Source: Oscillospiraceae bacterium (lineage in GTDB: Bacteria; Bacillota; Clostridia; Monoglobales; WRAG01). From it: a stretch of 64,000 nucleotides of DNA. The stretch is taken from contig WRAG01000010.1 in NCBI GenBank assembly GCA_009780345.1, forward strand, positions 251 through 64,250. Direction: 5' to 3'. A model generated the notes under the pieces. That model worked only from the letters and a program-made list of their open reading frames with translations. It was not told the origin of the DNA and searched no databases. Both the position numbers and the translations under genes were made by a program. This document shows, piece after piece, positions 1-64,000 of the stretch (positions within the stretch are counted from its first letter, which is position 1; each line of letters opens with the position of its first letter).

Positions 1-130
1 TAAAAATTTTTTTGTATAAATTGTTGACAAATAACAAAAAACTTGTTAAAATGAATCTGAATGTTTCTGTTTGTTAATAATATTGTAAATAATTAATAAT
101 TTATATACAACTAAAGTGGAGGGATTTTTT

Positions 131-3100
131 ATGATTATGAAAAGAAGGTTGTTCTCGCTGTTCGTAGCTTTGGCTATGGTAGTAACGGTAGTCGGCGCCA
201 TTGCCATGCCGTACTCGGAAGCCACAGAGGCGGCATTGGAAATTGAAGAAACTCTTTGGGAGTTTTCGGGCATTCAACCGATAGCCGGTGATGCTGATTT
301 GGTTCTTAGACCCAATTTTTGGACTCGTACTCGCTCGGATTCAACTGCTTCAGCCAACAATCCGGTAGGAAACAACGCAATTTCAGCAGGTGCTATCCAT
401 TTTGGAATGGAAGGTTTTTTAAGATTTGCTGTAGATACTAATCTAAGAAATATAATAATAAATGACCCGTCTTTTGAAGTTAATCTTCAAGTGGCGGCTC
501 AAATCGAGGGAAGCCGTGCGCCGAATCAGCAATTCAGAGTTATGGCGGTTCCGGCAGACAAAGTGCAATACGTAACCACAGACATGACTTTTGCAACATC
601 GATTGCAGACGGTATAGCGTATAGAACTACGACTAACAATGCTCCTTTTTATCTTACAGGCAACTATCCCGCTAATACCACATATGCTATTTCACCGGTG
701 ATAACCACAACTACAACCAGCCCCAGACAACTGGTTCTTGTTGACGTAACTGATGTAATAGTTGAGTATTTCACAAATAACCCGACTGTGTTTGATATCG
801 CTCTTATACTTGTTATAGATCAGGTTAATCCCGGCGGTTATCTTACTACCACAGCGGGTGTTGAGGTAAGTAACCTTGTGCACATCGGGGTTTATGCAAC
901 CGAGAACCCAACGTACAATCTTGTAAGTCCAACATTACAAATGTACTTTAACACTCCTTACGTAGACCCAAGAACCGGCGCAAGCTTTAATGTAACAGCT
1001 GTAAGATCGGCAACTGCCGCTAACGTGGCTGAAGTTACCGTTACCGGAACAAATGAAATGGACGTAGTTTCTGTTCAAATCACTTGTGGTGTTACCGGCG
1101 CTGTCGTGGGTTCGACAAACAATATTTTAGGCGGCGATGGTTCTACATCTTTCAACGTTGGACCAATTTCTTTTTCTGACGGAAATGATGATAGCTATGA
1201 TGTAAACGTTACTGTTACAAACATTTTAGGAAATCTGCTCAACCCCGCTCCCGGGTTTGTTGAGCTTTGGACAAGAAACGTTGTGTTTAACAGTAATGGC
1301 GGAACGCGTGTTCCCGCTTTAAATCTTGTTTCCGGAGGTCCTGTCGCTCAACCACCAAACCCAAGCAGAGGACAGTTTTGGAGTTTCACGGGTTGGTTTA
1401 CGAACCAAGAGGCAACTTCGAGTTGGAATTTTAATAGTCCAATTTCTGCTTTAACTGCTGATTCTAATGGTACTGTAACGCTTTTTGCGGGTTGGAATCT
1501 TATAGGTCAGCCCCCCGAACAGGCAGTCAACATTATTTATCCGAATTTACGTACGTTAACTCGTAGTGACGGCGGCGGTAACACTATTCAAACGATCAAC
1601 GTCGGCACCAATAATTTCGCGGCGCAATTTGGTAATGTTCCTCGTATTCAAGAGTTATTTTTAAGATTCTCTTTAACTGACGAGCAAATTGATTTTCTTT
1701 TAAACGACGGAAGTTTTTCGTCTGACCTTCAACTTACTCTTTCAGCAGAAGCAGGATTTTTAACTCCGCAACCACGGATTAGAGCGGTTGCAGTTCCTGC
1801 AGAAAACATTAGCGGCGTGCGTCCGAATATGACGTTTTTATCTTCACTTCAAGACGGCGTAGCGTATAGAAGAACTAACGCGGCAGACGGACTAGGCAAT
1901 AATAATGCTCATTCCATAAACGCGAATATGATTAACGCAATTTCTTCTCCGCCTTCAAATATAATCACTACAGCGTGGCCTGATATCAACATTTATTCGG
2001 TTGATTTGACCGAACTTTTAAGAGACTATTTTATAAAATATCCTGAAATGAACGATATTGCGCTTATAATAGTTTTGGATAGAACTCCTGTGGTTGTAGC
2101 AGATCATTCTATGATTCGTTTAGGAGTTTATCCAACCGAAAACGAAGCGGCTAGTCAAGTTAATCCTCGTATGAGATTCCACTTCGACTATTTGGATAAC
2201 AGACTTCCGAGTGCATTTGGTATTGCTTCTTTGACGCAATCAACTACAAACCCGACGGCGGTGACAATAGACTTAAACGGCGTTCAGCCGACCGACGTTG
2301 TTGATGTTGAATTCAGATCAGGTGGCGCGTATAGAGTTGTAAGAGGTATAAGCGCGACGGCGGGCGTACCTTTTGACGTTGCTATCCCGTTCTTCCCGGA
2401 AAACGACGACAATTATCAAGTTATTGTTACTATTACTAACGCTGTAGACGTTATAAGATTTAGAAATGACGGCATATTTGACCCGAGTCAGCATCCTAGA
2501 CCTCTTAACAACATACCTACTCGAAGAGTTGTATTTGACAGCAACGAAGGCTCACCTGTTCCCGAGCAAGCAGTAATGCACAACGGATTGGTAACTGCGC
2601 CTAACCCGGAAACAGAACGAGCAGAATGGGAACTTCTTGGCTGGTTTACCTATCCGCAAGATAGAATTCCGTCAGGCTCGGCAGATTTCCAATGGAATTT
2701 TGCTGTAAACAGAATAGGTCAAGCTGAAGTTACAACACTTTATGCGCATTGGCAGCCAACCTTAGTAGCTCCCATAGAGAGAAGCGTGCGCTCTAATTTA
2801 TCTAGACGTACGCGCTCGGATAACCCACTACAAACTTGGGTATCACCGGGTAATAATCAGATGAGTACCGGCGCTATCGGCTTTATTATCGAATCGTTTA
2901 TAAGATTTGACGAACTCACCGACATAGAAGTAGACAGGATTAGAAACGATCCAACTTTTACCGCTTCTTTTGCGGTATCTGCGGCTACCGAGGGCGGGCG
3001 TTTGCAAAATCAACGATTTAGAGTTATGGCGATTCCGAATGAAAGATTAGGCGGCGTTCGAGATGGTATGACTTTTGCCACCACTTATGCAGATAACATT

Positions 3101-4234
3101 GCATTTAGAATGGTGCCAAATCAAAGTCTAGAGTTAGTTGGTCAAGTAGGCATTGGCGAACCAATCGGAAATTACCCTGCTAACGTTGTTTACGCGCTTT
3201 CTGAAGAAATATCTTCAAACAGAGTTATGACTACCGTTGACGTTACCGAAGTGTTAGTAGATCATTTTACAAGATATCCCGCAGCAAGAACTATAGCTTT
3301 TATAATGGTTATTGATGAAGTTGACCCACGCGCTGTAAATTCTCAGGATTTTGTTCCGTATACTAACCTTATACATCTTGGCGCAGATTATGCCATCGAA
3401 AACCCTGCGGCTAATCAGATTAATCCTACTTTAACAATAAGCTATTTGGTGGATAACAGAGTAGACGGTCAGGTGGAAATTGATCTTGCGAAATCTACTA
3501 ATGAAGGTTTTGTAACTATTTGTACCACTTATGCGCACAGAACTGATACGATCGCGGTTGCGTTTACGTCAAACGGTCATACTGAAACTGTTTACGTAGA
3601 CTATAACAACAACGAACCATTTGATGTTCAAGTTCCTTGGTTTGTTCAAAATAATCAAATGTTTAACATTACCGCTACCATAACTAATGCCGGAACGCCT
3701 CCGCGTCTCATGGCTACTGAAACTATTACCGGAGTTCAAATTTATACGTTGTATGTTGAGTTTGATAACGATATGCCTACGATTTTCGGAATACCCCAAA
3801 CCGGTCAAAATATCACTCCTCCTATACCTCAAAGTCCGAATCAAGTTTTCGGCGGTTGGGAATCAGCGGGTGGCGTTTTATGGAACTTTGCCACTATGCC
3901 GATAACGGCACCTATGGCTTTCACGGCAACATGGAGAGTTCCTGTTGTAGACCAAAATGGCGATGTGGTTGATATAAGCAACCTTGCTGACGCAACACAG
4001 CTTGTAGTTTCAACAACAGTTGCTAATGGAACAACCGTTCAGCCTGTGATTGCGCTTTATGGAGCAAACAACAGATTTATGGGATATTATTTCCCGGCTC
4101 CTGTTACAGTTGCGGGTGGAAATATCACATTTGCAGTATCAGGACTAAGCCCGGACGCTGTAAGCGCGCTTATAGTGACTTGGAACAGCTTTGCTGACAT
4201 GAATCCGTTGGCATATGCAATTACACTTCAATAA
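131..4234 (+). CDS. Secreted giant surface protein with three diverged ~415-aa modules. Each module is a DNRLRE/CBM96-like beta-sandwich, an Ig-like region and a Listeria-Bacteroides (Flg_new) repeat. A C-terminal beta-sandwich tail follows.
   Basis: GGAGG lies ~8 nt upstream of ATG 131. Signal peptide MIMKRRLFSLFVALAMVVTVVGAIA. The modules start near nt 300, 1536 and 2780, each opening with x-R-[TS]-R-S-D and a F-[LI]-R-F strand (FLRFAVD, FLRFSLTD, FIRFDELTD). Each ends in a Flg_new-type repeat (FTGWF..LFAGW, LLGWF..LYAHW, FGGWE..FTATW). No SLH repeat and no sorting signal are present. The beta-sandwich family assignment is tentative. Confidence 0.8.
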   Translation: MIMKRRLFSLFVALAMVVTVVGAIAMPYSEATEAALEIEETLWEFSGIQPIAGDADLVLRPNFWTRTRSDSTASANNPVGNNAISAGAIHFGMEGFLRFAVDTNLRNIIINDPSFEVNLQVAAQIEGSRAPNQQFRVMAVPADKVQYVTTDMTFATSIADGIAYRTTTNNAPFYLTGNYPANTTYAISPVITTTTTSPRQLVLVDVTDVIVEYFTNNPTVFDIALILVIDQVNPGGYLTTTAGVEVSNLVHIGVYATENPTYNLVSPTLQMYFNTPYVDPRTGASFNVTAVRSATAANVAEVTVTGTNEMDVVSVQITCGVTGAVVGSTNNILGGDGSTSFNVGPISFSDGNDDSYDVNVTVTNILGNLLNPAPGFVELWTRNVVFNSNGGTRVPALNLVSGGPVAQPPNPSRGQFWSFTGWFTNQEATSSWNFNSPISALTADSNGTVTLFAGWNLIGQPPEQAVNIIYPNLRTLTRSDGGGNTIQTINVGTNNFAAQFGNVPRIQELFLRFSLTDEQIDFLLNDGSFSSDLQLTLSAEAGFLTPQPRIRAVAVPAENISGVRPNMTFLSSLQDGVAYRRTNAADGLGNNNAHSINANMINAISSPPSNIITTAWPDINIYSVDLTELLRDYFIKYPEMNDIALIIVLDRTPVVVADHSMIRLGVYPTENEAASQVNPRMRFHFDYLDNRLPSAFGIASLTQSTTNPTAVTIDLNGVQPTDVVDVEFRSGGAYRVVRGISATAGVPFDVAIPFFPENDDNYQVIVTITNAVDVIRFRNDGIFDPSQHPRPLNNIPTRRVVFDSNEGSPVPEQAVMHNGLVTAPNPETERAEWELLGWFTYPQDRIPSGSADFQWNFAVNRIGQAEVTTLYAHWQPTLVAPIERSVRSNLSRRTRSDNPLQTWVSPGNNQMSTGAIGFIIESFIRFDELTDIEVDRIRNDPTFTASFAVSAATEGGRLQNQRFRVMAIPNERLGGVRDGMTFATTYADNIAFRMVPNQSLELVGQVGIGEPIGNYPANVVYALSEEISSNRVMTTVDVTEVLVDHFTRYPAARTIAFIMVIDEVDPRAVNSQDFVPYTNLIHLGADYAIENPAANQINPTLTISYLVDNRVDGQVEIDLAKSTNEGFVTICTTYAHRTDTIAVAFTSNGHTETVYVDYNNNEPFDVQVPWFVQNNQMFNITATITNAGTPPRLMATETITGVQIYTLYVEFDNDMPTIFGIPQTGQNITPPIPQSPNQVFGGWESAGGVLWNFATMPITAPMAFTATWRVPVVDQNGDVVDISNLADATQLVVSTTVANGTTVQPVIALYGANNRFMGYYFPAPVTVAGGNITFAVSGLSPDAVSALIVTWNSFADMNPLAYAITLQ

Positions 4235-4248
4235 TCTATTAATTAAAA

Positions 4249-4288
4249 CAAAATCGCCGCATATCACGATGATATGCGGCGATTTTTT
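4249..4288 (+). terminator. Rho-independent terminator of the 131..4234 gene
   Basis: Stem aaatcgccgcatatc / gatatgcggcgattt followed by a T-run. Confidence 0.8.
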
Positions 4289-4304
4289 AACTATGATACT
4301 AAGA

Positions 4305-4495
4305 TTATAATGGGCATAGCATGTAGAAATGTAAGCATTTCTACCGCAAAATTTTTGATTTTGCGTATTGAATTTGAAAAATTCAAGCAATGCCCATTGC
4401 AATGAGGTGTGTAAAATTTTCCGCGAAAATTTTTAGCGGCGCTTTGCTCCGAAGCGAAATAGCAAAGCTATTTCGACAACAAACTCTCATTATAA
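4305..4495 (+). repeat. 191-bp structured MITE-like intergenic repeat, copy 1
   Basis: Starts TTATAATGGGCATAGC and ends ACTCTCATTATAA (inverted termini TTATAATG / CATTATAA). It contains six short hairpins inside two long-range closing stems. It aligns along its full length with copies at 20324..20514 and 45378..45569. Confidence 0.85.
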
Positions 4496-4514
4496 AAAAA
4501 TACTTAAAAAATGC

Positions 4515-4543
4515 TTGACATTATAATTTGTTTGTTGTATAAT
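4515..4543 (+). promoter_or_regulatory. Sigma-70-type promoter for tRNA-Gln
   Basis: TTGACA (4515-4520), 17-nt spacer, TATAAT (4538-4543). The tRNA starts about 22 nt downstream. Confidence 0.75.
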
Positions 4544-4564
4544 ATGTGAGTTGTTAATTTATAT

Positions 4565-4641
4565 TGGGCTGTAGCCAAGTCGGTAAGGCACCAGACTTTG
4601 ACTCTGGCATTCCGTAGGTTCGAGTCCTGCCAGCCCAGCCA
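4565..4641 (+). tRNA. tRNA-Gln (anticodon TTG)
   Basis: Acceptor stem TGGGCTG / CAGCCCA. Anticodon arm CCAGA-CTTTGAC-TCTGG. T-loop GGTTCGAGTCC. Encoded 3' GCCA. Confidence 0.9.
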
Positions 4642-4720
4642 AATTATTTCAAATCCGAACCTTGATTTGTATTCACAAATGGATTGTTCGGAATTGTGAT
4701 TGGGCGATAGTCACAATACA

Positions 4721-4757
4721 AAAACCACCCTGTCACATGACGTCGGTGGTTTTTTGT
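4721..4757 (+). terminator. Terminator downstream of tRNA-Gln
   Basis: aaaaccacc..ggtggttttttg hairpin followed by a T-run. Confidence 0.7.
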
Positions 4758-4870
4758 TGTTTAATTATGCAGTCGGCGCATTGACGCATTTTGACTCTCA
4801 AGTAAAAATTTGTTGACATTTATCATAATTAAGTGTATTATGTATGAAAAGTAGAAAGAAGGCGATTTTT

Positions 4871-5341
4871 ATGCGTATGCGAAAAACAATATTGATCGTT
4901 TTGTTGTTTGTTGTTTGTTCTGTGTTTTTAACTGCTTGTGGCAGTCCGCGCGAGCCAATGGATATGAATGTATTCCGAACTGTTATAGAATCAGAAGGCT
5001 ATACGATAAAGGATATGATGTACGAGTCCGACGAATTTGACGAAAACATTTTTTCTGAATACTTATCAGTATTCGCTGACGATTATTCGTTCGAATTTGC
5101 AGTATTTACGACCGAGCAATACGCTATAAATACGTTTAATGGCATGCGCGCACAAGCGGAAGCTAATAGAGGCTCAACTCGCAGCTATAGAACAGTTAAT
5201 GTTTCAAACCACGCCATGTTCGAGCAAACTTCAGACGGAATGTTTTGGCACATCTATCGAGTGGATAACACACTTTTATACGTTCTTGCCGATAGTGATT
5301 ATAGAAGCCATGTTCGTGACTTGATTGACCGAATACAATAA
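4871..5341 (+). CDS. Small lipoprotein, function unknown
   Basis: Signal peptide with lipobox (ILIVLLFVVCSVFLTAC|GS). RBS AGAAGG lies upstream of ATG 4871. An in-frame ATG at 4844 is also possible. Confidence 0.7.
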   Translation: MRMRKTILIVLLFVVCSVFLTACGSPREPMDMNVFRTVIESEGYTIKDMMYESDEFDENIFSEYLSVFADDYSFEFAVFTTEQYAINTFNGMRAQAEANRGSTRSYRTVNVSNHAMFEQTSDGMFWHIYRVDNTLLYVLADSDYRSHVRDLIDRIQ

Positions 5342-5387
5342 AATTTTACATATATAATATAAATGAAAAGGGTAGGTGCTGCAACAA

Positions 5388-6953
5388 ATGAACGTCCCTA
5401 ACGTAAACATGTGGATTTTGGTGGTTTTCGCGGTGTATTTCAGTGCGATAATCGGATTAGCGATTTATTTCAGAAAGTCGAGCAACATGAGCGACTATTA
5501 CCTGGCAGGCAGAAGCCTTAACACTTGGGTCGGCGCGCTTTCTGCGCAAACATCCGATATGTCGGGCTGGCTTCTTATGGGGCTTCCGGGTGCCGTATGG
5601 GCGGCAGGATTCGGCGGCGCGTGGATTGCCGTCGGTCTTACTATCGGAACCATTATAAACTGGTTGTTTGTCGCGAAAAAGCTGCGGCGTTACACAATTG
5701 TGGCGAATGGTTCGATAACTTTGCCCGAATTTTTAGAAAATCGTTTCCGCGACAAATCCCACGTTCTTAAAACAACGGCGGCAGTATTTTTTGCGATATT
5801 CTTCACGCTTTACGCGGCATCCGGCTTCGTTGCAGGCGGAACATTGCTTCCTCGAATTTTTGATTTAAATTATCAAACCGCGGTGCTTATTCTTTCGGCA
5901 TTTGTTGTAATTTACACTCTTATAGGCGGATTGAAAGCGATAAGCTGGACCGACACGATTCAAGGAATGCTTATGTTCTTCGCGGTTCTGTTCTTACCGA
6001 TTATTATTGTATCAATGATGGGCGGTTGGAGCGAAATTACCGCGGCGGTTGACCAACCCGGGTTTTTCAACCTGTTCTACTCCGGCGGAAACCGAATTTC
6101 AGCAATAGCAATCATATCAGGGCTTGCTTGGGGGCTTGGATATTTCGGAATGCCGCATATTTTGATTAAACTTATCGCCATTAAGAAAGAAAAATACGTT
6201 GGGCGCAGCGCGCTTATAGCTATCATATGGGTTGTTATTGCGCTTGCGGCGGCGGTTATGGTGGGGCTTGTCGGACGGGCGTTTATGCCGGACTTGGCAA
6301 ACCCTGAAACCGTGTTTAATTTGTCGGTATCGAGAATATTCCTTTACGGCGGTTCGCCGATTTGGATGGTTTTGCTTGGCGCATTATTCCTTTGCGGAAT
6401 GTTCGCGGCGATAAAATCAACGGCGGATTCGCAACTTTTGGTCGGCTCGTCGGCGGTTGGAGATATTTACAAGCAAATTAATAAAAAAGCCTCCGACAAA
6501 CATATGGTTTGGTTTAGCCGCGGAACCGTTTTGGCGGTAGCGCTAATTGCACTTTGGATTGCGCTTAACGCTTACGACCCGGTGATTGGCGGACCTGACC
6601 GTACTCGAGGTGTAATGGCGCTTGTTGCCATGGCTTGGTCGGGCTTCGGCGCGGCGTTCGGGCCTATCGTGCTTACTTCGCTTTATTGGAAACGCACAAA
6701 TCGTGTCGGCGCCATTGCCGGAATTCTTGCCGGCGGTTTGACGGTATTGATTTGGCAATACGCTCCGATTATGGGCGGCGAAACATTTTTCGGCGGTGTG
6801 ACACTTCTTGCGCATACCGGATTGCTTTCAATCGTTCCCGGATTCGCGCTCTCGCTTATCGCGATTATAATCGGAAGTTTGGTGACAAAGAAACCGACCG
6901 CTGAGATGCTTGCGGACTTTGAAACGGCGAAGAAGCCTTTGATTGAAGATTAG
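5388..6953 (+). CDS. putP: Sodium:proline symporter (SSF family)
   Basis: About 12-13 TM helices. The N-terminal pattern YYLAGRSLNTWVGALSAQTSDMSGWLLMGLPG is typical of PutP/SSF. The start may be GTG 5376 or ATG 5388. Confidence 0.85.
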   Translation: MNVPNVNMWILVVFAVYFSAIIGLAIYFRKSSNMSDYYLAGRSLNTWVGALSAQTSDMSGWLLMGLPGAVWAAGFGGAWIAVGLTIGTIINWLFVAKKLRRYTIVANGSITLPEFLENRFRDKSHVLKTTAAVFFAIFFTLYAASGFVAGGTLLPRIFDLNYQTAVLILSAFVVIYTLIGGLKAISWTDTIQGMLMFFAVLFLPIIIVSMMGGWSEITAAVDQPGFFNLFYSGGNRISAIAIISGLAWGLGYFGMPHILIKLIAIKKEKYVGRSALIAIIWVVIALAAAVMVGLVGRAFMPDLANPETVFNLSVSRIFLYGGSPIWMVLLGALFLCGMFAAIKSTADSQLLVGSSAVGDIYKQINKKASDKHMVWFSRGTVLAVALIALWIALNAYDPVIGGPDRTRGVMALVAMAWSGFGAAFGPIVLTSLYWKRTNRVGAIAGILAGGLTVLIWQYAPIMGGETFFGGVTLLAHTGLLSIVPGFALSLIAIIIGSLVTKKPTAEMLADFETAKKPLIED

Positions 6954-6970
6954 TATTTAGTATCGGCACA

Positions 6971-7011
6971 AAAAACAAAACTCCCGCTCAGTTTTGAGCG
7001 GGAGTTTTTTT
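6971..7011. terminator. Bidirectional terminator between convergent putP and the CobW-like gene
   Basis: aaaactcccgctca-gttt-tgagcgggagtttt, flanked by A- and T-runs. Confidence 0.8.
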
Positions 7012-7969
7012 ATGTATTTAGAAATCGTTTAACCTCTTCCTCGTTCATACTATTACCGATAAGTGTCAAAGTCTGCTCGCCGCTTCCTTTGAACGGCGTC
7101 ACAGTTACGTCTTGCATCGCGATATTAAGCAGAATAAGCTCGCCGTCGATGTTTAAAATTCCCTTAGCGCGGCAGATGTCGCCGAATGTTCCATCGCCGC
7201 AAAGTTCAATCAATCGCTCAAGCTTCGCGCGTGTAAAGATTGTTGCCGGCTTTATCGTTATCGAATGAAGGTGGCTGTGATGATGTGCGTAATGTTCTTC
7301 AGGCGGTAAATTTTCCTGGCTTAGCAGAAGTTCGAAATCGGCTGAATTCCAATCATCCCATGCTTTCGCGGCTATAAAAACGTCGGGATTAATATTTTTA
7401 ATATCGCAGATTAGTTCTGCCACATTCACAGCCTCGCCTCTAAATGTTTGCTCAGAGTGTGGCGTGGGAAATAGTGCAGGCTTTGCCTGCTTTTCTAATT
7501 TGCTTAAAACAATCGAGGGCGCGTTTTTAATCTGGTTATATATAAAACTGCCGTACGTCGCCTTTGAAAACTCGAAATTAACGCTGTCAACAATGGTAAT
7601 TACGTTGCCAATCTCGCATTTGTCCTTCAATTCTTCCGATTTTAGGATATCGAAAAAATTATCGAATATAAAAATTCCCGACGGCTCAAAAACGATACGG
7701 TCTGGCGAAAATGTGTCGATAACCTGCATTATCGCAACTGAAATCTCATCTTTAAGGGTGCAGCAGATACAGCCGCCCTCCATTTCGACAGCGGTGAATC
7801 CGCTCGATTCGATAATCCGCGCGTCAAGCCCGGTTTGGCCGAACTCGTTGACGATGCAAACAGATTTCAGACCCAAATCAATGTAGTATTTTAGCAGTTT
7901 ATTTACGAACGTGGTCTTTCCCGCGCCGAGGAAACCGGATATAATATCTAATTTGGTCATATTTGTCAC
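7010..7969 (-). CDS. COG0523/CobW-family G3E GTPase (putative metallochaperone)
   Basis: P-loop GFLGAGKTTF. CxCC motif GGCICCTL. His-rich stretch HYAHHHSHLH. CobW_C-like C-terminus. Confidence 0.85.
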   Translation of the reverse strand: MTNMTKLDIISGFLGAGKTTFVNKLLKYYIDLGLKSVCIVNEFGQTGLDARIIESSGFTAVEMEGGCICCTLKDEISVAIMQVIDTFSPDRIVFEPSGIFIFDNFFDILKSEELKDKCEIGNVITIVDSVNFEFSKATYGSFIYNQIKNAPSIVLSKLEKQAKPALFPTPHSEQTFRGEAVNVAELICDIKNINPDVFIAAKAWDDWNSADFELLLSQENLPPEEHYAHHHSHLHSITIKPATIFTRAKLERLIELCGDGTFGDICRAKGILNIDGELILLNIAMQDVTVTPFKGSGEQTLTLIGNSMNEEEVKRFLNT

Positions 7970-7977
7970 CTCTTAAT

Positions 7978-8047
7978 GTAGGGGCGGCATTTTGCCGCCC
8001 GTGCTAACGGATAATATCATTTTCGGGCGGCAAAATGCCGCCCCTAC
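7978..8047. repeat. Inverted pair of 24-nt arms, each arm itself a self-complementary GC hairpin
   Basis: gtaggggcggcattttgccgcccg .. cgggcggcaaaatgccgcccctac, located between mtaC and the CobW-like gene. Confidence 0.8.
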
Positions 8048-8099
8048 AATTAAAAAGCGACTACAAAATAAGTAGCCGCTTTGAATTATCATTGTCGAA

Positions 8100-8732
8100 T
8101 TAAGCAACGAATGTTCGCGCAACTTCCGCCGCGCTTGCCGCGTCGGGCGAATATGCGTCCGCGCCGATTTGGTCGCTGAAACTTTGAGAAATTGGCGCGC
8201 CGCCAACCATGATCTTAACGCTGTCACGAAGTCCGGCAGCTTTAAGCGCGTCGATTACCACTTGCTGCTCATTCATAGTTGTGGTAAGAAGCGCCGACAA
8301 CAGAAGAACTTGTGGCTTGTGCTCTCGAACCGCTTCAACAATTTTGTCTTCCGAAATGTCGATACCCAAATCCATAACTTCGAATCCTGCGCCCTCTAAC
8401 ATCATTTTAACCAAGTTTTTGCCGATATCGTGCAAGTCGCCTTTAACCGTGCAGATAATCGCTCTTCCGATAGGTTGAACGCCCTCTTCAAGCAGCTTTT
8501 GCTTCAAAAGTTCGGTTCCTTGATTTAAAGCGCGCGCCGCGATTAGAACTTCGGGCACAAAAACTTCGTTATTTTTAAATCTAACACCGATTTTTCCCAT
8601 GCCGTCAAGCAATCCTTGGTCAAGAATTTTCGACGCCGGAATACCGTCCGCAATTGCTTGCTTCACAAGCTCGACAACGTCTTTTGCTTTACCTTTTTGC
8701 AGTGATTCAGAAATGTTAACTAAGATTTCCAT
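8100..8732 (-). CDS. mtaC: Corrinoid (B12)-binding protein of a methyltransferase system
   Basis: N-terminal helical cap plus a Rossmann B12-binding domain with the DxHxxG motif (GDLHDIGKNLV). It lies adjacent to mtaB. Confidence 0.8.
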   Translation of the reverse strand: MEILVNISESLQKGKAKDVVELVKQAIADGIPASKILDQGLLDGMGKIGVRFKNNEVFVPEVLIAARALNQGTELLKQKLLEEGVQPIGRAIICTVKGDLHDIGKNLVKMMLEGAGFEVMDLGIDISEDKIVEAVREHKPQVLLLSALLTTTMNEQQVVIDALKAAGLRDSVKIMVGGAPISQSFSDQIGADAYSPDAASAAEVARTFVA

Positions 8733-8752
8733 GTTTTTATCCTCCTAAAATT

Positions 8753-8800
8753 ATTATACTGATTTTTATTATTAATTTGTCAAGGACCAGCCCTTGACAA
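8753..8800 (-). promoter_or_regulatory. Candidate mtaC promoter embedded in a 9-bp-arm palindrome
   Basis: On the minus strand: TTGACA (8778-8783), 19-nt spacer, TATAAT (8753-8758). The palindrome ttgtcaagg-accagc-ccttgacaa spans 8777-8800. The spacer is longer than optimal. Confidence 0.45.
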
Positions 8801-9206
8801 TCCCGCAATCTTTTGCGCGTCAAAAGTTTGATCAAAACCGGTCGCCTTGCGTTGTCGCAAAACGCTTACGCTGCGCAACGAATCGGCGACGGCGAGTGCG
8901 AACAACTCGTCATTACCCAACAACATCTCGCGCTTTTAGGCGCGGGTCGCTCTCGACCGAGCGCAGTGCTATATCTCTCTAATTTTTCCGCGAACGCGGC
9001 TAGTCAACCCAGCTTTTCTGTCGCCGGCTTTGGTGCAAATCGCCGCTTTTTGGCGTTTGCGTCCATAGGCGACCGGGATTGGTAAGGGCAGAGCCCTTAT
9101 CGCCCGTCCGGCAGGACACAATGCCCGCAGAGCCTCGCTCTGAATAATGGTTTTTAGGGCATCGCCCTAAAAACCTACGCTGTGGCGTAGCCACTACGTA
9201 TTCCTG
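8801..9206 (-). other. GC-rich, hairpin-dense non-coding spacer between mtaB and mtaC
   Basis: At least 10 short stem-loops, for example ggtttttagggc-atc-gccctaaaaacc, aagggc-aga-gccctt, cagagc-ctc-gctctg, ccgcg-aa-cgcgg and cttttg-cgcgt-caaaag. Only short Arg-rich ORFs are present. Confidence 0.6.
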
Positions 9207-10577
9207 CTACATATCGTACTTCTTAGGATCCAACTTCGAGCATCGTGGAATCATTTGCTCTGCCAGTTCGCCCGCGTCTTTCGGCATATCCTGAACCGTT
9301 TCGGCAAGCATATCCAACCACATAAGCTCTTTATCGTCCAAGTTAAGCTCTTTATTGTTATACGCTTTTTGCATATATTCAAGCGCGAGCAATGCGCCTG
9401 CTTTCGAACGCTCGTAATATCCGTCGATTTTAACAAGTTCTTTAGAAATATTAAGCACAACGTCGGGACGCAACACATATGCCTGCGGATCAAGTCTGCT
9501 GTCACTATCCGCATGCAAGTCACGCATGAGAAGTGCGGCATCTTTGCCGCGAGCGGTAGCTTCGTTCATCAAACGGCAATCGTAAACAAGTTGCTCGAAC
9601 GAAACGGTGGGAGCCATTCCGCCGAGAAGTTTGATGTTCTGAATCGACTCGTTGCTCCAAATATCAGCCAGGCAGAACGCGATATTTCCAATCGGCGATA
9701 AATGCGCGCAAGCCGCGGTTCTTCCCTCCATAGAAATCGGAGTTCCTGTAATCGCTTTAACGTATGCGCCTTCGTAGCCGCAATCTTTATGCGGACCTTT
9801 CGCGCCGCATTCAATAGCGACAAGCGCGCGAATCGCGGAAACCACTCTTACGGTCGCGGAGAACACTTTCGGTATCATGTTTCGATCGGCGAGAACCATA
9901 GCGGTGTTCGCAAATCCACACGCGCTGTCGCCCGCCGGAACCACGCCGGTTTTATCGCAGATGTTTACGATTTCGCTCCAAAGTTTGTTCATATCGGTGC
10001 AGCCAAGCACAGACAGCGCGAAGATTGACTTATCAATCTCGCCGAACATAATCGCTTCGTCATGCGATTCTTTTCCGCCGACAGATTCGATGGAAATGAA
10101 GTCCGCGCCCACTTTCGCGCAACCTTCAATAACGCTAAGTACAGATTCCCATTGCTTACCCTTCCACATATGTTCAAGCCCCGGGCCTTCGCGCATATCA
10201 ACGGGCGTAAGCCTTACAGAACCTTTAATACCATGCTTCGCTTCGTATTCTTTGATCACGTCAACAACGGTTTTGCAAACCTCGACGCCCCACTCGGGAT
10301 TCACAGTCATAGGCGGCAGGGTTTCGATCTCCGCCACGAAGCCGGGAACATAAAGCTCTTTCGCGCGGTCGCATATGCCTGTAATGATTTCTTTGTAGTT
10401 GCGAATAACTTCGGGCATTGTTTCCTGCGTGATAAGCATTGGCGGCAACGTAAAGTTAACTTCCGGATAAACCGTTCCGCCGCCGATTGACATTCCGTTT
10501 TTAAGCGTAACGGGGTGTAGCGACTTTCCGTATATAAAATCGTCAAGATTTTGATATGCGGTTTTGGTAAAATTCAT
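9207..10577 (-). CDS. mtaB: Methanol:corrinoid methyltransferase (MtaB family)
   Basis: About 456 aa starting at ATG 10577, with RBS AAAGGAG 9 nt upstream. The conserved block GPHKDCGYEGAYVKAITGTPISMEGRTAACAHLS matches the MtaB core as I recall it from Methanosarcina. The ORF-track start at 10700 is an upstream extension. Confidence 0.85.
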   Translation of the reverse strand: MNFTKTAYQNLDDFIYGKSLHPVTLKNGMSIGGGTVYPEVNFTLPPMLITQETMPEVIRNYKEIITGICDRAKELYVPGFVAEIETLPPMTVNPEWGVEVCKTVVDVIKEYEAKHGIKGSVRLTPVDMREGPGLEHMWKGKQWESVLSVIEGCAKVGADFISIESVGGKESHDEAIMFGEIDKSIFALSVLGCTDMNKLWSEIVNICDKTGVVPAGDSACGFANTAMVLADRNMIPKVFSATVRVVSAIRALVAIECGAKGPHKDCGYEGAYVKAITGTPISMEGRTAACAHLSPIGNIAFCLADIWSNESIQNIKLLGGMAPTVSFEQLVYDCRLMNEATARGKDAALLMRDLHADSDSRLDPQAYVLRPDVVLNISKELVKIDGYYERSKAGALLALEYMQKAYNNKELNLDDKELMWLDMLAETVQDMPKDAGELAEQMIPRCSKLDPKKYDM

Positions 10578-10941
10578 CTTTAACATCTCCTTTTGAGACT
10601 TAGATTGCGTGAATTGCCGCAATCTATAGTCGGTAACGGCAGCCCGCGCATAGCGTGCGGCAATTACACTATGCCGTTTTGACGCGTATTTTGCGTCCAA
10701 AGTTCAGGGGCGTAACATTCTTGTGCGTCTTTACAAGAATGCAAAGCCATCTGCCTTTTCTAAAATTTATGTCTGTAACATTTTCATTTTGGTACTTATT
10801 TTACACTAATTGCATAGGGATTTATAGCAAAATTTTTTGATTTTTTGAAAAATTATGCTTTTTTCTCCAAATCAGGCTTGAAATTGCAGTAATTTAGTGA
10901 TATTCTTAATTGGGCATGCTTACAAAGCGGGAGGACTGCAT

Positions 10942-11958
10942 ATGAAAAAAATTAATTGGAAAGCGATTCAATTTGCTGTGGCTTTAACACTTTTTATCGT
11001 CGGATGGCTGTTTGACGCCGACGCTTTTAGGCATCGATTCCACGATTTCGAGTTTTTAAAGCCATATTTGCTTTTGGCAAGTTATGTTATCATAGGTTGG
11101 AAAGTTATCTTCACCGCGTTTCGCAATATGTTCAAGGGGCAATTTTTTGATATAAATTTCTTGATAACCGTTACCACATTCGGTGCTATCGCGCTTGGGA
11201 TATATAGTATGTACACAGGCGGGCATGGTCATCATTGTTGCGATTACCATCACAATCACGATTACTTGCGCCATTTTTGCGATTATTTCAAGGAAGCCGC
11301 GAAGGTTATGCTGTTTTTCTTTATAGGTATGCACTTTCAGGATTTGGCAGTGCGAAAATCGCAAAAGGCAATTGAGGAAGCGAATTGCGCACACACTAAA
11401 GACTTTAAAAAGCCTGCAACCGAAGAGTTTATCACTAAATTTTCGAAACTTTACACACCGATTGTGGTTGGCGCGGCGTTGTTGCTTGCTGTAATCCCGC
11501 CTTTGTTGTTCGGCGGACTGTGGGAAGATTGGATTTACCGCTCGCTGATATTTTTGGTGATTTCCTGTCCTTGCGCGCTTGTTATATCGGTTCCCATGAG
11601 CTATGCCGCCGGAATCGGCGCGGCGAGGAAAAACGGCATATTAATAAGTTGCGGCTGTTATTTGGACAGGCTTGCGCGCGGTAACAAAGCCGAAATCGAC
11701 GAAATGATTGACGCGGGCGACATTGTATTGACCTCAAACGAGCCGACGGCGATTGAGCGTGCCGTAAAAATCGCGAGAAAGACAAAACGTATCGTATGGC
11801 AGAATATCGTATTTATACTGGGCGTGAAAGTAGCGTTGTTAGCGTTCGGCGCGTTCGGAATCACTGGTATTTGGGAAGCCGTTATGTCGGATATCGGGAT
11901 TGCCACACTTGCGACGTTGAACGCTTTGCGAGCGGCGCGGGTATCGACGAAAATATAG
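10942..11958 (+). CDS. Membrane-domain-only derivative of a P1B-type (CadA/ZntA-like) heavy-metal ATPase
   Basis: It keeps FFDINFLITVTTFGA, VMLFFFIGMHFQDLAVRKSQKAIEEA, the CPC helix LVISCPCALVISVP, GILISCGCYLDRL, and C-terminal DIVL..ARKTKRIVWQNI..LNALRA. It has no TGES actuator domain, no DKTGT and no GDGxND. A His/Cys-rich insert GHGHHCCDYHHNHDYLRHFCDY is present. RBS GGGAGGA precedes ATG 10942. Confidence 0.75.
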   Translation: MKKINWKAIQFAVALTLFIVGWLFDADAFRHRFHDFEFLKPYLLLASYVIIGWKVIFTAFRNMFKGQFFDINFLITVTTFGAIALGIYSMYTGGHGHHCCDYHHNHDYLRHFCDYFKEAAKVMLFFFIGMHFQDLAVRKSQKAIEEANCAHTKDFKKPATEEFITKFSKLYTPIVVGAALLLAVIPPLLFGGLWEDWIYRSLIFLVISCPCALVISVPMSYAAGIGAARKNGILISCGCYLDRLARGNKAEIDEMIDAGDIVLTSNEPTAIERAVKIARKTKRIVWQNIVFILGVKVALLAFGAFGITGIWEAVMSDIGIATLATLNALRAARVSTKI

Positions 11959-11989
11959 AAAAAAGCCGCTTGAGAGAGCGGCTTTTTTA
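11957..11989. terminator. Bidirectional terminator
   Basis: aaaaaagccgct-tgagag-agcggctttttt between convergent genes. Confidence 0.8.
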
Positions 11990-11990
11990 T

Positions 11991-12470
11991 CTATCCAACG
12001 TCTTTTTCCATATCAACGTGCGGGCAACCGTGGATAACATATTCGTCACTAACAATGCTGTATCCGCATTTTTTGTAAAATCCCAACGTATGCGATTGCG
12101 CGCTTAGCAGGATTTTTCTCGCGCCGAGCGAGATTGCCTTCTCTTCCATAAGCGACATAAGCCGCGCGCCGTCGCCGGATTTTCTTCGCGAGGAGAGTAT
12201 CGCAACTCTGCCGATTCGAAAGTCGGTGGAATTTTCTTGAACAAGCCGCCCCGTTCCGATTGGAACATCGTTTTCGTACAGCACGATATTCAGCGACGAA
12301 GATTCCAACTCGTCGAACACCACTCCAACCGCGGCGAAACCTTGTTCGTCAACGAACACCGATGTTCTGATTAATTCAACGTCCGGCGTTAAGCCGAGCG
12401 ACCAAATACTTTTATATTTATTCACGCAAACAAATCCTTTCGCGCCGCGATTATTCTTCGGCGGTTTCAA
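11991..12470 (-). CDS. GNAT-family N-acetyltransferase
   Basis: Acetyl-CoA pocket pattern GRVAILSSRRKSGDGARLM and a C-terminal FYKKCGY. The start is uncertain and overlaps the upstream gene end. Confidence 0.7.
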   Translation of the reverse strand: MKPPKNNRGAKGFVCVNKYKSIWSLGLTPDVELIRTSVFVDEQGFAAVGVVFDELESSSLNIVLYENDVPIGTGRLVQENSTDFRIGRVAILSSRRKSGDGARLMSLMEEKAISLGARKILLSAQSHTLGFYKKCGYSIVSDEYVIHGCPHVDMEKDVG

Positions 12471-13686
12471 ATTTTTCCGGTTGCATAGTTTCCGCGTCGT
12501 ATTTCCGTGTCATTAACCGGCAGAGAAAGAAGTTCACAATAAGCGCAATGCCGGAGAAGAAAAACCACCAATTTATTCCGATAATTTCACTTATCGGAGC
12601 CGCAATTAAAAGCCCTAAAGGCGTCATAGACGTTACTGCCATCATAATGAGTGAGAAGACTTTCCCCATTTTGTCGGGCGCGATTGTCTCTTGAATATAC
12701 GCCATAAACGGCACTTGCATAAAAGGAACGGAACCGCCCATAAAAAAGCAAAGAACAATAAAAACCCAAAATGCGTTGTACGGCAAAGCTCCGCTGACCA
12801 AAGCAGTGATCCCCATAAGCCCGATTGCTAAAGACGCCATCAAGAATCGGCGTTTCATTCCGCCCAAAGTTCCGAGGATAAGCGAGGCTGCCACCATTCC
12901 GCCGGCGAATAGGAATTCAGACATTCCGTTATGCCACTCGGTTCCTAAAAAATGAACACGCACTAATAGCGGAAACAACGATCCTAACGGCATAAACAAA
13001 AACATCATAATCAACAAAAACGGAAATATCGACATAAGCGGCTTGTTTTCTCGCATTGCGTGAAAACCTTGTTTCATATCCGCAATTATGCTCACTTTTT
13101 CGCCGCTTTTCGGAATGTCGGGAATTTTGATGAATAACAGGCAGGTGATTGCGCAAATCATTCCAAAAATATCAATCAATACGACGCCTTCTATTGAAAA
13201 CAATCTAAAAAGTGCCGCGCCCATAACGGGTCCCAGTAATGATGAAAATGAGTTTATCATGCTGCCCCAACCGCCTGCTTTGGTAAGCATTTCCGGCGGA
13301 ACAAGCATAGGAATCGCCGCTTGCATTGCAGGCATATGGAAAGTTGTTCCGATTCCGCGCATAAATAATATGATATAAACAAACCAAATCGGCGGTGTTT
13401 CAAATAAAAGGAAAACAACCCCTAAGGTCGCGCTTAAAATTGCCACGTAAATATCCGCGATAATCATAACAGTTCGACGGTTATAGCGGTCAACCCAAAC
13501 TCCCGCAATCGGTCCTAAAAGTATGCTTGGAACGATTGCCACGATTGCCGCTATACCAAGCGAAATGGCAGATTCGGTTTGTATCGTAACCCACCAGATA
13601 ACGGCGAACTGTACGGCGCTTGCGCCGAGAAGCGTAAACGCTTGGCTTGTGATAATAGGTACAAATTGTTTTTTCCAGTTCGTCAT
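12451..13686 (-). CDS. MFS transporter (DHA3/macrolide-efflux-like)
   Basis: About 12 TM helices. The N-terminal pattern FTLLGASAVQFAVIWWV..GPIAGVWVDRYNRR is present. Probable start is MTNWKK at 13686. Confidence 0.75.
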   Translation of the reverse strand: MTNWKKQFVPIITSQAFTLLGASAVQFAVIWWVTIQTESAISLGIAAIVAIVPSILLGPIAGVWVDRYNRRTVMIIADIYVAILSATLGVVFLLFETPPIWFVYIILFMRGIGTTFHMPAMQAAIPMLVPPEMLTKAGGWGSMINSFSSLLGPVMGAALFRLFSIEGVVLIDIFGMICAITCLLFIKIPDIPKSGEKVSIIADMKQGFHAMRENKPLMSIFPFLLIMMFLFMPLGSLFPLLVRVHFLGTEWHNGMSEFLFAGGMVAASLILGTLGGMKRRFLMASLAIGLMGITALVSGALPYNAFWVFIVLCFFMGGSVPFMQVPFMAYIQETIAPDKMGKVFSLIMMAVTSMTPLGLLIAAPISEIIGINWWFFFSGIALIVNFFLCRLMTRKYDAETMQPEKFETAEE

Positions 13687-13868
13687 GATGTGAAAATCCT
13701 CTCTCTGTTTTTGCAACAATATATCATGCATACTGTGGTTGCGGCAACCTATTTTACTTTCCATTGCCGCAACTGTATCGCAACTATTGGTTGCAAGACG
13801 CCGGTAACTATTGATTGCAAACAGAGTTTAGTTTAACACAATTTCAGACAAACGTCAAGTCAAATCAA

Positions 13869-14567
13869 TCATACTTTAAATCGATATCCGGCGCCCCAAA
13901 CGGTTTCTATGTACTGAGGTTTCTTCGGAATTGCCTCGATTTTTTCGCGAAGCCGCTGTATATGAACGGTTACGGTTGATATGTCGCCGATTGCGTCGAA
14001 GCCCCATATTCTGTCGAATAGTATATCTTTACTGAATACGCGGTTCGGATTTTCGACGAAAAACAATAAAAGTTCGAACTCTTTCGCGGGCAAAATAATT
14101 TCGTTATCGTTTTTGAATACTCGGCGATCTTCTTTATCGATGGATAATTCCCGAATATCCAGTTTTTTATTCCTATTTACATCAATTCCGCTGCTTTTAA
14201 GGTTCTTATATCGGCTTAGGTGTGCTTTCACTCTTGCAACAAGCTCGTTCGGGCTGAATGGTTTGATCATATAATCGTCCGCGCCAAGACCAAGCGCCCG
14301 AACTTTGTCAAAATCCTCGGTTTTCGCCGAAAGCACGATTAGTGGTATATCCAAAGTTTTGCGAATTTCCGCGCAAATCTGAAAACCGTCTTTGCCGGGG
14401 AGCATAATGTCTACGATTACGAGGTTATACTCGCCCGAAAGTGCCGCCGCGCAGCCGAGCGTACCGTCGGTTTCTATGCGGCAGGAATAGCCGTTCATTT
14501 CAAGGAAGTCGCGTTCAAGTTCCGCGATATTCAAATCATCTTCAATTATTAGAATTTTCTCCGCCAT
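13869..14567 (-). CDS. OmpR/PhoB-family response regulator
   Basis: Receiver domain MAEKILIIEDD..VDIMLPGKDG plus a winged-helix C-terminus ending TVWGAGYRFK. The ORF-track start at 14741 is an extension into the kinase gene. Confidence 0.85.
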   Translation of the reverse strand: MAEKILIIEDDLNIAELERDFLEMNGYSCRIETDGTLGCAAALSGEYNLVIVDIMLPGKDGFQICAEIRKTLDIPLIVLSAKTEDFDKVRALGLGADDYMIKPFSPNELVARVKAHLSRYKNLKSSGIDVNRNKKLDIRELSIDKEDRRVFKNDNEIILPAKEFELLLFFVENPNRVFSKDILFDRIWGFDAIGDISTVTVHIQRLREKIEAIPKKPQYIETVWGAGYRFKV

Positions 14568-15684
14568 TGTTCTCTCCTTTTGTTGGTAAGTAGATATTAA
14601 ATTCCGTTCCGACGTTTTCCTCGCTTTTCGCCCATATTTTTCCGCCGTGCGCTTCAACAATATGCTTCGAGATTGATAGTCCCAGTCCGCTTCCCGAAAC
14701 CGCGCCGTTTCTTGATTCGTCGCCGCGGTAAAACGCTTCAAAAATGTGCTTCAAATCGTCAGAGCTTATGCCGATTCCGTTATCCGAAAACGTTGTATAG
14801 AAGCCGTTTTCGCCGATTTTGCCTGAAATACTTATCTCGCAGTCGTCCTCTTTTTTGTATTTTACCGAATTTCCGATAATGTTCGCAAACACGCGGCGCA
14901 TTTGCTCGCGGTCGAGTAAAACCAAAACCTCATCGTCAGTTATATCAACTTTAACTGTGATATTTTTCAGCTCGAATTCAAAATTAAACTCGTCGATTAC
15001 GTTTTGCAAAAATTCGGGCAGATTAACGTGCTTGAAATTAAAATGTACGCGATTGAGCCCCAGTTTTGTCTGAAGCTGTATATTATCCAGTAATTCGTTT
15101 ACAATTTTCGATTTTTCGTATATGACTTTTATATAATGCTCTCTTTTTTCAGGCGTGTCGGCGACGCCGGAGAGAATTCCCTCAACGTAGCCGTTCACCG
15201 ACGTAATCGGCGTTCGAATATCGTGCGCGATGTTGGCGAGCAGGAGGTTGCGGTTTCGCTCGTTTTCTTGCGCCGCTATAACGCTTTGCTTGAGTCGGAA
15301 TTTCATTTTATCGAACGCTTCGCAAAGTTCGTCCATTTCTTTATCGCCGGTCATGGTTATTTCGAAGTCTAAATTCCCGCTTTTTATATTATCCGCCGCG
15401 ATTTTCAGCTGTTTCAGCGGAACCAAAGTTTTGCGCGTTAAGTACAAAGTGATAGCAAGGCTTGTAAGCACAACGATTACAACGCAAATGATTCCCCATA
15501 CCAAAATATAGTTTAGTAAAATCGAGTTAAACTCGTCGCGAAGGTTTTCCGCGAACCTTACATATGCAGGATTATTTACCAAAAGCCCGAATATCATAAA
15601 AACAGTAATAACCGATATTAGAAATATCGGTATTACCAGCATTAATATATTCGATAATATAAACTTGAATCTGATACTTTTCAA
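14542..15684 (-). CDS. Sensor histidine kinase (2 TM, HAMP, HisKA, HATPase)
   Basis: H-box LLANIAHDIRTPITSV. G-box GSGLGLSISKHIVEAHGGKIW. The start is ambiguous: TTG 15684, 4 nt after the upstream stop, or ATG 15744. Confidence 0.8.
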   Translation of the reverse strand: MKSIRFKFILSNILMLVIPIFLISVITVFMIFGLLVNNPAYVRFAENLRDEFNSILLNYILVWGIICVVIVVLTSLAITLYLTRKTLVPLKQLKIAADNIKSGNLDFEITMTGDKEMDELCEAFDKMKFRLKQSVIAAQENERNRNLLLANIAHDIRTPITSVNGYVEGILSGVADTPEKREHYIKVIYEKSKIVNELLDNIQLQTKLGLNRVHFNFKHVNLPEFLQNVIDEFNFEFELKNITVKVDITDDEVLVLLDREQMRRVFANIIGNSVKYKKEDDCEISISGKIGENGFYTTFSDNGIGISSDDLKHIFEAFYRGDESRNGAVSGSGLGLSISKHIVEAHGGKIWAKSEENVGTEFNIYLPTKGENNGGENSNN

Positions 15685-15688
15685 TTGC

Positions 15689-16435
15689 CTAAAATTCCTT
15701 TCTGTTAAAAAGGTAAAGTCCGCCGACAAAAAAAGTGATTCCATATCCTAAGACCAGTGTTACGCGGCTTAGCAACGCGCCGAACGGCAACATGGTTCCT
15801 ATTAAAATTCTGTCCCATTGCATATACTGAACGAAGAAGATTCCGTTCGCCCAGCCGATAAAAAGACTTGCGTATTGCAAGGCGGCATATACCGCAATGC
15901 ACAAGAACATTGCAAGCGATGAGCCGTTTGTGATTTGGTTTATAAGCGCCGCCATAAGTATGAGGACGAACAGCGGAACCAAGTTCACCGCGAACGCCGC
16001 GATGGAAAACGCTATGTTTGGCAGGGCGCCCGACGCGTTAAACGCGAATTCGAGCAGAGAACTTGCCACCCAAAACGCGCACAAATTTATCGCGACAAGG
16101 CAGAAAACCGCAAGGGTTTTCGAAAGATAGACTTTAAACCGGCTGATAGGGCGCATTAGTGTGATTTTGATGTTGTTATTCTTAAACTCGCTGCAAAACA
16201 AGTCGGTGACAGCCATAAAAATTATAATGGGCAAAAGGATATCAATCAGCAAAGTCGAGTTCATCATTGCGACGTCAGATATTCTTACATTGGTACGAGC
16301 CAGCGACGAAATTAAAGACGTGATCAGCGGCGGAACGGCGCAAATCAACATTCCGATAATCATAAGCACTAAATATTTTTTCCGCGCGGCTAACTTGAAA
16401 AGTTCGCCTTTGAAGTTTTCGAAAATTTTGCTCAT
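15689..16435 (-). CDS. ABC-2-type transporter permease
   Basis: Six predicted TM segments. Translationally coupled (4-nt overlap) to the upstream ATPase gene. Confidence 0.65.
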   Translation of the reverse strand: MSKIFENFKGELFKLAARKKYLVLMIIGMLICAVPPLITSLISSLARTNVRISDVAMMNSTLLIDILLPIIIFMAVTDLFCSEFKNNNIKITLMRPISRFKVYLSKTLAVFCLVAINLCAFWVASSLLEFAFNASGALPNIAFSIAAFAVNLVPLFVLILMAALINQITNGSSLAMFLCIAVYAALQYASLFIGWANGIFFVQYMQWDRILIGTMLPFGALLSRVTLVLGYGITFFVGGLYLFNRKEF

Positions 16436-17166
16436 AGCACCACCGCCCCCTTACGCTCTTTCACTTGATTTAGGAAATAATCTTCCAAGGTTGGATTAAA
16501 TTCAAGCGCGGATTCGATTGAATCAACCGAAACAAGCTCGCCGTCGTAGATAACCGCGATTTTGTTGCACATTTTTTCAAGCTCGCTTGAAATATGGCTT
16601 GAAATTAGGAATGTAACGCCCTTTTCTTTTGAAAGACGCACGATAAGTTCGCGCATTTCCACGATTCCCTCGATATCCAAGCCGTTCGCGGGTTCGTCAA
16701 GGATGATAAACTCGGGCTCGGACAAAAGCGCCATGGCGATTCCAAGCCGCTGCTTCATGCCAAGCGAAAACTTGCCGGCTTTATCGTTTTTGTATTTATC
16801 CAATCGAACGATTGACAAAGCTTTGTCAATTCGCTCGTTATCCACATTATTGTATAGACGCGCGGCAAGTTTAAGGTTATTATACGCCGATAAATAGTCG
16901 TAGATGGAGGGCATCTCAATGAGACACCCTACATCCGCCATCGCTTTTTCAAACTCCGCCCGATTGTCGTAACCGAACACTTCAATCGCGCCCGAATCAA
17001 CACCACATAAGCCAACTATCGCTTTCATGGTGGTTGTTTTCCCGCTTCCGTTCGGCCCCAGGATACCGAAAATGTCGCCCTTTTCGATTGAAAAGGTAAT
17101 ATTTTCGACGCCTCGCCCGTTTTTATATTTCTTCGTTAGGTTTTTAATCTCCAACACTTTCGTCAT
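16432..17166 (-). CDS. ABC transporter ATP-binding protein
   Basis: Walker A GPNGSGKTT, signature FSLGMKQR, Walker B FIILDEP. Confidence 0.85.
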   Translation of the reverse strand: MTKVLEIKNLTKKYKNGRGVENITFSIEKGDIFGILGPNGSGKTTTMKAIVGLCGVDSGAIEVFGYDNRAEFEKAMADVGCLIEMPSIYDYLSAYNNLKLAARLYNNVDNERIDKALSIVRLDKYKNDKAGKFSLGMKQRLGIAMALLSEPEFIILDEPANGLDIEGIVEMRELIVRLSKEKGVTFLISSHISSELEKMCNKIAVIYDGELVSVDSIESALEFNPTLEDYFLNQVKERKGAVVL

Positions 17167-18337
17167 AATCAACAACCTCTTCTTCATGAACATTTGTTAT
17201 AATTCGAGCATCTTCTTCACTCAAAACTTCCTCCGCAACTACTGTCGTTGTTGATGTTTCATGGTTGCGCCTGCCTTGTCTTTCAAGTCGTGTCGGAGTC
17301 GTATACTCAATTCTGAATGATTCAGCAAGATCTCGCTCAAACTCTCGTATAAGTTCGTCAAGTTCTTCTTCACTTAAGTCTAAACTCCGCAAAAACTCTA
17401 CATGATTATCTCTATGAGCTTGCATATGTTCTGTCATATTATTTTCCATTCTTTCCATTTCGTCGGGGATTGCGTCCACGTCAAAACGTTCGATTACAGT
17501 CGTTCCGAAATCCCAAAGCGTCGCGTCAAATGAAAATTCAACGGTATTACGTTCGCCGTTTCGTCCGCCGACCAATGCAGTATTCAAACTCACCGCTCTA
17601 AGGTTTCCGTCTCGGTCAACGCTTGTAGAGATTTTCACAAAATCGATAACCGGGTCGTCGCCAAGCATGTAAATCGGGTCTCCCATAGCGTCGTTTGGGT
17701 TCGCGTAAGACATATGTCCGTTCATTGAGAACAAAAGAGAGATTCCGCTTTGAACAATTCCCGGAACTTGACGGCGGCTTAGGTTCATTTCATAAGTTCT
17801 GATTCCGTCCTCGTCCGATACCATAACTATGTTGCTTTTCAATCCGCCCATTACCATATCAGCGGCAACTTCAGCAAAATTTATCGTGCGGTTGGCGATT
17901 CTCATTGAGTGTTCGTCAGTGCTGATTCCCATCCAGTTAGAATCGTTTCTTCCGCGGTGTTGCCATACGTCATGGTCTACTCTTCCGGTTTGAGTGTTTT
18001 CACGCGACCAAATTTGTACGCCGTCTTGAATGTGAGTGGTCGAAGATGATGACCAATCTCTTAGATAGTTTACGCTCGTGTTTATCTGTTTTTGCGAAAC
18101 GTCGCTTCCCATGTCATATTGCGCGAACACACCTTCACGATTAACCGTTTGACCATTAATGCTGAACGACATTTCCATTTCAATCGTAAAGTTGTCCGCG
18201 AATATAAGGCTTCTTATCGCTTCCTTGGTTTCGCTGTACCCATTCGCGCTTCCGAGATTGGCGAAAACCGATCCGGTAAGCAATGTGATTCCGGCAATTA
18301 AGCTTATTGCCATCAAATGTTTTCTTGCAAATTTCAT
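17144..18337 (-). CDS. Secreted protein of unknown function with an acidic C-terminal tail; first gene of the ABC/two-component operon
   Basis: Signal peptide MKFARKHLMAISLIAGITLLTGSVFA. I recognise no motif. Confidence 0.6.
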   Translation of the reverse strand: MKFARKHLMAISLIAGITLLTGSVFANLGSANGYSETKEAIRSLIFADNFTIEMEMSFSINGQTVNREGVFAQYDMGSDVSQKQINTSVNYLRDWSSSSTTHIQDGVQIWSRENTQTGRVDHDVWQHRGRNDSNWMGISTDEHSMRIANRTINFAEVAADMVMGGLKSNIVMVSDEDGIRTYEMNLSRRQVPGIVQSGISLLFSMNGHMSYANPNDAMGDPIYMLGDDPVIDFVKISTSVDRDGNLRAVSLNTALVGGRNGERNTVEFSFDATLWDFGTTVIERFDVDAIPDEMERMENNMTEHMQAHRDNHVEFLRSLDLSEEELDELIREFERDLAESFRIEYTTPTRLERQGRRNHETSTTTVVAEEVLSEEDARIITNVHEEEVVDYDESVGD

Positions 18338-18455
18338 TTTTTATATCCTCCTTTTGAGATATGTGTGAACGTCCTCACAAACTTAGTATAAAACGCCGAT
18401 ATAAACATTGTATATCATAATTATAAATAAAAAATAAACGAAATCTAAATATTTT

Positions 18456-18490
18456 AGAAATACCGCAAGTTGCACACTTGCGGTATTTTT
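18456..18490 (-). terminator. Terminator after the 18504..19232 gene
   Basis: aaataccgcaagt-tgcac-acttgcggtattt. The same stem sequence (AAATACCGCAAG) recurs at 61499..61531. Confidence 0.7.
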
Positions 18491-18503
18491 GTAGGTATGT
18501 AAT

Positions 18504-19232
18504 TTAAGGTGTTTCCTCAATATCCGCTGCCGTTTGGGCAAGCGAATCGTCCGTCTTCGCTTCTTTTCTCTTTGCTTTGATATGTCCAACCCATTCTCTG
18601 ATATAAAAGAGAATATTAGAGAAAATTGACGACGCGGCGATGAAAACCGCGATTATGTTGGCGAAATACGCGTGATTGATTATATTGAAAATTCGATTTC
18701 CGATAAAACTGATCCGCATAAGATTTGTGCCTTTTAATATGTTGCCGATTATCAATCCAAGCAACGTCAGGCAAATCAGCCATTCCAGCCACGCGGAGTA
18801 GGTTCGCACTTGAAGAATATGAACCAACACAACGGTTGATATTATCGTTAAAGATGCAAACAAGCCCGCGAAAGCGTATGGCAACCATTTAGCAACATAC
18901 TTGCCTGTGCTTACCCGCCAATCGAGATAGCAGAAGACATAGTTTCGTATTGCCGCGAGCCCGAAAAGCAGGGTTAGCGTATAGTTTTCCAAGAAAAACG
19001 CGGATAAAACTAAATACGCGCTGAAAGTACCCACAAGGAACATCATTCTTACTTTGTTTTTCACCTGCCACGACCAAAACGAAAATATAAACGAAATAAA
19101 CGCGAAAACTTGGCTTACAATCCAGTGCGTAAGCGGAACATATAATTGAAAAGTTAGAACAGACCAACCAAAAAAAGGACCTAATGTGCCGTATGGCGCG
19201 ACATTAGACGCAATGTACTCCATGTACTCCAT
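18504..19232 (-). CDS. Polytopic membrane protein, possibly YgjV-like
   Basis: About 6 TM helices with a Lys-rich C-terminus. The family assignment is weak. Confidence 0.5.
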   Translation of the reverse strand: MEYMEYIASNVAPYGTLGPFFGWSVLTFQLYVPLTHWIVSQVFAFISFIFSFWSWQVKNKVRMMFLVGTFSAYLVLSAFFLENYTLTLLFGLAAIRNYVFCYLDWRVSTGKYVAKWLPYAFAGLFASLTIISTVVLVHILQVRTYSAWLEWLICLTLLGLIIGNILKGTNLMRISFIGNRIFNIINHAYFANIIAVFIAASSIFSNILFYIREWVGHIKAKRKEAKTDDSLAQTAADIEETP

Positions 19233-19470
19233 GATTTAACCTCCGGTTCAGTTAATTCTATGTTTCATATAGAAAGTATAACAGAAAACATCCGCCTATG
19301 CAATACTAAATTTTCATTTCCGCGTCGTGATTTAAAATAAGATTTCGCGCTTGCGGCGAAATCTCGCGCCGCGGCGCGATGGTTTTTTTCATGCGCGCTG
19401 TGTGTGCGTCGCCCCTGCGAGGCTTTTTGCTTTATAGGAAATGAGCAATTTCCTATAAAGCAAAAAATGA

Positions 19471-19499
19471 TTGTCATTCGGGGCGAATCGTGCTATAAT
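19471..19499 (+). promoter_or_regulatory. Promoter of the sortase gene
   Basis: TTGTCA, 17-nt spacer, TATAAT. It is preceded by a 14-bp-stem hairpin (gctttataggaaat..atttcctataaagc). Confidence 0.65.
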
Positions 19500-19534
19500 T
19501 ACAATATAATATGCGAACGATAGCGAGGTGCGCA

Positions 19535-20275
19535 ATGAAGTCGGAGAATGTTAATAAAATCAAAATTAGACGCAAATCGTGGCGTTGGTTTGTGCTTTTG
19601 ACGATGTTTGCAATCGGGCTTGCTCTTGTTATTTTTGCCGCACGAGAGTTGTGGGTCGGTATGCGCGACGACGCTGCCGCGCAAGCGGAGTATGAGCAAC
19701 TACGCGAATTGAGCGCTAACATAGTCAACGCCGAAGAACCTGCCATCCTAACACAGGAGCAAATTGCGGCTTTGTTGCGCGTTTTTTCGGAAATAAATCC
19801 GGATTTTGTAGGTTGGATTACTATCCCCGGCACGACGGTGGATTATCCTATCGTGCGGGGGGCGGATAATGCAAGGTATTTGAACACTACTTTTAGCGGA
19901 GCTTCAAATCCTGCGGGCGCGATATTTATGGATTATCGCGCCATTTACGGTTTCAAAGCGCCGGCAAGTTTGATTCACGGGCATAATATGCGTGACGGTT
20001 CGATGTTCGCGCCGCTTGTGAATTATATGAACCGGGAATTTATGGATAATTATCCGGAAATTATTATTCTGACGAAGTATGGTGAACGGCTGGTTTATCG
20101 TGTTGTAAAGGTGCGGCGAACCGACGCGTGGGACGATGTATACGCGCTTGATTTTAATAATGCGGAAGCGGCGGAGTTCTTAGAGCATTCTGACGCCGAA
20201 CGAGTTCTAATATTATCAACCTGCCTCGGCGGCGCCGACCGCAATGCGCGTTTGCTGATATTCGCCGCGCAATAA
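19535..20275 (+). CDS. srtB: Class B sortase
   Basis: N-terminal TM anchor. INPDFVGWITIPGTTVDYPIV, catalytic His context LIHGHNM, and Cys context ILSTC. An alternative start is at 19511. Confidence 0.8.
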   Translation: MKSENVNKIKIRRKSWRWFVLLTMFAIGLALVIFAARELWVGMRDDAAAQAEYEQLRELSANIVNAEEPAILTQEQIAALLRVFSEINPDFVGWITIPGTTVDYPIVRGADNARYLNTTFSGASNPAGAIFMDYRAIYGFKAPASLIHGHNMRDGSMFAPLVNYMNREFMDNYPEIIILTKYGERLVYRVVKVRRTDAWDDVYALDFNNAEAAEFLEHSDAERVLILSTCLGGADRNARLLIFAAQ

Positions 20276-20301
20276 CCACTAATTCATATAAGAATTAAAG
20301 A

Positions 20302-20330
20302 TTGACAGTCCGCAAGTCTGCCTTTATAAT
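20302..20330 (+). promoter_or_regulatory. Hybrid promoter formed at the left junction of MITE copy 2
   Basis: TTGACA in the flank (20302-20307), exactly 17 nt, then TATAAT supplied by the repeat terminus (20325-20330). It points into the repeat and toward the ABC-F gene. Confidence 0.4.
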
Positions 20331-20514
20331 AGGTACTGCATGTAGAAACGCTTGCATTTCTACCGCAAAATCTTTGATTTTGCGTATTGAATTTGAAAAA
20401 TTCAAGCAATGCCTATTGTGAGAGGCATGTAAAAATTTTCAATGAAAATTTTTGGCGGCGTTTTGCGCCGCGGCGAAATAGTTTTGCTATTTCGACAACA
20501 CACTCTCATTATAA
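20324..20514 (+). repeat. 191-bp structured MITE-like repeat, copy 2
   Basis: Same termini and hairpin set as copy 1. It sits inside the loop of a flanking hairpin (caagtctgcct .. aggcagacttg). Confidence 0.85.
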
Positions 20515-20567
20515 TTATTAAATAGGCAGACTTGTCTGTTATCGAACTATAATTTGGAGGGGTTTTA

Positions 20568-22484
20568 GTGTTACTGATGTGTTCCGATTTGAAAAAGTCA
20601 TTTGGCGTTGATGAAATTCTCACCAACGTTTCGTTTATATTAGAAGATCGCGAAAAAGCGGCGTTGGTCGGCGTCAACGGAGCAGGAAAAACATCGATAT
20701 TTCGTATGCTGACAGGTGAATGGCAACCGGACGGAGGCTCCATTACACGCGCAACCGGTTTGCAAATCGGATATTTGCCGCAGACAACAAGTTATGCCGG
20801 CCAACATACAATGTATGACGAACTTGATTCGGTGTTCGAGCCTCTGCGGCAAACCGAACGGTTAATGCGAGAGTTGGAGCGGGATATGTCAACGCAATCC
20901 GGTAACGAACTTGAAGCGACCATGAAAAAGTATGACAAGCTTACGGCGGAGTTTGAGAAAAAACGCGGGTTCGAGATTCAAAGCCGAATTCGCGGCACGC
21001 TTAAAGGTTTAGGCTTCACCGAAAGTCAATGGCAACAACCTATGCAAGAACTTTCAGGCGGGCAGCGAACCCGCGTTGCGTTAGGCAAGTTATTGCTGAC
21101 CGAGCCGGATTTACTGTTGCTCGACGAGCCTACGAACCATTTGGATATCGAGAGTATAATTTGGCTGGAAGAATATTTGCAGAGCTATGACGGCGGAGTT
21201 TTGATTATCTCTCATGATCGCTATTTCTTAGACAAAACGACGACAAAAACCATCGAAATCGAGAACAAAAAATCGACCGTTTATAACGGCAACTACAGTT
21301 TTTACACCGCCCAAAAAGCAATCAATCGCGAAACAGCACAGCGGCAGTTCGATGACCAGCAAAAGGAAATCAAACGGCAGGAAGCGGCAATAAAAACCAT
21401 ACGTTCGTTTAAAACCGAAGCCGCGCTTATCCGCGCGAAAAGCCGTGAAAAGCTGTTGGACAAAATGGAACGCGTTGACGCGCCGGAGATTTTGCCCGAC
21501 CAAATTCGCATAAATCTTACACCAAAAACGCAGACAGGCAAGGATGTTTTAAGCATCGACGCACTGTCTATGGCGTTTGACGACAAGGAGCTATTCGAAA
21601 ATGTATCATTCGAACTTAAAAAGGGCGACAAAACCGTACTGGTCGGCCCGAATGGTGTCGGCAAGACAACTTTGTTTAAAATCATACTCGGCAAGCACGA
21701 ACCGAAATCGGGAACTATCCGCGAAGGCGCGAATTTGCATATAGGTTACTACGACCAGGTTAATCAAAATTTGACGCTTGAGAAAACCATTTTCGACGAC
21801 TTGGCGGATACATATCCAACGTTGACGCAAACCGAAATTCGCAATGTTCTGGGCGCGTTCCTGTTCTCAGGCGATGATGTTTTCAAGCCGATTTCTATGC
21901 TAAGCGGCGGCGAACGAGGACGTGTTTCGATGGCGAAAATTATATTGGGCGGCGCGAACCTACTAATCCTTGACGAGCCGACAAACCACCTTGATATGTT
22001 CTCAAAAAACGTTATGGAGCAGGCTCTACGAAACTTCCCCGGCACGATTTTGTGCATTTCCCACGACCGTTATTTTATCAACAATATCGCAACCAAAATT
22101 TTGGAAATGAACCCAAGCTGCATAACGGAATACGCCGGAAATTACGATGATTACTACGCCGAGAAGCAGAAACGAGCGAACAGAGTTGAAGACTTCGCAA
22201 TGTCGCCTGCCGAATCTAAGCCGCAGTCAACGGCGAAAAACGAATGGCAGCGTAAAAAGGAGATGGAATCGTTAGAGCGCAAGCGAAAGTCGCGAATTGA
22301 GCGGTTAGAGAATTCCATCAAGGAAGTCGAAGAAAAAATCGCCGACCGCGACGCGCGACTCGCGCAAGACGAAGTCGGACGAAACGCCGAATTGGCAATG
22401 GAATTGTTGGAAGAGAAGTATGAACTTGAGGAGCGATTGTTGGAATTATATACAGAGCATATGGAAATAATGTCGGAAATATGA
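20568..22484 (+). CDS. ABC-F family ATPase (Uup/YdiF-like translation-associated type, no TM domain)
   Basis: Two cassettes: GVNGAGKTS / LSGGQRTRVAL / LLLLDEPTNHLD and GPNGVGKTT / LSGGERGRVSM / LLILDEPTNHLD. A charged linker and a C-terminal coiled coil are present. Confidence 0.85.
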   Translation: MLLMCSDLKKSFGVDEILTNVSFILEDREKAALVGVNGAGKTSIFRMLTGEWQPDGGSITRATGLQIGYLPQTTSYAGQHTMYDELDSVFEPLRQTERLMRELERDMSTQSGNELEATMKKYDKLTAEFEKKRGFEIQSRIRGTLKGLGFTESQWQQPMQELSGGQRTRVALGKLLLTEPDLLLLDEPTNHLDIESIIWLEEYLQSYDGGVLIISHDRYFLDKTTTKTIEIENKKSTVYNGNYSFYTAQKAINRETAQRQFDDQQKEIKRQEAAIKTIRSFKTEAALIRAKSREKLLDKMERVDAPEILPDQIRINLTPKTQTGKDVLSIDALSMAFDDKELFENVSFELKKGDKTVLVGPNGVGKTTLFKIILGKHEPKSGTIREGANLHIGYYDQVNQNLTLEKTIFDDLADTYPTLTQTEIRNVLGAFLFSGDDVFKPISMLSGGERGRVSMAKIILGGANLLILDEPTNHLDMFSKNVMEQALRNFPGTILCISHDRYFINNIATKILEMNPSCITEYAGNYDDYYAEKQKRANRVEDFAMSPAESKPQSTAKNEWQRKKEMESLERKRKSRIERLENSIKEVEEKIADRDARLAQDEVGRNAELAMELLEEKYELEERLLELYTEHMEIMSEI

Positions 22485-22638
22485 CAAAAAACTTAAAAAT
22501 AAGCGGTAATTCTTTAAAAAGATGTTGCTTTTTGCCGGAATTCATGTTATTATAATGGTATAATATACACAATATGTAATAATGTGTGAAATCTAAGTAT
22601 TATTCAACTTATGAAAGTCAGAAGGGTAGGGATTATTT

Positions 22639-25600
22639 ATGAAAAAATTTGCATTTTTAATGGCTTTGATTTTTATTTTGGGGCTGCTTCCAATCAGCGG
22701 TGTCTATGTTAGCGCTGCTACCAGTATTAGTGATTTCACGATAATACCGGGTGAGGCTCATGATGTCGATTGGTCGGAAATTTATGATACCCTAAGACCC
22801 GGGCAAATTTGGACGGACAAATCTGTTTACTACCCGCAAGATTCGCTGACTGATGATTATGACGGAACGGTTGTCATTACCATTTACGTATGGGGCAGGC
22901 CTTACATGACCGAAAGCGGCGATTACGGAATGTTGGGTGGTAACCAAGAGGTAACAATCACCACTCAAATCGGCGATTTTCAACTTGAGGATTCTGTTTA
23001 TCCGGCAGGCGTTACTTTTTTGGAAGCCGCGAACGGAGTATTGCAATGGAGTATTCCTGAAGCGCTTATTACGGACCCCGACGAACCGTTAGCGGTACAT
23101 TTTTATCTTTATTTGGAAGATCGAGCAAATTGGCTGACAAATTTTTGGTATTCGACCAGCGGTTCATTCCTTGAAGTAAAGTTTGAGCCCGGGCTTGACA
23201 ATCCATACTACTGGACAACCGAAGAGGTTACATACAACGCGTTCGACGCGCCCACCATGAACTGGAACAACGGAACCGGACTCAACAGCGGAACGATTGT
23301 AGATAATGTTTTAGGCATAACCTTATCTTTCGGCAAAAACGCAAGCCCCGCTAATCAAACCGCGGCTTCCGTTCCTTGGGCAAACACAACTTATCGGAAT
23401 AATTACTGGGCTCAAAACGCCTTAGTTGTAGGTCGCCCTCAGCCATATTATTGGCATTTGTATTGGGTTAGAACCACTCCGAAGATATACATATTTACTG
23501 TGCACGGGTTAGTCACCGATGTTGACGGTACTGCGATTGATGTCGTTTATGAAATCTCGCTAGGCGGAATGGGCGGGAACTCTCCCGTGGCAGGAAGCAG
23601 AACAATTACAAGTGATGTGTATTTTAGAAGAACTTTTGTCGAAGGCGATCCGACTCAACTTTTCCACTGGGACGAAGAAGGATTCTTGGTTTACAGCACG
23701 CCGTTAATCGCGCAAATTATGCTGATTGACGAAGAATCGACGCATGACGTTTATTTCGGCTCTTTGATAATTGAAAAAGAATTTCCGCCCGATGGAGAAG
23801 ATTGGCGCCACCTTGATTGGGACGTAGATGATGAAACGCTATTTACCGTAAGGCTTAAAACTGACAACGATTTCTATGTAGTGCTCGAAGAAGGTCTTGC
23901 GCAAAATGAATTCCACTTCGACGGATTTACCGATAGACCGGAACTTGCGACCACAATTACTTTTTCGGTAGATGTTCCCGCTATCATTGAAGATTTGCCA
24001 AGGTATATGTCAGATGATGACGCCGCCAATAATATTCCGATATTGTATTCGGTACATGAATTTTTTGAAGGATTCTTCGAACCGAGAGATTGGCCGCTTG
24101 TTTACGAGCGGATTAATGTTTACTATTCTTTAGATTATGAAGAATTTTATCCGGAACCGCCCTCGTTCGAAATTATAAGTGAGGAATATAGAACCATCAC
24201 TATATTGAATAAATTTGAACACGGTATCGGATTTTTAGAAGTTTATAAACTTATGGACGGTTTCCCCGCCGATTGGGACGTGGATTATGATACCGTATTT
24301 TACATCCGCATTTGGGATGTATATGCGCAAAACTATTTGCTGTTCGACGCCGATCGTGAATTTGAACCCGGTTCGCCGTTTTACGGCACCATTTGGTGTA
24401 TCGGTAACCACGAAATCGGATTAACCGAGCCGCACGAAGGCCGCGTAATGATGGAAATTCCGATTAGCCGTAACCAACCCGTTCGGCTTTCGAACTTATG
24501 GACGTGGGGTAGTTATCAAGTCGTTGAAGTGCGTCAAGCAGACGCGGTGTTCCCGCAAGAGACCCAAGATCCGTTACTTGATCCTGATTGGATATATTTT
24601 TGGGATAACATCGCCGACCGCACGCCATTTTACCTGCGAACGCCGGCAGAATGGGCGGAAAGCTTTGCTTGGTTGCAAAATCGCATTGACAATGATTGGA
24701 CGGAAATCCGACAAGTCGTAACTGACGCCGAGTGGCACGCGGTGCCGATAGATGAGTGGTTTTGGGGCGTTATATATTCAGAAAACAACTTCACGACCTG
24801 TGACGATCCTTATTGCGATAATCAATACTGCGATGATCCCGATCACGATTGGAGCAATAGATTACATTTTAACCAAACCATTATTACAACAGTAACCAAT
24901 CGTTTCAAATTCCATTGCGGAACTTTGGTGTTCACTAAAGATCTTTGCGATAATGCCGCGGCTTGGGGAGTAGATGGAGATACTTCATTCTTCGCGCGGG
25001 TCAGAGCGGACGACGGCAGAATTTTAGTATTCGTTCCTGACGGCGATGACTTCCGAGTGATTGGATATATAGAATATAATGACGGTGTTTTCGGCACTTA
25101 TCAGGTTCTCTGCCCTGTCGGTGGAGCGAATCCGCCGGGACAACATATGATCGGCAACAGCCTTTTGCCCGGCAATCACTCGACGATCATTGAATTCAGC
25201 GCGAATTCTTCGACAAGACTTATAGAAGTGCCTTCATATCCGTTTGGATTTGATATTTATTACACGATTGAAGAAGCTTTCCCGTTCGGAGAGCCTCTCG
25301 GTTTCTTGGATAGTGAATATTTTATGGGAGAAGACGAAATTCCCGCCGGCGGGTTTATAGTTCCTCACGGTGAAACTATAGATATAACGATTCGCAATAC
25401 TTTCGAGCCGGGGAACGGAGAATTCATCATTTTCAAGGAATTAGCAGGTGAGTATGCGGCGTGGGATGTGGATGATACAACCGAATTCTTCGCGATTGTT
25501 GAGCGAGATAGTGATGAAGAACTTTTATACTTCATTTTTGACGCGGAGGAAGAAGTATTTGTGTATGTAAACGCGAATCCGACTTATTTTACAATCCCTG

Positions 25601-28344
25601 AAGGTGAGCCGCAAGCCGTTATTCCGTTTTCGGTAGAAAATCCGGCTGTTTTGGTGGGACTTAGCACTGACCACACCAATTATACGGTTTCTGAGGTAGG
25701 TAGTGACGGCGATCCGCTTGGCACCATTGCCGAAATCGGTTTTGTGGCAAATGTTGTCGGACCTGCTGTTAGTGGTTACAATTTACTTGTAACGATTACA
25801 AACAGATTTTACCCGCGGCCTAACATACCGACTTTCGGTGTAATCTATGACGGCAACGAAAACACAGGCGGCGAAGTTCCCGAGGATGACAACGAATATC
25901 TCGCCGGCGCGACTGTAACGGTGCTGGGTAACGCGGGAACTCCGCCTCTTACTCGAACCGGACATATTTTTATCGGTTGGAATACTCAAGCGGACGGTGG
26001 CGGCACGCCATATGTGGCTGGAGAAACATTCTTAATGCCTGCCAGATATGTTACGCTTTACGCGGAGTGGAAGCCTTTATTTACAGTAACCTACGACGGC
26101 AACGGCAACACCGGCGGCGATGTTACGATTGACGATAACGATTATATCGCCGGCGCAACCGTAACTGTATTAGGCAACGTTGCGCCTACCCCTCTAATCC
26201 GAACCAACTATAATTTTATCGGTTGGAATACTCAAGCGGACGGCGGCGGCACGCAATATGCTGCGGGAGAAACGTTCTTAATGCCTAACCGAAACGTTAC
26301 ACTTTACGCGCAATGGGAAAACATATACACCCCACCTACATTTACGGTAACTTACAACGGTAACGGCAACACCGGCGGTTCTGCCCCTGTTGACGATAAC
26401 GAATATAATACAGGCGCAATCGTAACCGTATTAGGCAACACCGCGCACGCGCCATTGGTTCGAACTAATTACGTTTTCGCGGGTTGGAACACACGACGCA
26501 ACGGAAGCGGCACGCAATACGCGGCAGGAGCTACGTTTACAATGCCTCCTCGAAACGTTACGCTTTACGCTCAATGGTATCCGGAAGATACATTTAACGT
26601 AATTTACGACGGCAACGGCGGGAATACAACAGGCACACCGCCGGCTGACTTGAACGATTACTACGGCGGAACTTTGGTAACCGTACTTGGTTCAGGTACA
26701 ATGAGCAATCCTAACTATGAGTTTATAGGTTGGAATACCGAGCCCAACGGTTCAGGCACGCACTTTAATATTGGTGATGATTTTGTGATGCCGTATGAGG
26801 ATGTTACGCTTTACGCTCAATGGTCGGCATACCCGACTTTTGAGGTGATTTATGTATCAACTCTGCATACAAGCGGTGTTGCTCCTGTTGATCCAAATAG
26901 ATACCTTGAGGGCGCGACGGTAACGGTAAGAAATCGAAACACACTCGCGCGAACCGATTGGGACTTTATCGGCTGGAGAAGCGACGACGGAACACTTTAC
27001 AAAATCGGCGATACTTTTGAAATGCCTGCTCGAAACGTTCGCTTAACCGCGGAATGGGCAGAACCGCCGACTTATACTATCACTTATGACGCAAATGATA
27101 ATGATGGCGGCTCGGCGTTCCAAGGAATCCTTCCGATTGACGAAAACCGTTATTTGCCGGGAAGTACTGCGACAGTAAGAGATCGAAATGACGCTCTCGG
27201 AATACCGCCTATTTCCAGATTAGGTTATACCTTAATTGGCTGGAATACCGCGTCCGACGGTTCAGGAGATTCCTTCGAACACGGTAACAGTTTGGTTATG
27301 CCTGCCGGAAATGTTACACTTTACGCGCAATGGCGGCGTAACAGCCATTCGCTGATTTACGACGCGAACGGCGGAACGGGAACACCGCCCGTTGACAACG
27401 GGAGTTATGCGGGCGACGGCTATGAAACTGTTGTAATACAAGACCAAGGCGAATTGCTTAGAGATCGGCACAGATTTATCGGCTGGAATACCGAGCCTGA
27501 CGGCAGCGGCGAGTGGTTCCAACCGGACGACACACTTACAATGCCCGATTCGGACGTAACGCTTTACGCGCAGTGGGAACATTTAGGCACTCCGCCTCCA
27601 CCACCTCCACCGGGACCGGGTTGGCGCCCGCCTCCTTCTTATGTTCCGATAAGACCAATACCGCCGCCTACCGCGAAAGACTTTTTCGTTGACGACCATA
27701 TTTGGTATATCCGCGGGTACGAGAATACCGAAATCAGACCGAACAACAACATCACCCGTGCGGAAATCGCAATGGTATTTTATCGTTTGCTAAGACCGGA
27801 ATTAAGGAATTTTACGCCGTATAATCCGTTTAACGATATAAACGGTGACGAATGGTTCGGGCTTGCGGTTGCTACGCTTGCGTATTACAACGTGTTCACC
27901 GGATATGAGGACGGGAATTTTGAACCTCATTCGCTTATTACAAGAAGAGAGTTCGCGGCAGTTGTTTCACGATTCGAGTATTTGGTTGCAACTAACGAAA
28001 ACCCATATAGCGACGTAGATTCGAACGACTGGGCGCGCAATTATATCCTTTCGGCAACCCAAAAAGGTTGGTTTGTCGGACACGGCGGAATGTTCAGACC
28101 GTCAGACAATCTTACTCGCGCCGAGCTTGTAACCGCTGTGAATCGCGTTCTTAATCGGCATATCTTGCTTGAAGATATTCCTGATGATGTGTTTAATTTC
28201 CCTGATTTAGACCGCACGCATTGGGCGTACGCGGCGTTCATGGAAGCCACACACACTCACGAGTTCGAAAGAAACGCCGACGGCAGAAATGAAACATGGA
28301 CAGAAATTTTAGGAACAGGTTTAGACGCGGCATATAACCAATAA
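22639..28344 (+). CDS. 1901-aa SLH-anchored surface protein: N-terminal domain, four prealbumin-like beta-sandwich modules, 7 Flg_new repeats, a poly-Pro linker and 3 SLH repeats
   Basis: Signal peptide. Repeated module signature (IIEKEFPPDGEDW.., LEVYKLMDGFPADW.., LVFTKDLCDNAAAW.., IIFKELAGEYAAW..). Seven units ending LYA[EQ]W between about 25830 and 27585. Linker PPPPPPPGPGWRPPP. SLH motifs with ITRAE / ITRRE / LTRAE. Confidence 0.85.
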   Translation: MKKFAFLMALIFILGLLPISGVYVSAATSISDFTIIPGEAHDVDWSEIYDTLRPGQIWTDKSVYYPQDSLTDDYDGTVVITIYVWGRPYMTESGDYGMLGGNQEVTITTQIGDFQLEDSVYPAGVTFLEAANGVLQWSIPEALITDPDEPLAVHFYLYLEDRANWLTNFWYSTSGSFLEVKFEPGLDNPYYWTTEEVTYNAFDAPTMNWNNGTGLNSGTIVDNVLGITLSFGKNASPANQTAASVPWANTTYRNNYWAQNALVVGRPQPYYWHLYWVRTTPKIYIFTVHGLVTDVDGTAIDVVYEISLGGMGGNSPVAGSRTITSDVYFRRTFVEGDPTQLFHWDEEGFLVYSTPLIAQIMLIDEESTHDVYFGSLIIEKEFPPDGEDWRHLDWDVDDETLFTVRLKTDNDFYVVLEEGLAQNEFHFDGFTDRPELATTITFSVDVPAIIEDLPRYMSDDDAANNIPILYSVHEFFEGFFEPRDWPLVYERINVYYSLDYEEFYPEPPSFEIISEEYRTITILNKFEHGIGFLEVYKLMDGFPADWDVDYDTVFYIRIWDVYAQNYLLFDADREFEPGSPFYGTIWCIGNHEIGLTEPHEGRVMMEIPISRNQPVRLSNLWTWGSYQVVEVRQADAVFPQETQDPLLDPDWIYFWDNIADRTPFYLRTPAEWAESFAWLQNRIDNDWTEIRQVVTDAEWHAVPIDEWFWGVIYSENNFTTCDDPYCDNQYCDDPDHDWSNRLHFNQTIITTVTNRFKFHCGTLVFTKDLCDNAAAWGVDGDTSFFARVRADDGRILVFVPDGDDFRVIGYIEYNDGVFGTYQVLCPVGGANPPGQHMIGNSLLPGNHSTIIEFSANSSTRLIEVPSYPFGFDIYYTIEEAFPFGEPLGFLDSEYFMGEDEIPAGGFIVPHGETIDITIRNTFEPGNGEFIIFKELAGEYAAWDVDDTTEFFAIVERDSDEELLYFIFDAEEEVFVYVNANPTYFTIPEGEPQAVIPFSVENPAVLVGLSTDHTNYTVSEVGSDGDPLGTIAEIGFVANVVGPAVSGYNLLVTITNRFYPRPNIPTFGVIYDGNENTGGEVPEDDNEYLAGATVTVLGNAGTPPLTRTGHIFIGWNTQADGGGTPYVAGETFLMPARYVTLYAEWKPLFTVTYDGNGNTGGDVTIDDNDYIAGATVTVLGNVAPTPLIRTNYNFIGWNTQADGGGTQYAAGETFLMPNRNVTLYAQWENIYTPPTFTVTYNGNGNTGGSAPVDDNEYNTGAIVTVLGNTAHAPLVRTNYVFAGWNTRRNGSGTQYAAGATFTMPPRNVTLYAQWYPEDTFNVIYDGNGGNTTGTPPADLNDYYGGTLVTVLGSGTMSNPNYEFIGWNTEPNGSGTHFNIGDDFVMPYEDVTLYAQWSAYPTFEVIYVSTLHTSGVAPVDPNRYLEGATVTVRNRNTLARTDWDFIGWRSDDGTLYKIGDTFEMPARNVRLTAEWAEPPTYTITYDANDNDGGSAFQGILPIDENRYLPGSTATVRDRNDALGIPPISRLGYTLIGWNTASDGSGDSFEHGNSLVMPAGNVTLYAQWRRNSHSLIYDANGGTGTPPVDNGSYAGDGYETVVIQDQGELLRDRHRFIGWNTEPDGSGEWFQPDDTLTMPDSDVTLYAQWEHLGTPPPPPPPGPGWRPPPSYVPIRPIPPPTAKDFFVDDHIWYIRGYENTEIRPNNNITRAEIAMVFYRLLRPELRNFTPYNPFNDINGDEWFGLAVATLAYYNVFTGYEDGNFEPHSLITRREFAAVVSRFEYLVATNENPYSDVDSNDWARNYILSATQKGWFVGHGGMFRPSDNLTRAELVTAVNRVLNRHILLEDIPDDVFNFPDLDRTHWAYAAFMEATHTHEFERNADGRNETWTEILGTGLDAAYNQ

Positions 28345-28356
28345 TTGAAAATAAAC

Positions 28357-28392
28357 AACACGGTAAAATTTTATTTTACCGTGTTATTTTTT
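28357..28392 (+). terminator. Rho-independent terminator
   Basis: aacacggtaaaat-ttt-attttaccgtgtt followed by a T-run. Confidence 0.85.
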
Positions 28393-28506
28393 GTTCAGAA
28401 AACACGCTTGCTTTTCAAATTTATTATTGACTTTTGTTGAAAATAGTGATATAGTTATTAAGGTTTATACCTTTATTTATCAAAAATTTAAAAAGGAGCG
28501 TTAAAA

Positions 28507-29526
28507 ATGAAACTAAAAAGACTTTTAATCGCGACACTATTGCTCGCATTGTGTGTAACGGCTTTCACCGCTTGTACCGGAGATACCCCGCAAGATACCT
28601 CACAAGACGGATCGTATGATTTCACGGTTGGGATACTCTCGGGTGCGAACATCCCTGCTTTTGAACTGGGAACGCCCGGTTTTCGAAACCGCTTGACAGA
28701 GCTTATGGAATCTGCAGGATTAACCGTGCGCTTTGAATATCGAAACGCGGGCGGAGATGCCGCAATGTCTACCACAATTTCGAACACTTTCGCGGCGCAA
28801 AATGTAGATTTGATATTTTCTCTCGGAACAAGCGCGTCGCAACGCGCGTTGCCGGTTGCGACGGCGGCGGGCATACCGTTGGTATTCGGTATAATCACCG
28901 ACCCTGTCGGCGCCGGACTTGTTTCAGACATATCCACCGGCGCGTCAAGCGCGCTGCCTATGGAAACACAAATAGATTTGTTGGAAGAATTGTTGGGAAG
29001 CGAACTTAACGGCGATAATCGCGTCGCTTTCTTGTACACAACCGATGAGGATAACTCGGTTGCGTCTCTTGGGCGTTTGCAAGCAGTTGCGCCGGAAGGA
29101 ACAATCGTACCTTTCGGAATACCGGCGAACGGATTAGGGCAACTTACGCAACTTTTCATCAATATTGCCGCTGATCCGTCAATCCGCGCGATTTATATCC
29201 CGCAAGACAATCAAATTACAGGAAATATGCAAATGGTTCAAAACTTAAACCACAACCAAGACGCTGATCGTCGATTGCCTGTCGTGGTTGCCGATTTGCC
29301 TATCGTGGCGAACGGTGCGCTTGCATCTTTGTCGGTTGACTTCGCGGCAAACGGCGCGGCGGCTGCGGATATCGCGTTTAATATTTTGATGAACGGAACT
29401 TGGCCCGCAACATTCTATTCGCCGACGGCGGCGTCTTTGTCGTTATACATCAATCAGACAGAAGCTGATGCAATTGACTTTATTATCCCCGCCGCATTGG
29501 TTTCAAGGGCGAACAGAACATTTTAA
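28507..29526 (+). CDS. ABC transporter substrate-binding lipoprotein (ABC_sub_bind / COG2984-like)
   Basis: Lipobox VTAFTAC|TG. Pattern VGILSGANIPAFELGTPGFRNRL..DLIFSLGTSASQ..IPLVFGIITDPVGAGLV. Confidence 0.75.
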   Translation: MKLKRLLIATLLLALCVTAFTACTGDTPQDTSQDGSYDFTVGILSGANIPAFELGTPGFRNRLTELMESAGLTVRFEYRNAGGDAAMSTTISNTFAAQNVDLIFSLGTSASQRALPVATAAGIPLVFGIITDPVGAGLVSDISTGASSALPMETQIDLLEELLGSELNGDNRVAFLYTTDEDNSVASLGRLQAVAPEGTIVPFGIPANGLGQLTQLFINIAADPSIRAIYIPQDNQITGNMQMVQNLNHNQDADRRLPVVVADLPIVANGALASLSVDFAANGAAAADIAFNILMNGTWPATFYSPTAASLSLYINQTEADAIDFIIPAALVSRANRTF

Positions 29527-29603
29527 AGTGATTTCATAAAACGATTTTTCAAATGGGGTTGTTGCCTTTGGCGGCAACCCCAAAAAACTACTGAAAAAAG
29601 AGG

Positions 29604-30545
29604 ATGAAAATGGGAATTGACTTTTTTTTAAGAACTTTATACGGAAGTTTAGGACAAGGACTGTTATACGCGCCGGTGGCAATCGGTGTTTTTATGTCTT
29701 TACGCATTATGAAAAAGCCCGACTTGACCATTGAGGGCACTTTCGCTTTCGGCGCCGTAATCGCCATGACTTTGCTGTATCACGGGGCGCATTTTACGAC
29801 GGCGCTCCTCGTTGCGACTGTGGGCGGCGCGGTTGCGGGGCTTGCAACTTCGTTGATTCACACAAAACTGAAAGTAGACGGCATAATTTCCGGCTTACTT
29901 GTTACCATGGCTTTGTTTTCGGTCAATTTATTTATTATGGGAAGCAGCACAATCTCCGCGCCGCTTAGAACTTTTATATTCGCGCCCGTAAATAATTTGT
30001 TAAGCCACGGTTTAGGGGCGTCGAATTTTGAAGCGTTGCAATGGTCGTACATAATTATAGGATTATTCATTCTTATTGTGGTGATTACCGTTTTGCATTT
30101 TCTTTATCAAACGAAATTTGGTTTGTCAATGCGCGCGACGGGCGATAACGAGCGTATGGCTTGCTCTAACGGCGTAAATACCGACAGCCGCAAAATTTCG
30201 TCGCTTGTGATATCAAACGCGATTACCGGGCTTGCGGGCGCGTTGGTTTCTCAGAAACTAAACGGCGCCGAAGTCGGCATAGGGGCGGGAGTTCTTATCA
30301 TCGGGCTCGCTTCGCTTGTTATGGGAGAAATTATAACGCCTAAAAACAGAAGTATGGTGACGCAGCTTATATTCATTGCGCTTGGCTCGCTTATTTATTT
30401 CATCTGCATAACCATGGTGGTCGCTTCTGGGTTGCTTCATTCTAATTGGGAGCGTTTGCTCACCGCTTTGCTTGCATTGCTTGCGCTGTGCATGCCTAAA
30501 CTGCGGCAACTTCTCTTTAAGAAGAAAATTGAGGTGACCAAATGA
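29604..30545 (+). CDS. ABC transporter permease (COG4120-like)
   Basis: About 8-9 TM helices, between the SBP and ATPase genes, with a 4-nt overlap with the ATPase gene. ATG 29610 is an alternative start. Confidence 0.75.
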   Translation: MKMGIDFFLRTLYGSLGQGLLYAPVAIGVFMSLRIMKKPDLTIEGTFAFGAVIAMTLLYHGAHFTTALLVATVGGAVAGLATSLIHTKLKVDGIISGLLVTMALFSVNLFIMGSSTISAPLRTFIFAPVNNLLSHGLGASNFEALQWSYIIIGLFILIVVITVLHFLYQTKFGLSMRATGDNERMACSNGVNTDSRKISSLVISNAITGLAGALVSQKLNGAEVGIGAGVLIIGLASLVMGEIITPKNRSMVTQLIFIALGSLIYFICITMVVASGLLHSNWERLLTALLALLALCMPKLRQLLFKKKIEVTK

Positions 30546-31291
30546 TAGAACTTCAAAATATATCACAAGTTTTTGACAACGGAGTCGAGAGAAACCAGGT
30601 GTTAAAGTGTTTAAACCTAACCATCCCCGAGGGGCAATTTGTTACTGTCATAGGTGGAAACGGCGCAGGCAAAAGTACGCTTTTTAACATTATAAACGGC
30701 AATATACGCCCTACTTCGGGCTCGATATTTTTTGACGGCAAAGATATTCAGAGGAAAAGCCACAGCGCGCGTGCGGCAATGATTGCTCGTGTGTATCAAG
30801 ATCCTAATTTCGGGCTTTGTCCTGATTTGACAATCGCGGAAAACATGGCGTTGGCGAATTCTCGCGGCAAATGGCGCGGACTTCAATGGGCCATCCGCAA
30901 AAAAGATATTGCTTTTTTCAAGGAAAGGCTGGCGGAGTTCGATTTAGGGCTCGAGAAAATGCTTCGCAAAAAAGCATCGCTTTTTTCAGGCGGGCAGAGG
31001 CAGGTCGTGACGCTGCTTATGGCGACGCTGCAAAAACCGAGGTTGCTGCTTCTGGACGAACACACGGCGGCGCTTGACCCGAAGATTGCAAAGCAAGTCA
31101 TGTGTATTACAAAAAAGCTGGTTGATGAGCAAAAAATAACAACCATAATGATTTCGCATAATATGAGCGACGCGATTACATATGGCGACAGGCTTATCAT
31201 GCTTAACCGCGGTGAAATCATTTTGGACGTTTCGGGCGAGGAAAAACAAAACCTTACCCCTGCGGAATTGATAACGATGTTTGAATCATAA
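30542..31291 (+). CDS. ABC transporter ATP-binding protein (COG1101-like)
   Basis: Walker A GGNGAGKST, signature FSGGQRQVVTL, Walker B LLLLDEHTAALD. Confidence 0.85.
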   Translation: MIELQNISQVFDNGVERNQVLKCLNLTIPEGQFVTVIGGNGAGKSTLFNIINGNIRPTSGSIFFDGKDIQRKSHSARAAMIARVYQDPNFGLCPDLTIAENMALANSRGKWRGLQWAIRKKDIAFFKERLAEFDLGLEKMLRKKASLFSGGQRQVVTLLMATLQKPRLLLLDEHTAALDPKIAKQVMCITKKLVDEQKITTIMISHNMSDAITYGDRLIMLNRGEIILDVSGEEKQNLTPAELITMFES

Positions 31292-31312
31292 TAAATTTTA
31301 GTAGTATATATA

Positions 31313-31346
31313 AAAAGTGAACCTCACAAGAGGTTCACTTTTTTTG
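31313..31346. terminator. Bidirectional terminator between convergent operons
   Basis: aaaaagtgaacctc-acaa-gaggttcacttttt. Confidence 0.85.
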
Positions 31347-31369
31347 AGATAGGTTAAGTTTTTTCTATT

Positions 31370-32227
31370 TTAACTTACAAGCGGCTTAAACGCCCTCGCT
31401 TCCCACAGCATAAATCTCGCTTCCGCCCCTTCGAATCTCGCAGGAATAGGTTCATTTTCCACCCACAAGCCATCAAATCCGTTGGGTATTTCAACATCTC
31501 TGATATATACGTCAAGAAGCCGTCCGGTATCATCATATTTCGCGGCAATAAGAAATAAATCCTTGTCGCCTGTTGTATTTATCGTGTTAAACGATACTAT
31601 ATTTTCAACCGATACATTGAAGTTTGTTATACGAAACGGTGTTGCAATAATAACAGAACCGATTTCGCCGTTATCGCCGAGAAGATTGATAGCCAGTCGT
31701 TCTCTATTCGAATTGGCCGGCAATTCCGGATTGCGAACATTCGCGAAACTAATTCGTATTTCGTCAGTTTCTCCTAAAGCCGCTTCTTCCTCTGCCATAA
31801 AAGTATAGGTGATCAAGTTGAAGTTTTGTATCGTCATGTTATTGGTTCGCGCCCAAGCAACGAAAGCATAGGCCGGGCCAACTATCGGAGTTATTTCACC
31901 GGTCGATCGTGTAAATCCCGGAGGTCCTGTAAATATTCCTTGACTCAAAACGGCTGAATAAGCCGGGTCAAATGTTATATGAGTCAACACAAGACCTTCC
32001 GGAACATAAATACGTATCGGCATAGTCATAAATCCCGGATTATTTTCAAAACGAAGAGTTACGTCAAAAGCGTCGCCCCGAAAAACCCGCTCAGGCATGC
32101 CTGTGGCGATTATCCGCGCTTCATTCGTCGCCGTCGCTGTTTTATTATTCACCGAAAGCGGAATAAGAAAAACAAAAATAAGCGCAAGCGACATTATCCG
32201 CATTGACATGCGTATTTTAAAATTCAT
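31370..32227 (-). CDS. Secreted cohesin-like module protein with a C-terminal beta-sandwich tail
   Basis: Signal peptide. GDAFDVTLRFENNPGFMTMPIRIYVPEGLVL is paralogous to the third cohesin-like module of the 1958-aa protein. The tail ends ARFMLWEARAFKPLVS. Confidence 0.7.
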   Translation of the reverse strand: MNFKIRMSMRIMSLALIFVFLIPLSVNNKTATATNEARIIATGMPERVFRGDAFDVTLRFENNPGFMTMPIRIYVPEGLVLTHITFDPAYSAVLSQGIFTGPPGFTRSTGEITPIVGPAYAFVAWARTNNMTIQNFNLITYTFMAEEEAALGETDEIRISFANVRNPELPANSNRERLAINLLGDNGEIGSVIIATPFRITNFNVSVENIVSFNTINTTGDKDLFLIAAKYDDTGRLLDVYIRDVEIPNGFDGLWVENEPIPARFEGAEARFMLWEARAFKPLVS

Positions 32228-32249
32228 TTTGTGAACACATCCTTTTTAA

Positions 32250-33470
32250 TTATCTTTGCGCCAAAAATCTTGTAAATATAGCGGAAACTTCCGCTCTCGT
32301 TGCGGTTGAAAGCGGGTCAAACCTGCCATCGGGCCGTCCTCCGACTAAATCAGCGCCCTGTATCGCGCGAACCGCGTCAACTGCCCAATATGATATTTCA
32401 TCTTGGTCTATAAAGTTAGCAATATATCCCTGCGCAATTTCAATACCCATAATCTCAACATAACGGAACAGCATAACCACCATCTGTTCGCGGGTTATCG
32501 GCAAATCGGGGGCAAAATTATCGCCGCCTACTCCTTGAACAATTCCTGCGCCCGCCGCCCATTCAACCGCACCAAAATACCAAGCGGAATCTACGACATC
32601 AACAAATTTGGGCAAATTGTTAAATACGGAAGTATCAACACCTTCCAAATTCGCCAAAACTTGCGCGAACATGGCGCGAGTCATGCCTACTTGCGGACTA
32701 AACTGATTATACGCAGTACCTTGGAACAACGAATTCTCCCAAACCGTCCTTACATATTCATAATACCACGCCGTTTCGACAACATCGCCAAACGGAAGCG
32801 TCACAGCCTCATACGGCGACTCCGGATATTCCGGTTCGGGGTTAGGGGCCGGAGTTGGACCCGGCGTAGGTGGTGGAGTCGGCCCAGGTCCGGGACGCGG
32901 CGGTGGCGCAGAAATAGTATCATCACCATTATCGTCACCATTACCGTTGCCATTGTCATCATCTCGTAAAATATATACGCTACCTTGCGTTACCGAATAA
33001 CTGAGCTGATTTGAGTTATAATCAACCACCATACCAACCGTAACGTTGATAGTAGCTTCGCCCGCCGGAGCATTGTCCGGCACGCTAAATTCTACATTAA
33101 GTAAAACGCCTGTCGAAGTATCATTTTCTACGCCAATCCATATAACGTTAAAAGGATTTCGACTGTATGTGCTCTCATCAACTCCGACAAACATATGATA
33201 AGTCAACGCCGTTCCGGATGTTACCGAATTCACGCTATCAATTCTCAATCTATACGAGTCGTATCCAACACTTAATCTTAATCCCGCAATTCCCGGGTTG
33301 GCAACCAACATGATAGGAACGATTACGCTTTCGCCCGGAGCCGCCGAAAATTGTTCCACTTCTATTTCCACAGTATCGTTTGCGTAAACCGACGGTATAT
33401 AAAATAACAATAAAGCAACTACGCAAAGAAAGCACAGAGTAATTCTATGAAACCTCTTTAATTTTATCAT
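32250..33470 (-). CDS. SLH-anchored cohesin protein (anchoring-scaffoldin-like)
   Basis: Signal peptide. Cohesin-like VEIEVEQFSAAPGESVIVPIMLVANPGIAGLRLSVGYDSYRLRI. Linker PPPRPGPGPTPPPTPGPTPAPNPEPE. Three SLH repeats (FGDVVETAWY..MTRAM, FVDVVDSAWY..ITREQ, FIDQDEISYW..ATRAE). Confidence 0.8.
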   Translation of the reverse strand: MIKLKRFHRITLCFLCVVALLLFYIPSVYANDTVEIEVEQFSAAPGESVIVPIMLVANPGIAGLRLSVGYDSYRLRIDSVNSVTSGTALTYHMFVGVDESTYSRNPFNVIWIGVENDTSTGVLLNVEFSVPDNAPAGEATINVTVGMVVDYNSNQLSYSVTQGSVYILRDDDNGNGNGDDNGDDTISAPPPRPGPGPTPPPTPGPTPAPNPEPEYPESPYEAVTLPFGDVVETAWYYEYVRTVWENSLFQGTAYNQFSPQVGMTRAMFAQVLANLEGVDTSVFNNLPKFVDVVDSAWYFGAVEWAAGAGIVQGVGGDNFAPDLPITREQMVVMLFRYVEIMGIEIAQGYIANFIDQDEISYWAVDAVRAIQGADLVGGRPDGRFDPLSTATRAEVSAIFTRFLAQR

Positions 33471-33495
33471 GTCTATCTCCTCGTGGGTTTATCAT

Positions 33496-36400
33496 CTATA
33501 ATCTTAATTCATATGGGAATGCCTTCAAGATGATAACGTCAGTAACTATGCCGTCAATCATTTGCATAACAACCCAATCACGAACCGCGATTGCCGGAGC
33601 AGGGAAGTCAGGCCAGGAATCTAGTGATGTTGTTCTCAATCTCGCTCCGGCTGTTAACCATTGTTGATGCGGACGATTGATGTTTCCAAGATCACCGACT
33701 ATCAATTGCATTGAAGCAACTCCTTGACTCATATCAAGCACATAAACATTAGCGCCAGAACGAATGTTGTATCTCATGCTTGCAAAGTTCCAACGTTGAG
33801 CTTCAGTATTATGCCAATTGTGTCCCATGCCATCAGTAAATCTTGGTCCAACGGTTATAAATCCCGCTCCTGTTTGCACAACAGGACCCATAATAATTGA
33901 TTGACCTTCATCGAAATCAGTCCAAACGGAAACCTCGTTAGGTAAAGCTCCTAATTCCAATTCGAAGCTAGTTGCCAAATTTACTAATGTCGGCAATCTA
34001 TGTGTAAAATGAGACGTAGACGTATTATCTACACTAATGTTATCTAATTCAAACAATGCAGAAACTTCATAGATTTCATCTCTCTCATTCACACTATAGC
34101 GGAAAGCAGTACCTCTAAGCATGTTGTCAAAATGATGTGCCGTATTAACTGTTGATAACAAGTTCCTTCTTTCGCCGTTTTGAAAGAATTCTACACTCCT
34201 AACCCTTTCGTCGGAATCATTAATTGTCTGGGCTACAGAATTAAATACCGCCAGATGATATGCCGGGTCGGGCGGCTCAGCGCTACCAAAACCGGGGAAG
34301 ATATCAGCATTGACAGGATCGTGATCGAAAGCAACTATTACTTGAACCACGCCGGTTCTTTCATTTAAGTCAAACAGCTGAACTTGCTCAAGTATACGAG
34401 CGTGAAAAAGGAAATCGTCAACAGTTCTGACTCCTGACCTCGCGCTGTCAATTTCACCAAACTCATTCGTTTGAATATCAAATATAAGCGTATCATTGTT
34501 AACGTTTGCGCTTAGTCTGGGAGTAAGATAGTCAACAGTAGTGACTCTGTCGTTACGAACGTCAAACGCAAACGTTCTGCTAACATAAGCAGGTCCTACA
34601 GAAGAGAATTCTCTGCCGGTCCACCCATTTGATCTCGCAAATTCAACACTGGTGATTTGACCGCTAACATTAACGCTATATCTGATTAGCTTGTTTTCGA
34701 AGAAGCTTAACCCACCCGGTAGCGGAGCAAAATTTCCGGCTGCACCGCCGTCACCTCTGAATGAATCAACCCCAAACGGTGAATTTTCAATATTTACAAC
34801 CGGCGCAAATCTGCGAGTCGATACACTACCGTCTCTATGTAATATTTGAAGCAAGCCTCGTCGACTAAAACCATCATCACCGGTATCGGCCATCATAACA
34901 AACCCGTAATTTATAAGTTCAGCCGGCGCTTTAAAAGCGGCAATATTACCGAATTCGTCAAGAACGAACGTTCCTTCCGAGCCAACCCTCACTCTTGATG
35001 TATCGTAAGCTCCAACCGCAACATAGTACTCTGTTCCGTCAATCCAGAAAGTCGGACCGGGAAGAAGATTTCCTTGAGAGTCAACCCATTCAGACGGCTC
35101 CCACGAACGAGGTGAAGCAGACGTTATCGCAACTCTACCTTCAATAGTGTTCGTCAAAACACGAATATTGTATAAGAAATCGTCAACAATGTTAACCATG
35201 TTAACTTCTACAGCCAATACGTCACCCTCGTTAATATCTCCAAGTCCGATTCGGCGACCGTTTCGTGTAATCCTGTAAGAAACGTCTAAACGGCTCGTGT
35301 CAAGCTCGATGACAGATGGCAAAAGCCTAGAATTCACAGGATTTCTTGCAATAAGAACTCTAGCGTTTGTGTCAACTTCATCAACAACGAAAATTTGAGG
35401 AGAATTTACAATTATTAAATCATTCCATCCTGTTCCGTTAGTGTCAATAACAGTTATGGTTCCGTTTGATAGCGAATTGCCTAAGATTGTGCTTTGACCG
35501 TGTGTGAATATCTCATCATCCCATACAGTTCTGCCATTATATATAACGGTATAGTTATCGGCAAGGCTTAGCGTGGTAGAAACCCTTGAGCCGGCATTTC
35601 TAAAATACCTAATTCTATCATTTCCGCTCCAATCAAATTCAAACCTATCAAAATCAGCGATATTAAATCTAGTCGATACATTTCTGTTCGTTTCCGGAAC
35701 TATTGAAACGATTACGTCATCAATTTGCCCGTATTCTTCCACGATATAGAAAACCACACGTTGACCGATAAAATTAGCGGCGTTAGTGTTTCCAACACGG
35801 AACGCCACATTATTAAGCGTGAACGGATAAATCGTAGGCATGGCATATCTCGGGTTATCTGTTCCAAAGTTGTTGTAAATATTTAACCTAACCGTCTCAG
35901 GCGCCGTAGATTGGTTATTAATAATTTCAGGTCCAAAAAGATTAGTATATCTGTTAGCAACCACTCTCCCACTAAGTCTGATAGCATTGTCCGGAATAAT
36001 AATAGTGTCGGGAAAATCACTATAATTCATTTCAGCCTTAGTTATGTCATGTCCGACCAGGTATCTTTTAAGCCTAACCGCGTCGTCAAGGTCAGGTCTG
36101 CCCCTTAAGATAGATGCTTCGGTTACCATTGCGGCATTATGATTTATTTCTACGTCATGATCGGCAAGGTATTTCGCAAGCCATGAAACATCAAGAAGAT
36201 CAATGGTTCCATCACCGTCTATATCACCCGGAATAAAGTCGCGCAACAATATTCGTCCGTTAGTAATAGGAATATTCAATTCTTCCCCATCAGCATTTCG
36301 CGGAATACTGTTATAATCTCTAATCGCGAAGCTTGCTTCAACCGGATAAACGTTAAATACAGCCTCAGAATCAGTAGCAAAAGTTAGCCTAAGCAATACA

Positions 36401-39372
36401 GCGTCGCTTTCATAAAAATTATATACACGCACCCAGTTCGCGAAAAATTGCCCTGATATACTTGTTGTTTCTCCGGGTTGCGTATCTTCGGGACCGGTAA
36501 ATCCGCTAAATAGTTCATCATCCAATATATCATATCTTATCAAAGTCAACTCATCCGGGAATTGTACCCTAAGCGGCATACTCGCAAACCCGGGATTGCC
36601 GCTTATACTGATATCAACCGTTATATTATCTCCGCTATCGGCTCTTAATGAAGATACTGTAAGAGCTATCGGCGACGGTGGCGGCGCCGATACCGTAAAC
36701 CCGGCAAGCATAGTATGACTAACCGCTGTACCTTCATAATAGTCAAGCGCAGTCACTATAATATTGCCGCTATGATTGCCTGCCGGCAACCCTAATTCCG
36801 GTCGAATGGTGAAAGTCGCGCTCTCAAGTGGCAAAAGAGTCGTATTATTTAATCCTCTAACAACTTCCCATCCATCAGGCACGGCAGTTATTTCAAGATC
36901 AGTAACCCGCATGGTTCCATGATTAGTAACTGTAACAATTCTTTCAGCACGTTGAGCATATCCTTCTTCCACGGTTCCGAAATTCAGGTTCCCCGACATT
37001 ATTATTGACAATATCGAGCTCGACCCTCCTGCGGTAATAGTAAACGTATTCGCGCCCGCCGTTATCGGTTCAAACCCTGCAATATTAACGGTATAAATTC
37101 CTACCGGGAAGAAAGCTCTCGGCAATCCAATTGTGATATTGTTTCCGAGAACAGTAATTGTCGCATCTGCTGTCACATCCGTGCCTGTCGCGTTTGTGAC
37201 AGTAATGTCAGAAAGCATAACGCCATGGAGTGGTCCGCCGAATACGATATTAACATCTCTGTCGCGAGCGACGTTAGGAGTAGTAATTACGAATTGGTTA
37301 GCCTCCGCCGGAACGATAGTCAAATAAACCGGAATAGTTAGATTCGCCGGAATTACCCAAGTAGGAATATCAGTAGTTCCGATAGTTCCGCCTGGATTTA
37401 CAGGTCTGACAAATCCTACACGAGTTCTACCAATAGTAGACCAATTGCTAAATGTCGGCCATGTAACCCATTCAACATCAAGGTCAGTCCAACGCTCGCC
37501 TGAGAGATATATTCCCATATCAGGAATACGAAGTCTGTAAGCTATTTCTACAACATTACCTGCAATTTGAGTGCCCCAATTAATGATCGGTGAACCTACT
37601 AAACTAGTAAGTTCAAACGAATCCGGAGCAACGATTGATTGAACCGCTCTTTGCCCCGCAGGTGAAACAGTCAACACAGCGTGAACATTAATCGGATGAG
37701 AAAGACCGGGCACAACAGCTTGACCGGTAGCTTGAACCATGTCGCCTTCGTCTCCTAAATACAAAGTGCCGGATAAAATATGATTCCAAGTAATCGTAGC
37801 AATTTGATTGGTCAACGAACCTACGTTAACCATCGCCGTTGTCGGAAGATCAGTCATACCGTTAGCAAGAGCGTCAGCAATAGTATTAACAGTAACACCG
37901 TCAGCAGGAGGAAGTTCTCTTTGAAACGGTCCCGGCGCCGTAGTGATTGTTCCAAGACCGATATTGCCCGTAAGCGTAAATGTTCCCGCAGTCGCGTTAA
38001 CAACAGCTAAAGTCCAGTTGTTAGGAGCGGTTCCAAGCCCGGTGAACGCGCTTGGCACAAGGTCGATTCCCGCAAACGGAGAACCATTTGGAAGTGTAAC
38101 CGTCCCTGTAAGTGTTTGAGTCCTTTGATTCACGTTAAATCCTGTCCAAGCGATGTTAACATTGCCCTCGCCGGACGGGAATGAAGTCGGAAGTGTTGGA
38201 GCAGTTCCGCCAACAACAGTTGTCGCAGCGTTCAACATGTTAGTAGCCACCACAAGGTCAGCACCTCTAACACTATTTGAACGTTCGATATTTATTGTAA
38301 GATTCTGAGCTGTAATAGTCAAGTCGCCAAATATATAATGATACCAGTTTACATTTGTTGAAATCGGAGTAGCCCCCGGGTCAGACACTCGTAAAGTAAC
38401 AGTACCAAGGTTATCAATCGGTCTAACACCAGCCACATACAGAAGGTTTACGTCAACACCTCTAGTCGCCTCTCTCGGTGTCTGCGAACGTACAAACGCA
38501 GAACCTGTAGTTGGGTCATCTGTAAAACGGTTCAGAGTGACAAATTGTAAGTTTGCAGGAGGTGGATCAACTATAGAGTCAGCAGAAATGCGAGTCGGGT
38601 CCCAACCAAAACGCAACCTTCCACTGAATGACTCAAACTCTCCTGTAGTGCTAATAGTCAACTCAATATCAGTATGTCCGCCTTCGGGCACTAAAACCGT
38701 TAAAACGTTATTCGCAATACCCGCACCGGTGAAAGATAGCGTCGTCGCACCGCCTCCAATGACGCTCGTTGTACGCTCGATATTTAAAGTAAGATTTTGC
38801 GCTGCAACAGTCAAGAAATCGCCAAATTCACAGCCAAAATCATAATGATACCAGTTTATAGTTGTTGAAATCGGATTCGCCCCCGGGTCAGCTACTCGTA
38901 AAGTAACAGTACCAAGGTTATCAATCGGGCTATTACCATTAATATTCAAGAGTTGTAAGTCAACACCTCTGGTCGCCACTCTTGGAACCGCTGAACGCAC
39001 ACTCGCAATACCCGTCGTTGGATCGTCGGTAAAGCGGTTAGCACCCATAGACTGCAAGTTTGGAAAAGGCGGATTAACTATAGAGACAGCAGAAATGCGA
39101 GTCGGATCCCAACCAAAACGTAATCTTGCGCCAGCTGCCTCATACGCCCCGGTAGTGCTAATAGTCAACGCAATATCAGCATGTCCGCCTTCCGGCACTA
39201 AAACCGTTAAAACGTTGTTCACAATACCCGCACCGGTGAAAGAAAGCGTCGTCGCACCGCCTCCAAAACGAGTTTCAACGTCGTCAGGCGTAGCAACAGC
39301 CGTAAAACTAAATAACGCCAAAACCATAGATAAAATTATAACCGCCGCTAATCCTTTTTTAAAAAAGTTCAT
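33496..39372 (-). CDS. 1958-aa secreted protein: 2 tandem cohesin-like modules, Ig-like domains, a cohesin-like module plus dockerin-like module, and an ~850-aa C-terminal region of unknown fold
   Basis: Signal peptide MNFFKKGLAAVIILSMVLALFSFTAVA. Tandem 169-aa modules (GGGATTLSFTGAGI[VA]NNVLTVLVPEGGH..RLRFGWDPTRIS). Cohesin-like ITVDISISGNPGFASMPLRVQFPDELTL. Dockerin-like PGDIDGDGTIDLLDVSWLAKYL ... RPDLDDAVRLKRYLVG at about nt 36046-36234. Confidence 0.8.
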   Translation of the reverse strand: MNFFKKGLAAVIILSMVLALFSFTAVATPDDVETRFGGGATTLSFTGAGIVNNVLTVLVPEGGHADIALTISTTGAYEAAGARLRFGWDPTRISAVSIVNPPFPNLQSMGANRFTDDPTTGIASVRSAVPRVATRGVDLQLLNINGNSPIDNLGTVTLRVADPGANPISTTINWYHYDFGCEFGDFLTVAAQNLTLNIERTTSVIGGGATTLSFTGAGIANNVLTVLVPEGGHTDIELTISTTGEFESFSGRLRFGWDPTRISADSIVDPPPANLQFVTLNRFTDDPTTGSAFVRSQTPREATRGVDVNLLYVAGVRPIDNLGTVTLRVSDPGATPISTNVNWYHYIFGDLTITAQNLTINIERSNSVRGADLVVATNMLNAATTVVGGTAPTLPTSFPSGEGNVNIAWTGFNVNQRTQTLTGTVTLPNGSPFAGIDLVPSAFTGLGTAPNNWTLAVVNATAGTFTLTGNIGLGTITTAPGPFQRELPPADGVTVNTIADALANGMTDLPTTAMVNVGSLTNQIATITWNHILSGTLYLGDEGDMVQATGQAVVPGLSHPINVHAVLTVSPAGQRAVQSIVAPDSFELTSLVGSPIINWGTQIAGNVVEIAYRLRIPDMGIYLSGERWTDLDVEWVTWPTFSNWSTIGRTRVGFVRPVNPGGTIGTTDIPTWVIPANLTIPVYLTIVPAEANQFVITTPNVARDRDVNIVFGGPLHGVMLSDITVTNATGTDVTADATITVLGNNITIGLPRAFFPVGIYTVNIAGFEPITAGANTFTITAGGSSSILSIIMSGNLNFGTVEEGYAQRAERIVTVTNHGTMRVTDLEITAVPDGWEVVRGLNNTTLLPLESATFTIRPELGLPAGNHSGNIIVTALDYYEGTAVSHTMLAGFTVSAPPPSPIALTVSSLRADSGDNITVDISISGNPGFASMPLRVQFPDELTLIRYDILDDELFSGFTGPEDTQPGETTSISGQFFANWVRVYNFYESDAVLLRLTFATDSEAVFNVYPVEASFAIRDYNSIPRNADGEELNIPITNGRILLRDFIPGDIDGDGTIDLLDVSWLAKYLADHDVEINHNAAMVTEASILRGRPDLDDAVRLKRYLVGHDITKAEMNYSDFPDTIIIPDNAIRLSGRVVANRYTNLFGPEIINNQSTAPETVRLNIYNNFGTDNPRYAMPTIYPFTLNNVAFRVGNTNAANFIGQRVVFYIVEEYGQIDDVIVSIVPETNRNVSTRFNIADFDRFEFDWSGNDRIRYFRNAGSRVSTTLSLADNYTVIYNGRTVWDDEIFTHGQSTILGNSLSNGTITVIDTNGTGWNDLIIVNSPQIFVVDEVDTNARVLIARNPVNSRLLPSVIELDTSRLDVSYRITRNGRRIGLGDINEGDVLAVEVNMVNIVDDFLYNIRVLTNTIEGRVAITSASPRSWEPSEWVDSQGNLLPGPTFWIDGTEYYVAVGAYDTSRVRVGSEGTFVLDEFGNIAAFKAPAELINYGFVMMADTGDDGFSRRGLLQILHRDGSVSTRRFAPVVNIENSPFGVDSFRGDGGAAGNFAPLPGGLSFFENKLIRYSVNVSGQITSVEFARSNGWTGREFSSVGPAYVSRTFAFDVRNDRVTTVDYLTPRLSANVNNDTLIFDIQTNEFGEIDSARSGVRTVDDFLFHARILEQVQLFDLNERTGVVQVIVAFDHDPVNADIFPGFGSAEPPDPAYHLAVFNSVAQTINDSDERVRSVEFFQNGERRNLLSTVNTAHHFDNMLRGTAFRYSVNERDEIYEVSALFELDNISVDNTSTSHFTHRLPTLVNLATSFELELGALPNEVSVWTDFDEGQSIIMGPVVQTGAGFITVGPRFTDGMGHNWHNTEAQRWNFASMRYNIRSGANVYVLDMSQGVASMQLIVGDLGNINRPHQQWLTAGARLRTTSLDSWPDFPAPAIAVRDWVVMQMIDGIVTDVIILKAFPYELRL
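38278..39290 (-). repeat. Tandem 507-nt (169-aa) duplication encoding the two N-terminal cohesin-like modules
   Basis: Antisense shadow ORFs at 38537..38845 and 39095..39418 share the same peptide at a 507-nt offset. The two protein modules have near-identical N-terminal halves. Confidence 0.8.
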
Positions 39373-39632
39373 TATACTTCCTCCTTGCTTCTTTAACTTC
39401 GATAATCTCCTTAAATGACTTATCGAAATTTTTACACAAAATTTTTGCCCATATTATGGGTTATTATACAACATTTTCGACAAAATTGCAAGCTTTTTTT
39501 TAAATCGCCATTGATACATGTAAACACTTTTTCCGGTGATTCAAACATCACAGCAAAGGAAACTCCATAATTAAAAAGGTTGACTTTTTCAAAATTTTAG
39601 TATATTATAAACAATATAAGGAGGAATGTGCG

Positions 39633-42281
39633 ATGAAATTAAAAAAACTTCTTTGTTTGATACTTACTTTCACTATAATATTGGCGGTTATGCTGACAAT
39701 GGTAACGTTCGCCGCGCCCGCGCCGGGGGCGCAAGTGGTCGCAAGCGGCAGGCTCGACAATTGGACTGCCGAAGGCTCCATATTTCTAGAACATGGGGCG
39801 TTTGTAAGAGTGAATATGGTGGGTGGACAGCCCCACCCACCACGAAACTTACATTTCGTTGACGGTCGCGACGGTGGCGCGCAAAGAGAATCTTTTTTAC
39901 GATTTGAATTTGCCAATTACATTGATCGTATCCTCGCCGGCGATGAGCTTAGATTGCAACTAAATATTAACGAAGCGGTATGGCATAATCCCGCGGGCGC
40001 ATACATTCTTCCGCCGCACTTAGCTGAGTTTTGCTATATGACGATAGGTCCCAGTATCGTAAGAACAACAAGACCACCAAGTAACACTTCCATGAGCAAT
40101 GATCTCAGCCGATTGGCGGCAACATTTACTCCATTTTCGGCAGGCAGGATACTTACAAGCGATATGGGGCCCGCAGTTCGCGACTTTTTTCTTACTTATC
40201 CGAATGAGACGGGGATAACTTTAAGAATACAGTCGCTTTGCCGCGACCCGAGGCAAACAACCGACGGAACCGCCATTTTTTCATTCAACGGAATGTCGCG
40301 CTTGCCCGGCGAGCCGACATTAGTATTCACTAACACCGATATCGGCGCGCCGTGGAGATTATATGACGACGGCACTTTGGTGGTTGACGAAGGAACTATC
40401 AATCGACCAACCGGGTTTACAACACCGTGGAGTCAATGGCGTTTTGATATTAACAATGTTATCTTCACAGGTCCGATTGACGCCGAAGAATCTTCTTTAA
40501 ATTTCTTGTTTTTTTTCTTTTCGAATATGACAAACATCGAAGGATTGGATTATATCAATACCCGAAATATGCAGACTATGATAGGTTTATTTGAGCTTGC
40601 AAGCAGCTTAACAAGCCTTGATTTATCAAGTTGGGACACAAGTAATGTAACGGACATGAGCCGTATTTTTTCCGGCACGCATAGCCTAACTGATTTAAAC
40701 ATATCAGGTTGGGACACAAGCAACATGAAAAATATGTCTAGCATGTTCGGCGGCACGCAAAGTTTGACAAGCTTAGATCTTTCCCATTTTGACACAAGCA
40801 ATGTGACGAGTATGGGTAGTATGTTTTCGGGTGCGTCAAGCCTATCTAAACTTGATTTGTCAAACTTCAACACAAGCAATGTGATAAGTATGAGTGGAAT
40901 GTTTAACGGTGCAAGTAGTTTGACAAGCCTTGACCTCTCTCATTTTGATACAAGCAACGTTGAAGGTATGAGTATGATGTTTGCTAATACAACAGACCTA
41001 ACACGCTTAGATATTTCCGGCTTTGATACAAGAAACGTTAGGTACATGAACAATATGTTTTGGAATGCAAATTCTTTGCGCGAACTTACTTTGGGTGAGC
41101 ATTTTAGGTTTATGGTGATTGAAACGAGTTGGCCGCAACAAAATCCCGCTCTTCCACCTGTACCCGACAACGACTACTTCACAGGAGTTTGGCAGAATGT
41201 CGGCAACGGAACGGTCGGCAATCCGCTTGGCGAGTTTGAATTTACGTCCGACGAACTTATGGCGGCGCTTGATAGAAATAATCCTAATTCCGCAAACTAC
41301 GCGGGGCAAACTTGGGTTTGGCAGCCGACCGAGGAAAATCGCGTCGATTTCATTTTCGCAATCGAAGTGGAGGGAGAGCTTGACTTCGGCAGGCTTCCGG
41401 TCGGATATGCGCAACCGGCTGGGAGAACGGTTACAGTTACGAATGTGGGTGATCAATCTTTGAACCTGTTTGTGTCTTGGCCGCCGCCTCTTCCGGGAAC
41501 GTTTCCCCCTTGGCCGTGGAGCGGTGGTGCCACTCAGTCACTTGGTTGGGTAGCGCCGGGAGAAAGCGCGACTTTTACGGTCCGAGCTAACACAGGAATG
41601 TCGATAGGAGTTTATCCTCTTAGAATTAGCATACATCATAGAGAACCTTCAGTTACATTGCTTATGGCGACCATATACGCACGATTCGAGGTATACCAAC
41701 AGCAAAGTGGTGGCGGTGGTGGATTTGGAGGCGGCGGTGGCGGCGGAAGTTGGAACAACAATCGCCCAAGCGGAAATGTTTTCTCGTCGCCATCATCCGG
41801 CAACAATGATAATGCAAACAATAATGTTGCAGCACCTCAGACACAACAATTCACCGACGTTTCGCCGAACGACTGGTTTTTCGATTACGTTGAATCCGCG
41901 GTTGCGAGCGGCTTGCTGAACGGTGTTGGAAACGGCGAATTTGCGCCGAACGTGTCAACAACGAGAGCGATGTTTGTAACTGTTCTGTGGCGGCTTGCGG
42001 GAAGTCCGAACGGCTATAACGGCGGTAATTTCAGCGATGTTGCTGACGGTAATTGGTATAGCGAAGCAATTGCGTGGGCGGCGGCGAATGGAATCGTAAC
42101 AGGCGTTGGAAACGGATATTTTGCGCCGAATTTGAACATTACTCGCGAGCAAATGGGGTTGATTTTGTATCGTTATGTCGGAGATTTGGCAGATGAAATT
42201 ATGGACAGGAATTACGTTCCGCAGAACACAGCGACTCGCGCAGAAATGGCGGCAGTTATGTTGAGGCTGAGCGAAAGATAA
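39633..42281 (+). CDS. SLH-anchored surface protein: DNRLRE/CBM96-like domain, BspA-type (DUF285) leucine-rich repeats, Ig-like domain, Gly-rich linker and SLH repeats
   Basis: RBS AAGGAGG and a signal peptide. ESFLRFEFANY. About 7 LRR units of the type LTSLDLSHFDTSNVTSMGSMFSGASSL. LDFGRLPVGYAQPAGRTVTVTNVG matches LNFGTVEEGYAQRAERIVTVTNHG in the 1958-aa protein. Linker GGGGGFGGGGGGGS. SLH repeats FTDVSPNDWF..TTRAM and FSDVADGNWY..ITREQ. Confidence 0.8.
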   Translation: MKLKKLLCLILTFTIILAVMLTMVTFAAPAPGAQVVASGRLDNWTAEGSIFLEHGAFVRVNMVGGQPHPPRNLHFVDGRDGGAQRESFLRFEFANYIDRILAGDELRLQLNINEAVWHNPAGAYILPPHLAEFCYMTIGPSIVRTTRPPSNTSMSNDLSRLAATFTPFSAGRILTSDMGPAVRDFFLTYPNETGITLRIQSLCRDPRQTTDGTAIFSFNGMSRLPGEPTLVFTNTDIGAPWRLYDDGTLVVDEGTINRPTGFTTPWSQWRFDINNVIFTGPIDAEESSLNFLFFFFSNMTNIEGLDYINTRNMQTMIGLFELASSLTSLDLSSWDTSNVTDMSRIFSGTHSLTDLNISGWDTSNMKNMSSMFGGTQSLTSLDLSHFDTSNVTSMGSMFSGASSLSKLDLSNFNTSNVISMSGMFNGASSLTSLDLSHFDTSNVEGMSMMFANTTDLTRLDISGFDTRNVRYMNNMFWNANSLRELTLGEHFRFMVIETSWPQQNPALPPVPDNDYFTGVWQNVGNGTVGNPLGEFEFTSDELMAALDRNNPNSANYAGQTWVWQPTEENRVDFIFAIEVEGELDFGRLPVGYAQPAGRTVTVTNVGDQSLNLFVSWPPPLPGTFPPWPWSGGATQSLGWVAPGESATFTVRANTGMSIGVYPLRISIHHREPSVTLLMATIYARFEVYQQQSGGGGGFGGGGGGGSWNNNRPSGNVFSSPSSGNNDNANNNVAAPQTQQFTDVSPNDWFFDYVESAVASGLLNGVGNGEFAPNVSTTRAMFVTVLWRLAGSPNGYNGGNFSDVADGNWYSEAIAWAAANGIVTGVGNGYFAPNLNITREQMGLILYRYVGDLADEIMDRNYVPQNTATRAEMAAVMLRLSER

Positions 42282-42304
42282 AGGGAATTTAAATTTTATA
42301 CATC

Positions 42305-42342
42305 ATATACGCGCCGTTTAAACAACGGCGCGTATATTTTTT
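42305..42342 (+). terminator. Rho-independent terminator
   Basis: atatacgcgccgtt-taaac-aacggcgcgtatat followed by a T-run. Confidence 0.85.
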
Positions 42343-42496
42343 GTCATTTTTCTAATTTCCCAGAAATGTTTAAAAAGTCCTTGACAAGTTGTTACAGAGA
42401 GTTGCTGTCTAAACGAAAAAATATTGAATCTTACAAGAGGAAATTTACAAAAATTCGCTAAAATGATAAATAAAATGCAACTCAAATTGTGATTAC

Positions 42497-42537
42497 ACAC
42501 TATAATACTTGATTTTTCAAGTATTATAGTGTATAAT
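42497..42537 (+). promoter_or_regulatory. Perfect 16-bp-arm palindrome overlapping the candidate promoter of the 42583 gene
   Basis: acactataatacttga-tttt-tcaagtattatagtgt (42497-42532). TTGATT, 17-nt spacer, TATAAT (42532-42537). Confidence 0.5.
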
Positions 42538-42582
42538 GTAAGCAAAATTATAATTTAAATCATTACAAGGAGCGTGATTTAG

Positions 42583-45399
42583 GTGCTTAAAAAGCTAATA
42601 TCGACAATAATTGTAATAGTAATGTTTATATCGATTTTGCCTGCCCTCGCCATGCCTGACGTCAATGACCATTGGGCAAATGACGCAATTCAGCGTTGGT
42701 ATGACTTCGGCGTAGTCAGAGGTTACGACGACGGAACTTTCCGCCCCAATAACCTCATCACCCGCGCCGAATTCGCGACAATTATCAACCGCGTTTTAGA
42801 AAGCAACGCAACATCCGACGCAACGTTCCCCGACGTCGCCCAAAACGCTTGGTACGCAAGCGAAATACGGCAAGCGTACGCAACCGGCTTTATGCGCGGC
42901 GACGCGGACGGCACAATGCGCCCGAACGACAATGTTACCCGCGAGGAAGCGGCGGTTATGCTTGGCCGCGCCTTTAATGTGGCGGAAAATAGCGGAAACG
43001 AAAATCCTTTCGCCGACGCAGACGAAATTTCCGGCTGGGCAAGCTATCATGTCGACGGAATGAGAGCGGCAGGGTATATTACGGGCTATTACGACGGAAC
43101 TTTCCGCCCGCGGAACTATATTACCCGCGCGGAAACCGTGATTTTGATTGACCGAATCGCGTTAGAGTTTTATGAAGAAAATAATCGACCTACAACGCCC
43201 GCGCCGCCCATTATCGGCGGACCTTCGGGCGGCGGAAACTTTGGCGGCGGCGGTGGCAGACAACCGGGACCATCAGGACCTCCGATGCCGGGGCCGGGAC
43301 CGAGTCCTCAACCGTTCGTGTTCGAAATTCCAAGCGAAATCCGCGTGTCATCGCAAAGCCGCTTTTACCTTATAGATATAATCCAACTTTCCGACAACAC
43401 GATAGTAACATCTGAATTTTTGAATCATTCCGGCGAAGGTTCGCATATAAGTTTTGGCGGCGTGATTGACGAAATAGGCAAACAAATATTACTTCACGCC
43501 GGTGGGTGGAATATTGAACCGAGCAGCGAATTCACCCTTGAATTCACCGCAACCCGCGGAACCGAAACCTTGACACGTCAAATGACCGTAATTATCGAAG
43601 AATCAGAATGGTATTCTATTAATGCGAACAATATGCTTTGGGCGCGCACCCCGATAATACTTCCCGATATTACCGGCGATTATTGGATTAGCTATACGGT
43701 TTGGTATCGCGACGTAAGAAACGGCCGGATATTTGGTGGCGGTCGCGGGCGGAGCACTCTCCCCGCCGGCGAATTTGAAGTTATCGCAGGCGGCGTGATT
43801 CATAATTTCAATGGTTTCAGCGAAGAATTCAGCGAACTCGGCGGAATAATAGGATATGAAGACTCAACCTATGATATTGATTATTTGACCTCAATTATCT
43901 CTCCGAGACCGCCGCCGCCACCGCCGCCGCGTCCGTTTATTATGCCCGAGCACGATTTTGACTTAATCCCAAGCGTGCCGCCGCAAAACGTGATAATCAC
44001 GCAAGAGGACGTTAATAATTTCCACGAAATGGGAGATTATCATTGGGTGACAAAAGAACTACCCACAATCACCCTTGTGCCGCGCGCGCGAAGAACGTTC
44101 TCGCTTACAGGCATAATAATCGCACCAAGTAGCGTTACGGGAACGGCGAGTGTCACAGGAACGGCGTATGTGACCTTACAAAGCAGAATGGAAGATTTCT
44201 ATTTCGGACATAGGTACACCCGAACAATCGAAGTTCCGATAAACGACATACTCACGGAGTATAGGTTCGACAACGTTCCAATGGGCGTATATGATATAAT
44301 CGTTGACTTAAACCGAACCAATATTGCGCAAATCTCGACGGTTCTAAACCAAAACCGAACAGGTCACAACATCGTACTAATCGCGTCGGACAGAGAAATG
44401 GGGCGCGTTGCGGGAACCATAACCATCGACCGCGCCGTGGATTGGGATATGAGCGTATGGGTTAACATTTCCAGAGGTTATTCTAATTTTTGCCCTGAAT
44501 CAGGCGCGGGAAGCAGCTGGTCAGTCTCATATTGGGGGGACGGCTTTATTATCCCCGCAGGACAAACAAGCGTAGACTTCCTTTCCTCGCGACTGCCGAC
44601 CGGCGAATATGATATTCAGGTTTCTATAGCGAACACTTTAACCGATTATATTTCAGATGCCGTTCAAATAACCAACACTACCGTGCAAAAAGACTTCGAT
44701 TTCACCGTCGGACAGAGAATCACCGGAAGAGTTGAAAATTGGCAACGGTTTGCAGAACCATGGATGCCTAGTAATAATCCGAATAGAGTAATAGTAAGCC
44801 TTGTCCATCCATACACGCTAACTTCAAGATCGATGACGATCGCTCCGTTCCCTCGTCCGCCGTCGGGTGGTGGCACGTGGCCTTGGCCGTCGCCAAGCGG
44901 AAATTTCGGATTTCACGGTCTTGAAAGCGGAACATATGAAGTCAGCGTTGTATTGGAACGGTGGACTTCCGGAAGTTTTCAAACAATTGTGCTCGCCAGA
45001 GAAGAAATCATTATCACCGATTCCGACATTTCGGGCGTAAACTTCGACCTTGCCGACGTTAATCTTTCTTACGAAATCGAGCGTATCGAATTTGAGGGCG
45101 TAGAACTGTCGCAAGATCCGAACAACCCGACGATTTTGCCGTTCCCTAATACTGTGCAAATTGTAGGTAACACCATTTTCGCACATAGGCAGGTTAGTAT
45201 ATATAGGTATATTAATGGCGTACATCAAGGTATATTAAGAGATAGATTTGGAAGCGACAGCACAATAAACATTCCAATGTGGTGGGGAAATGATGAACCG
45301 ATTTCGTTTCAAATTGTCGTTCGCAATTTTGACGGCACATTCCTTGCCGAAAGCGCAACATACTATGTTATTTTGAGTTATAATGGGCATAGCGTGTAG
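42583..45399 (+). CDS. 938-aa surface protein with three N-terminal SLH repeats, Pro/Gly linkers and beta-sandwich-like C-terminal domains. Its last codons and stop come from MITE copy 3.
   Basis: RBS AAGGAG with GTG start. Signal peptide. SLH repeats (DVNDHWANDAI..ITRAE, FPDVAQNAWY..VTREE, FADADEISGW..ITRAE). Linkers GGGRQPGPSGPPMPGPGPSP and RPPPPPPPRP. The final codons aat ggg cat agc gtg tag lie inside the repeat. Confidence 0.8.
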   Translation: MLKKLISTIIVIVMFISILPALAMPDVNDHWANDAIQRWYDFGVVRGYDDGTFRPNNLITRAEFATIINRVLESNATSDATFPDVAQNAWYASEIRQAYATGFMRGDADGTMRPNDNVTREEAAVMLGRAFNVAENSGNENPFADADEISGWASYHVDGMRAAGYITGYYDGTFRPRNYITRAETVILIDRIALEFYEENNRPTTPAPPIIGGPSGGGNFGGGGGRQPGPSGPPMPGPGPSPQPFVFEIPSEIRVSSQSRFYLIDIIQLSDNTIVTSEFLNHSGEGSHISFGGVIDEIGKQILLHAGGWNIEPSSEFTLEFTATRGTETLTRQMTVIIEESEWYSINANNMLWARTPIILPDITGDYWISYTVWYRDVRNGRIFGGGRGRSTLPAGEFEVIAGGVIHNFNGFSEEFSELGGIIGYEDSTYDIDYLTSIISPRPPPPPPPRPFIMPEHDFDLIPSVPPQNVIITQEDVNNFHEMGDYHWVTKELPTITLVPRARRTFSLTGIIIAPSSVTGTASVTGTAYVTLQSRMEDFYFGHRYTRTIEVPINDILTEYRFDNVPMGVYDIIVDLNRTNIAQISTVLNQNRTGHNIVLIASDREMGRVAGTITIDRAVDWDMSVWVNISRGYSNFCPESGAGSSWSVSYWGDGFIIPAGQTSVDFLSSRLPTGEYDIQVSIANTLTDYISDAVQITNTTVQKDFDFTVGQRITGRVENWQRFAEPWMPSNNPNRVIVSLVHPYTLTSRSMTIAPFPRPPSGGGTWPWPSPSGNFGFHGLESGTYEVSVVLERWTSGSFQTIVLAREEIIITDSDISGVNFDLADVNLSYEIERIEFEGVELSQDPNNPTILPFPNTVQIVGNTIFAHRQVSIYRYINGVHQGILRDRFGSDSTINIPMWWGNDEPISFQIVVRNFDGTFLAESATYYVILSYNGHSV

Positions 45400-45569
45400 A
45401 AATGCTTGCATTTCTACTGCAAAATCAAAGATTTTGCATATTGAATTTGAAAAATTCAAATAATGCCCATTGCAATGAGGCGTGTAAAAATTTTCCATGA
45501 AAATTTTTGGCGGCGTTTTGCGCCGCGGCGAAATAGCTTTGCTATTTCGACAACACACTCTCATTATAA
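45378..45569 (+). repeat. 192-bp structured MITE-like repeat, copy 3
   Basis: Same termini and hairpins as copies 1 and 2. It overlaps the 3' end of the 42583..45399 ORF. Confidence 0.85.
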
Positions 45570-45611
45570 TGATTAAACGCTGAAAAGCGTTGACACATAA
45601 AGGATTTACAC

Positions 45612-45666
45612 AAAAATACCTATTGATATCCGGACCCAAGAGGGTCAGAAATCAATAGGTATTTCA
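45612..45666 (-). terminator. Long compound hairpin terminator downstream of the 2079-aa gene
   Basis: aaatacctattgat .. atcaataggtattt with an inner ggaccc-aaga-gggtc. A T-run follows on the minus strand. Confidence 0.7.
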
Positions 45667-45690
45667 ATTTGTATTAATCAACAGAATACT

Positions 45691-48600
45691 CTAGATAATC
45701 ACATCTTCCGCTCTCGCGTTCGGCAATTGCAACATTGCCCAGTTGCGCGCGGGGGCTTGGGGTGAGGAATTAGACGCAATCTGCATCGCCCAATAGAACC
45801 AAGCGCTTGTGTTCGCGTTATCTATCCAAGTTTTCATGTTCGCCGTATCAATATCGGTTGCCGTACGACTTAGCACACGGTTAACTATTGTCGCGAACTC
45901 TGCTCTTGTGATATTTGCGTCCGGATTAAAGTTTCCGTATTGATCACCCTGTATCCAACCGATTTGTGCCGCTAGGTTAATATTATTTCTCGCCCAACTG
46001 TCGGAAATATAAGGGAACATATCTGTTGTGCCACGATATTGCGCTTCGTCGTGTAAAAACCGTGTCATAACCGTGACAACTTCCGCCCGTGTAATTGGCA
46101 GATTCGGTCTGAAAGTGCCATCCGGAAAGCCTGTCATTATTCCCTTATGATTCGCCGTCGATATTGCATTGCTAAACCAAGCTTCGCCATTGTTCGGCAC
46201 ATCAGAGAACGGGTTTTCAAGCGTCCAGTAAGCGGCTCTCGTTTCATCGCTTACAATCCGTAAGAGAATGCTCGCCACTTCAGCGCGGGTAATAACATCG
46301 TTCGGCGCGATGTGGTTATTTCCTTCTCCGATAAGGTAGGAATAGTGAATTTCTGTCAAAGTAACATCCTGCCTAAATCCCGGGTCTTGAATTTCCGGTT
46401 CCCGATTTCCAGAATCTATAAATATCGGAGGTCTAAATACCGGATCGTTAAATCCCGGATTTTGATTAGCGGTCCAATGCGCGTATAGGGTGTGATCGCT
46501 TGTTTGTGTCACCAAACTTGATGCAAGTACACGCGTTCCGCCGTTTGCGTTAGTGAACCATCCCAAGAAGGTATGCCCTGCTCTGGTTGGCGTTGTGATT
46601 ACGTTAAACGCGCTTTGATATGTGCCGCCAACGGTAACTGACGCGGTTTGTGTTGCGGGCGCGCCGCCGTTTGCGTCGAATGTCACCGTAATAGTCGGCG
46701 GTGGCGGCGGCAGTTCAGGCGCCCATTGCGCGTAAAGAGTAGTATCTATCGATGGAACATTGCTCAAATCGGTAATTTGTGTCCCGCCCGTCTGCGCGTC
46801 AAACCAGCCTTGGAACACAAAACCCGTCTGCGTCGGCTCTGTCACCGAAGCGAGGATAGACGCGTAACTGCTACCTACCACGTTCCCGCTCACAACCAGT
46901 GGCGTCGGCGTTCCGCCGTTCCCGTCAAAGGTAATCGTCACCGTTGGAAGCGGCGCCCATTGCGCGTAAAGCGTTTGATCCGCCGTCGCCGTTACTATAT
47001 CGGCAGGCTGCACCTGCGTTCCGCCAATGATTTGCGTGAACCAACCTACAAAGTCGCTGTCTGCCATAATCGGAGTTGTAACAGCGGCGAATGGTGCTTC
47101 ATAGGTGTTACCGCTTATCGCTGGCTCTTCCTGCATGGCGGGCGTTGCTCCCAGCGAGTCAAAGATGATATTAATCTGAAGCGGTGCCCATTGCGCGTAA
47201 AGCGTTGTGTTTGTTGCCGGAATTATGTCCGCGTCTGCAATCTTGACGCCTCCTGTCGGCGCGTCAAACCAACCGAGGAACGTGTAAAATTCTTGCGTAG
47301 GCTCTGTAACTGAAGCAAGCGTAACGGCATAAGTGCCGCCGATAATTTTGCCGGATACGACTTGAATTGCTGGTGTTCCGCCGTTCGCGTCAAAGGTTAT
47401 CGTAACTGTCGGGTCTGCAATCCAATGCGCGTAAAGCGTTTGATCTGCTGTTGCTGTTACGATCGTTGTGTCGAGAATTTGCACGCCGCTCGTATCTCCG
47501 TTAGGCGTGGTAAACCAGCCGGCAAAAATATAGCCGAATTGTGTTGGTGTTGCGACTTGCGACAAAGCACTTGCGTATGTGCCTGTCACTTGAACCGGTG
47601 TTACTGTCTGCGTTGCAGGCGTGCCCCCCTGTGCGTCAAAGGTGACGGTGATAGTGGGAACCGGCGCCCACTGCGCGTAAAGCGTCGTATCCGCCGACGG
47701 AACAGAGCTTGAATCGGTAATCTGCGTGCCGCCCGTCTGTGCGTCAAACCAGCCTTGGAACACAAAATCGGTTTGCGTCGGTTCGGAGACCGAAGCGAGG
47801 ATAGGCGCATAGCTGTTGTTAGGCGCGTTTCCGCTCACAACCTGCGTCGTGGGATCGCCACCGTTCGCGTCAAAGGTGATAGTGACCGTCGGATCGGCAA
47901 TCCAGCGCGCGTAAAGCGTTTGATCCGCCGTCGCGGTAACCGTCGTCGTGTCGAGAATCTGCACAGCGCCCAATGTTCCGCTCGGCCCGGTAAACCAGCC
48001 GTTGAAAACGTAACCCGCGAGCGACGGATTCGCGATTTCGCCAAACGCCGCCGCGTATGTGCCGCCGACTGTAACCGTTGCCGTCTGCCCGTCGGGCGCG
48101 CCGCCCTGCGCGTCGAAAGTGACATTAATTGTCGGTTCGGGAGTCCACCACGCGTAAACGTAAACCGTTGTAGCATACGGAGGCACCAAGTACCCCGGGC
48201 TAACTGTGCTTCCGCCCATACCTTGCGGTTGGTCGTGCCAACCATTAAAGATATACCCCGCCAAAGTCGGCGTTGTAATTGCGTTAAGAGCAGAGGCGTA
48301 GGTTGAAAGAGGAATCTGACCGCCCACGGTCTGTGTCGCGGGGCTGCCGCCTTGCGCGTCAAATATTATCGTAACAGTAACTGAAACCCAGTGTGCGTAA
48401 AGGATTTGGTCGGTTGTCGCCGTCACAACTGTGGTCGGAAGAATCTGAACGCCGCTCGTATCTCCGTCCGGGGTTGTGAACCAGCCACTAAATGCGTAAC
48501 CCATTTTCGACGGAACTTGGACTTGGGACAGCGCGGGCCCGTAGAGAGTTCCGGTTTCCAATATTTGCTGTTGCCCGTCGGGCGTGCCGCCTTGCGCGTT

Positions 48601-51600
48601 GAAGGTTACGTTGATTGGCGGGATTGGAGCCCATTGGGCGTAGTATGTTGTGTCGGTTGCGGGGATTATGCTGCTGTTTGTGATCTCTGTCCCGCCCGTC
48701 TGCGCGTCATACCAGCCCATGAACGTGTAGCCGGGTAGGGTGGGAGGTTGGATAAAGTAATCCACTAAAACCTCCATGCCAACAACCGCGCCGCGCCGTA
48801 CTTGCGTTGCAGGCGAACCGCCTTGCGAGTCGAAAGTAAGTGTAACGGTGGGCGTGATGTCCCAATGGACATAAAGGGTGATTCCGTCGGGCGCATCCCA
48901 CACAATTGACGTTGGCAGAACTTGCACACCGCTTGTATCACCGTTTGGAGTCGTCCACCAGCCGCCGAAATAGTAATAATTGCCGCTCGGAGGGGTTGGG
49001 TCCGCTGTGGCCGACATCGCTTGCATAAAAGTTCCGCCTATCGTAACAGGCTCATGGTAAGCAAGCGTTTGGTCGGGCGAAAGCGTCGTTCCCGCGCCCG
49101 GAATTATGTCAGCCGGGTTAAAATATCCCCCCTGCGCGTCAAAAGTAACGGTGATAGTGGGAACCGGCGCCCACTGCGCGTAAAGCATCGTATCCACCGA
49201 CGGAACAGAGCTTGAATCTGTAATCTGCGTTCCGCCGCTCTGCGCGTCAAACCAGCCTTGGAACACAAATCCGAGCTGCGTCGGCTCTGTAACCGAAGCA
49301 AGGATAGGCGCATAGCTGCTACCCGGCGCGTTTCCGCTCACAACCTGCGTCGCGGGATCGCCGCCGTTCGCGTCAAAGGTAATTGTAAGTGTCGGATCGA
49401 CAATCCAGTGCGCGTAAAGGGTTTGATCCGCCGTCGCCGTAACCGTCGTCGTGTCGAGAATCTGCACGGCGCCCAATGTTCCGCTCGGCTCGGTAAACCA
49501 GCCGTTAAAAATGTAGCCCGCCAACGACGGATTCGCGATTTCGTCGAAAGCCGCCGCGTATGTGCCGCCGACTGTAACCGTCGCGGTTTGCCCGTCGGGC
49601 GCGCCGCCCTGCGCGTCGAAAGTGACATTAATTGTCGGCTCAGGCGTCCACCACGCGTAAACGTAAACCGTCGTAGCATACGGAGGCACCAAGTACCCCG
49701 GGCTCACTGTGCTTCCGCCCATGCCTTGCGGTTGATCGTGCCAACCATTAAAGATATAACCCGGCAAAGTCGGCGTTGTAATTGCGTTAAGAGCAGAGGC
49801 GTAGGTTGAAAGTGGAATCTGACCGCCCACGGTCTGTGTCGCGGGGCTGCCGCCTTGCGCGTCAAATATTATCGTAACAGTAACCGAAACCCAGTGCGCG
49901 TAAAGGATTTGGTCTGTCGTTTCCGTCACGACGGTGGTCGGGAGAATCTGAACGCCGCTCGTATCTCCGTCCGGCGTTGTGAACCAGCCACTAAATGCGT
50001 AGCCCATTTTCGACGGAACTTGGACTTGGGACAGCGCGGGGCCGTAGAGAGTTCCGGTTTCCAATATTTGCTGTTGCCCGTCGGGTGTGCCGCCTTGCGC
50101 GTTGAAGGTTACGTTGATTGGCGGGATTGGAGCCCATTGGGCGTAGTATGTCGTGTCGGTTGCGGGGATTATGCTGCTGTTCGTGATCTCCGTCCCGCCC
50201 GTCTGCGCGTCATACCAGCCCATGAACGTATAGCCGGGTAGCGTGGGGGTTGCAATCGCAAGGAGAGTGGCGGCAAATGTATCGCCGATGACTCTGCTTG
50301 GCACGACTTGAATGGGTGGCGTTCCGTCGTTTGCGTCAAAGGTAATAGTAACCGTCGGTTCGGCAATCCAATGCGCGTAAAGCGTTTGGTTTGTCATTGT
50401 TGTAACGACGGTATTGTTAAGAATTTGCACGCCGCTATTATCTCCATTCGGCGTGGTAAACCAACCGCGGAAAATATAGCCGGTTTGCGTCGGTGTTACA
50501 ACTTGCGACAAAGCGTTTGCGTATGTGCCGGTTACTTGAACCGATGTTACCGCCTGCGTTGCAGGCGTGCCGCCCTGCGCGTCGAAAGTCAGCGTAATTG
50601 GCGCCGCGTATTGCGCAACGTAAGCAGTATTATCGCTGATTAGCGTTGTAAGCACTTGGGCAGAGGTCAAAACAGTAACGCCGCCGTCCGATGACCAGCC
50701 GATAAACCCGTAATTTGCGTTAGGTTGCGGAATCGGTGATATAGTCGGGACAAGCGGACTATTAGTGGTGGGAATACTCTGTTGCGTCTGCGTTCCTGCC
50801 GTAAAAGTTCCATTTGTGCCCGGATCAAAGGTAACTGTCAGAGACATAATCATAGCGCCCGAATTATAATAGTTGATGTCAGAGTTATTGAGCGGACTGT
50901 TAAAAATAGAACTGTATATCGACTGTATCTGCGTTGACGTTGCTACGTTAGGCGGCGGAATTCGCGCGCCGTTTCCTGCAACGTTGCCTGTAAATACAAC
51001 ATTCGAACCAATGATTAGATTGTTATAAACATTGTTATGCAACGGATTACTATAGTCATTTTGCGCAGAAAATATACCGCCGCCGTTGCCGCTGGCGGTG
51101 TTATTGCTGATCGTGCCGCCGCTTATCGTTATCAGTCCGGACGCGTCAGTATGGATACCGCCGCCATAGACTGTGCGGTTATTGGTGATAAGTCCACCGG
51201 TCATGGTCAGATTCGCCGCCTTCAGCTCGACGCCGCCGCCAACTGCGACAGCAGAGGTCGCCACATTGCCGGTAATCATGCCGCCGGAGATGGTGCCGTA
51301 TCCGTTTCTGATTTCCACGCCACCGCCGCTTGAAGAAGCAGTATTTCCGCTGATTATGCCACCTGTCATGGTGAAGGTGCTATTGCCTTCCAAAAGTACG
51401 CCTCCGCCGGCCCAAGAGGAGGTATTGTTTGTAATAAGACCGTCGTTCATGATAAGCGATCCCTGATTGCTTACATGCACAGCGCCCCCGTATGCAGCGT
51501 TTCCGCCTCCGGGCGCACGGCTGTTTGTGATTGTGCCGCCGCTTTCGATCGTAAGCGTCCCTCCGAGAACATCCACGCCGCCGCCGACAATAGTGCCGCC

Positions 51601-51930
51601 CGGTCCGCTCAGCGTAACATTTTGAAGAGTCAAATTTCCGGTTACACTAAAGTGCCGCTGACCGGTCGTGGCTTGTGTAAAGGTAAATGTCGAACCTGCC
51701 ACGCTTGTGAGGACGATATTTTGACCGGCGGCGATTGCAATCGCCCCGCCGGTGGCAGAGAAACTGTTTTCAAGTTCAATCGTCGTCACCGTTCCGTCTG
51801 TCGGCGCCGCGGCAATAGCTACCGCAAGGTCACTATAGCTTGTGACACTAACCGGCGCCGCGAATACTGTGGGAGCGAGAAGTCCTCCCAAAAGAGCTAC
51901 AACTAAGAATAATGATAAAAACTTTTTCAT
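45691..51930 (-). CDS. 2079-aa SLH-anchored surface protein: PMP-type parallel beta-helix repeats, ~18 Flg_new repeats and 3 SLH repeats
   Basis: RBS GGAGGG and a signal peptide. GGA[VI]/GGG[VI] with F/I-x-x-N repeats (GGAVHVSNQGSLIMNDGLITNN, GGGVLLEGNSTFTMTGGIISGN, and others). I counted eighteen units ending Y[AV][QHR]W. SLH motifs with ITRAE three times. Confidence 0.85.
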   Translation of the reverse strand: MKKFLSLFLVVALLGGLLAPTVFAAPVSVTSYSDLAVAIAAAPTDGTVTTIELENSFSATGGAIAIAAGQNIVLTSVAGSTFTFTQATTGQRHFSVTGNLTLQNVTLSGPGGTIVGGGVDVLGGTLTIESGGTITNSRAPGGGNAAYGGAVHVSNQGSLIMNDGLITNNTSSWAGGGVLLEGNSTFTMTGGIISGNTASSSGGGVEIRNGYGTISGGMITGNVATSAVAVGGGVELKAANLTMTGGLITNNRTVYGGGIHTDASGLITISGGTISNNTASGNGGGIFSAQNDYSNPLHNNVYNNLIIGSNVVFTGNVAGNGARIPPPNVATSTQIQSIYSSIFNSPLNNSDINYYNSGAMIMSLTVTFDPGTNGTFTAGTQTQQSIPTTNSPLVPTISPIPQPNANYGFIGWSSDGGVTVLTSAQVLTTLISDNTAYVAQYAAPITLTFDAQGGTPATQAVTSVQVTGTYANALSQVVTPTQTGYIFRGWFTTPNGDNSGVQILNNTVVTTMTNQTLYAHWIAEPTVTITFDANDGTPPIQVVPSRVIGDTFAATLLAIATPTLPGYTFMGWYDAQTGGTEITNSSIIPATDTTYYAQWAPIPPINVTFNAQGGTPDGQQQILETGTLYGPALSQVQVPSKMGYAFSGWFTTPDGDTSGVQILPTTVVTETTDQILYAHWVSVTVTIIFDAQGGSPATQTVGGQIPLSTYASALNAITTPTLPGYIFNGWHDQPQGMGGSTVSPGYLVPPYATTVYVYAWWTPEPTINVTFDAQGGAPDGQTATVTVGGTYAAAFDEIANPSLAGYIFNGWFTEPSGTLGAVQILDTTTVTATADQTLYAHWIVDPTLTITFDANGGDPATQVVSGNAPGSSYAPILASVTEPTQLGFVFQGWFDAQSGGTQITDSSSVPSVDTMLYAQWAPVPTITVTFDAQGGYFNPADIIPGAGTTLSPDQTLAYHEPVTIGGTFMQAMSATADPTPPSGNYYYFGGWWTTPNGDTSGVQVLPTSIVWDAPDGITLYVHWDITPTVTLTFDSQGGSPATQVRRGAVVGMEVLVDYFIQPPTLPGYTFMGWYDAQTGGTEITNSSIIPATDTTYYAQWAPIPPINVTFNAQGGTPDGQQQILETGTLYGPALSQVQVPSKMGYAFSGWFTTPDGDTSGVQILPTTVVTATTDQILYAHWVSVTVTIIFDAQGGSPATQTVGGQIPLSTYASALNAITTPTLAGYIFNGWHDQPQGMGGSTVSPGYLVPPYATTVYVYAWWTPEPTINVTFDAQGGAPDGQTATVTVGGTYAAAFGEIANPSLAGYVFNGWFTGPSGTLGAVQILDTTTVTATADQTLYARWIADPTVTITFDANGGDPTTQVVSGNAPNNSYAPILASVSEPTQTDFVFQGWFDAQTGGTQITDSSSVPSADTTLYAQWAPVPTITVTFDAQGGTPATQTVTPVQVTGTYASALSQVATPTQFGYIFAGWFTTPNGDTSGVQILDTTIVTATADQTLYAHWIADPTVTITFDANGGTPAIQVVSGKIIGGTYAVTLASVTEPTQEFYTFLGWFDAPTGGVKIADADIIPATNTTLYAQWAPLQINIIFDSLGATPAMQEEPAISGNTYEAPFAAVTTPIMADSDFVGWFTQIIGGTQVQPADIVTATADQTLYAQWAPLPTVTITFDGNGGTPTPLVVSGNVVGSSYASILASVTEPTQTGFVFQGWFDAQTGGTQITDLSNVPSIDTTLYAQWAPELPPPPPTITVTFDANGGAPATQTASVTVGGTYQSAFNVITTPTRAGHTFLGWFTNANGGTRVLASSLVTQTSDHTLYAHWTANQNPGFNDPVFRPPIFIDSGNREPEIQDPGFRQDVTLTEIHYSYLIGEGNNHIAPNDVITRAEVASILLRIVSDETRAAYWTLENPFSDVPNNGEAWFSNAISTANHKGIMTGFPDGTFRPNLPITRAEVVTVMTRFLHDEAQYRGTTDMFPYISDSWARNNINLAAQIGWIQGDQYGNFNPDANITRAEFATIVNRVLSRTATDIDTANMKTWIDNANTSAWFYWAMQIASNSSPQAPARNWAMLQLPNARAEDVII
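47624..50247 (-). repeat. Two ~1.12-kb near-identical direct repeats at a 1503-nt offset inside the 2079-aa gene
   Basis: The protein block TLPGYTFMGWYDAQTGGTEITNSS ... YAQWAPVPTITVTFDAQGG (~385 aa) occurs twice with few substitutions. Antisense shadow ORF pairs share peptides at a 1503-nt offset: 47755..48306 with 49258..49809, and 48391..48738 with 49855..50241. Confidence 0.85.
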
Positions 51931-52069
51931 ATTAAACCCTCCTTTTAAATCTCCTTTGTGTTAAAAATATAACCCAAAAATTTCAAGTCAAGGGGACAAA
52001 ACAGCGTTTTATTCTAAAAAATCAATATACAATGCTGCGCGATAAGGTATTAGGGTTTGCCGAATGGCA

Positions 52070-53653
52070 TTAAAAATCGATTTGAAATGTTTGAGAACAA
52101 TGATTATTTGGTTTGAATAAAGCAAAACGGCTTGAAACAGAATGTTTCAAGCCGAAATTTGGTGCGCCGATTAAGGAAGCAGACGAACCGCCAAGCCCAC
52201 TATCAACAGGGCATTTCTCAATCCCTGCATTAACCTCGTCAAGCGTTATAGTACGCTCACCATCTTTACAATTCAATACTAAAACAATTTTATTATCATA
52301 AATATACACCGAATTAACGAAAATGTCAACAAGTTTTTGCTTTTCTTCCCAATCTTCAATGTTCACTTCTCGCCAACGGCAAACCCAAAACCTTATATCT
52401 TCCTTTGATAGCAAGGGTTTCTTGATTTGTTCCTGCAAAATAGCAACTTCAAGCTGATTTTTGCGTTCCTCTAATTCGTCAAGCCGTTTCTTAGTAAATT
52501 CGTTGTAAATACCGTCTTGTATAGCATTTAGGATATTGGTTGCTGACCTTTCAACCTCTGCAAGTTGCTTTTGAAGTAACGGCAATTCGGGATTTTCTCG
52601 TCCTTGCAATGCGAAAAGTGCGTCAACTATGCGATTGATAAGCGGTTCGTCATTCAGCATTTCCATAACGTGAAAAATAACTAAATCCTCAATCCACGCT
52701 TTTTTGGCGGTCTTTTTATCACATTTTCGTTTTCGTGCGTGATAACACTTGTAGTAGCGATATATATTATTCCGTCCAGTTCCACTCTCGCCCGTCATCA
52801 TTGCTCCGCATTTTCCGCAAAATAATTTCATTGTCAATAAATACTGCTCGTCCAACGCTTTCAAGCGTGACGGTGCTTTCTTATTCTTCCTCATATTATC
52901 TTGAACTTTGTCGAATATTTCTTGTGAAATTATCGGCTCAAAAGCGTTTTCAATAGTTATATCCTTGAACGAATATTCGCCCAAATATCGGCGATTTTTC
53001 AACATATATGTAACACGGTTGATATTCATTTCCCCGCCCTTGACATTCCGTATTCCTCTGCTATTTAAGCTGTTTACAATGGTTTTAATCGTCTTTCCGT
53101 TTGCGTAATCGGTGAAAACCTCACGAACGACAGGAGCGGTCACGGGGTCGATTTCAAAATATTGCTCGTCATTTATCTTGTAACCAAACGGAATCGAACC
53201 GCCGTTAAACTTACATTTTAGAGCGTTTTCGGTCATTCCTCGATTTACTTTAACCGCAAGTTCAGCGGAATAATATTCAGCGAAACCCTCTAATACGCTT
53301 TCCATCAGCATACCCTCGGGGGTGTCGGACAGTCGCTCGGTTGCAGACACGACACGGACATTGTTTTTCGCCAAAAGATGCTTGTAATGCGCGCTGTCAT
53401 AGCGATTTCTCGCAAATCTGTCTAACTTCCAGACCAGAACGACATCAAATAATTCTTTTCCGCTATCTTTTATCATTCGCTGAAATTCGGGTCGGTTATC
53501 GGTCTTGGCTGATAAAGCCCTGTCTATGTAAGTGTTAAGTATTGTTATACCTTGTTTTTCGGCGTATTCCTTACATTCTCGGAGTTGCCCCTCAACGCTA
53601 TTTTCGGTTTGATTATCAGAAGAATAGCGGGCATAGATGACGGCATTTTTCAT
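52070..53653 (-). CDS. Large serine recombinase
   Basis: Resolvase catalytic domain VIYARYSSDNQ..VLVWKLDRFARN. Recombinase domain. Zinc ribbon CGKCG..YYKCYHARKRKCDKK. Coiled coil. The last ~45 codons run through a terminator-like hairpin, so the true C-terminus is uncertain. Confidence 0.85.
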   Translation of the reverse strand: MKNAVIYARYSSDNQTENSVEGQLRECKEYAEKQGITILNTYIDRALSAKTDNRPEFQRMIKDSGKELFDVVLVWKLDRFARNRYDSAHYKHLLAKNNVRVVSATERLSDTPEGMLMESVLEGFAEYYSAELAVKVNRGMTENALKCKFNGGSIPFGYKINDEQYFEIDPVTAPVVREVFTDYANGKTIKTIVNSLNSRGIRNVKGGEMNINRVTYMLKNRRYLGEYSFKDITIENAFEPIISQEIFDKVQDNMRKNKKAPSRLKALDEQYLLTMKLFCGKCGAMMTGESGTGRNNIYRYYKCYHARKRKCDKKTAKKAWIEDLVIFHVMEMLNDEPLINRIVDALFALQGRENPELPLLQKQLAEVERSATNILNAIQDGIYNEFTKKRLDELEERKNQLEVAILQEQIKKPLLSKEDIRFWVCRWREVNIEDWEEKQKLVDIFVNSVYIYDNKIVLVLNCKDGERTITLDEVNAGIEKCPVDSGLGGSSASLIGAPNFGLKHSVSSRFALFKPNNHCSQTFQIDF

Positions 53654-54024
53654 TCGCCCTCACCGCCTGTACTTAACCTTAAAATCGCCTCTTGAAGTTT
53701 AGCGTTGAGTGCGGAATTTGGTTCAAAACAAGCCTTGACGAACTGCGCCCATTCTTCTTTGTTTTCCATTTTGCTCCGCAGAATATCCGGCTCATAATTG
53801 TATAGCTTGCCTTGCGGTTTCTCGCAACGCCCGAAAATCCAATCAAGCGAAACATCAAAATGGTCGGCATACCAACGGAGTAATTTGTTTGTTGCCTCGC
53901 CCTTTCCGTTTTCAATTTTGGCAACTGTTGATTGATTTGTTACGCCCGATAATTCGGCTAATTCTTTTTGCGAATATCCCGCCGAAATTCTTAATGTTCT
54001 TAAATTTTCTGCCATTTTATACAT
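53650..54024 (-). CDS. XRE-family HTH regulator, translationally coupled to the recombinase gene
   Basis: HTH GYSQKELAELSGVTNQSTVAKIENG. 4-nt overlap with the recombinase start. Confidence 0.8.
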   Translation of the reverse strand: MYKMAENLRTLRISAGYSQKELAELSGVTNQSTVAKIENGKGEATNKLLRWYADHFDVSLDWIFGRCEKPQGKLYNYEPDILRSKMENKEEWAQFVKACFEPNSALNAKLQEAILRLSTGGEGE

Positions 54025-54116
54025 AGTAAAACCTCATTTCATTGTGTTTTGAATACATTGTATTATATAAACGAATTGTTGTCAAGTTTTATTTTGAATT
54101 TATTTTATGGATTTTT

Positions 54117-54191
54117 GTAATACTTAAAATGTCCCCAACTTTGAAACATAAAAAAACATTCCCAATGTTGGGAATGTTTTGGAGTATTACT
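54117..54191 (+). repeat. ~76-bp structured repeat, copy L1
   Basis: Outer inverted repeat tgtaatac / gtattac. Inner perfect palindrome aaaacattcccaa-tg-ttgggaatgtttt. It aligns with 57921..57997 in direct orientation. Confidence 0.8.
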
Positions 54192-54248
54192 GATTGTCAA
54201 GCGGATTGAAAGTAGAGGGTGAACATCTTTTAACAATAAAATTTAGAT

Positions 54249-54767
54249 TTACAATCCCCATATAATTCCTATCTTTTTCATACTAACATATTTCTTCCGG
54301 CTAACGATTATATGGTCGTGCAGTTTTACATCAATGGTCTTTAAAGCATTCGCAACTTTGGTCGTAACATCAATATCGTTAATAGATGGTTCTAATTCAC
54401 CGCTTGGGTGATTATGAGCCAAAACAACGGAATGCGCATTGCTTGAAATCACAGTTTCCATAATAAGCCTAATGGGAGCAGGTGCTGAATTTGGGTCGCC
54501 ACGAGAAATTTGGTCATAGCTAATAAGGCGTTTGCTTGATGAAAGACTAATAAGATACAATTCTTCTGCCATCTTGCTATAAAACAAAGTTATCGCATAT
54601 TTGCCAACTTTCTCTGTCGTGTCTAAAATCGGAGTATCCCCCATCATCATTCTGTCGTAAATTCCTGAAATTGTCGGAAGTTGCTCTATAAAATATTCCA
54701 ACTGTTCTTGTTGTAGTCTTTTATGAAATTCAATCAACTTTTCAAGTTCATTAGTCATTCCATTCAT
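54249..54767 (-). CDS. radC: RadC-like JAB/MPN-domain protein
   Basis: JAMM motif LAHNHPSGELEPSINDIDVT. Confidence 0.8.
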   Translation of the reverse strand: MNGMTNELEKLIEFHKRLQQEQLEYFIEQLPTISGIYDRMMMGDTPILDTTEKVGKYAITLFYSKMAEELYLISLSSSKRLISYDQISRGDPNSAPAPIRLIMETVISSNAHSVVLAHNHPSGELEPSINDIDVTTKVANALKTIDVKLHDHIIVSRKKYVSMKKIGIIWGL

Positions 54768-54769
54768 TC

Positions 54770-56038
54770 TTACGCCGCCTTATCAATATCAACATTTGTT
54801 CGTACCGATTTTCGTCTTAACTTTGAGAATATCTTAACAGGGAAATCATTTGCGTTATCTGAAACCTTAAAGGTTAATGTTCCGTCGTTCTCCATAAATT
54901 TCAACGATAATTTTCGGTCAAATATGTACTTCACCTGTGAACTGTCTAATTTATATATGGAATTTTTCAATGAATCCAACATTGCCGACTTGAACAAATT
55001 GTCAACTTTATCCAATAAATTCTTATCGACCAAACCATCGCATACAAACAAAATATTCTTATCTGCACAAGTTTGAATGATGTCGAATAATTCGGCGACA
55101 AACTCCATATTTCCGCTTGCTACGTGACGGAGCATTTCGCAACCGTTCAAGAGGATGTCACCTTTAATCAAATTATCAATTTCAGAAATAGAACTGAAAT
55201 CTGTTTTAAGAGTAGCAAGGCTTTTGCGGTCATATTGATTAGAAAGAACCGCAAAATTCTCAATGATTTCCTCGAAATTATTAGCATAACTATTATAAAT
55301 TTCGGCAGTTTTTGTGTTGCCATTTTGCGCCCAATCGCTTAAAAATATTTTTTTGTAATTTTCCAAACTCCAAATCGCTGTCTTGATTTCGTTGTCATAC
55401 GCAAGTCGTGAGTAATATTTTTTAAGTTGATATATTATCGCAAAACCAAATAAAGGAACGACAACACCTAATAAAGCAATCAGCAGCAAATCATTCACAA
55501 TCGTTGTACGGAATAATGTGGTCGTAGTTAAAACAACAACGCCAATTGGCAAAAGAATTTTCAAAGATTTTCTGTCGTTATCCCGAACATTCTTTAAACC
55601 GTCTTGTTGTTTGATAAGATGATAAATGCCAAAATGAATAGGGGTACTGATTAAATCATCGAAAATATATGGTATTGTTAAATTCCAAATAACATTGTCT
55701 ATAATCCCTATTATTACTTGTGAGACAATCCAAACTGAAACGCTGATTGTGTATGCCATAGCCAAAGCTAAAATTTTCGGTTTTTCTTTATGCATTACCC
55801 GTAAAGTCACCCATAGCAATGTCAAACCCAATAAAGAACGCACAGGTTCAATGAAATTGAACATTGATGTTGCAATAAAATAGAGGGCAAAAACAAGTGT
55901 TGCAACAGTAACCTTTATTATTTCGCCCTTGTTATTAAATGTTTTCTTCCCTTGTATTATTCTGTAATGCAAATTGCAAAATATAGCCAAAACCAAGTTA
56001 ATAGAAATGATTGTAAGCATTTCCATAAGTTCCCTCAC
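54770..56038 (-). CDS. Polytopic membrane protein (6-7 TM) with a ~190-aa cytoplasmic domain of unknown function
   Basis: TM-rich N-terminal half. The C-terminal half has a faint layout resemblance to AgrC-type GHKL kinases (..LFKSAMLDSLKNSI.., LKFMENDGTLTFKVSDNANDFP) but lacks the H-box and G-boxes. It ends 2 nt before radC starts. Confidence 0.55.
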   Translation of the reverse strand: MRELMEMLTIISINLVLAIFCNLHYRIIQGKKTFNNKGEIIKVTVATLVFALYFIATSMFNFIEPVRSLLGLTLLWVTLRVMHKEKPKILALAMAYTISVSVWIVSQVIIGIIDNVIWNLTIPYIFDDLISTPIHFGIYHLIKQQDGLKNVRDNDRKSLKILLPIGVVVLTTTTLFRTTIVNDLLLIALLGVVVPLFGFAIIYQLKKYYSRLAYDNEIKTAIWSLENYKKIFLSDWAQNGNTKTAEIYNSYANNFEEIIENFAVLSNQYDRKSLATLKTDFSSISEIDNLIKGDILLNGCEMLRHVASGNMEFVAELFDIIQTCADKNILFVCDGLVDKNLLDKVDNLFKSAMLDSLKNSIYKLDSSQVKYIFDRKLSLKFMENDGTLTFKVSDNANDFPVKIFSKLRRKSVRTNVDIDKAA

Positions 56039-56146
56039 CTCAAGGACAGTCTAACATATTTTGACGAAATTTGCAAGATTTATTTTAGAAATTGCTACGA
56101 CAAAAACACCCTAATTTTTTAGAGTGTTTTTGTATAAACGAAATAA

Positions 56147-56320
56147 TTATCTTCGTCTTATGCCGTCACCAAACCTCTGTGCAAACCTATCTAATCTTTC
56201 CCTTGCCGTTGGTCTTTGTCTGTTACTCGTTGACATCGGCGTTGCTTGCGCCGACTTGATTTCTTTTGCAAGCAACGCTTCCCTTTGTGCTGATGTCATT
56301 ACTATTGGTTTTATTGACAT
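56147..56320 (-). CDS. Small basic protein (57 aa), unknown function
   Basis: RBS GAGGAGG about 8 nt upstream of ATG 56320. Sequence MSIKPIVMTSAQREALLAKEIKS..RERLDRFAQRFGDGIRRR. Confidence 0.45.
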   Translation of the reverse strand: MSIKPIVMTSAQREALLAKEIKSAQATPMSTSNRQRPTARERLDRFAQRFGDGIRRR

Positions 56321-56361
56321 TTCTTTCACCTCCTCTGCCTGTCAATTGCCGTTACCAAAGT

Positions 56362-56760
56362 TTACAGTCTTCTCAAGAACGCTTCTACTCCACGAACATC
56401 TCTCCTAATGCTGGCGTTCATCCCGTCCCTAAGTCGAGGAAATCTATCCCAAAACTCAGATGAAGCTCCAATTTGCGCCATTGTTGTAGCTTGGTGTGGA
56501 TTTATTGGAATTGGTGTAGGTCGCGCAAAATTACCACCCAACATCGCTCTTGTTATTGGTCCGACTATTCCGTCAACGACAAGACCGTTGTTAAGTTGAA
56601 AATGTCGCACAGCGTAATCGGTGTTTGCTCCAAAAAATCCGTCCGCTTGAAGTCCTAAACCGTTCAATCCCAAATAACCGCCGTGTTTTAAGAATAATTG
56701 GATTGTCCGAATACACGATATGTCTCTCGGTTTGTTGTTATTGGTAAACATACTATACAT
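56362..56760 (-). CDS. Peptidoglycan-binding-domain (PG_binding_1-like) protein without a signal peptide
   Basis: RBS GGAGGTG. IQLFLKHGGYLGL..ADGFFGANTDYAVRHFQLNNGLVVDGIVGPITRAML. Confidence 0.65.
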   Translation of the reverse strand: MYSMFTNNNKPRDISCIRTIQLFLKHGGYLGLNGLGLQADGFFGANTDYAVRHFQLNNGLVVDGIVGPITRAMLGGNFARPTPIPINPHQATTMAQIGASSEFWDRFPRLRDGMNASIRRDVRGVEAFLRRL

Positions 56761-56955
56761 CTATTTCACCTCCTCTCTTTTTGTGACTTATATTAAACCG
56801 CGCGTGGTTTACAAGATTTTATTGACAACTTCATATCATTTGTGATACAATGTTAGTCAAGATATATTATACAGTATAATTTTGCAACTGTCAACACTTT
56901 TGTGCAATAAAAATATTTATGTTGCGTTATTAGTCGGAAAGGAGTGGTTAATATT

Positions 56956-57405
56956 ATGTCAAAAGCCTGTTTTTTCGGTCACAGGAATATAAATAGCACT
57001 ATAACTCCTATTTTACGCGCTGAAATTGAAAATCACATTGTTGAAAAAGGTGTGAATACATTTTATGTGGGCGTTGACGGTAAATTTGACACCATTGTCG
57101 CCGCCGTTTTACGAGAATTGCAGAAAAAATATTCTTATATAAGCATATATCGTATATTGGCATATCTTCCGACTGATAAAGACGAATACCGTGATGGACA
57201 GTACGAAAAGACGATATATCCCGAAGGGCTTGAGCTTGTGCCACAACGATTTGCGATTAAGTTTAGAAACCGTTGGATTGTAGAGCAAACCGATTTTGTG
57301 ATAGCTTATGTTCAGTTGGATTACGGCGGCGCGTATGAAGCCGTGAAATACGCAGAACGAAAGAAAAAAAGCATTATAAATATAGCACGGATAGGAAAGG
57401 ACTGA
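56956..57405 (+). CDS. SLOG-family (DUF1273/YoqJ-like) protein
   Basis: CFFGHRN near the N-terminus. YVGVDGKFD. RNRWIVEQTDFVIAYV. GGAYEAVKYAERKKKSIINI. RBS AAAGGAG 11 nt upstream of ATG 56956. Confidence 0.7.
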   Translation: MSKACFFGHRNINSTITPILRAEIENHIVEKGVNTFYVGVDGKFDTIVAAVLRELQKKYSYISIYRILAYLPTDKDEYRDGQYEKTIYPEGLELVPQRFAIKFRNRWIVEQTDFVIAYVQLDYGGAYEAVKYAERKKKSIINIARIGKD

Positions 57406-57412
57406 TTTAATA

Positions 57413-57847
57413 ATGTTAGAGTTTAAAGAAAGATTACAGTTATTGAGGGCGTTAAATAAAGTTTCGCAAGAAGATTTTGCAAAGGCGTTAAATATTTCGC
57501 GCGGTGCTGTAAGCGGTTATGAAACAGGAATCCGAACACCGGATATTGATGTTTTACAAAATACCGCTGAATTTTTCGGCGTTTCTGCTGACTATTTATT
57601 AGGGATTTCCGATGTAAAGAATACCGACACCGATTTACAAGCAATCTGTAAAGCGTTGAATTTGAGCGAAAGAGCCGTTGAGAATTTGCGAAATACGAAA
57701 GGTAAAACAACAGATTTATTGTTAAATTCGGATGAATGGAATGTTTTTATTGACAGCATTTCGGAAGTTTTGAAAAGCAAAAAAGATGTTGAATATAAAA
57801 AATTCCTCGCAACCCAATGCTTGTTGAAAATGTTAAACGAAATTTAA
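57413..57847 (+). CDS. XRE-family HTH regulator
   Basis: HTH VSQEDFAKALNISRGAVSGYETG and FFGVSADYLLG. Confidence 0.8.
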   Translation: MLEFKERLQLLRALNKVSQEDFAKALNISRGAVSGYETGIRTPDIDVLQNTAEFFGVSADYLLGISDVKNTDTDLQAICKALNLSERAVENLRNTKGKTTDLLLNSDEWNVFIDSISEVLKSKKDVEYKKFLATQCLLKMLNEI

Positions 57848-57920
57848 TAAATCCCATTTGACAAAAAAATTCATTTATGCTACAATTTCCGCAAGGGAAT
57901 TGTAGCATTTTCAATTAGAA

Positions 57921-57997
57921 TGTAATACGATAATGTTCCCAACTTGGGAACATTAAAAAACATTCCCAACATTGGGAATGTTTTTGAGGGTATTACA
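57921..57997 (+). repeat. ~76-bp structured repeat, copy L2
   Basis: Outer tgtaatac / gtattaca. Inner hairpins atgttccc-aactt-gggaacat and aaaacattcccaa-ca-ttgggaatgtttt. Confidence 0.8.
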
Positions 57998-58122
57998 TAC
58001 CATAATATATTTTGCAAGATTTATCTTGCAAAATTTCGGTGTTGCGAAAGCAAACCGAATTGACGGCGGAAGCCGTCAGGCGTTGTCCACAGACAACGCA
58101 ATCCCCCTCGGAGAGCCCACAA

Positions 58123-58200
58123 CACTTTACAAATTCAGCCGCTCCAAGCGGTGAATTTGAAAGTGTTATAGTGGGTTACATACTTTCAGCAGAAAGTACG
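58123..58200 (+). other. Candidate oriT for the MobV relaxase
   Basis: Imperfect 18-bp inverted repeat cactttacaaattcagccgc-tccaa-gcggtgaatttgaaagtg, followed by TTATAGTGGGTTACATACTTTC. That tail resembles my recollection of the pMV158-type nick region (..TATAGTGTG/TTATACTTT..). Confidence 0.45.
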
Positions 58201-58270
58201 GTGTTGCTCCGAAGTTTGGTTGAGGGGTTTTAAGTTTGGGTTTAGAAATGAGGTATTTGCTTTGGCGAAT

Positions 58271-59455
58271 ATGACAGTTGTTCGCAACAATCCGCACAGC
58301 CGGAATAGTGTTGGTGCGGTCGAACGGCATAACGAACGAAAAAACGAAACATATTCAAATGTTGATGTTGTTGTGGAGCAATCGCATAACAATATTTATT
58401 TTAAGAAATGCGAAAATACATACCTACAAATTTTTGATAAAATGATTGCTGATAATGTTATCAGTACGCGCGGATTGAAACCTGACGCACACATTATGGG
58501 TGAAATGATTTTTGATGTGAATACCCGATATTTTGAGGAAAACGGCGGTTATGAGTTCGCAAGGAAATTTTATGAAGACGCGTACAAATTTGCCGTTGAT
58601 TTGGTTGGTGATGAAAGATATATAATCTCGTCTGTAATGCACGCTGACGAGCGAAACAAGGCACTTACGGACGAACTCGAAAAAGATGTATTTCATTATC
58701 ATTTACATATCGTTTATGTGCCTGTCGTGGAAAAGGAAATCCGTTGGAGCAAACGCTGTAAAACCCCCGAATTGATTGGAACAGTTAAGGAAGTTATAAA
58801 CCAAGTATCACATTCAAAAAAATGGCAGTCTACCCTTGAAAATGGGGTTATGACGAAATCATATTCCAAACTTCAAGACGATTTTTGGGAACATATGCGA
58901 AGTGCCGGGTACGAGGTCGAGCGCGGCGAAAAGGGTTCTACCAAAGAACATTTAACAGTTATCGAATACAAAACCGAGCAAGAAACACAACGGCTTGCGG
59001 AAGTTACGCAACAAGTTATGCAGCAGATGTTTATGCAACAAAAACTTGACGAGGAAATTGTTCTCAAAGAGAGTGTTATCAAGCAAAAGGAGCAATTAGA
59101 CAAACTTGGCAAGAAAACGCTTATCGGAAACGAAATCAAGCTGACAGCGAAAGAGTTTGAGGAAGTTAAAAACCTTGCTTTGATTGGGATTGACAGTCAA
59201 ATTGAGATTAAGGAACTTAAAAGCGAAATTAAAATGGTCAAGTCAAATTACAACGCTTTACAAAAAGCATACGATATTTTACAGTTGAAATATGACGATT
59301 TGAAGTTAGAATTTGCAAGATTGAAAAGGAAAGTTCAACCCTATATTGACGCTTTGAAACATTCGCCTGAAAAGGTTAGGGCGGTTATTCAAGAGGTATT
59401 GAATTTGATAAAACAAGATAAACAAAAAAAGAAAAATCGTTACAAACAAAAATAA
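58271..59455 (+). CDS. MobV-family (Mob/Pre) relaxase
   Basis: N-terminal VERHNERKNETYSN. HxDE..HxH motif VMHADERN..FHYHLHIVYVP. Long C-terminal coiled coil. The ORF-track start at 58220 is probably an extension. Confidence 0.85.
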   Translation: MTVVRNNPHSRNSVGAVERHNERKNETYSNVDVVVEQSHNNIYFKKCENTYLQIFDKMIADNVISTRGLKPDAHIMGEMIFDVNTRYFEENGGYEFARKFYEDAYKFAVDLVGDERYIISSVMHADERNKALTDELEKDVFHYHLHIVYVPVVEKEIRWSKRCKTPELIGTVKEVINQVSHSKKWQSTLENGVMTKSYSKLQDDFWEHMRSAGYEVERGEKGSTKEHLTVIEYKTEQETQRLAEVTQQVMQQMFMQQKLDEEIVLKESVIKQKEQLDKLGKKTLIGNEIKLTAKEFEEVKNLALIGIDSQIEIKELKSEIKMVKSNYNALQKAYDILQLKYDDLKLEFARLKRKVQPYIDALKHSPEKVRAVIQEVLNLIKQDKQKKKNRYKQK

Positions 59456-59675
59456 TAAAAAATTTTTGCACAAAAAATTTGACGCCTTTTATTTGTATAA
59501 GTTATAATTATATTACCATTCAATGGTAGAAACAAATGAAAGGGGGGCAGTAGCTCCAAGTCCGTTATCGCCTCAATACGGATATGGCTTTGGAAGATGG
59601 CGTTGAAATGTTCGCCCACATTGTCGAAAATAAAAAACGGATGTATTGACCTCGATAATTGTTTAGGAGTGCGAT

Positions 59676-59831
59676 ATGCGAACGGACAAATTGAAAAATA
59701 ACTCTATTCCGCAATTTGAGATTGATAGTTTAGCGAAGTTGCTTTTACCGAAAATGCAAGCGTATTTTGAAAGTGAACAGGGCAAGCGAGAGTTTGAGGA
59801 ATGGAAAGAGAAACAGGAACATAAGCAGTAA
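59676..59831 (+). CDS. Small hypothetical protein (51 aa), below the ORF-track length cutoff
   Basis: RBS AGGAG 6 nt upstream of ATG 59676. Sequence MRTDKLKNNSIPQFEIDSLAKLLLPKMQAYFESEQGKREFEEWKEKQEHKQ. A hairpin terminator follows. Confidence 0.45.
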   Translation: MRTDKLKNNSIPQFEIDSLAKLLLPKMQAYFESEQGKREFEEWKEKQEHKQ

Positions 59832-59836
59832 AGGTT

Positions 59837-59871
59837 GGGGCTGTAAGCCGTATTTTGGCTTACAGCCCCTT
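59837..59871 (+). terminator. Hairpin terminator
   Basis: ggggctgtaagcc-gtatttt-ggcttacagcccc. Confidence 0.65.
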
Positions 59872-59897
59872 AACCATCCGGCAACAAAATCTCTACG

Positions 59898-59978
59898 GTG
59901 TGTCAAGGGCGGCGCGGTTTTTGCGCCGTGTATTTTACCCTTGACACGACGAGAGGGATTTTGTTAGGTTTTATGATT
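59898..59978 (+). repeat. ~80-bp repeat A with conserved inverted arms GTGTCAAGGG / CCCTTGACAC
   Basis: Aligns with 61409..61493. The arms and the 3' flank (..gattttgttaggttttat..) are conserved, while the loop differs. Confidence 0.75.
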
Positions 59979-59986
59979 TGAAAGAT

Positions 59987-61357
59987 TTAGCTAATTTTCA
60001 AAAGATTTTCACATATTATTTTAATAAGATAATCTTCTAATAACTCAATTTGAAAATTGTCGTATAATATGTCAGTAATTTTAATAATTTCATCTATACA
60101 CATTATTATGTTTATCTTGAATTTTCTATTTATGTGTGTATGTATCATCTGTTGCATTTGCTTGTAATCTTTATTTTTTACAAATTTTTTAATTAAATCT
60201 TGCAAATGCACAGGAAATTTAATTTTCTTTTTTATATCATTCTTTTTTTTGTTTGCTTTGTCACTTTCAATTTGCTCTAACCATTCTAAAAATTCCGTTT
60301 TGCATACATAACATTTTTTGTTCGTTTTTGTTACTTTTGGAAAGTTGCTAGAGTGGAAAAGTTTATATGCTTCACCTTTTGAAATTCCTATATATTCCAT
60401 AACTTCCTCAACACCCAATGTATCATTCAAACTGTATAAATTAAAATCTTTCGTATAATTAAATATGCCTGTATATATTTTATAACAAAAATCAATAGAG
60501 TCCATTTTATTATCAAATTCTAATTTTGAGTGTAGTTTTGAGTTGTAAGAATTTTCCATATTTGCTTGCGATGCTTTAACATAATATTTTTGTGCTTCAA
60601 AATAAATGTGGAACTCAAAATCACCAGCAGAACATTTATAGCAATCTTTATTGTCGTTATGTTGAAACATATTGAAAAATTCTTGCTTTTTTTGTTTTTC
60701 AATTTGCTCTAACTCTAATTTTATGCGTTCTTTTTGGTTTTTAAAATATATAGTTTGTCTTTTTACTTTATCTTTTTTACGACATTTATCACTACAAAAT
60801 TTAACAGAACGACTTGCCATAAAAGTATTTTCACAAACAACGCATTTTTTCTCAATAAATTCAGGTTTTATATTTTGTTTTTTTTGAATATTTCTACATT
60901 CAGCACTACAAAATTTTCTTATATGTCCAATTACGGCAAATTCCACTTCGCAAATTGGGCATACTGCATATTTTGTAACGTGTTTTTTTCTGTGTATTTC
61001 TGCCATTAATTGTTTGTGTGCATTTTCACTACACTCTGTATTGCAATAAACACGGGCGTGATGATTAGAAGTGAATTCTATTCCGCAAAATTTGCATTTT
61101 TTCTCGACAAGCTTGGATTTTAATTTCTGTTGTTTTTGAACATTTCTGCATTCAGCACTACAAACTTTGGCGTTATATGGAATTAATGCAAATTCTATTC
61201 CGCAAACTAGACATATTGCGTACCTTATATCGTGTTTCCTTTTACGGCTTTCTTCATTTATTTGGTTACTTCCAATTTTTTTGCATTCTGCGCTACAATA
61301 TACACGACTACGATTAGCCGTAAATTCAGTTCCACAAATTTTACATAGTTTAATCAA
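59987..61357 (-). CDS. Multi-zinc-ribbon protein with a C-terminal excisionase-type HTH; very AT-rich gene
   Basis: Five copies of C-x2-C-x(11-13)-C-x3-C (CKICGTEF..YCSAEC, CLVCGIEF..VCSAEC, CKFCGIEF..YCNTEC, CPICEVEF..FCSAEC, CVVCENTF..FCSDKC). HTH-like LGVEEVMEYIGISKGEAYKLFHSSNFP. Confidence 0.7.
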   Translation of the reverse strand: MIKLCKICGTEFTANRSRVYCSAECKKIGSNQINEESRKRKHDIRYAICLVCGIEFALIPYNAKVCSAECRNVQKQQKLKSKLVEKKCKFCGIEFTSNHHARVYCNTECSENAHKQLMAEIHRKKHVTKYAVCPICEVEFAVIGHIRKFCSAECRNIQKKQNIKPEFIEKKCVVCENTFMASRSVKFCSDKCRKKDKVKRQTIYFKNQKERIKLELEQIEKQKKQEFFNMFQHNDNKDCYKCSAGDFEFHIYFEAQKYYVKASQANMENSYNSKLHSKLEFDNKMDSIDFCYKIYTGIFNYTKDFNLYSLNDTLGVEEVMEYIGISKGEAYKLFHSSNFPKVTKTNKKCYVCKTEFLEWLEQIESDKANKKKNDIKKKIKFPVHLQDLIKKFVKNKDYKQMQQMIHTHINRKFKINIIMCIDEIIKITDILYDNFQIELLEDYLIKIICENLLKIS

Positions 61358-61408
61358 GCAAATCCCTCTTTTGATTTTAAGTTAAATAAACTATATCATA
61401 TACACTAC

Positions 61409-61493
61409 AGCGTGTCAATGGCAATGTAGTCTTTATGTTATTATCTTAACCCTTGACACGCAGCAAGCGAATTTTTGTTTGGTTTTATATAAT
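61409..61493 (+). repeat. ~80-bp repeat B (partner of 59898..59978)
   Basis: gcgtgtcaatgg .. cccttgacacgc, then agcaagcgaatttttgtttggttttat. Confidence 0.75.
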
Positions 61494-61498
61494 GACAT

Positions 61499-61531
61499 AG
61501 AAATACCGCAAGCCTATGCTTGCGGTATTTC
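61499..61531 (-). terminator. Terminator downstream of tRNA-Leu
   Basis: aaataccgcaagc-ctat-gcttgcggtattt. Confidence 0.75.
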
Positions 61532-61585
61532 TATAACTATTGCAAAACAATCACCGACTATAAAATGGTTCGTTTTACAATGATT

Positions 61586-61669
61586 TGGTGCGGGCGAAAG
61601 GACTTGAACCTTCACGTCAAAGACACTAGATCCTAAGTCTAGCGCGTCTGCCAATTCCGCCACGCCCGC
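61586..61669 (-). tRNA. tRNA-Leu (anticodon TAG), class II with a long variable arm
   Basis: Reverse complement gcgggcg..ctaga-CTTAGGA-tctag..gaaggttcaagtccttt-cgcccgc-a-cca. Confidence 0.9.
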
Positions 61670-61680
61670 ATGCCTTTCGT

Positions 61681-61710
61681 ATTATACTACAACAATCATT
61701 TCTTTGTCAA
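61681..61710 (-). promoter_or_regulatory. Promoter of tRNA-Leu
   Basis: On the minus strand: TTGACA (61705-61710), 18-nt spacer, TATAAT (61681-61686). It lies 11 nt before the tRNA 5' end. Confidence 0.7.
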
Positions 61711-61825
61711 GCGTTTTTTTGCACTTTTTTCATACTTTATAATTTTTCATAATCTCTGCGGAACTTTTTCATGTTTTTATCGTCTAACATTAATAAGATA
61801 TAAAATTTAGGGGAGGGATTTTTTT

Positions 61826-63424
61826 TTGAAAAAAGTGCTTACCATGTTTATCGCTTTTATGGTTTTATTTTCAAGCTTTGCGCTCATTGCGCAAGCGAAT
61901 ACCAACAACCCCGTGAACGCTGAAACGCACTACGGAATCATAGTTCGTGTAGACCTAAGCAGACACGCGCCGCCGGTGTTAATTGATATCGAGGACGAAG
62001 ACGGCAACTTACACATCCACAGGCTTGCCGACGTTTTTATACTCGACGCCGGCGGTAGAGGGAATCGTCATATGGTTTACACAGATTACGACGTATGGGG
62101 ACCCGTTTACGACGTGCGTGACTTTGAGAACCTGCTTGTCAGATATAGAGTTACAAACATCGGCGCAAGCGGCATTGGTACAATCGACTTAATCGAGCTT
62201 ATCGACCCGCTCCCGCCGGGAAGAAGTATTCGGCCTATTATAAACTATCGGGCAAGCGGATGGAGCATTAGAACGTCAGAGGACGAGCCTATTATAACAA
62301 TTAACCATGCTTATGACGAAAGAATTATTCATCACCGTGACGGATTTTCGTTTGAAGATTATTTTTTAGTTGCTATAAGAAGAAACGGGCTGCATTTGAC
62401 TTCGGCGCGTGATATTGGCGAATTTATAGATATTATATTAGATCGCCGTGTAGGTTTCTACGTCGGTCCGCTTTGGCCCGGACCACCACCGCCGCCGCTT
62501 TTTGTTATCGAAATTCCACGCGCGTTTGAGAACAGCTATATTTGGGTGGAAATAAACGGCGACCGTCGCCCAATCGTATCGCCGCCCGGACCAAAGCCGC
62601 CTCCGCCGCAACCGCAACCGCCGCCCGAGCCGTATCCCGATATAATCGACCGTGTAATCTTCGCCTCGCCTTATGATTGGCAGGTTAACAACCTAAATAT
62701 TCAAGACGCCAACTGGGGTTTAAACGCCGTCAGAATTCACTCGGCAACCGATGTGAGAATCACCCCAAGACGCACCGAGTTTTCGTTTGACGACTACTTT
62801 TTGGTGATTATCAGCGGTTGGGACACAAGCACAGCGTCGATAACAAGCCTTTACGCAATTCGCGACAGCGGATACGAACTAAATTTCGAGCTAATAACCG
62901 AGCACGCCGCTGACCCGGGCGGAGCCGTTATGGTTCCGTGGTTTAAGATGATTGAAATTCCGGTAGAATTCTTGGATAGAGATATCGTCATGGGCGATAT
63001 AAGAATTCCGGGCATTTCGTTGCCCGAACCTGCGCCAACACCGCCAAACAACAGCGAAATCCGCGTTTTGCTAAACGGAACGCCGATAGAATTTGACGTT
63101 CCGCCGCAAATCATCGACAACCGAACTATGGTTCCGTTCCGCGCGATATTCGAGGCGTTGGGATTTGATGTTGAATGGGACGGAGAGGAACAAAGCATTT
63201 TTGTGCCACAAAGACACGGAGCTATTAAACTGTGGATTGATAGTAATGTTATGATGATATGGCGCGATTTTGCTGAGGTCTATGAAGAAAAAATCACACT
63301 TGATGTTCCACCGATGATTGTGGATAATCGCGCACTCGTACCGCTCCGGGCTGTTTCGGAAGCGATAAATGCCGAAGTTGAGTGGGACGAGGATACGCGA
63401 ACTGTATCAATAACCCAAAATTAA
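61826..63424 (+). CDS. Secreted protein with two repeated N-terminal modules, poly-Pro linkers and two C-terminal copper-amine-oxidase-N-like stalk domains
   Basis: RBS GGGAGGG, T9 tract, TTG start. Signal peptide MKKVLTMFIAFMVLFSSFALIAQA. FSFEDYFLVAI and FSFDDYFLVII modules. PGPPPPPL and PGPKPPPPQPQPPPEP linkers. IRVLLNGTPIEFDVPPQIIDNRTMVPFRAIFEALGFDVEWD and ITLDVPPMIVDNRALVPLRAVSEAINAEVEWD. Confidence 0.8.
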   Translation: MKKVLTMFIAFMVLFSSFALIAQANTNNPVNAETHYGIIVRVDLSRHAPPVLIDIEDEDGNLHIHRLADVFILDAGGRGNRHMVYTDYDVWGPVYDVRDFENLLVRYRVTNIGASGIGTIDLIELIDPLPPGRSIRPIINYRASGWSIRTSEDEPIITINHAYDERIIHHRDGFSFEDYFLVAIRRNGLHLTSARDIGEFIDIILDRRVGFYVGPLWPGPPPPPLFVIEIPRAFENSYIWVEINGDRRPIVSPPGPKPPPPQPQPPPEPYPDIIDRVIFASPYDWQVNNLNIQDANWGLNAVRIHSATDVRITPRRTEFSFDDYFLVIISGWDTSTASITSLYAIRDSGYELNFELITEHAADPGGAVMVPWFKMIEIPVEFLDRDIVMGDIRIPGISLPEPAPTPPNNSEIRVLLNGTPIEFDVPPQIIDNRTMVPFRAIFEALGFDVEWDGEEQSIFVPQRHGAIKLWIDSNVMMIWRDFAEVYEEKITLDVPPMIVDNRALVPLRAVSEAINAEVEWDEDTRTVSITQN

Positions 63425-63431
63425 CTTTTTC

Positions 63432-63460
63432 TTGACAATTTTAAGCGAATATGGTACGCT
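63432..63460 (+). promoter_or_regulatory. Candidate promoter of the terminal non-coding leader
   Basis: TTGACA, 17-nt spacer, TACGCT (TAnnnT retained). Confidence 0.4.
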
Positions 63461-63494
63461 TAATGCATAATTAGAATGTGTCACGCGCCGAATT

Positions 63495-63720
63495 AGTCAG
63501 GCGCAGTCGCGGAATAGGGTGAAAATCCCTGCGAACAGGTCACTGTGAAGCGGTACGGTTGGATATTCAACCGGCGTTTGCAAAAATTTTGATGTATATT
63601 GTTCAAAAATGGACGGGAGCGTGTATGAGTATACCCGATCGAACATTTTAGGACAATAGACACAAAATTTAAAAACGCAAAGCCGATAAGTCAGATACGC
63701 TGTGACATATCCCTTGCTTT
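63495..63720 (+). ncRNA. Candidate cobalamin-riboswitch-like element (tentative)
   Basis: Core GGAATAGGGTGAAAATCCCTGCGAACAGGTCACTGTGAAGCGG (63511-63553) resembles the GGGAA-nnn-GGTGAAAATCC..ACTGTGA..CGG consensus. The B12-box-like AAGTCAGATACGCTGTG (63688-63703) is imperfect. No ORF longer than 16 aa is present on this strand. Confidence 0.35.
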
Positions 63721-63786
63721 CCCGGGCGGAGCAATGTGTGGCGTGCTGACATTTTCGTTATTCTTTGAATAACTTTTGCGCATATT

Positions 63787-63819
63787 AAAACACGTTTCGT
63801 CTAACGAAGCGTGTTTTTT
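63787..63819 (+). terminator. Rho-independent terminator, a possible expression platform
   Basis: aaacacgtttcgt-cta-acgaagcgtgttt followed by TTTTTT. Confidence 0.65.
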
Positions 63820-64000
63820 GATTTCACAAATTTTCGGCAGATGGCTGTGGATTTTCGGGAATACGGTAGATTGTTTCCGATCAAACATCGCCACAAAACG
63901 GCTCGTTTTCTCGGACAATCCTCAAGGACGTGGCATTAGCAAAATTATACTGAGGTTCCAAATCTTCGATTTGGCTAAACCGAAGGATACCTTTAGTGTG

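Follow-up and report, generated by a model that had tools for sequence, protein, structure and literature searches.

A 191-bp element (191 ± 1 bp) that occurs three times in a 64,000-nucleotide stretch of an Oscillospiraceae contig, hereafter the window, is a real and previously undescribed non-coding repeat family of uncultured gut-type Oscillospiraceae. Each copy folds into two tandem four-way junctions, the two halves of the element are related to each other as reverse complements, and the paired positions are far better conserved than the loops between them. We estimate a probability of roughly 0.55 that the element is a MITE-like or REP-like non-autonomous dispersed repeat whose hairpins act at the DNA level and whose effects on promoters and transcript leaders are incidental.

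The three copies in the window align end to end, all lie on the plus strand, and are pairwise 85%, 87% and 90% identical (blastn E-values of 1e-56 to 1e-70), which bears out the 85–90% identity and the common orientation given by a sequence-only reading of the same DNA. That reading had copy 2 begin with TTATAATG; its actual start is TTATAATA. A 21-mer from the element occurs three times in the window, against an expectation of 0.02. Sensitive profile and covariance-model searches revealed no fourth copy in the window or in the approximately 9.4 kb of the same contig past its end, so that the source contig carries three copies per ~73 kb examined. The copies and the features next to them are as follows:

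4305..4495, plus strand: copy 1 (half 1, 4305-4399; half 2, 4400-4495)
20324..20514, plus strand: copy 2 (half 1, 20324-20418; half 2, 20419-20514)
45378..45569, plus strand: copy 3 (half 1, 45378-45472; half 2, 45473-45569)
4250..4288, plus strand: terminator-like hairpin and T-run of the gene upstream of copy 1, read from the sequence; ends 17 nt before copy 1
4515..4641, plus strand: TTGACA-17-TATAAT promoter (4515-4543) and tRNA-Gln (4565-4641), just 3' of copy 1
20302..20330, plus strand: predicted sigma-70-type promoter, TTGACA-17 nt-TATAAT, matching the consensus at 12/12 positions, with the left terminus of copy 2 as its -10
20313..20323, strand not applicable: left arm (11 bp) of an inverted repeat in host DNA that brackets copy 2, CAAGTCTGCCT
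20524..20534, strand not applicable: right arm of the same inverted repeat, AGGCAGACTTG, 9 nt past the right end of copy 2

A pattern search of JGI metagenomes with half 2 returned ten contigs, seven of them from one sample, and all ten carried true copies. With the three window copies, the repeat proposed by the sequence-only reading numbers 13 copies, spread over 11 different contigs and at least five samples, and is a genuine family with sharp boundaries. Seven of the ten JGI copies are full-length, two start in or just after the second hairpin (loci L021 and L026), and one consists of half 2 only (L018). The same element is present in independent ENA, Logan and JGI assemblies; the source contig itself, 82 kb long, is found in the ENA assembly, and a Logan short-read assembly of another run breaks within the element, as expected of a multi-copy repeat. 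Identity among the family copies ranges from 83 to 96%, and the closest pairs come from different samples, with window copy 3 being 96% identical to both L024 and L017. Since copies on one contig differ by 10–15%, the family is old.

Beyond these assemblies, a 21-mer scan of one genome per species produced 14 single matches in unrelated phyla, all of which we discarded as chance matches of 21–26 nt. The viral contigs scanned held no copy, and distant blastn searches of plasmid and phage collections yielded no match. Rfam contained no family reaching the gathering score, and permissive thresholds (E up to 10) gave only chance-level matches on the element (E 4–9). The sequence-only reading had allowed for an already described family, and none emerged from the Rfam, plasmid or phage searches. 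No reading frame stays open across all three window copies, and the minus-strand open frame through the element, used as a protein query for more copies, recovered nothing. The copies reside in unrelated intergenic contexts, and copy 3 reaches into a coding sequence. The genes around the copies (SLH, Listeria-Bacteroides repeat, sortase and cohesin/dockerin) are consistent with an organism of Clostridia type.

The three incomplete JGI copies have contexts of their own. At L026:4331-8091 (minus strand), the copy is split into columns 1-43 and ~68-194, and 3.57 kb replaces hairpin B. This insert encodes an AAA_5 (McrB-like) ATPase of 643 aa, together with a partner of 422 aa that has a PD...E-x-K-like motif; both genes follow the orientation of the element and are located 3' of a TTGACG-17-TATAAT promoter formed with the left end of the element. 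The copy at L021:576-722 is truncated and starts inside hairpin B, the hairpin that is also broken in L026. The half-2 copy at L018:4837-4940 and the ribosome-binding site of a divergent amidase-like gene are ~20 nt apart, and the right end of the copy contributes to a TTGCAT-17-TATAAT that reads through it.

The minimum-energy fold of every copy consists of two tandem four-way junctions, each made of a closing stem and three near-perfect hairpins, which is exactly the arrangement that the sequence-only reading had described. There are eight stems per element: the closing stems span ~10 bp and the hairpin stems 8–10 bp, with loops of 3–4 nt, and the hairpins are perfect Watson-Crick palindromes without bulges. 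Copies 1, 2 and 3 fold at -64.1, -67.1 and -73.5 kcal/mol (z of -6.7, -7.0 and -8.2), compared with about -39 to -41 kcal/mol for dinucleotide shuffles, none of which (0/200) folds as well. The fold is just as good on the reverse strand, at -62.9 kcal/mol (z -7.0), and with DNA parameters, at -54.4 kcal/mol for copy 3 (z -9.1). We also considered a terminator-type (SPRITE-like) repeat and rejected it: past the GC hairpin the sequence reads GGCGAAAT on the plus strand and AAAAATTTTC on the minus strand, with no T-run. The sole terminator-like site within the element is a weak, borderline one at hairpin B of copy 2, and inspection of the three window copies by eye found no clean T-run after any hairpin.

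The structure derived from copy 3 was scored on the alignment of all 13 sequences. Standard pairs occupy 97.5% of the 854 pair cells. Changes on both sides were found at nine pairs distributed over six of the eight helices, as opposed to 2.4 ± 1.1 in column shuffles (0/500 reach nine), and at only zero to two pairs when the partners were slid by 1–3 columns. In paired columns the copies diverge pairwise by a mean of 6.7%, compared with 31.7% for the hairpin loops and 22.9% for the junctions and termini. The stems are under real constraint. Both compensatory exchanges named in the sequence-only reading were recovered, namely G:C to A:T in closing stem 1 of copy 2 (alignment columns 8/93) and C:G to T:A for the pair at the base of hairpin 2 in copy 3 (columns 42/62), and the covariation that it had seen among three copies survives, as a conserved structure, the addition of ten more (nine pairs vs 2.4 ± 1.1). 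Along the element, conservation is highest at the centre and in the last hairpin and lowest at the termini, above all the left one.

We examined how the pairing and the loops depart from a single state. Departures from standard pairing of the G·U type (G·U if the plus strand is read) and of the A·C type (G·U if the minus strand is read) occur at 12 positions each. Counted as cells, G·U departures number 32 and A·C departures 14, or 22:14 without one invariant pair (T·G), and these cell counts also include a few inherited states. Three loops occur in two exact reverse-complement states (CTTG/CAAG, TTT/AAA and TTT/AAA); the two TTT/AAA flips had already been pointed out and are real, and the third, CTTG/CAAG, is located in the first hairpin. 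For two of the three flipping loops, all four combinations are present among the copies, and the flips are therefore recurrent. Loop inversion is a signature of intrastrand template switching at DNA palindromes, a process that can also copy one arm from the other and so imitate compensatory evolution. Given the recurrent loop inversion and the strand-symmetric pairing, arm-to-arm template switching could yield part of the apparent compensation. The earlier claim that the structure is under selection thus stands with respect to constraint on the stems, but its argument from compensation is incomplete.

The orientation of the copies relative to their neighbouring genes is mixed. Six tandem contexts are informative, and in these four copies are sense and two antisense to the genes; across the family, the upstream gene lies on the opposite strand in 5/13 copies, and two copies run antisense to the genes on either side. 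The sequence-only reading had taken the position of each copy just 3' of a plus-strand gene as a hint of RNA function, a regularity that is true of the window and fails for the family. Set against what a strand-specific structured RNA would display, the covariation is present, but the departures are divided 12:12, the orientation is mixed, there is one borderline terminator-like site, and only some left ends have a promoter. These features, together with the equal folding of both strands and the recurrent loop flips, point to DNA-level hairpins in a MITE/REP-like repeat rather than to a strand-specific RNA.

Covariance models of each half match the other half only as the reverse complement (E 1e-5 to 1e-7). 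In global alignment, half 1 scores 52 against the reverse complement of half 2 (null 33 ± 5) and 29 against half 2 read directly, and the centre of the element, CATTGCAATG, is a palindrome. We conclude that an ancestral ~95-bp module gave rise to the element as an inverted dimer. An equivalent view is that of long, diverged terminal inverted repeats that meet mid-element, as in MITEs that arise from both ends of a parent element. The ends read TTATAATGRG...CYCATTATAA. The left end TTATAATGGG matches TTATAATGAG, the reverse complement of the right end, at 9/10 positions, with the left terminus being poorly conserved among copies, and a weaker inverted similarity extends throughout both 95-bp halves.

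On both sides, homology stops sharply at a TTATAA hexamer. Because this hexamer is palindromic, duplication of TA, TAA, ATAA, TATAA or TTATAA, or no duplication at all, would fit equally, and no direct repeats were found outside the TTATAA hexamers. The copy at L022 carries TAATAA on the left and TTATTA on the right, which fits inverted ends and not a direct duplication. Overall, 8/11 left ends and 12/13 right ends are TA-compatible, and three copies are not. The proposal of an IS630/Tc1-type MITE with a TA duplication is therefore retained in part: MITE-like is the best available label, but the palindromic TTATAA and the ends of L022 leave the IS630/TA link unproven. A solitary end-like motif at 16222 lies within a coding sequence and was dismissed as a chance match.

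Within the window, copy 1 is flanked by the terminator of an upstream 1372-aa surface-protein gene and by the promoter of the tRNA-Gln gene, which is that gene's own and lies outside the copy. On one side of copy 2 is a class B sortase gene; on the other, 54 nt downstream, an ABC-F ATPase gene begins. Copy 3 overlaps the 3' end of the SLH-protein ORF 42583-45399 and takes in its last seven codons and its stop; the SLH protein had no entry in the protein collection searched. Other genes of the same stretch include three giant surface-protein genes at 22639-28344, 33496-39372 and 45691-51930 (1901, 1958 and 2079 aa). In two of the three, the encoded protein combines Listeria-Bacteroides repeats with SLH anchors, and the DNA contains numerous internal repeats at a period of ~240 nt; the product of 33496-39372 has only a weak dockerin-like match. 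A minus-strand cluster at 7010-10700 comprises an MtaB homologue (methanol:cobalamin methyltransferase), a B12-binding protein and a CobW-type GTPase, which suggests methyl-group metabolism in this Oscillospiraceae MAG.

The 11-bp perfect inverted repeat around copy 2 overlaps the spacer of the ABC-F promoter. Inverted-repeat arms of 11 bp are found in 0.3% of random adjacent 40-mers in the window, and this one may be an operator or a hairpin that the insertion of copy 2 split at its centre. Flanking inverted repeats of at least 9 bp occur at 3/10 full copies; two of these three are A/T runs typical of intergenic DNA, and hence we do not claim a target preference for hairpin loops.

Each terminus contains an inward-facing TATAAT. 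At copy 2, the left TATAAT completes the predicted promoter listed above, 245 nt upstream of the ABC-F start codon, from which transcription would run through the element into the ABC-F gene. In 4/11 copies, a -35-like hexamer is found at a distance of 17 bp from the left end (crude binomial p ~0.04), and a comparable one is present in only 1/13 right flanks. An outward promoter at the right end was also considered and rejected, as there is no -35 at usable spacing. Three sense copies end 33–54 nt before start codons: copy 2 (54 nt), L019 (33 nt, asnS) and L023 (42 nt, a 476-aa gene). At these distances, the three downstream genes must be transcribed through the element, and its single borderline terminator-like site is compatible with such read-through.

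Neither a clean empty site nor a presence–absence polymorphism was found at the ABC-F and asnS loci that we compared. ABC-F orthologues of 89% and 81% identity have different upstream genes and no synteny. Orthologues of asnS at 90% and 88% identity occur without the element, and the block in which they differ spans 823 bp (a second GNAT gene plus the element). Comparing L034:2164-2986 with L030:2588-2597, the extra 823 bp comprises, besides the repeat, a spacer and a second, unrelated GNAT gene; in two related contigs the GNAT gene overlaps asnS, and the 823-bp block is bounded by repeats of the motif aaaggaRtaY. A homologue of asnS in an NCBI genome was discarded as a candidate empty site, its upstream region being unrelated. 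With no empty site or polymorphism in these comparisons, the mobility of the repeat is an inference.

No IS-type transposase is encoded in the window or in the fetched loci, and these 238,828 bases together hold no autonomous IS with TAATGRG ends, no IS630-type transposase and no RAYT. The IS630-family transposase with matching termini that had been suggested as a partner was thus not seen in the DNA examined. The accompanying statement that the window lacks a transposase is correct for IS-type enzymes, but a large serine recombinase, the only recombinase found in the window and the fetched loci, is encoded at ~52.1-53.7 kb, in an unrelated integrated element. The region concerned (52070-61669) is low in GC (37–38% vs 44–54% around it), lies beside a tRNA-Leu gene (61586-61669, minus strand), and encodes the large serine recombinase, HTH regulators, RadC and a Mob_Pre relaxase; it looks like an integrative mobilisable element inserted at tRNA-Leu. 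Inside it, a 57-nt sequence with the hairpin AACATTCCCAA...TTGGGAATGTT is present in two copies that are 88% identical (54128-54184 and 57932-57988).

Under the reading that we favour, copies would have spread into AT-rich intergenic sites of the TTATAA type through an enzyme supplied in trans, which would recognise the inverted termini TTATAATGRG/CYCATTATAA, the extruded hairpins, or both. The hairpins would be maintained at the DNA level, where either strand could form them in single-stranded or cruciform DNA, and the perfection of the stems would result from selection together with arm-to-arm template switching, which would also invert the loops. Where the flank happens to supply a -35 at 17 bp, the element would be transcribed and become a long structured leader of the downstream gene, with copy 2 and the ABC-F gene as the clear case. 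The family with its boundaries, conserved structure, strand symmetry, inverted-dimer build and promoter geometry is shown by the data; the mobilising enzyme and the DNA-level mechanism are inferred. Against an active MITE, the combination of least-conserved termini and most-conserved centre is the opposite of what an actively transposing MITE presents, and this old family may by now have been domesticated by its host and no longer be mobile. The three sense copies close to start codons may also act at the RNA level.

Several alternatives were weighed against this reading. The element could act as a structured RNA, be it a small RNA in its own right or a mobile leader or trailer working in cis, transcribed from the left TATAAT or from its neighbours, with its two four-way junctions serving, for example, transcript stabilisation, processing or protein binding. 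We consider this unlikely, even though the covariation is strong and the stems are about fivefold more conserved than the loops. It would also account for the perfect -10 at the left end, the -35 at 17 bp in 4/11 copies and the one promoter at 12/12 consensus, as well as for the three sense copies 33–54 nt before start codons, which necessarily form part of an mRNA leader, and for the larger number of G·U than of A·C cells (32:14, falling to 22:14 once one invariant pair is left out). However, a transcript that starts ~7 nt past the left TATAAT loses the 5' arm of closing stem 1, yet this stem covaries. The bulge-free Watson-Crick palindromes, with loops that invert as DNA does, and the 12:12 division of departures by position also speak against an RNA, as do the mixed gene orientation (two copies antisense to both neighbours), the presence of a -35 at only 1/13 right flanks, the lack of any clean T-run beyond the one borderline terminator-like site in hairpin B of copy 2, and the lack of an Rfam match up to E 10.

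A domesticated host repeat of the REP/BIME type, immobile or moved only by a dedicated RAYT-like enzyme, is in our view just as doubtful as the RNA. Its hairpins would serve the chromosome or its transcripts, for instance as sites for nucleoid proteins or gyrase or as barriers to exonucleases. The age of the family (83–96% identity, with the closest pairs across samples), a centre more conserved than the termini, the intergenic location and the inverted dimer of palindromic modules, reminiscent of REP doublets, all agree with it. Yet the modules are ~95 bp long and AT-rich (31–41% G+C) with six different hairpins, unlike the 20–40-nt GC-rich REPs, no RAYT-like gene is present in the DNA examined, and one copy extends into a coding sequence. 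More speculative still, and improbable, is a strand-symmetric 'double cruciform' DNA site for a structure-specific recombinase or nuclease, with the site serving as the substrate for its own spread and as a landing pad for other DNA. Rearranged copies make up 3/13 of the family; two of them break in hairpin B, and one of these two has a 3.57-kb two-gene McrBC-like cassette exactly in its place, under the promoter that arises at the left end of the element. Chance similarity or an assembly artefact can be practically dismissed, being refuted by the blastn E-values of 1e-56 to 1e-70 and by the independent ENA, Logan and JGI assemblies. The MITE-like or REP-like dispersed repeat remains the reading that we prefer.

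These results add a well-defined and unusually structured repeat family to the poorly known uncultured Oscillospiraceae. The family breaks short-read assemblies, and it can provide housekeeping genes, among them the ABC-F ATPase gene and asnS, with promoters and structured leaders of 190 nt. The joint occurrence of stem compensation and loop inversion warns that covariation in palindromic repeats should not be taken to prove a function as RNA. Interest in the family would grow with the discovery of an enzyme that mobilises it by recognising multi-hairpin DNA.

Of the known systems, the Correia elements of Neisseria (CREE/NEMIS) resemble this repeat in being MITE-like, intergenic and ~100-190 bp long, with inverted termini. 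Their target is A/T-rich and contains TA. They carry 26-bp terminal repeats that form one long hairpin, a clear TA duplication and an IHF site (general knowledge, together with PMC10969869). Here, by contrast, six unrelated internal palindromes build two four-way junctions, and there is no sequence similarity. Sigma-70-type promoters of Correia elements can drive neighbouring genes, and co-transcription gives rise to structured RNA (PMC10969869). The IS630/Tc1-mariner MITEs, such as the pneumococcal RUP, share with our family the small size, the non-coding nature, the short inverted termini and the AT-rich target. They differ from it in that L022 has AA on the left and TT on the right at the possible TA-duplication positions, and no IS630-type transposase with TAATGRG ends was found in the DNA examined.

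The REP/BIME/REPIN sequences are likewise extragenic palindromes arranged as inverted doublets, in old families with conserved stems, and, like this repeat, they may act as single-stranded DNA hairpins. REPs are 20–40 nt long, usually GC-rich single hairpins beside a conserved tetranucleotide, in genomes that also encode a RAYT. Our family instead has AT-rich multi-hairpin modules of 95 bp and no RAYT in the DNA examined, and we do not class it among the REPs. The stem-loop families BOX, ERIC, bcr1 and the enterococcal and Yersinia palindromic repeats are, like this one, genome-specific, 100-200 bp long, intergenic and strongly folding, and are often co-transcribed with their neighbours, but they bear no sequence relationship to it, the Rfam, plasmid and phage searches being empty. 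None of these stem-loop families is known to us to be built as an inverted dimer with a double four-way junction. The family described here belongs to a well-known general kind, that of species-specific structured intergenic repeats, and is set apart within it by this uncommon build.

Follow-up and report, generated by a model that had tools for sequence, protein, structure and literature searches.

Membrane-only derivatives of CadA/ZntA-type P1B-2 ATPases: recurrent domain loss and a possible ATP-independent role in metal translocation

P-type ATPases are conventionally viewed as tightly coupled pumps, and their membrane (M) domains are presumed inactive in the absence of the cytoplasmic A, P and N domains. 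Among them, the ZntA/CadA-type P1B-2 pumps, especially the MBD-less CadA-type versions of about 560-590 aa from Clostridia, are the closest described relatives of the protein considered here, which shares their eight-helix membrane domain (MA, MB and M1-M6). The P1B-2 signature and the roles of individual residues have been delineated for ZntA: E202 lies in the exit pathway and is proposed to stimulate metal release, M187 is part of a cap preventing backflow, and E214 belongs to the entry funnel (PMC6305203). P1B-2 pumps are electrogenic uniporters that move the bare cation without a counter-ion (PMC10246665).

The window analyzed here, a 64-kb stretch of DNA from an Oscillospiraceae bacterium, encodes on its forward strand a 338-aa protein (ATG at 10942, stop at 11958) identical to the NCBI protein MCL2838122.1 of an Oscillospiraceae MAG, which PGAP names 'hypothetical protein'. 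It is a homologue of the eight-helix membrane domain of the P1B-2 (ZntA/CadA-type) ATPases. The first-pass annotation of the window had described it as a P1B ATPase cut in frame to its membrane domain, and alignments to both a solved structure and a full-length relative bear this out. In a phmmer search against PDB chains the protein aligned to Shigella ZntA (4UMV) in four collinear segments, query residues 20-87, 117-144, 156-250 and 252-333 corresponding to ZntA 140-199, 201-228, 339-438 and 649-730, respectively, so that the A domain (ZntA 229-338) and the P and N domains (439-648) have no counterpart in the alignment. When aligned to its nearest full-length relative (P0002), residues 72-181 of the pump correspond to query 145-155 and residues 271-495 to query 245-252, which amounts to two in-frame deletions, one removing about 110 aa in the A domain and the other about 225 aa in the P and N domains, and query 87-114 is a 28-aa insertion. 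The flanks of the 245-252 scar are remnants of the P-domain stalk in the form of a two-strand, two-helix stub. Both linkers had been sited correctly in the first pass, but with nucleotide coordinates that were off by 3-18 nt.

Table 1. Sequence features of the locus (positions are those of the window)
Feature	Position	Strand	Remark
Divergent operon: mtaB (9207-10577), mtaC (8100-8732), COG0523/CobW (7010-7969)	7010..10577	-	
Conserved 5' region: AT-rich inverted repeats (10826-10874) and RBS GGAGG (10929-10933)	10775..10941	+	
Promoter-like site: TTGAAA, 17 nt, TG-extended TATTCT	10878..10906	+	inside block about 95% identical to L001
CDS of the 338-aa membrane-only P1B-2 derivative	10942..11958	+	NCBI MCL2838122.1
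His/Cys-rich insertion, residues 93-117 (7 His, 3 Cys), M1-M2 loop	11218..11292	+	predicted outward, directly before E118
Linker, residues 145-155, in place of the ~110-aa actuator (A) domain	11374..11406	+	
CPC metal-site motif in M4, C209-P210-C211 (ZntA C392-P-C394)	11566..11574	+	invariant in 57/57 aligned sequences
Scar, residues 245-252, in place of ~225 aa of P and N domains	11674..11697	+	
K296 (M5, ZntA K693) to D317 (M6, ZntA D714): built-in counter-ion and metal ligand	11827..11892	+	
Bidirectional intrinsic terminator hairpin, common to the P1B derivative and the convergent GNAT gene	11959..11988	.	

Profile searches reflect this architecture. The Pfam E1-E2_ATPase model is matched in its C-terminal third only (52.8 bits, passing the cut-off of 28.1), the 338-aa protein has no Pfam Hydrolase/HAD match, and the NCBIfam ZntA, CadA and ATPase-IB models score 128-148 bits against cut-offs of 313-1240, which leaves the protein outside their curated membership. 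Regular-expression searches of the protein recovered none of DKTG[TS], TGE[SN], GDGxND and MLTGD and located CPC at residues 209-211, in agreement with the first-pass observation that TGES, DKTGT and GDGxND are absent and the CPC helix is present. The DKTGT of the P domain falls in a region missing relative to both ZntA and P0002, the TGES dephosphorylation loop of the A domain is likewise lacking from the alignments, and the GDGxND hinge and the nucleotide-binding N domain are absent by motif, alignment and Pfam alike. The protein thus lacks every catalytic hallmark of a P-type ATPase; since it has no A, P or N domain and no P-type signature motif, it is predicted to be incapable of hydrolyzing ATP or forming an aspartyl-phosphate.

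The gene has the good RBS and terminator previously attributed to it, with GGAGG at 10929-10933, 8 nt 5' of the ATG, and a hairpin at 11959-11988 shared with the convergent GNAT gene. The 167 nt preceding the ATG (10775-10941) are about 95% identical between the window and an orthologous metagenome contig (L001) despite a dS of 0.5 in the gene itself, which is consistent with a conserved, putatively regulatory region. An Rfam scan of 6500-12600 detected no riboswitch, returning only sub-threshold chance matches.

In the membrane domain itself, no residue of the Zn/Cd/Co-type transmembrane site or of its exit path has been lost, and the P1B-2 signature is complete: CPC in M4 (C209-P-C211), N(x)7K in M5 (N288...K296) and DxG(x)7N in M6 (D317-I-G319...N327), with alignment to ZntA C392/C394, K693 and D714, and E118 aligns with the exit residue E202. 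An AlphaFold2 model built on a 57-sequence alignment (pLDDT 89, pTM 0.85) has a ZntA-like fold with eight long TM helices (6-23, 39-64, 71-92, 107-146, 159-190, 194-230 broken at the CPC, 269-304 and 310-333), in which M4 is unwound at the CPC as in real pumps; the structure prediction recommended in the first pass thus gave a confident eight-helix result. Foldseek searches of the PDB with this model recovered ZntA (4UMW/4UMV) as the best match (query-normalised TM-score 0.65-0.69), followed by CopA, CadA, HMA4 and ATP7B, and the model and these matches include the P1B-specific MA and MB helices with the kinked MB' platform.

The His/Cys-rich loop reported in the first pass is real, but it ends at nt 11292 (residues 93-117) and not at 11286. 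It contains the sole region of the model with a pLDDT below 50 (residues 97-103). All its His and Cys residues are kept in P0001, and all are identical between the window gene and its L001 orthologue. Homology to ZntA and the positive-inside rule, with 27 Lys/Arg in the predicted cytoplasmic segments versus 5 outside, predict that the loop is extracytoplasmic; the MA-MB loop of the query also contains His and is likewise placed outside. This outward orientation, like the recurrent independent reduction described below, goes beyond the first-pass annotation. The query clade alone additionally shows the substitutions E71I, M75I and E130M, of which the latter two affect the positions of the ZntA cap residue M187 and the entry-funnel residue E214.

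Several lines of evidence bear on whether such a reduced gene is still functional. An orthologue of 94% identity, with the same gene order around it as in the window, is present on two metagenome contigs (L001 and L002). Between the window and L001, the Nei-Gojobori method yields a dN/dS, the measure suggested in the first pass, of 0.056 with a dS of 0.51 (22 nonsynonymous and 82 synonymous changes), which lies within the range of seven neighboring genes (0.014-0.112). In an independent lineage, two short forms (P0127 and P0276, L006 lineage) give a dN/dS of 0.07, the neighboring MatE gene giving 0.056. The ORFs of all 16 diverse short forms analyzed are intact, with neither frameshifts nor stops. 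The expected marks of a pseudogene, namely neutral dN/dS, disrupted frames and a lack of homologues with the same structure, were thus not found. The dN/dS of 0.056 and the same-architecture homologues show that the 338-aa gene is under strong purifying selection and is not a pseudogene, in line with the earlier view that it is no random pseudogene, and no adjacent gene encodes the lost domains. Synonymous-only differences among three contigs (L006, L007 and L008) were discarded as evidence of selection, because that comparison took in identical-protein contigs only and hence suffers from ascertainment bias.

The distribution of conservation is equally instructive. All 16 short forms retain E118, S-C-P-C-A (208-212), N288, K296, D317, G319 and N327 without exception, while the P-domain hinge positions K236, G237 and N239 and the AAIEAAD segment, 88-100% conserved in pumps, drop to 0-44%. 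As the ion-path residues are invariant and the hinge positions decay, the constraint bears on the metal site within the membrane and on the exit path, and not on the cytoplasmic remnants. Some relaxation of constraint has nevertheless occurred, to judge from a pair of orthologues, one short and one full-length (L009 and L091), in which omega is raised to 0.27.

The membrane-only architecture is not confined to this genome. The first protein search had already recovered other proteins of 316-358 aa with about 40% identity over 86% of the query. Upon an exhaustive profile search of 1.84 billion representatives, at least 12 short representatives at 50% clustering were present among the best 150 (P0080, P0001, P0122, P0123, P0127, P0135, P0142, P0148, P0149, P0159, P0162 and P0254), ten as single-stretch and two as two-stretch matches, so that the orthologue search envisaged in the first pass did recover the truncated architecture. 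All 12 come from metagenomes, and none bears a functional name. The family is rare and its clusters are small. The best 120 matches of a profile search with 16 short forms were full-length pumps only and supplied no new members, scans of genome and metagenome contigs with the query protein returned only L002 again, and one candidate short form (L049) was rejected as a normal 646-aa pump behind an ArsR-type regulator.

Pairwise identities on 251 shared core columns show that each short form has one full-length pump to which it is closer than it is to the majority of the other short forms. Thus P0135 is 72% identical to its closest full-length pump (P0006) and 57% to the best other short form that is not near-identical; the corresponding values are 68% (P0138) and 56% for P0254, 65% (P0006) and 57% for P0149, 63% (P0125) and 57% for P0127, and 54% (P0030) and 49% for the query. 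In a neighbor-joining tree, which has long branches, monophyly of all short forms was recovered in 0 of 300 bootstraps, and P0254 and P0148 cluster with the pump P0138 at 98%. A single origin of the short forms was rejected on the strength of these bootstraps, the pairwise identities and synteny. Two cases support separate origins independently of the tree. In the first, the short form of L009 (290 aa) and the full-length pump of L091 (589 aa) occupy syntenic loci, in both of which a 72-aa HMA gene overlaps the start of the P1B gene and is followed by radical-SAM, MFS and transketolase genes; this synteny makes the short form a positional orthologue of a pump. In the second (L006), an intact 637-aa pump is followed two genes further downstream by the short form, a tandem paralogue with 82% identity to the pump over the first 137 residues, 73% overall and a dS of 1.45, which indicates that the short copy is old. 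It is an ancient tandem duplicate, stripped of its domains next to a pump that remained intact. Together with the tree, these cases show that the membrane-only reduction is polyphyletic and took place independently in several other gut bacteria.

The reduction also looks stepwise, judging from two kinds of intermediates. In eight relatives the spacing from DKTGT to GDGxND is 82-104 aa, against a median of 192, and these have no N domain although the other motifs are kept, and P0254 retains a degenerate second half of the P domain with VGGKAEE in place of GDGIND. His/Cys-rich tracts are found in 9 of 16 short forms versus 6 of 41 long forms, a raw count that ignores kinship. Their sites vary, being the N-terminus, the new A-domain linker (P0149 and P0159) or, in the query clade only, the external loop; in most other short forms the His tracts are cytoplasmic and the entry-funnel acids are kept. 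Because the tracts occur in differing places, including inside the new A-domain linker, at least some of them must have been acquired later than the deletions.

As the first pass had noted, mtaB, mtaC and a CobW/COG0523 gene adjoin the query on the opposite strand. The mtaB product matches the Pfam MtaB model, and its start is probably ATG 10577 rather than TTG 10700; mtaC encodes a corrinoid protein of the MtaC type, and the COG0523 GTPase has a GCICC motif and a His-rich tract, HYAHHHSHLHS. On the 3' side lie GNAT, MFS, response regulator/histidine kinase and ABC-2 genes. The 64-kb window has no full-length P1B pump, and its six frames contain no HMA chaperone motif of the GMxCxxC type. The mtaB/COG0523 neighborhood is conserved within the query's own narrow clade only, the other short forms being found in unrelated contexts. 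Metal-related neighbors nonetheless recur in three lineages: in addition to the query, L009 has a GxDCxxC HMA chaperone and, a few genes off, a corrinoid methyltransferase set, and L006 has an HMA gene, the pump, a CbiK-domain protein and a BtuF-like binding protein; an HMA gene is translationally coupled to the short form P0284. This recurrence is no more than suggestive of a metal-handling role, and the mtaB/mtaC/COG0523 operon may be functionally linked to the P1B derivative. The channel, sensor or chaperone-partner roles and the link to metal supply proposed in the first pass are possibilities of the same kind.

Based on these observations we tentatively favor, at somewhat less than an even chance, the proposal that the protein is a stand-alone ATP-independent metal translocator derived from an MBD-less CadA/ZntA-type (P1B-2) pump, most likely an importer. 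Freed of the gating A and P domains, the M-domain could flip thermally between inward-open and outward-open states and act as a uniporter or slow channel; given that P1B-2 transport is electrogenic and involves the bare cation, an uncoupled M-domain that still alternates its access would amount to a uniporter. Where the membrane potential is negative inside and the cytosol is buffered, a carrier of this kind would bring about a net entry of metal. In the query clade the outward His/Cys loop beside the exit Glu might capture external metal, the M75I, E71I and E130M changes in the 'anti-backflow' and funnel positions might ease its release into the cell, and the neighboring COG0523 chaperone might collect it, a part that an HMA chaperone or a cytoplasmic His tract could play in other lineages. 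The imported metal could serve MtaB, in the case of Zn, or corrinoid enzymes, in the case of Co. The external loop, the lost cap and funnel residues and the adjacent COG0523 gene would all fit an uptake role. The wider proposition, that CadA/ZntA-type efflux pumps have repeatedly evolved into stand-alone inward uniporters, here supplying the methanol methyltransferase system, is one we consider possible but on balance unlikely.

Several considerations weigh against this translocator. We know of no P-type M-domain that demonstrably translocates ions once deprived of its cytoplasmic domains, and the outer gate of an intact pump opens in the E2P state only. The direction of import is a purely thermodynamic argument, which weighs against the importer version, as do the cytoplasmic His tracts, comparable to those of exporters, and the retained funnel acids of most other short forms. 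The variation of neighborhoods across lineages, the rarity and metagenome-only occurrence of the family and the omega of 0.27 in the short-versus-full pair likewise count against translocation.

It is conceivable, though with a distinctly minor chance, that these proteins are non-transporting membrane metal binders (sensors, buffers or docking platforms), in which the CPC/Asp site and the His/Cys tracts exchange metal with HMA or COG0523 chaperones, or which modulate a full-length P1B pump by hetero-oligomerisation. Such a role would accord with the conservation of the metal ligands and the MB' platform region, with the translational coupling of an HMA chaperone to one short form (an arrangement inherited from the pump operon), with the presence of a short form, its intact paralogous pump and an HMA gene together in one locus, and with the lack of a known gating mechanism without the A and P domains. 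However, the exit-path residue E118 and K296 are invariant in all short forms; as these residues serve release rather than binding, their conservation would be hard to explain without translocation. Moreover, pumps and chaperones are missing from the surroundings of most short forms, and the binding loop of the query lies across the membrane from any cytoplasmic chaperone.

The translocator might instead work in the ancestral efflux direction, as an ATP-independent secondary exporter such as a metal/proton antiporter using K296-D317. This we regard as improbable. The short forms at large lend it some credence, as most of them resemble efflux pumps in their entry-funnel acids and cytoplasmic N-terminal or linker His tracts, and a GxDCxxC HMA protein, a cytoplasmic donor, is coupled to one of them. 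In the query clade, however, the funnel acids and the cap Met have been lost and an external binding loop gained, no source of the energy that efflux would require against the membrane potential is evident, and P1B-2 pumps show no proton counter-transport (PMC10246665).

A slowly decaying, functionless remnant, whose ORF would stay open only because the cell pays a price for truncated or misfolded membrane proteins or because too little time has passed since the deletions for decay to show, has a still smaller chance of being the correct explanation. Its best argument is the omega of 0.27 in the short-versus-full pair, to which the degenerative-looking series of N-domain-less pumps and P0254 with its vestigial GDGxND region, as well as the rarity of the family and its small clusters, may be added. 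Against it, the post-deletion omegas of 0.056 and 0.07 in two independent lineages equal those of functional neighbors, the 16 diverse members are free of frameshifts and stops, decay is confined to the cytoplasmic remnants with all ion-path residues invariant, new His/Cys tracts arose after the deletions, the promoter region is conserved, and the dS of the tandem paralogue pair speaks for age. Finally, a split ATPase, in which another gene would provide the A, P and N domains in trans and which the first pass had entertained, is extremely improbable, as neither the window nor nine other loci encode an isolated E1-E2 A-domain or HAD-domain protein, the only nearby P1B gene (that of L006) is a complete pump, and linkers of 8-11 residues leave no docking stalks.

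We found no description of membrane-only P1B proteins in the open-access literature, an absence that is no proof of novelty, and a recent review of the field's open questions does not mention them. Such proteins are currently annotated as 'hypothetical' or overlooked by family models. A selected and recurrent membrane-only form would offer a minimal system for studying binding, gating or passive flux in the M-domain, and structural studies of the metal pathway would gain a small target that is probably easy to handle; a route by which anaerobic gut bacteria take up metal, as yet unannotated, could come to light as well. If the translocator proposal is true, it would imply that a P-type ATPase membrane domain is able to function alone, and would represent a natural pump-to-carrier conversion and an unrecognised class of bacterial Zn/Co uptake protein.

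In relation to known systems, the query is 53-56% identical to full-length pumps (P0002, P0003 and P0030) over the shared parts and has in common with the P1B-2 pumps the CPC of M4, the Lys of M5, the DxG of M6 and the exit Glu of M2. Unlike them, it has no A, P or N domain and no catalytic signature motifs, carries a 28-aa external His/Cys loop and has replacements at E71, M75 and E130. Pump-to-channel conversions are known from CFTR among the ABC transporters and from the palytoxin-bound Na,K-ATPase, with which the proposed translocator would share the concept of a primary-active scaffold that permits passive downhill ion movement once uncoupled. However, CFTR keeps its ATPase domains as gates and the Na,K-ATPase enters a toxin-induced state, whereas in the query the coupling domains were lost by evolutionary deletion. 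HmtA of Pseudomonas aeruginosa is described in two reviews (PMC8456098, PMC10393844) as a P1B-type importer of Zn and Cu; it resembles the proposed translocator in using a P1B membrane pathway for uptake instead of efflux, but HmtA is described there as a P-type ATPase and the query is devoid of ATPase domains. For the alternative of a partner protein the model would be the PacL1-type membrane metallochaperones, which partner P1B pumps (PMC9374683); these too are small, lie in the membrane, carry metal-binding motifs and take part in metal handling that depends on P1B pumps, but they are non-homologous and have a single TM helix, whereas the query is the pump's own eight-TM domain.

The gene for a 72-aa HMA protein bearing a Zn/Cd-type GxDCxxC motif overlaps the start codon of the P1B gene both in L009, a contig with a membrane-only short form, and in L091, the contig carrying its syntenic full-length orthologue, and chaperone coupling therefore outlived the loss of the ATPase domains. 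The order of regulator followed by pump in L049, a contig recovered with the query protein, is the canonical arrangement, and is absent from the short forms.

Eight further P1B relatives from outside the window (P0138, P0106, P0129, P0124, P0250, P0140, P0157 and P0033) retain TGES, DKTGT and GDGxND, with the latter two motifs separated by just 82-104 aa against a median of 192. The nucleotide-binding N domain seems to be missing from these proteins, which may represent intermediates of reduction or pumps driven without ATP.

In L001, the contig with the syntenic 94%-identical counterpart of the query, the mtaB orthologue is 456 aa long, a length that favours the ATG at 10577 (MNFTKTAY...) as the true start of mtaB. 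Adjoining this start is a 156-bp segment that is missing in L001, which is collinear elsewhere; the segment, which had no match in an Rfam scan, may be either a short inserted sequence or an element with a regulatory role.

Giant surface-protein genes, with products of 882-2079 aa, lie in a row elsewhere in the window. A domain scan of ORFs of this run below the three largest recovered SLH and DUF285 domains in the 882-aa product and SLH domains in the 938-aa product. The window also likely contains an integrated mobilisable element.

Features of the window and of the related contigs
Feature	Location	Strand	Remarks
COG0523/CobW gene	window 7010-7969	-	last in mtaB-mtaC operon
mtaB, mechanical ORF	window 9207-10700	-	TTG start, 497 aa
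156-bp segment	window 10591-10746
Imperfect inverted repeats (two)	window 10612-10665, 10709-10748		in 156-bp segment
Surface-protein run	window 22639-51930
Putative mobilisable element	window 52070-61357
Large serine recombinase	window 52070-53653		in putative element
Mob_Pre relaxase	window 58220-59455		in putative element
HTH_17 protein	window 59987-61357		in putative element
HMA + P1B locus	L009 7488-8578		short form
HMA + P1B locus	L091 4783-6770		full-length orthologue
ArsR/CadC-like regulator, then CadA-type pump	L049 5470-7791		pump 646 aa

The COG0523/CobW protein of the window may serve the methyltransferase system specifically, as its metallochaperone. It combines a GCICC metal motif with a His-rich stretch (HYAHHHSHLHS), as do the Zn-associated members of COG0523.

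Follow-up and report, generated by a model that had tools for sequence, protein, structure and literature searches.

A cluster of seven Sec-exported cell-envelope proteins in an uncultured termite-gut Oscillospiraceae bacterium has a cohesin-dockerin operon as its functionally coherent core. We interpret these three genes, with a probability of roughly 0.6, as a non-cellulosomal surface-tethering system whose binding partners are predicted. The analysis covers 64 kb of a termite-gut Oscillospiraceae MAG, referred to below as the window. The operon runs on the minus strand in the order 33496..39372, 32250..33470, 31370..32227, with intergenic gaps of 25 and 22 nt and a Shine-Dalgarno sequence at all three genes. 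Each gene encodes a cohesin of one family, and the interval 31370..39372 holds three cohesins and one dockerin:

33496..39372, minus strand: 1958-aa mosaic protein, first gene
38260..39264, minus strand: two tandem modules of ~165 aa (aa 37-200 and 206-371), 72-75% identical
36778..37014, minus strand: Ig-like module (aa 787-865), common to the 882-aa protein
36244..36717, minus strand: cohesin (aa 886-1043) of the 1958-aa protein, found by AF2, Foldseek and a profile but not by Pfam
36040..36243, minus strand: dockerin (aa 1044-1111), directly after the protein's own cohesin
33499..35991, minus strand: S-layer-type all-beta domain (aa 1128-1958), by homology to protein P0002
32250..33470, minus strand: 406-aa SLH-anchoring scaffoldin (cohesin, linker, SLH triplet)
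32970-33386: its cohesin (aa 29-167), Pfam Cohesin 40.1 bits (cutoff 24.1)
32829-32963: its Asp/Gly- and Pro-rich linker
32256-32801: its SLH triplet (aa 224-405), Pfam SLH E 7.6e-29
31370..32227, minus strand: 285-aa secreted stand-alone cohesin protein, third gene, with an unannotated C-terminal part of ~100 aa
31682-32092: its cohesin (aa 46-182), cohesin profile E 1.3e-23

The initial annotation of this DNA had overlooked all four of these cohesin and dockerin modules. For the 406-aa protein, PDB sequence searches return cellulosomal cohesins (chain 3ul4_A of OlpA among them) as well as the SLH domain of Sap. An AF2 model of residues 880-1125 of the 1958-aa protein consists of a beta-sandwich and a helical module (pLDDT 88, pTM 0.73); the best 50 PDB matches obtained with Foldseek for its cohesin are all cohesins (E 1.7e-10, target-normalised TM ~0.8), and a profile of this module matches the 406-aa (E 1e-26) and 285-aa (E 1e-23) proteins. 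Structural matches of the operon family include Coh-OlpA (3ul4), Coh-OlpC (4dh2) and the CohG structures of Ruminococcus flavefaciens. The dockerin scores just under the Pfam threshold (Dockerin_1 21.4 bits, cutoff 22.9): its first calcium loop is canonical (DIDGDGTIDLLD), and the second is degenerate, having instead a longer loop that lacks the aspartates. This is the sole canonical dockerin loop in the window, and its gene adjoins that of the 406-aa anchor.

Cohesin and dockerin form a conserved unit of ~225 aa (Coh-Doc) in at least 63 representative clusters. Both halves are covered in 63 of 150 representative matches, and 53 of these 63 have the pair at the extreme C-terminus. Members of the family show tandem Pfam Cohesin and Dockerin_1 matches, most of them under the Pfam gathering score, with Dockerin_1 reaching 60.5 bits in P0018. 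The proteins that bear the C-terminal unit are large and very diverse.

From N- to C-terminus, the 1958-aa protein comprises a signal peptide, the tandem modules, an Ig-like region, the cohesin, the dockerin and the S-layer-type domain. The tandem modules have no detectable similarity to cohesins and no known fold assigned. The last 830 residues are 63% identical to P0002, a protein with an N-terminal SLH triplet, and the homology begins at P0002 residue ~225, where its SLH ends; other SLH-bearing relatives likewise align from residue ~1128 of the 1958-aa protein, corresponding to their residue ~225. Coh-Doc proteins of other loci align to residues 851-1128 only, and stop there. This boundary identifies the 1958-aa protein as a payload-cohesin-dockerin protein fused to an S-layer-type domain normally found behind an SLH triplet, the cohesin-dockerin pair standing in for the triplet. 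Such a replacement has parallels among relatives of the C-terminal domain: 25 of 37 carry SLH, and two others carry Coh-Doc in its place. Two short-read assemblies, from the same sample and so not independent, agree at 100% identity across the junction. We call the domain 'S-layer-type' only from the architecture (SLH plus ~800 aa) and housekeeping context of its relatives, since it has no sequence or fold match to any solved S-layer protein, nor a structural relative among solved proteins. The P0002 gene sits between pyrG and tsaD, a housekeeping locus, and has the same low GC3. P0002 is very probably a paralogue from the same MAG, as judged from provenance (same ENA assembly, same Logan run, adjacent NCBI accession series) and not from a closed genome.

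The arrangement of the operon recurs. A Coh-Doc gene adjoining an SLH-bearing gene, with an N-terminal-cohesin gene nearby, is found in the window and in five other metagenomic loci (L005, L011, L012, L013 and L015). The SLH neighbor has a detectable cohesin in the window, L005, L012 and L013; L013 has the gene order of the window and a full-length orthologue of the 406-aa protein. The cohesins cluster by positional class rather than by locus, and with identities of 30-42% across loci the latter are not near-identical copies of a single lineage. Adjacency of Coh-Doc gene and anchor is not universal, since no anchor lies within 10 kb of the Coh-Doc protein encoded in L016 and L017. The 285-aa protein is homologous to the N-terminus of N-terminal-cohesin proteins of 2100-2300 aa in other loci, and may be a shortened form of these giants.

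In the tethering system that we propose, the 406-aa protein would bind a wall polymer through its SLH triplet and display a single cohesin on a stalk rich in proline. This cohesin would receive the calcium-dependent dockerin that lies mid-chain in the 1958-aa protein, thereby tethering a protein that has presumably lost its own SLH module and whose C-terminal 830 residues are a probable paralogue of an SLH-anchored S-layer-type protein; this domain may form a lattice. Our choice of the 406-aa cohesin as partner, among the three in the operon, follows gene adjacency and the analogy with SLH-anchoring scaffoldins. The cohesins of the 1958-aa and 285-aa proteins, which belong to two other conserved classes, would accept further dockerins. 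These would be supplied either by proteins encoded elsewhere or by a second 1958-aa molecule, the latter as shown for Amy4 of Ruminococcus bromii.

That last option leads to an alternative that we regard as unlikely, in which the pair acts on itself: 1958-aa proteins would link into chains or a mesh, or the cohesin would buttress the dockerin in the manner of an X-module, the anchor being just a base or unrelated. Self-binding has its experimental precedent in Amy4, whose dockerin binds both the cohesin of the same protein and other cohesins (PMC4611034), and both the conservation of the pair as one unit and the pTM obtained for the two modules together are consistent with it. However, the adaptor and anchor classes of cohesin are separate and each is conserved across loci, as expected if they have different partners, and an SLH-bearing gene adjoins the Coh-Doc unit in six of nine annotated loci, window included, with a cohesin detected in four of these neighbors.

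Somewhat less probable still is a genuine cellulosome or other polysaccharide-degrading complex, with the 406-aa protein as anchoring scaffoldin and the 1958-aa protein as adaptor scaffoldin recruiting glycoside hydrolases encoded elsewhere. The termite-gut host would suit such a complex, the architecture fits the established categories of 'SLH-anchoring scaffoldin' and 'monovalent adaptor' (PMC11481507), and for two cohesin classes the window shows no partner. Against it, domain searches of all seven surface proteins detected no CAZyme domain, whether glycoside hydrolase, CBM or other. The cargo of dockerin proteins in related loci consists of LRR_5, Big_2, Peptidase_M23, PKD (faint), Flg_new_2 (weak) and S-layer-type domains, with no glycoside hydrolase or CBM match listed. 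In addition, a survey of termite-gut MAGs reports that Oscillospiraceae genomes have ~1.1 cohesins each and that clostridial lineages show a 'virtual lack of cellulosomes' (PMC11481507).

The remaining genes of the cluster are:

22639..28344, plus strand: 1901-aa secreted surface protein (unannotated N-terminal 1060 aa, Flg_new, Pro-rich linker, C-terminal SLH)
25831-27579: its Flg_new array, seven units (aa 1065-1647), iterated profile
~27709-28188: its C-terminal SLH triplet
28507..31291, plus strand: ABC importer (substrate-binding protein, permease, ATPase; ABC_sub_bind, BPD_transp_2, ABC_tran)
39633..42281, plus strand: 882-aa BspA/DUF285 LRR surface protein (DUF285, Ig-like, Gly-rich linker, C-terminal SLH)
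~40518-41105: its DUF285/PARCEL (BspA-type) repeats, E 2.7e-45
41352-41609: its Ig-like module (aa 574-659)
41841-42278: its C-terminal SLH
42583..45399, plus strand: 938-aa protein (N-terminal SLH triplet, Gly/Pro linker, unannotated region of 740 aa)
42649-43173: its N-terminal SLH triplet
45691..51930, minus strand: 2079-aa protein (possible parallel beta-helix N-terminus, Flg_new array, C-terminal SLH)
46471-50841: its Flg_new array, 18 units, iterated profile
45781-46338: its C-terminal SLH
47624-48750 and 49127-50252, minus strand: internal segmental duplication, 1127 nt at 93% identity

Much of the initial annotation agrees with these data. All seven reading frames (1901, 285, 406, 1958, 882, 938 and 2079 aa) lie at the coordinates first given, and every N-terminus shows, by inspection, a typical basic/hydrophobic/AxA-type signal peptide. 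Domain searches confirm SLH triplets in five proteins: the 938-aa protein has its triplet at the N-terminus, the 1901-, 406-, 882- and 2079-aa proteins at the C-terminus. All five would use these triplets for non-covalent attachment to the wall. What they display are Flg_new arrays, BspA-type LRRs or unannotated domains, and their most likely role is that of adhesins or envelope proteins. The expected BspA/DUF285 repeats are present in the 882-aa protein, and the counts of 7 and ~18 Flg_new repeats were reproduced by an iterated profile (Pfam alone sees 6 and 16). The Ig-like module proposed to be common to the 1958-aa and 882-aa proteins is indeed so (35% over 86 aa, E 4e-5 to 9e-7), and belongs to a repeat family occurring 5-17 times in other giant proteins. 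Internal duplication was likewise borne out, by the tandem modules of the 1958-aa protein, by neighboring Flg_new units of the 1901-aa protein (67-68% identity), by three units of ~410 aa in the 131..4234 protein, and by the segmental duplication inside the 2079-aa gene, which is recent. The GC3 of that gene is 0.56, against about 0.5 in housekeeping genes. The N-terminal region of the 1901-aa protein has no Pfam, NCBIfam or PDB match, and the 938-aa protein was tested as a member of the S-layer-type family and is not one.

Other claims held in part or fell. The 131..4234 protein, credited with three Flg_new repeats, has two detectable segments (386-461 and 802-880; Pfam alone sees one). Low-complexity Pro or Gly linkers, said to precede each SLH block, do so in the 1901-, 406- and 882-aa proteins; the linker of the 938-aa protein lies behind the SLH, and the 2079-aa protein has no clear low-complexity run. 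An F-L-R-F beta-sandwich common to the 131..4234 and 39633..42281 proteins was not upheld (BLAST 43 aa, E 0.008; hhalign 20.3, with controls up to 19.4). Nor was a chlamydial-PMP-like beta-helix: Pfam gives no match even at E<=1, and residues 1-380 of the 2079-aa protein yield only a match below threshold, to the parallel beta-helix repeat TIGR03804 (E 0.009, 15.7 bits, cutoff 19.45).

As for domain shuffling, the fusion in the 1958-aa protein, absent from the initial annotation, is the one clear documented event of the region. Exchange among the island genes themselves is not demonstrated, because the modules they have in common (SLH, Flg_new, Ig-like) are only 25-37% identical between genes and belong to widespread families. 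That the locus encodes secreted, wall-associated proteins stands, and support for the term 'island' is weak: clustering at 90% leaves the surface genes as singletons, no mobility signature was seen at the bounds of the region, and in the nearest available relative the surface genes are absent beside the conserved ABC importer, where no other importer-flanking gene is conserved either. The importer, recognized from the start as unrelated, is outside the surface system and is kept at 69-81% amino acid identity in a related termite-gut MAG. That the whole is a chance neighborhood of unrelated surface genes built from common Firmicute modules, with vestigial cohesins and dockerin, is already disfavored and very improbable: the low identity between genes, the importer interrupting the cluster and the degenerate second dockerin loop would fit, but three cohesin genes form a tight operon, the arrangement recurs in independent loci with class-specific cohesins, and the cohesin fold and first calcium loop are well conserved.

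Several known systems resemble the proposed tethering operon. The 406-aa protein, in which a Pro-rich linker joins a single cohesin to an SLH triplet, is built like OlpA and OlpC of Acetivibrio (Clostridium) thermocellum, a type that PMC11481507 classes as 'SLH-anchoring scaffoldins'. Here, however, the predicted cargo is a giant non-enzymatic mosaic with an S-layer-type domain rather than an enzyme or a multi-cohesin primary scaffoldin, and the host is an Oscillospiraceae; characterized Ruminococcus systems anchor by non-SLH (sortase) means (PMC11481507). Amy4 and monovalent adaptors such as R. flavefaciens ScaC also combine cohesin and dockerin in one polypeptide. Unlike Amy4, the 1958-aa protein has no GH13 or other catalytic domain, and unlike both, Coh-Doc is a tightly conserved unit that in most cases forms the extreme C-terminus of large proteins, that of the 1958-aa protein being internal with 830 more residues behind it. 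The 285-aa protein (signal peptide, one cohesin, short tail) recalls R. flavefaciens ScaG/CohG (PDB 4n2o, 4wkz) and the category of 'single cohesin proteins of unknown function' (PMC11481507), but it is homologous to giant-protein N-termini and no X-dockerin partner is evident. Relatives of the C-terminal domain resemble Sap/EA1 of Bacillus anthracis in architecture only, combining an N-terminal SLH triplet with a domain of ~800 aa; in the 1958-aa protein cohesin-dockerin takes the place of the triplet.

Cohesin-dockerin modules that link extracellular proteins outside cellulose degradation have been described before, in non-cellulosomal systems (Peer et al. 2009, as cited in PMC9012536), in the cohesin/dockerin proteins of archaeal ANME and in the Limousia 'mucinolysome' (PMC12997984); those descriptions deal with enzymes or uncharacterized proteins. 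In the literature searched, no paper was found that describes an SLH S-layer-type protein whose paralogue bears a dockerin and has an SLH-cohesin anchor encoded next to it. The previously unnoticed operon resembles known non-cellulosomal cohesin-dockerin systems, and its apparent task is to hold an S-layer-like giant protein on the cell wall, with no link to cellulose digestion.

The core of the 29-kb surface-protein region at 22639-51930 appears, from its sequence, to be a non-cellulosomal cohesin-dockerin tethering operon that includes an S-layer-type fusion protein and whose binding partners are predicted. Outside this operon, the region is unremarkable, a set of Firmicute surface proteins anchored by SLH. 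The initial annotation had described an island of giant secreted proteins evolving by domain shuffling and internal duplication: its observations are mostly right and its interpretation partly right, and it overlooked the cohesin-dockerin operon. An ORF check reproduced exactly the positions and lengths it gave for all seven genes listed here, and inspection by eye finds a signal peptide of typical kind at the N-terminus of every product.

Surface-protein genes of the region, with Pfam content
22639..28344, plus strand: 1901-aa protein, Flg_new repeats and a C-terminal SLH triplet
31370..32227, minus strand: 285-aa protein, no Pfam match
32250..33470, minus strand: 406-aa protein, Cohesin (40.1 bits, cutoff 24.1) and a C-terminal SLH triplet
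33496..39372, minus strand: 1958-aa protein, Dockerin_1 only (aa 1048-1081, 21.4 bits, cutoff 22.9)
39633..42281, plus strand: 882-aa protein, DUF285/BspA-type repeats and C-terminal SLH
42583..45399, plus strand: 938-aa protein, SLH triplet at the N-terminus
45691..51930, minus strand: 2079-aa protein, Flg_new repeats and C-terminal SLH

Wall anchoring of this type combines an SLH triplet bearing TRAE-type motifs with a pyruvylated wall polymer made by CsaB. Pfam confirms SLH triplets in five of the proteins, and the 406-aa sequence shows the motifs TRAE, TRAM and TREQ; no csaB-like gene was found among the window ORFs scanned. No LPXTG-type sorting signal occurs at any protein C-terminus within the window, and every wall attachment seen there is predicted to run through SLH domains or a cohesin-dockerin pair. 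A sortase gene lies just left of the cluster (19511-20275).

The 1958-, 406- and 285-aa genes run head to tail on the minus strand with gaps of 25 and 22 nt, each preceded by a Shine-Dalgarno sequence. The cohesin of the 406-aa protein (aa 34-165) is detected by Pfam PF00963 well within its cutoff and has sequence matches to the solved cohesins 6kg8 and 3ul4. The other two, in the 1958-aa protein (aa 886-1043) and the 285-aa protein, give no Pfam Cohesin match at E<=0.01 and were found solely with a family-specific iterated profile: because the profile of the 1958-aa module matches both the 406-aa cohesin (E 1e-26) and the 285-aa protein (E 1e-23), the operon encodes three cohesin proteins. 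The 285-aa protein is 31% identical to residues 893-1041 of the 1958-aa protein, which sit directly upstream of DIDGDGTIDLLD, the only canonical dockerin calcium loop within the whole 64-kb window.

The cohesin fold is a nine-stranded beta-sandwich, and a dockerin consists of two duplicated calcium-binding loop-helix segments. AF2, run on single chains, predicts for the cohesin-dockerin unit a beta-sandwich followed by a helical module (pLDDT 88, pTM 0.73, 25-member alignment), and a Foldseek search with the modelled 1958-aa cohesin (aa 886-1043) returned cohesins for all of the best 50 PDB matches (best E 1.7e-10, target-normalised TM 0.78-0.80), which assigns the module to the cohesin fold. 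In the dockerin, tested against PF00404, loop 1 is canonical, whereas in place of loop 2 stands a longer loop with no aspartate ladder, as in a subgroup of relatives, and the match stays below its cutoff; aligned family members carry full Dockerin_1 matches, for example the homologue P0018 at 60.5 bits. An exhaustive HMMER search delimits residues ~893-1111 as a conserved unit of ~225 aa (Coh-Doc). Both halves of this unit are covered in 63 of the 150 representative matches listed, and in 53 of these 63 it stands at the extreme C-terminus of carriers that are otherwise unrelated and range from 200 to 2600 aa; members show tandem Pfam Cohesin and Dockerin_1 matches, mostly under the gathering score. 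The tandem modules at aa 37-371 of the 1958-aa protein were rejected as extra cohesins, with no match to the cohesin profile and an hhalign probability (0.5%) equal to that of the control.

In a published classification, an SLH-anchoring scaffoldin is a secreted protein with at least one cohesin and an SLH domain, and a monovalent adaptor scaffoldin combines one dockerin with one cohesin in the same polypeptide (PMC11481507). The 406-aa protein, with its cohesin, three SLH units and signal peptide, falls into the former class, the 1958-aa protein (one cohesin at 886-1043, one dockerin at 1044-1111) into the latter, and the 285-aa protein is classified there as a single-cohesin protein. The operon products are a giant protein that carries a cohesin plus a dockerin, a protein built of cohesin, linker and SLH, and a stand-alone cohesin.

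A word-indexed homologue search with the full 1958-aa protein returned only the protein itself. The exhaustive HMMER search was needed to reach its relatives, which split into three classes: the Ig-like repeat (~761-913) recurs in 5-17 copies in other giant proteins; the Coh-Doc unit (~893-1111) lies at the C-terminus of many diverse proteins; and residues ~1128-1958 match a family of ~1000-1100 aa, with alignments that begin at residue ~225 of its members. The giant Coh-Doc proteins of related loci align solely to residues 851-1128 and end there; from this and the split into classes, two homology blocks abut at residue ~1128. Among relatives of the C-terminal domain, 25 of 37 carry SLH, located at the start in all five close relatives tested, and two of 37 carry a dockerin: P0106, in which a signal peptide and Coh-Doc precede the C-terminal-type domain, and P0123, in which Coh-Doc follows it. 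The 1958-aa protein is thus a payload-Coh-Doc protein joined to an S-layer-type domain at the position that the SLH triplet and signal peptide of such a domain would occupy. A second assembly, from the same and hence non-independent sample, reproduces the junction exactly, and GC3 is even along the gene (0.35-0.36).

S-layer proteins are abundant envelope proteins with a self-assembling lattice domain. For the C-terminal 830 aa, AF2 predicts an all-beta multi-domain chain (pLDDT 80), and Foldseek found no solved structural relative, none among S-layer proteins, returning only spurious matches to DDB1 (TM ~0.09); the label 'S-layer-type' is drawn solely from the architecture and context of the relatives. 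The closest of these, P0002 (63% identity), is named 'S-layer homology domain-containing protein' in an Oscillospiraceae MAG, and its gene lies between pyrG and tsaD. Its contig shares ENA assembly ERZ27257297 and Logan run SRR5215140 with the window contig, its accession (MCL2837532.1) is ~600 below those of the operon (MCL2838137-139, NCBI), and both genes have low GC3 relative to their neighbours (0.32 vs 0.49 for P0002, 0.36 vs about 0.5 for the 1958-aa gene). On these grounds we infer that an SLH-anchored S-layer-type protein and a cohesin-dockerin version of it coexist in this bacterium. The 938-aa protein, with its N-terminal SLH, was also considered as a paralogue of the C-terminal domain and discarded, since the family HMM gives no match.

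The arrangement recurs elsewhere. P0123 comes from locus L005 (ENA ERZ28654157, 1-13766), in a different organism (GC 0.38), where an SLH and cohesin anchor is followed by dockerin proteins whose cargo is LRR_5/Big_2 and Peptidase_M23/LRR_5, then by P0123, a Coh-Coh-Doc adaptor and one more cohesin protein; this lower-GC organism carries a more elaborate system of this type in a single gene string. A metagenome scan with a tight 7-sequence Coh-Doc alignment yielded seven JGI metagenome loci, two of which have contig-name prefixes equal to those of termite-gut MAG contigs. Local profile annotation places a Coh-Doc gene directly beside an SLH-bearing gene, with an N-terminal-cohesin gene present, in the window, L005, L011, L012, L013 and L015; a cohesin in the SLH neighbour is detected in the window, L005, L012 and L013, this neighbour being cut by the contig end in L011 and L012. 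L013 has the gene order of the window, L007 has an adjacent cohesin gene, and L016 and L017 have neither an SLH-bearing nor a cohesin gene adjoining. Cohesins fall into groups that follow their position (adaptor, anchor or N-terminal) and not their locus. Along its whole length the L013 anchor aligns to the 406-aa protein (E 2e-45), and the alignment between the 285-aa protein and the N-terminus of the 2309-aa N-terminal-cohesin protein of L013 begins at the signal peptide. Together, recurrence and positional classes are the mark of a conserved system whose cohesins have differentiated in function.

The reading of the 29 kb as an island shaped by duplication and shuffling survives in part. Internal duplication is borne out by a 1127-nt block duplicated at 93% identity in the 2079-aa gene, by the tandem modules of the 1958-aa protein (72-75% aa identity) and by the three ~410-aa units that make up the protein at 131..4234. 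Of the modules said to be shared, the Flg_new counts hold under an iterated profile (18 in the 2079-aa and 7 in the 1901-aa protein), as does the Ig-like module, of which the 1958-aa and 882-aa copies are 35% identical over 86 aa; an ABC importer is indeed encoded at 28507..31291. The 'F-L-R-F' module proposed for the 131..4234 and 882-aa proteins fares no better than controls (BLAST 43 aa, E 0.008; hhalign score 20.3 vs at most 17.7 for shuffled controls and 19.4 for an unrelated segment). The chlamydial-PMP-like assignment likewise fails: the 2079-aa N-terminus has no Pfam match at E<=1 and no PDB sequence match, and its sole hit, TIGR03804 para_beta_helix, is a generic repeat at 15.7 bits, below the 19.45 cutoff. 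Domain shuffling is clear for one event, the 1958-aa fusion; recent exchange among the island genes is not shown, because the modules they have in common are only 25-37% identical.

Genomic islands are recognised by compositional deviation, mobility genes or repeats at their borders, and presence or absence among close relatives. GC3 varies across the region from 0.34 to 0.56 without forming a coherent block, no mobility signature bounding the 29 kb was found in the window, and the recombinase and relaxase to the right of the cluster belong to distinct DNA of low GC. When ~15 billion proteins are clustered at 90%, the surface proteins remain singletons. They do not accompany the conserved ABC importer in the nearest relative with flanks, where nothing else of the neighbourhood is conserved either. 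A synteny search by ABC permease found three loci, one of them informative; since the whole neighbourhood differs there, synteny is compatible both with island-specific loss and with general rearrangement.

Several other features of the window were recorded. Immediately right of the 2079-aa gene, low-GC DNA (52070-62000, 0.31-0.41) encodes a large serine recombinase (52070..53653) and a Mob_Pre relaxase (58220..59455), contains 57-nt repeats with a palindrome (54128-54184, 57932-57988) and a tRNA (61589-61669), and is probably an integrated mobilizable element. The 2079-aa gene itself (45691-51930) stands clearly above its neighbours in GC (0.54) and GC3 (0.56), most of all in the Flg_new array; this array may be assembly-sensitive, since at NCBI the gene is represented by no more than a 481-aa fragment, on a contig version of 64,295 nt. 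No Pfam, NCBIfam or PDB match was obtained for the first 1060 aa of the 1901-aa protein (22639-25818), where acidic 'W(D/G)VD..T.F' segments recur and point to a repeated module not yet described. The protein at 131..4234 (1372 aa, within 116-4234) has units 31-42% identical, each with a Flg_new-like segment after a module of ~300 aa that lacks annotation; its GC3 (0.34) is low, as in the cohesin operon, and after it comes a tRNA (4565-4638). An intergenic element of ~190-200 nt, bounded by TTATAATG and CATTATAA, occurs in three copies (4305-4503, 20324-20522, 45378-45577; 87-90% identity) and comprises about six consecutive short hairpins with conserved stems and variable loops. It matches no Rfam family and has no copy in any other locus compared, so that it offers no link between the P0002 contig and this genome; in appearance it resembles a structured RNA or a miniature repeat (MITE/REP-like). 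At 7010-10700, a methanol:corrinoid methyltransferase set comprises a CobW-type GTPase (7010..7969), a B12-binding corrinoid protein (8100..8732) and MtaB (9207..10700, E 3e-168), and suggests metabolism of methyl groups, from methanol or methoxy compounds, in this termite-gut Oscillospiraceae bacterium.

Best known for holding cellulosomes together, cohesin-dockerin pairs are being reported more and more from further extracellular assemblies, amylosomes and mucinolysomes among them. A cellulosome combines dockerin-bearing glycoside hydrolases with a multi-cohesin or CBM-bearing primary scaffoldin, and within the window the region shows neither. That it belongs to a cellulosome is disfavoured because none of the seven proteins has a GH or CBM domain, the window holds one dockerin only (Pfam and loop scan), the dockerin cargo domains detected in related loci are non-CAZyme (LRR_5, Big_2, Peptidase_M23, S-layer-type), and termite-gut Oscillospiraceae MAGs have ~1.1 cohesins per genome, within clostridial lineages described as showing a 'virtual lack of cellulosomes' (PMC11481507).

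Cohesins and dockerins pair by calcium-dependent binding of high affinity. In the tethering operon, the SLH triplet of the 406-aa protein would bind the wall and its cohesin would be offered to the calcium-dependent dockerin of the 1958-aa protein, a pairing predicted from adjacency and from analogy with SLH-anchoring scaffoldins. The other two cohesin classes may take further dockerins, either of proteins encoded elsewhere or of other 1958-aa copies; in Amy4 of R. bromii, a dockerin has been shown to recognise its own cohesin (PMC4611034). The S-layer-type protein may have given up binding the wall directly by SLH in favour of an indirect tether through cohesin and dockerin. The lattice-type domain at its C-terminus would co-assemble with the SLH-anchored paralogue of the same cell, and the ~1100-residue N-terminal half, with its free cohesin, would project from the S-layer as a docking platform. 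We give this scenario a chance of roughly one in four. If true, the arrangement of adaptor, SLH anchor and N-terminal cohesin would form a modular 'programmable S-layer' display unrelated to polysaccharide degradation, and would explain the orphan cohesins of termite-gut Oscillospiraceae genomes that lack cellulosomes.

The locus is a further example of cohesin-dockerin use, one with detectable cargo of a structural or adhesive, not enzymatic, kind; part of this cargo is an S-layer-type paralogue in which a Coh-Doc unit has taken the place of the SLH module. Two of the three cohesins in the operon are invisible to Pfam; therefore surveys with standard profiles probably underestimate such systems, as in the termite-gut Oscillospiraceae, said to lack cellulosomes at ~1.1 cohesins per genome. 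If the predicted pairing holds, the operon would offer a compact, naturally orthogonal set of three cohesin classes and a conserved ~225-aa cohesin-dockerin tag for surface-display engineering, and its defined fusion breakpoint would show how wall-anchoring modules get exchanged.

Follow-up and report, generated by a model that had tools for sequence, protein, structure and literature searches.

Cohesin–dockerin pairs have been studied mostly as the glue of cellulosomes. What such modules hold together when they are encoded beside an SLH protein, with no carbohydrate-active enzyme in view, is the question raised by a locus from an uncultured member of the Oscillospiraceae. The window, that is, the whole stretch of DNA analyzed (64 kb), contained no GH or CBM Pfam family in any ORF of at least 150 aa, which bears out the sequence-only reading, where no such enzyme had been seen. 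Because cellulosomal enzyme genes are usually dispersed over the genome, the absence of GH from the window is weak evidence. We consider it reasonably probable that the locus is a non-cellulosomal cohesin–dockerin operon for cell-surface attachment, by which a giant wall protein is probably fastened to the wall via a cellulosome-style plug and socket and not via the usual built-in anchor. The three genes are co-directional and separated by gaps of 25 and 22 nt, as had been proposed and as the ORF list confirmed, and they read as one operon. An RBS precedes each of them, that of the giant gene being AGGAGG, and the strong terminator behind gene 3 is shared with a convergent ABC-transporter gene. 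The operon comprises the following:

33496..39372, minus strand: gene 1, encoding the secreted giant of 1958 aa, whose signal peptide spans residues 1–27 (ORF, RBS, and public record)
32250..33470, minus strand: gene 2, putative SLH-anchoring single-cohesin scaffoldin of 406 aa (Pfam, PDB matches, and family HMM)
31370..32227, minus strand: gene 3, secreted protein of 285 aa with a signal peptide and no anchor (BLASTP and family HMM)
39463..39491, minus strand: TTGCAA-17-TATAAT, a promoter-like site ahead of the giant gene (consensus scan and sequence read; a match to the consensus only)
31311..31338, minus strand: intrinsic terminator, hairpin plus T-run, 3′ of gene 3 (−20.3 kcal/mol, z −7.9)

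The giant, listed in GenBank as hypothetical protein FWE04_03590 of an Oscillospiraceae MAG, carries two modules in direct succession:

36235..36684, minus strand: cohesin of the giant, residues 897–1046, predicted type I-like fold (family HMM, AF2, Foldseek)
36040..36234, minus strand: dockerin of the giant, residues 1047–1111, with a canonical loop 1 (DIDGDGTIDLLD) and a loop 2 without ligand residues (MVTEASILRGRPDLDD)

Homology and the predicted fold identify residues 897–1111 as a genuine cohesin plus dockerin, joined without a linker. The Pfam score of the cohesin stayed below threshold (16.1–19.8 bits; cut-off 24.1), whereas the family HMM matched it with an E-value of 9e-46, and a profile of 23 family sequences matched PDB cohesins (E 4e-7). 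An AF2 model of residues 897–1111 reached a pLDDT of 93.6 and a pTM of 0.78. When this model was searched with Foldseek, the top 50 PDB matches were all cohesins, the best being 6kgf_A (E 2e-11, TM 0.78) and number 8 being 2xdh, a cohesin of Archaeoglobus fulgidus. The third cohesin-like module that had been read from the giant is thus well founded, and so is the dockerin placed directly behind it. The latter scored 26.6 bits with Pfam Dockerin_1 (PF00404) as an isolated segment and 21.4 bits within the whole giant (cut-off 22.9), the match spanning the first repeat only; the family HMM matched at E 2e-26, and the family profile aligned with PDB dockerins over both repeats (E 7e-15), Amy dockerins of Ruminococcus bromii being among the profile's matches. 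A Ca-loop motif scan and the family HMM both identified it as the sole dockerin in the 64 kb window.

A type I dockerin consists of two 22-residue segments, each made up of a Ca loop, with D or N at positions 1, 3, 5, 9, and 12, and a helix behind it. Both helices are predicted in the AF2 model, and the first loop conforms to the canonical type (D-I-D-G-D-G-T-I-D-L-L-D). In loop 2, however, positions 1, 3, and 5 are occupied by M, T, and R, and four residues are inserted, so that the module departs from the two-loop pattern. The expected Ca-binding residues are therefore present in the first loop but missing from the second. Random decay of loop 2 was considered and rejected: at least 10 of the 101 family members share this variant, which makes it look selected. 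By homology and predicted fold, residues 1047–1111 are best classified as a non-canonical, single-Ca-loop subtype of dockerin.

The unit is not peculiar to this protein. In an exhaustive HMMER search, 102 of the 149 best non-self matches carried cohesin and dockerin as one unit of ∼210 aa, with a spacing conserved over about 100 family members, and in 72 of the 102 this didomain ended within 25 aa of the C-terminus. The remainder of the proteins, the cargo, was inspected in 52 homologous didomain proteins and comprised LRR, Ig-like, He_PIG, DUF285, Flg_new, and MACPF domains and proteases/peptidases; neither GH nor SLH occurred among its 25 commonest families. One member (P0068) combines three N-terminal cohesins with a C-terminal didomain. 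A tblastn search of plasmids with the didomain gave no match. Judged by these homologues, the didomain is usually a C-terminal attachment of adhesin-like surface proteins, and the family is widespread.

In the giant, by contrast, the unit is internal, and what follows it is informative:

33511..35988, minus strand: C-terminal body of the giant, residues 1129–1954 (∼830 aa), homologous to the body of SLH-anchored wall proteins of ∼1030 aa

This region, ∼850 aa in the sequence-only reading, had been called unrecognizable there, and a first search with the whole giant, in which only the 8000 candidates sharing most words were scored, indeed returned the giant alone. For the C-terminal half, the impression of an orphan is an artefact, because the exhaustive HMMER search found ∼1690 relatives. 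The body is 63% identical to that of the wall protein P0004 (E 2e-297), and 48 other proteins match as well. All 49 align solely to residues 1129–1958 of the giant; they are typically ∼1030 aa long, with the match starting from about residue 230, and 31 of 48 that were scanned have SLH at the N-terminus. A profile of the wall-protein family matched the giant at E 6e-181 over profile positions 227–972, whereas its SLH part (positions ∼26–226) found no counterpart there, nor did Pfam detect SLH anywhere in the giant. The alignment of the giant's body begins exactly past the SLH part of the profile, and the cohesin–dockerin unit occupies that place. The same junction recurs independently in P0091 (917 aa), where a didomain at residues 31–225 precedes a wall-protein body. 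As far as the alignments can tell, the SLH triad of the wall-protein family is replaced in the giant by a cohesin–dockerin unit, that is, by a domain swap. The family is unnamed (an example is MCL2837532.1), with bodies of ∼750–830 aa; when its profile was compared with the PDB, only the SLH part matched, leaving the body without a solved relative by sequence. An SLH protein of 938 aa encoded nearby was rejected as a member of the family, since just its SLH part matched.

If the giant indeed lacks an anchor of its own, the next gene encodes a fitting one:

32970..33380, minus strand: cohesin of gene 2, residues 31–167 (Pfam Cohesin and PDB cohesin matches)
32799..32963, minus strand: Pro-rich linker of gene 2, residues ∼170–224
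32259..32798, minus strand: three SLH repeats of gene 2, residues 225–404 (Pfam SLH)

SLH-anchoring scaffoldins are secreted proteins with at least one cohesin and an SLH triad, and gene 2 encodes just these parts. Pfam Cohesin (PF00963), the profile of these 9-stranded jelly-rolls, scored 40.1 bits at residues 34–165 (cut-off 24.1) and the three SLH repeats 99.9 bits, so that the proposed arrangement of signal peptide (read from the sequence), one cohesin, Pro-rich linker, and three SLH repeats holds throughout. Sequence matches in the PDB included the SLH region of Sap from Bacillus anthracis and cohesins of CipA and OlpA, with 6kg8 and 3ul4 among the cohesin entries. The domain content marks the predicted protein as a textbook SLH-anchoring scaffoldin, an anchor of the OlpA/OlpC kind.

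These findings support, indirectly and short of proof, docking of the giant on the gene 2 product, because the SLH triad of the wall-protein family is swapped for a cohesin–dockerin unit in the giant while the next gene supplies a cohesin together with SLH. In the resulting model, the giant would be secreted without a wall-binding module of its own, and its single dockerin would plug into the gene 2 cohesin. Binding to the cell-wall polymer would fall to the SLH triad of gene 2, with the Pro-rich stalk holding out the one cohesin, and the SLH function that the giant's homologues have in cis would thus be provided in trans. Further sockets, or else a competitor or cap, could be formed by the cohesin of the giant itself and by that of gene 3, in the manner of the monovalent adaptor scaffoldins of cellulosomes. 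Both the cohesin partner of the dockerin and the location of the assembly at the wall are inferred from this arrangement.

The third gene has to be considered here, as its product offers the dockerin another potential partner:

31679..32089, minus strand: cohesin of gene 3, residues 47–183 (paralogue of the giant's cohesin)
31373..31642, minus strand: C-terminal module of gene 3, residues 196–285 (∼90 aa), recurring on loci L004 and L002

Although a Pfam scan of gene 3 gave no match whatsoever, its cohesin is 32% identical to that of the giant (BLASTP, E 4e-10) and matches the didomain-cohesin HMM at E 6e-25 (77.0 bits). Membership of residues 47–183 in the cohesins is thus assigned through transitive homology, and the paralogy to the giant's third module that had been read from the sequence is sustained. 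As a paralogue it stands closer to the giant's cohesin, and the two have the subtype motif NNPGF(A/M)(S/T)M..R in common. A gene 3 homologue with 78% identity is found at locus L002, where an SLH protein is followed by a small cohesin protein and synteny is thus kept; in a cattle-gut Clostridia MAG, a didomain protein is followed by a small cohesin protein, so this arrangement recurs as well. L004 was the one locus found by a scan with a four-sequence didomain alignment, and the cohesin of its small protein resembles that of the neighboring didomain (compared by eye, without an alignment). A scan of genome contigs with the small cohesin protein found nothing, and a metagenome locus (L003) was discarded as a syntenic relative, as it encodes a membrane-anchored cohesin protein and is not syntenic.

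That gene 2 is not the socket at all is rather unlikely in our estimation. The dockerin could pack against, or bind, its own cohesin, because there is no linker between them and the two-domain AF2 model is confident; the conserved spacing across the family fits such a rigid unit, in which the cohesin might otherwise act like the X module of X-Doc dyads. Alternatively, the dockerin may bind cohesins of its own subtype, on another giant or on gene 3, giving rise to head-to-tail chains or a soluble cap and not to a simple anchor: the motif common to the giant and gene 3, and the likeness of the two cohesins at L004, point in that direction, and monovalent adaptors may build fibre-like extensions (bioRxiv 10.64898/2026.02.05.704116). 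A self-occupied dockerin, however, would leave the giant without a wall anchor, although SLH is present in most of its scanned homologues. Moreover, gene 2 is co-transcribed and no other dockerin partner for it exists in the window, and its cohesin matches the didomain-cohesin HMM as well as that of gene 3 does (E 2e-25, 78.5 bits, versus 77.0 bits). Docking on gene 2 therefore remains our preferred reading.

Whether the locus belongs to a cellulosome or amylosome after all depends in part on the N-terminal part of the giant:

38761..39273, minus strand: N-terminal repeat 1, residues 34–204, beta-rich, possibly a divergent cohesin (74% identity to repeat 2)
38269..38766, minus strand: N-terminal repeat 2, residues 203–368, tandem partner of repeat 1

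The sequence-only reading had taken these for two cohesin-like modules. The tandem duplication is real, as the repeats are 74% identical, but their identity as cohesins could not be demonstrated: Pfam gave no match even at E 10, the cohesin-family HMM none with filters off (--max), and hhalign against thin and deep cohesin profiles returned probabilities below 1%. A homologue search with the repeats also came back empty, but it missed the giant itself and is therefore treated with caution. The AF2 model of repeat 1, built from a two-row alignment, was unreliable (pLDDT 45); its weak fold matches were enriched for cohesins (at least 10 in the top 50, all with E > 0.03 and TM < 0.5). Instead of the five cohesin-like modules originally counted, three are verified, namely, those of gene 2, gene 3, and residues 897–1046 of the giant.

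The gene cluster cipA-olpB-orf2p-olpA of Acetivibrio thermocellus is the model for an alternative in which the giant acts as primary or adaptor scaffoldin and recruits, through its cohesins, dockerin-bearing CAZymes encoded elsewhere, with gene 2 as the anchor. The order of a dockerin scaffoldin followed by an SLH-cohesin anchor mimics known sca/cip clusters (PMC11557425), cellulosomal type I cohesins and dockerins come closest among solved structures, and cellulosome- and amylosome-producing species of Ruminococcus belong to the Oscillospiraceae. Because ruminococcal cohesins often escape sequence HMMs (bioRxiv 10.64898/2026.02.05.704116), the N-terminal repeats could be hidden cohesins, and P0068 provides an example of three N-terminal cohesins combined with a C-terminal didomain. 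Nevertheless, we regard this alternative as quite improbable. The giant has one verified cohesin and no CBM, its payload is a wall-protein body and not an enzyme, and neither dockerin-bearing GHs nor a CBM-bearing multi-cohesin scaffoldin, the marks of a cellulosome, were found within the 64 kb window or the protein family. The adhesin-like cargo of the 52 didomain homologues, with no GH among its 25 commonest families, makes the non-cellulosomal interpretation that had been offered for the locus the better one. It is hardly credible that the giant ORF arose as an artefact of assembly or gene calling, by fusion of a surface protein ending in a didomain with a separate wall-protein gene, because even though the didomain is C-terminal in most family members and the wall-protein body usually begins after SLH in a protein of its own, the ORF of 5877 nt is uninterrupted and even in composition across the junction, the identical sequence was recovered from several sources on contigs of 64–82 kb, and P0091 contains the same junction independently.

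Compared with known systems, the putative attachment operon is not unprecedented in its architecture; it is a variant of known non-cellulosomal cohesin–dockerin systems that include monovalent adaptors. Gene 2 is built like OlpA and OlpC of Acetivibrio (Clostridium) thermocellus: a signal peptide and a single type I-like cohesin come first, then a linker, and three SLH repeats form the C-terminal part. The OlpA cohesin 3ul4 is found both among the sequence matches of gene 2 and among the fold matches of the giant's paralogous cohesin. In contrast to OlpA and OlpC, the likely ligand of gene 2 is a wall-protein-like giant from the same operon and not an enzyme-borne dockerin, no cellulosomal context is visible around the gene, and the host is an uncultured member of the Oscillospiraceae. 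Like the monovalent adaptors, such as ScaC of Ruminococcus flavefaciens and those of Paenibacillus guangzhouensis, the giant has cohesin and dockerin in one polypeptide, an arrangement often found on cargo. The genome of P. guangzhouensis encodes 28 cargo proteins with a single cohesin–dockerin pair and five SLH-anchoring scaffoldins, so that there, as in the present locus, SLH-cohesin proteins offer sites for docking (PMC11557425). The differences are that the cargo of the giant and of its homologous family is adhesin- or wall-protein-like rather than GH, that the giant's unit is internal and not terminal, and that loop 2 of its dockerin is non-canonical.

Cohesin–dockerin pairs beyond cellulose degradation are also represented by the toxin/glycosidase complexes of Clostridium perfringens, by A. 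fulgidus, and by the R. bromii amylosome (Sca/Amy4), and some proteins of these systems combine both modules, as the giant does. In R. bromii and C. perfringens, however, the cargos are enzymes, and we know of no case in any of the three systems in which a wall protein has a cohesin–dockerin unit in place of its SLH triad. X-Doc dyads, in which a large protein is attached via one conserved unit to a cohesin that serves as anchor, resemble the giant in that a beta-sandwich is fused directly to a dockerin (type II/III dockerins; CipA, ScaB, and CttA); the beta-sandwich of the giant, on the other hand, has a bona fide cohesin fold and is not an Ig-like X module.

The cohesin–dockerin unit thus appears to be interchangeable with SLH domains. 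Together with the ∼100 related protein clusters, the locus suggests that uncultured gut-type Clostridia routinely hang adhesin- or wall-protein-like molecules on the cell wall in this plug-and-socket fashion. A more far-reaching reading, which we consider a long shot, is that in gut Clostridia the ∼210 aa unit generally serves surface display as a portable substitute for the SLH triad and that its carriers form chains or fibres starting from a few SLH-cohesin anchors, with the small free protein of gene 3 and its conserved C-terminal module acting as a terminator or regulator. Assembly would proceed head to tail, as each carrier would occupy one socket while presenting another; if true, adhesins and wall-protein bodies would make up a surface architecture that is new at the supramolecular level and unrelated to polysaccharide degradation. 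Irrespective of that, with one dockerin and three cohesins, the operon is a compact test system for specificity in non-cellulosomal systems, for binding via a single Ca loop, and for the purpose of monovalent adaptors. It also opens a first way into the function of a large family of SLH proteins of ∼1000 aa that lacks annotation, and it is of practical interest for surface-display engineering and for understanding the cell envelopes of Oscillospiraceae.

Between the N-terminal repeats and the cohesin–dockerin unit, the giant contains the following:

36691..38268, minus strand: middle region, residues 369–894, with no Pfam family detected
36778..37014, minus strand: Ig-like domain, residues 787–865, also present in a neighboring DUF285/SLH protein

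The Ig-like domain is 35% identical to a region of this neighbor of 882 aa (BLASTP, E 3e-5).

The three ORFs proposed here by a sequence-only reading were recovered to the nucleotide, all on the minus strand and separated by gaps of 25 and 22 nt:

33496..39372, minus strand, gene 1, ORF of 1958 aa (the giant)
32250..33470, minus strand, gene 2, ORF of 406 aa
31370..32227, minus strand, gene 3, ORF of 285 aa

A Shine-Dalgarno-like sequence precedes the start codon of all three genes, a TTGCAA-17-TATAAT site was found by consensus scan upstream of gene 1, and a 14 bp hairpin with a T-run (nt 31311..31338; fold −20.3 kcal/mol, z = −7.9) lies directly 3′ of gene 3. The flanking genes are on the opposite strand. 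Genes 1 to 3 are a three-gene operon. The sequence of the giant is identical to that of hypothetical protein FWE04_03590 of an Oscillospiraceae MAG.

Five cohesin-like modules, one dockerin and SLH repeats had been claimed for these proteins; the dockerin, the SLH repeats and three of the cohesins were verified. Gene 2 encodes a Pfam Cohesin (residues 34–165, 40.1 bits; cut-off 24.1) and, beyond a Pro-rich stretch, three SLH repeats (Pfam, 99.9 bits); among solved structures, the Sap SLH triad and the CipA/OlpA cohesins come closest to it. The dockerin of the giant, the only one within the 64 kb window, scored 26.6 bits in isolation and 21.4 bits within the whole protein (Pfam cut-off 22.9), with only its first repeat matched, and the preceding ("third") cohesin remained under the Pfam threshold (16–20 bits). 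A family profile (A3), built from relatives in an exhaustive HMMER search with giant residues 890–1958 as the query, matched PDB cohesins at positions 3–149 (E 4e-7) and PDB dockerins at positions 150–214 (E 7e-15). The AlphaFold2 model of residues 895–1115, computed with the family alignment (mean pLDDT 93.6, pTM 0.78), had cohesins as all 50 of its top 50 Foldseek matches in the PDB, led by 6kgf_A (E 2e-11, target TM 0.78). The Pfam scan of gene 3 gave no match; BLASTP matched its product to the cohesin of the giant (32% identity, E 4e-10), and an HMM of 100 didomain cohesins detected both gene 3 (E 6e-25) and the gene 2 cohesin (E 2e-25).

The cohesin and the dockerin of the giant form one conserved unit. 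A single block of ∼210 aa matching residues ∼895–1111 was present in 102 of the 149 best non-self HMMER matches, and in 72 of these 102 carriers it ended at most 25 aa from the C-terminus. The two modules join without a linker (consensus ...NG.V.V....GDvNGDG...), and the cohesin bears the subtype motif NNPGFAsM.LrV.FP.eLTL. By a strict pattern, about one third of the family dockerins have two canonical Ca loops, one third have one and one third none. Of the two loops of the giant, the first is canonical and the second (MVTEASILRGRPDLDD) is not; because at least 10 of 101 family members share the variant "A.VT..SI..G" seen in this second loop, it represents a subtype, not a decayed loop. The cargo of 52 carriers was very diverse (Pfam: He_PIG, Big_2, Big_3, BspA-type LRR, DUF285, Flg_new, MACPF, subtilase, papain-like protease with lectin, CAP and others), and neither glycoside hydrolases nor SLH were among its 25 commonest families. 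The same cargo types are fused straight to SLH in neighbouring genes of the window (Pfam):

39633..42281, DUF285/PARCEL+SLH protein
22639..28344, SLH-anchored giant with Listeria-Bacteroides (Flg_new) repeats
45691..51930, SLH-anchored giant with Flg_new repeats, GC unusually high (52–57%)

Two homologues of ∼2300 aa (P0013 and P0018) combine MACPF/perforin and Ig-like domains with a C-terminal cohesin-dockerin unit; such surface-docked pore-forming-like proteins in gut Clostridia may merit separate attention.

The C-terminal part of the giant, previously called unrecognisable, proved to be homologous to the bodies of SLH wall proteins. In the exhaustive search, 49 matches covered residues ∼1129–1958 only, the best being P0004 (MCL2837532.1; 63% identity, E 2e-297), an Oscillospiraceae MAG protein whose annotation is S-layer homology domain-containing protein. 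These homologues are typically 1000–1100 aa long, with the match beginning at about residue 225–236, and 31 of 48 contain SLH (Pfam). The wall-protein family profile aligned with the giant from position 227 to 972 (E 6e-181), leaving out just the signal peptide and the SLH triad. A profile search of the PDB found no solved structure related to the body, which has no Pfam family either. In SLH-anchored wall proteins it is the payload; in the giant, the cohesin-dockerin unit occupies the place of the SLH triad.

The giant has a signal peptide and no wall-binding module, whereas in its homologues wall binding is through SLH in cis; in the product of the next gene, a Pro-rich stalk links a cohesin to an SLH triad. 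If the dockerin of the giant docked on the gene 2 cohesin, SLH function would be supplied in trans. This suggests itself as the most economical reading, the same as proposed earlier and now with comparative support; the partner cohesin, the Ca dependence and the wall localisation are inferred. By monovalent adaptor logic, the giant's own cohesin would be a free socket.

Alternatively, the dockerin may bind same-subtype cohesins, which would give chains or a cap. The gene 3 product, a cohesin paralogous to that of the giant, is secreted without an anchor and has a conserved C-terminal module of ∼90 aa. In a related locus (L002), an SLH protein is followed by a small cohesin protein in the same order, and in a cattle-gut Clostridia MAG (L004), an LRR-Big_2-cohesin-dockerin protein directly precedes a small cohesin protein with the same C-terminal module as gene 3 and a cohesin similar, by eye and without alignment, to that of its neighbour. 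Given these gene orders, didomain and small cohesin proteins seem to be conserved as a pair, which makes own-subtype binding a possible rival reading. The unit may also be self-bound or X-Doc-like. The small module (∼85–90 aa, ..LIAAKYD..GRL..V....KFMLWE....PL; gene 3 residues 196–285, 31373..31642; L004 10574..11329; L002 2139..2456) has no Pfam family; it occurs in the small cohesin proteins at two loci and also in a convergent gene on L002 that is unrelated to them. A metagenome-contig protein of 1187 aa (L003, 4585..8148) carries a cohesin at its N-terminus, likewise of the ENNPGFM subtype, and a transmembrane anchor at its C-terminus, with long repeats in between; it is a membrane-anchored relative of the operon's cohesin proteins.

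The reported absence of GH and CBM families was borne out for window ORFs of 150 aa or more (Pfam). As cellulosomal enzyme genes are dispersed around genomes, this absence alone is weak evidence; stronger arguments for a non-cellulosomal reading are the family's cargo spectrum, with GH missing from its 25 commonest families, and the giant's own wall-protein payload. A true cellulosome or amylosome appears improbable. The operon is best described as a putative non-cellulosomal cohesin-dockerin surface-display system; the earlier interpretation is supported in part. That the giant is an assembly chimera is disfavoured because P0091 (917 aa) independently has the didomain (residues 31–225) followed by the same body.

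The two remaining claimed cohesins, at the N-terminus of the giant, gave no profile match. Residues 34–204 and 203–368 are a genuine tandem duplication (74% identity) with nothing in Pfam even at E 10, no match in an unfiltered scan with the cohesin-family HMM, and a probability below 1% by hhalign against cohesin profiles. A search with the two-repeat alignment found no homologue at E ≤ 1, a negative to be taken with caution, as the giant, present in the database, was also missed. The AlphaFold2 model of the first repeat is all-beta and unreliable (pLDDT 45); cohesins are over-represented among its weak fold matches, every one with E > 0.03 and TM < 0.5, alongside capsid and CBM jelly-rolls. 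The stretch ARLRFGWDPTRISAVSIV resembles, by eye, the strand-3 motif LRLSVGYDSYRLRIDSV of the gene 2 cohesin, three cohesins lie at the N-terminus of homologue P0068 and a cohesin-dockerin unit at its C-terminus, and many ruminococcal cohesins are reported to be missed by sequence profiles (preprint, bioRxiv 10.64898/2026.02.05.704116). The chances that the repeats are divergent cohesins are about even.

Gene 2 encodes an OlpA/OlpC-type SLH-anchoring scaffoldin, and the unit corresponds to the "monovalent adaptor" scaffoldins, such as ScaC. Cohesins and dockerins are used outside cellulosomes in C. perfringens, A. fulgidus and R. bromii; 2xdh (the A. fulgidus cohesin) was among the fold matches of the unit, and R. 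bromii Amy dockerins were among the PDB matches of the family profile. In Paenibacillus guangzhouensis, 28 proteins each contain one cohesin-dockerin pair, in many cases together with an N-terminal GH, and five SLH-anchoring scaffoldins are possible docking sites for them (2024 survey, PMC11557425). Cellulosilyticum lentocellum has a recently characterised minimal pair, one cohesin with one dockerin (PMC13487519). What appears to be new is the family-level picture of the unit standing in for SLH on adhesin-like proteins, the particular case of a wall protein in which it has taken the place of the SLH triad, the co-transcription of anchor and free cohesin, and a recurrent dockerin subtype with one Ca loop.

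The SLH-bearing neighbours lie in a surface-protein island (19511..51930), together with

19511..20275, sortase
42583..45399, 938 aa protein with N-terminal SLH and a body without any match

An Ig-like domain (LNFG.V..GYAQ....VTVTN.G, 35% identity) is common to the giant (residues 787–865, 36778..37014) and the divergently transcribed DUF285/SLH neighbour (882 aa; residues 574–659, 41352..41609). A low-GC block (52070..61669; 31–39% versus ∼45% elsewhere) encodes a large serine recombinase, RadC, a Mob_Pre relaxase and an HTH_17 protein, ends at tRNA-Leu(tag) (61586..61669) and is probably an integrated mobilisable element. A further set (7010..10700) hints that the metabolism of this Oscillospiraceae MAG may be methylotrophic and acetogen-like:

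9207..10700, methanol-cobalamin methyltransferase MtaB
8100..8732, B12-binding corrinoid protein
7010..7969, CobW
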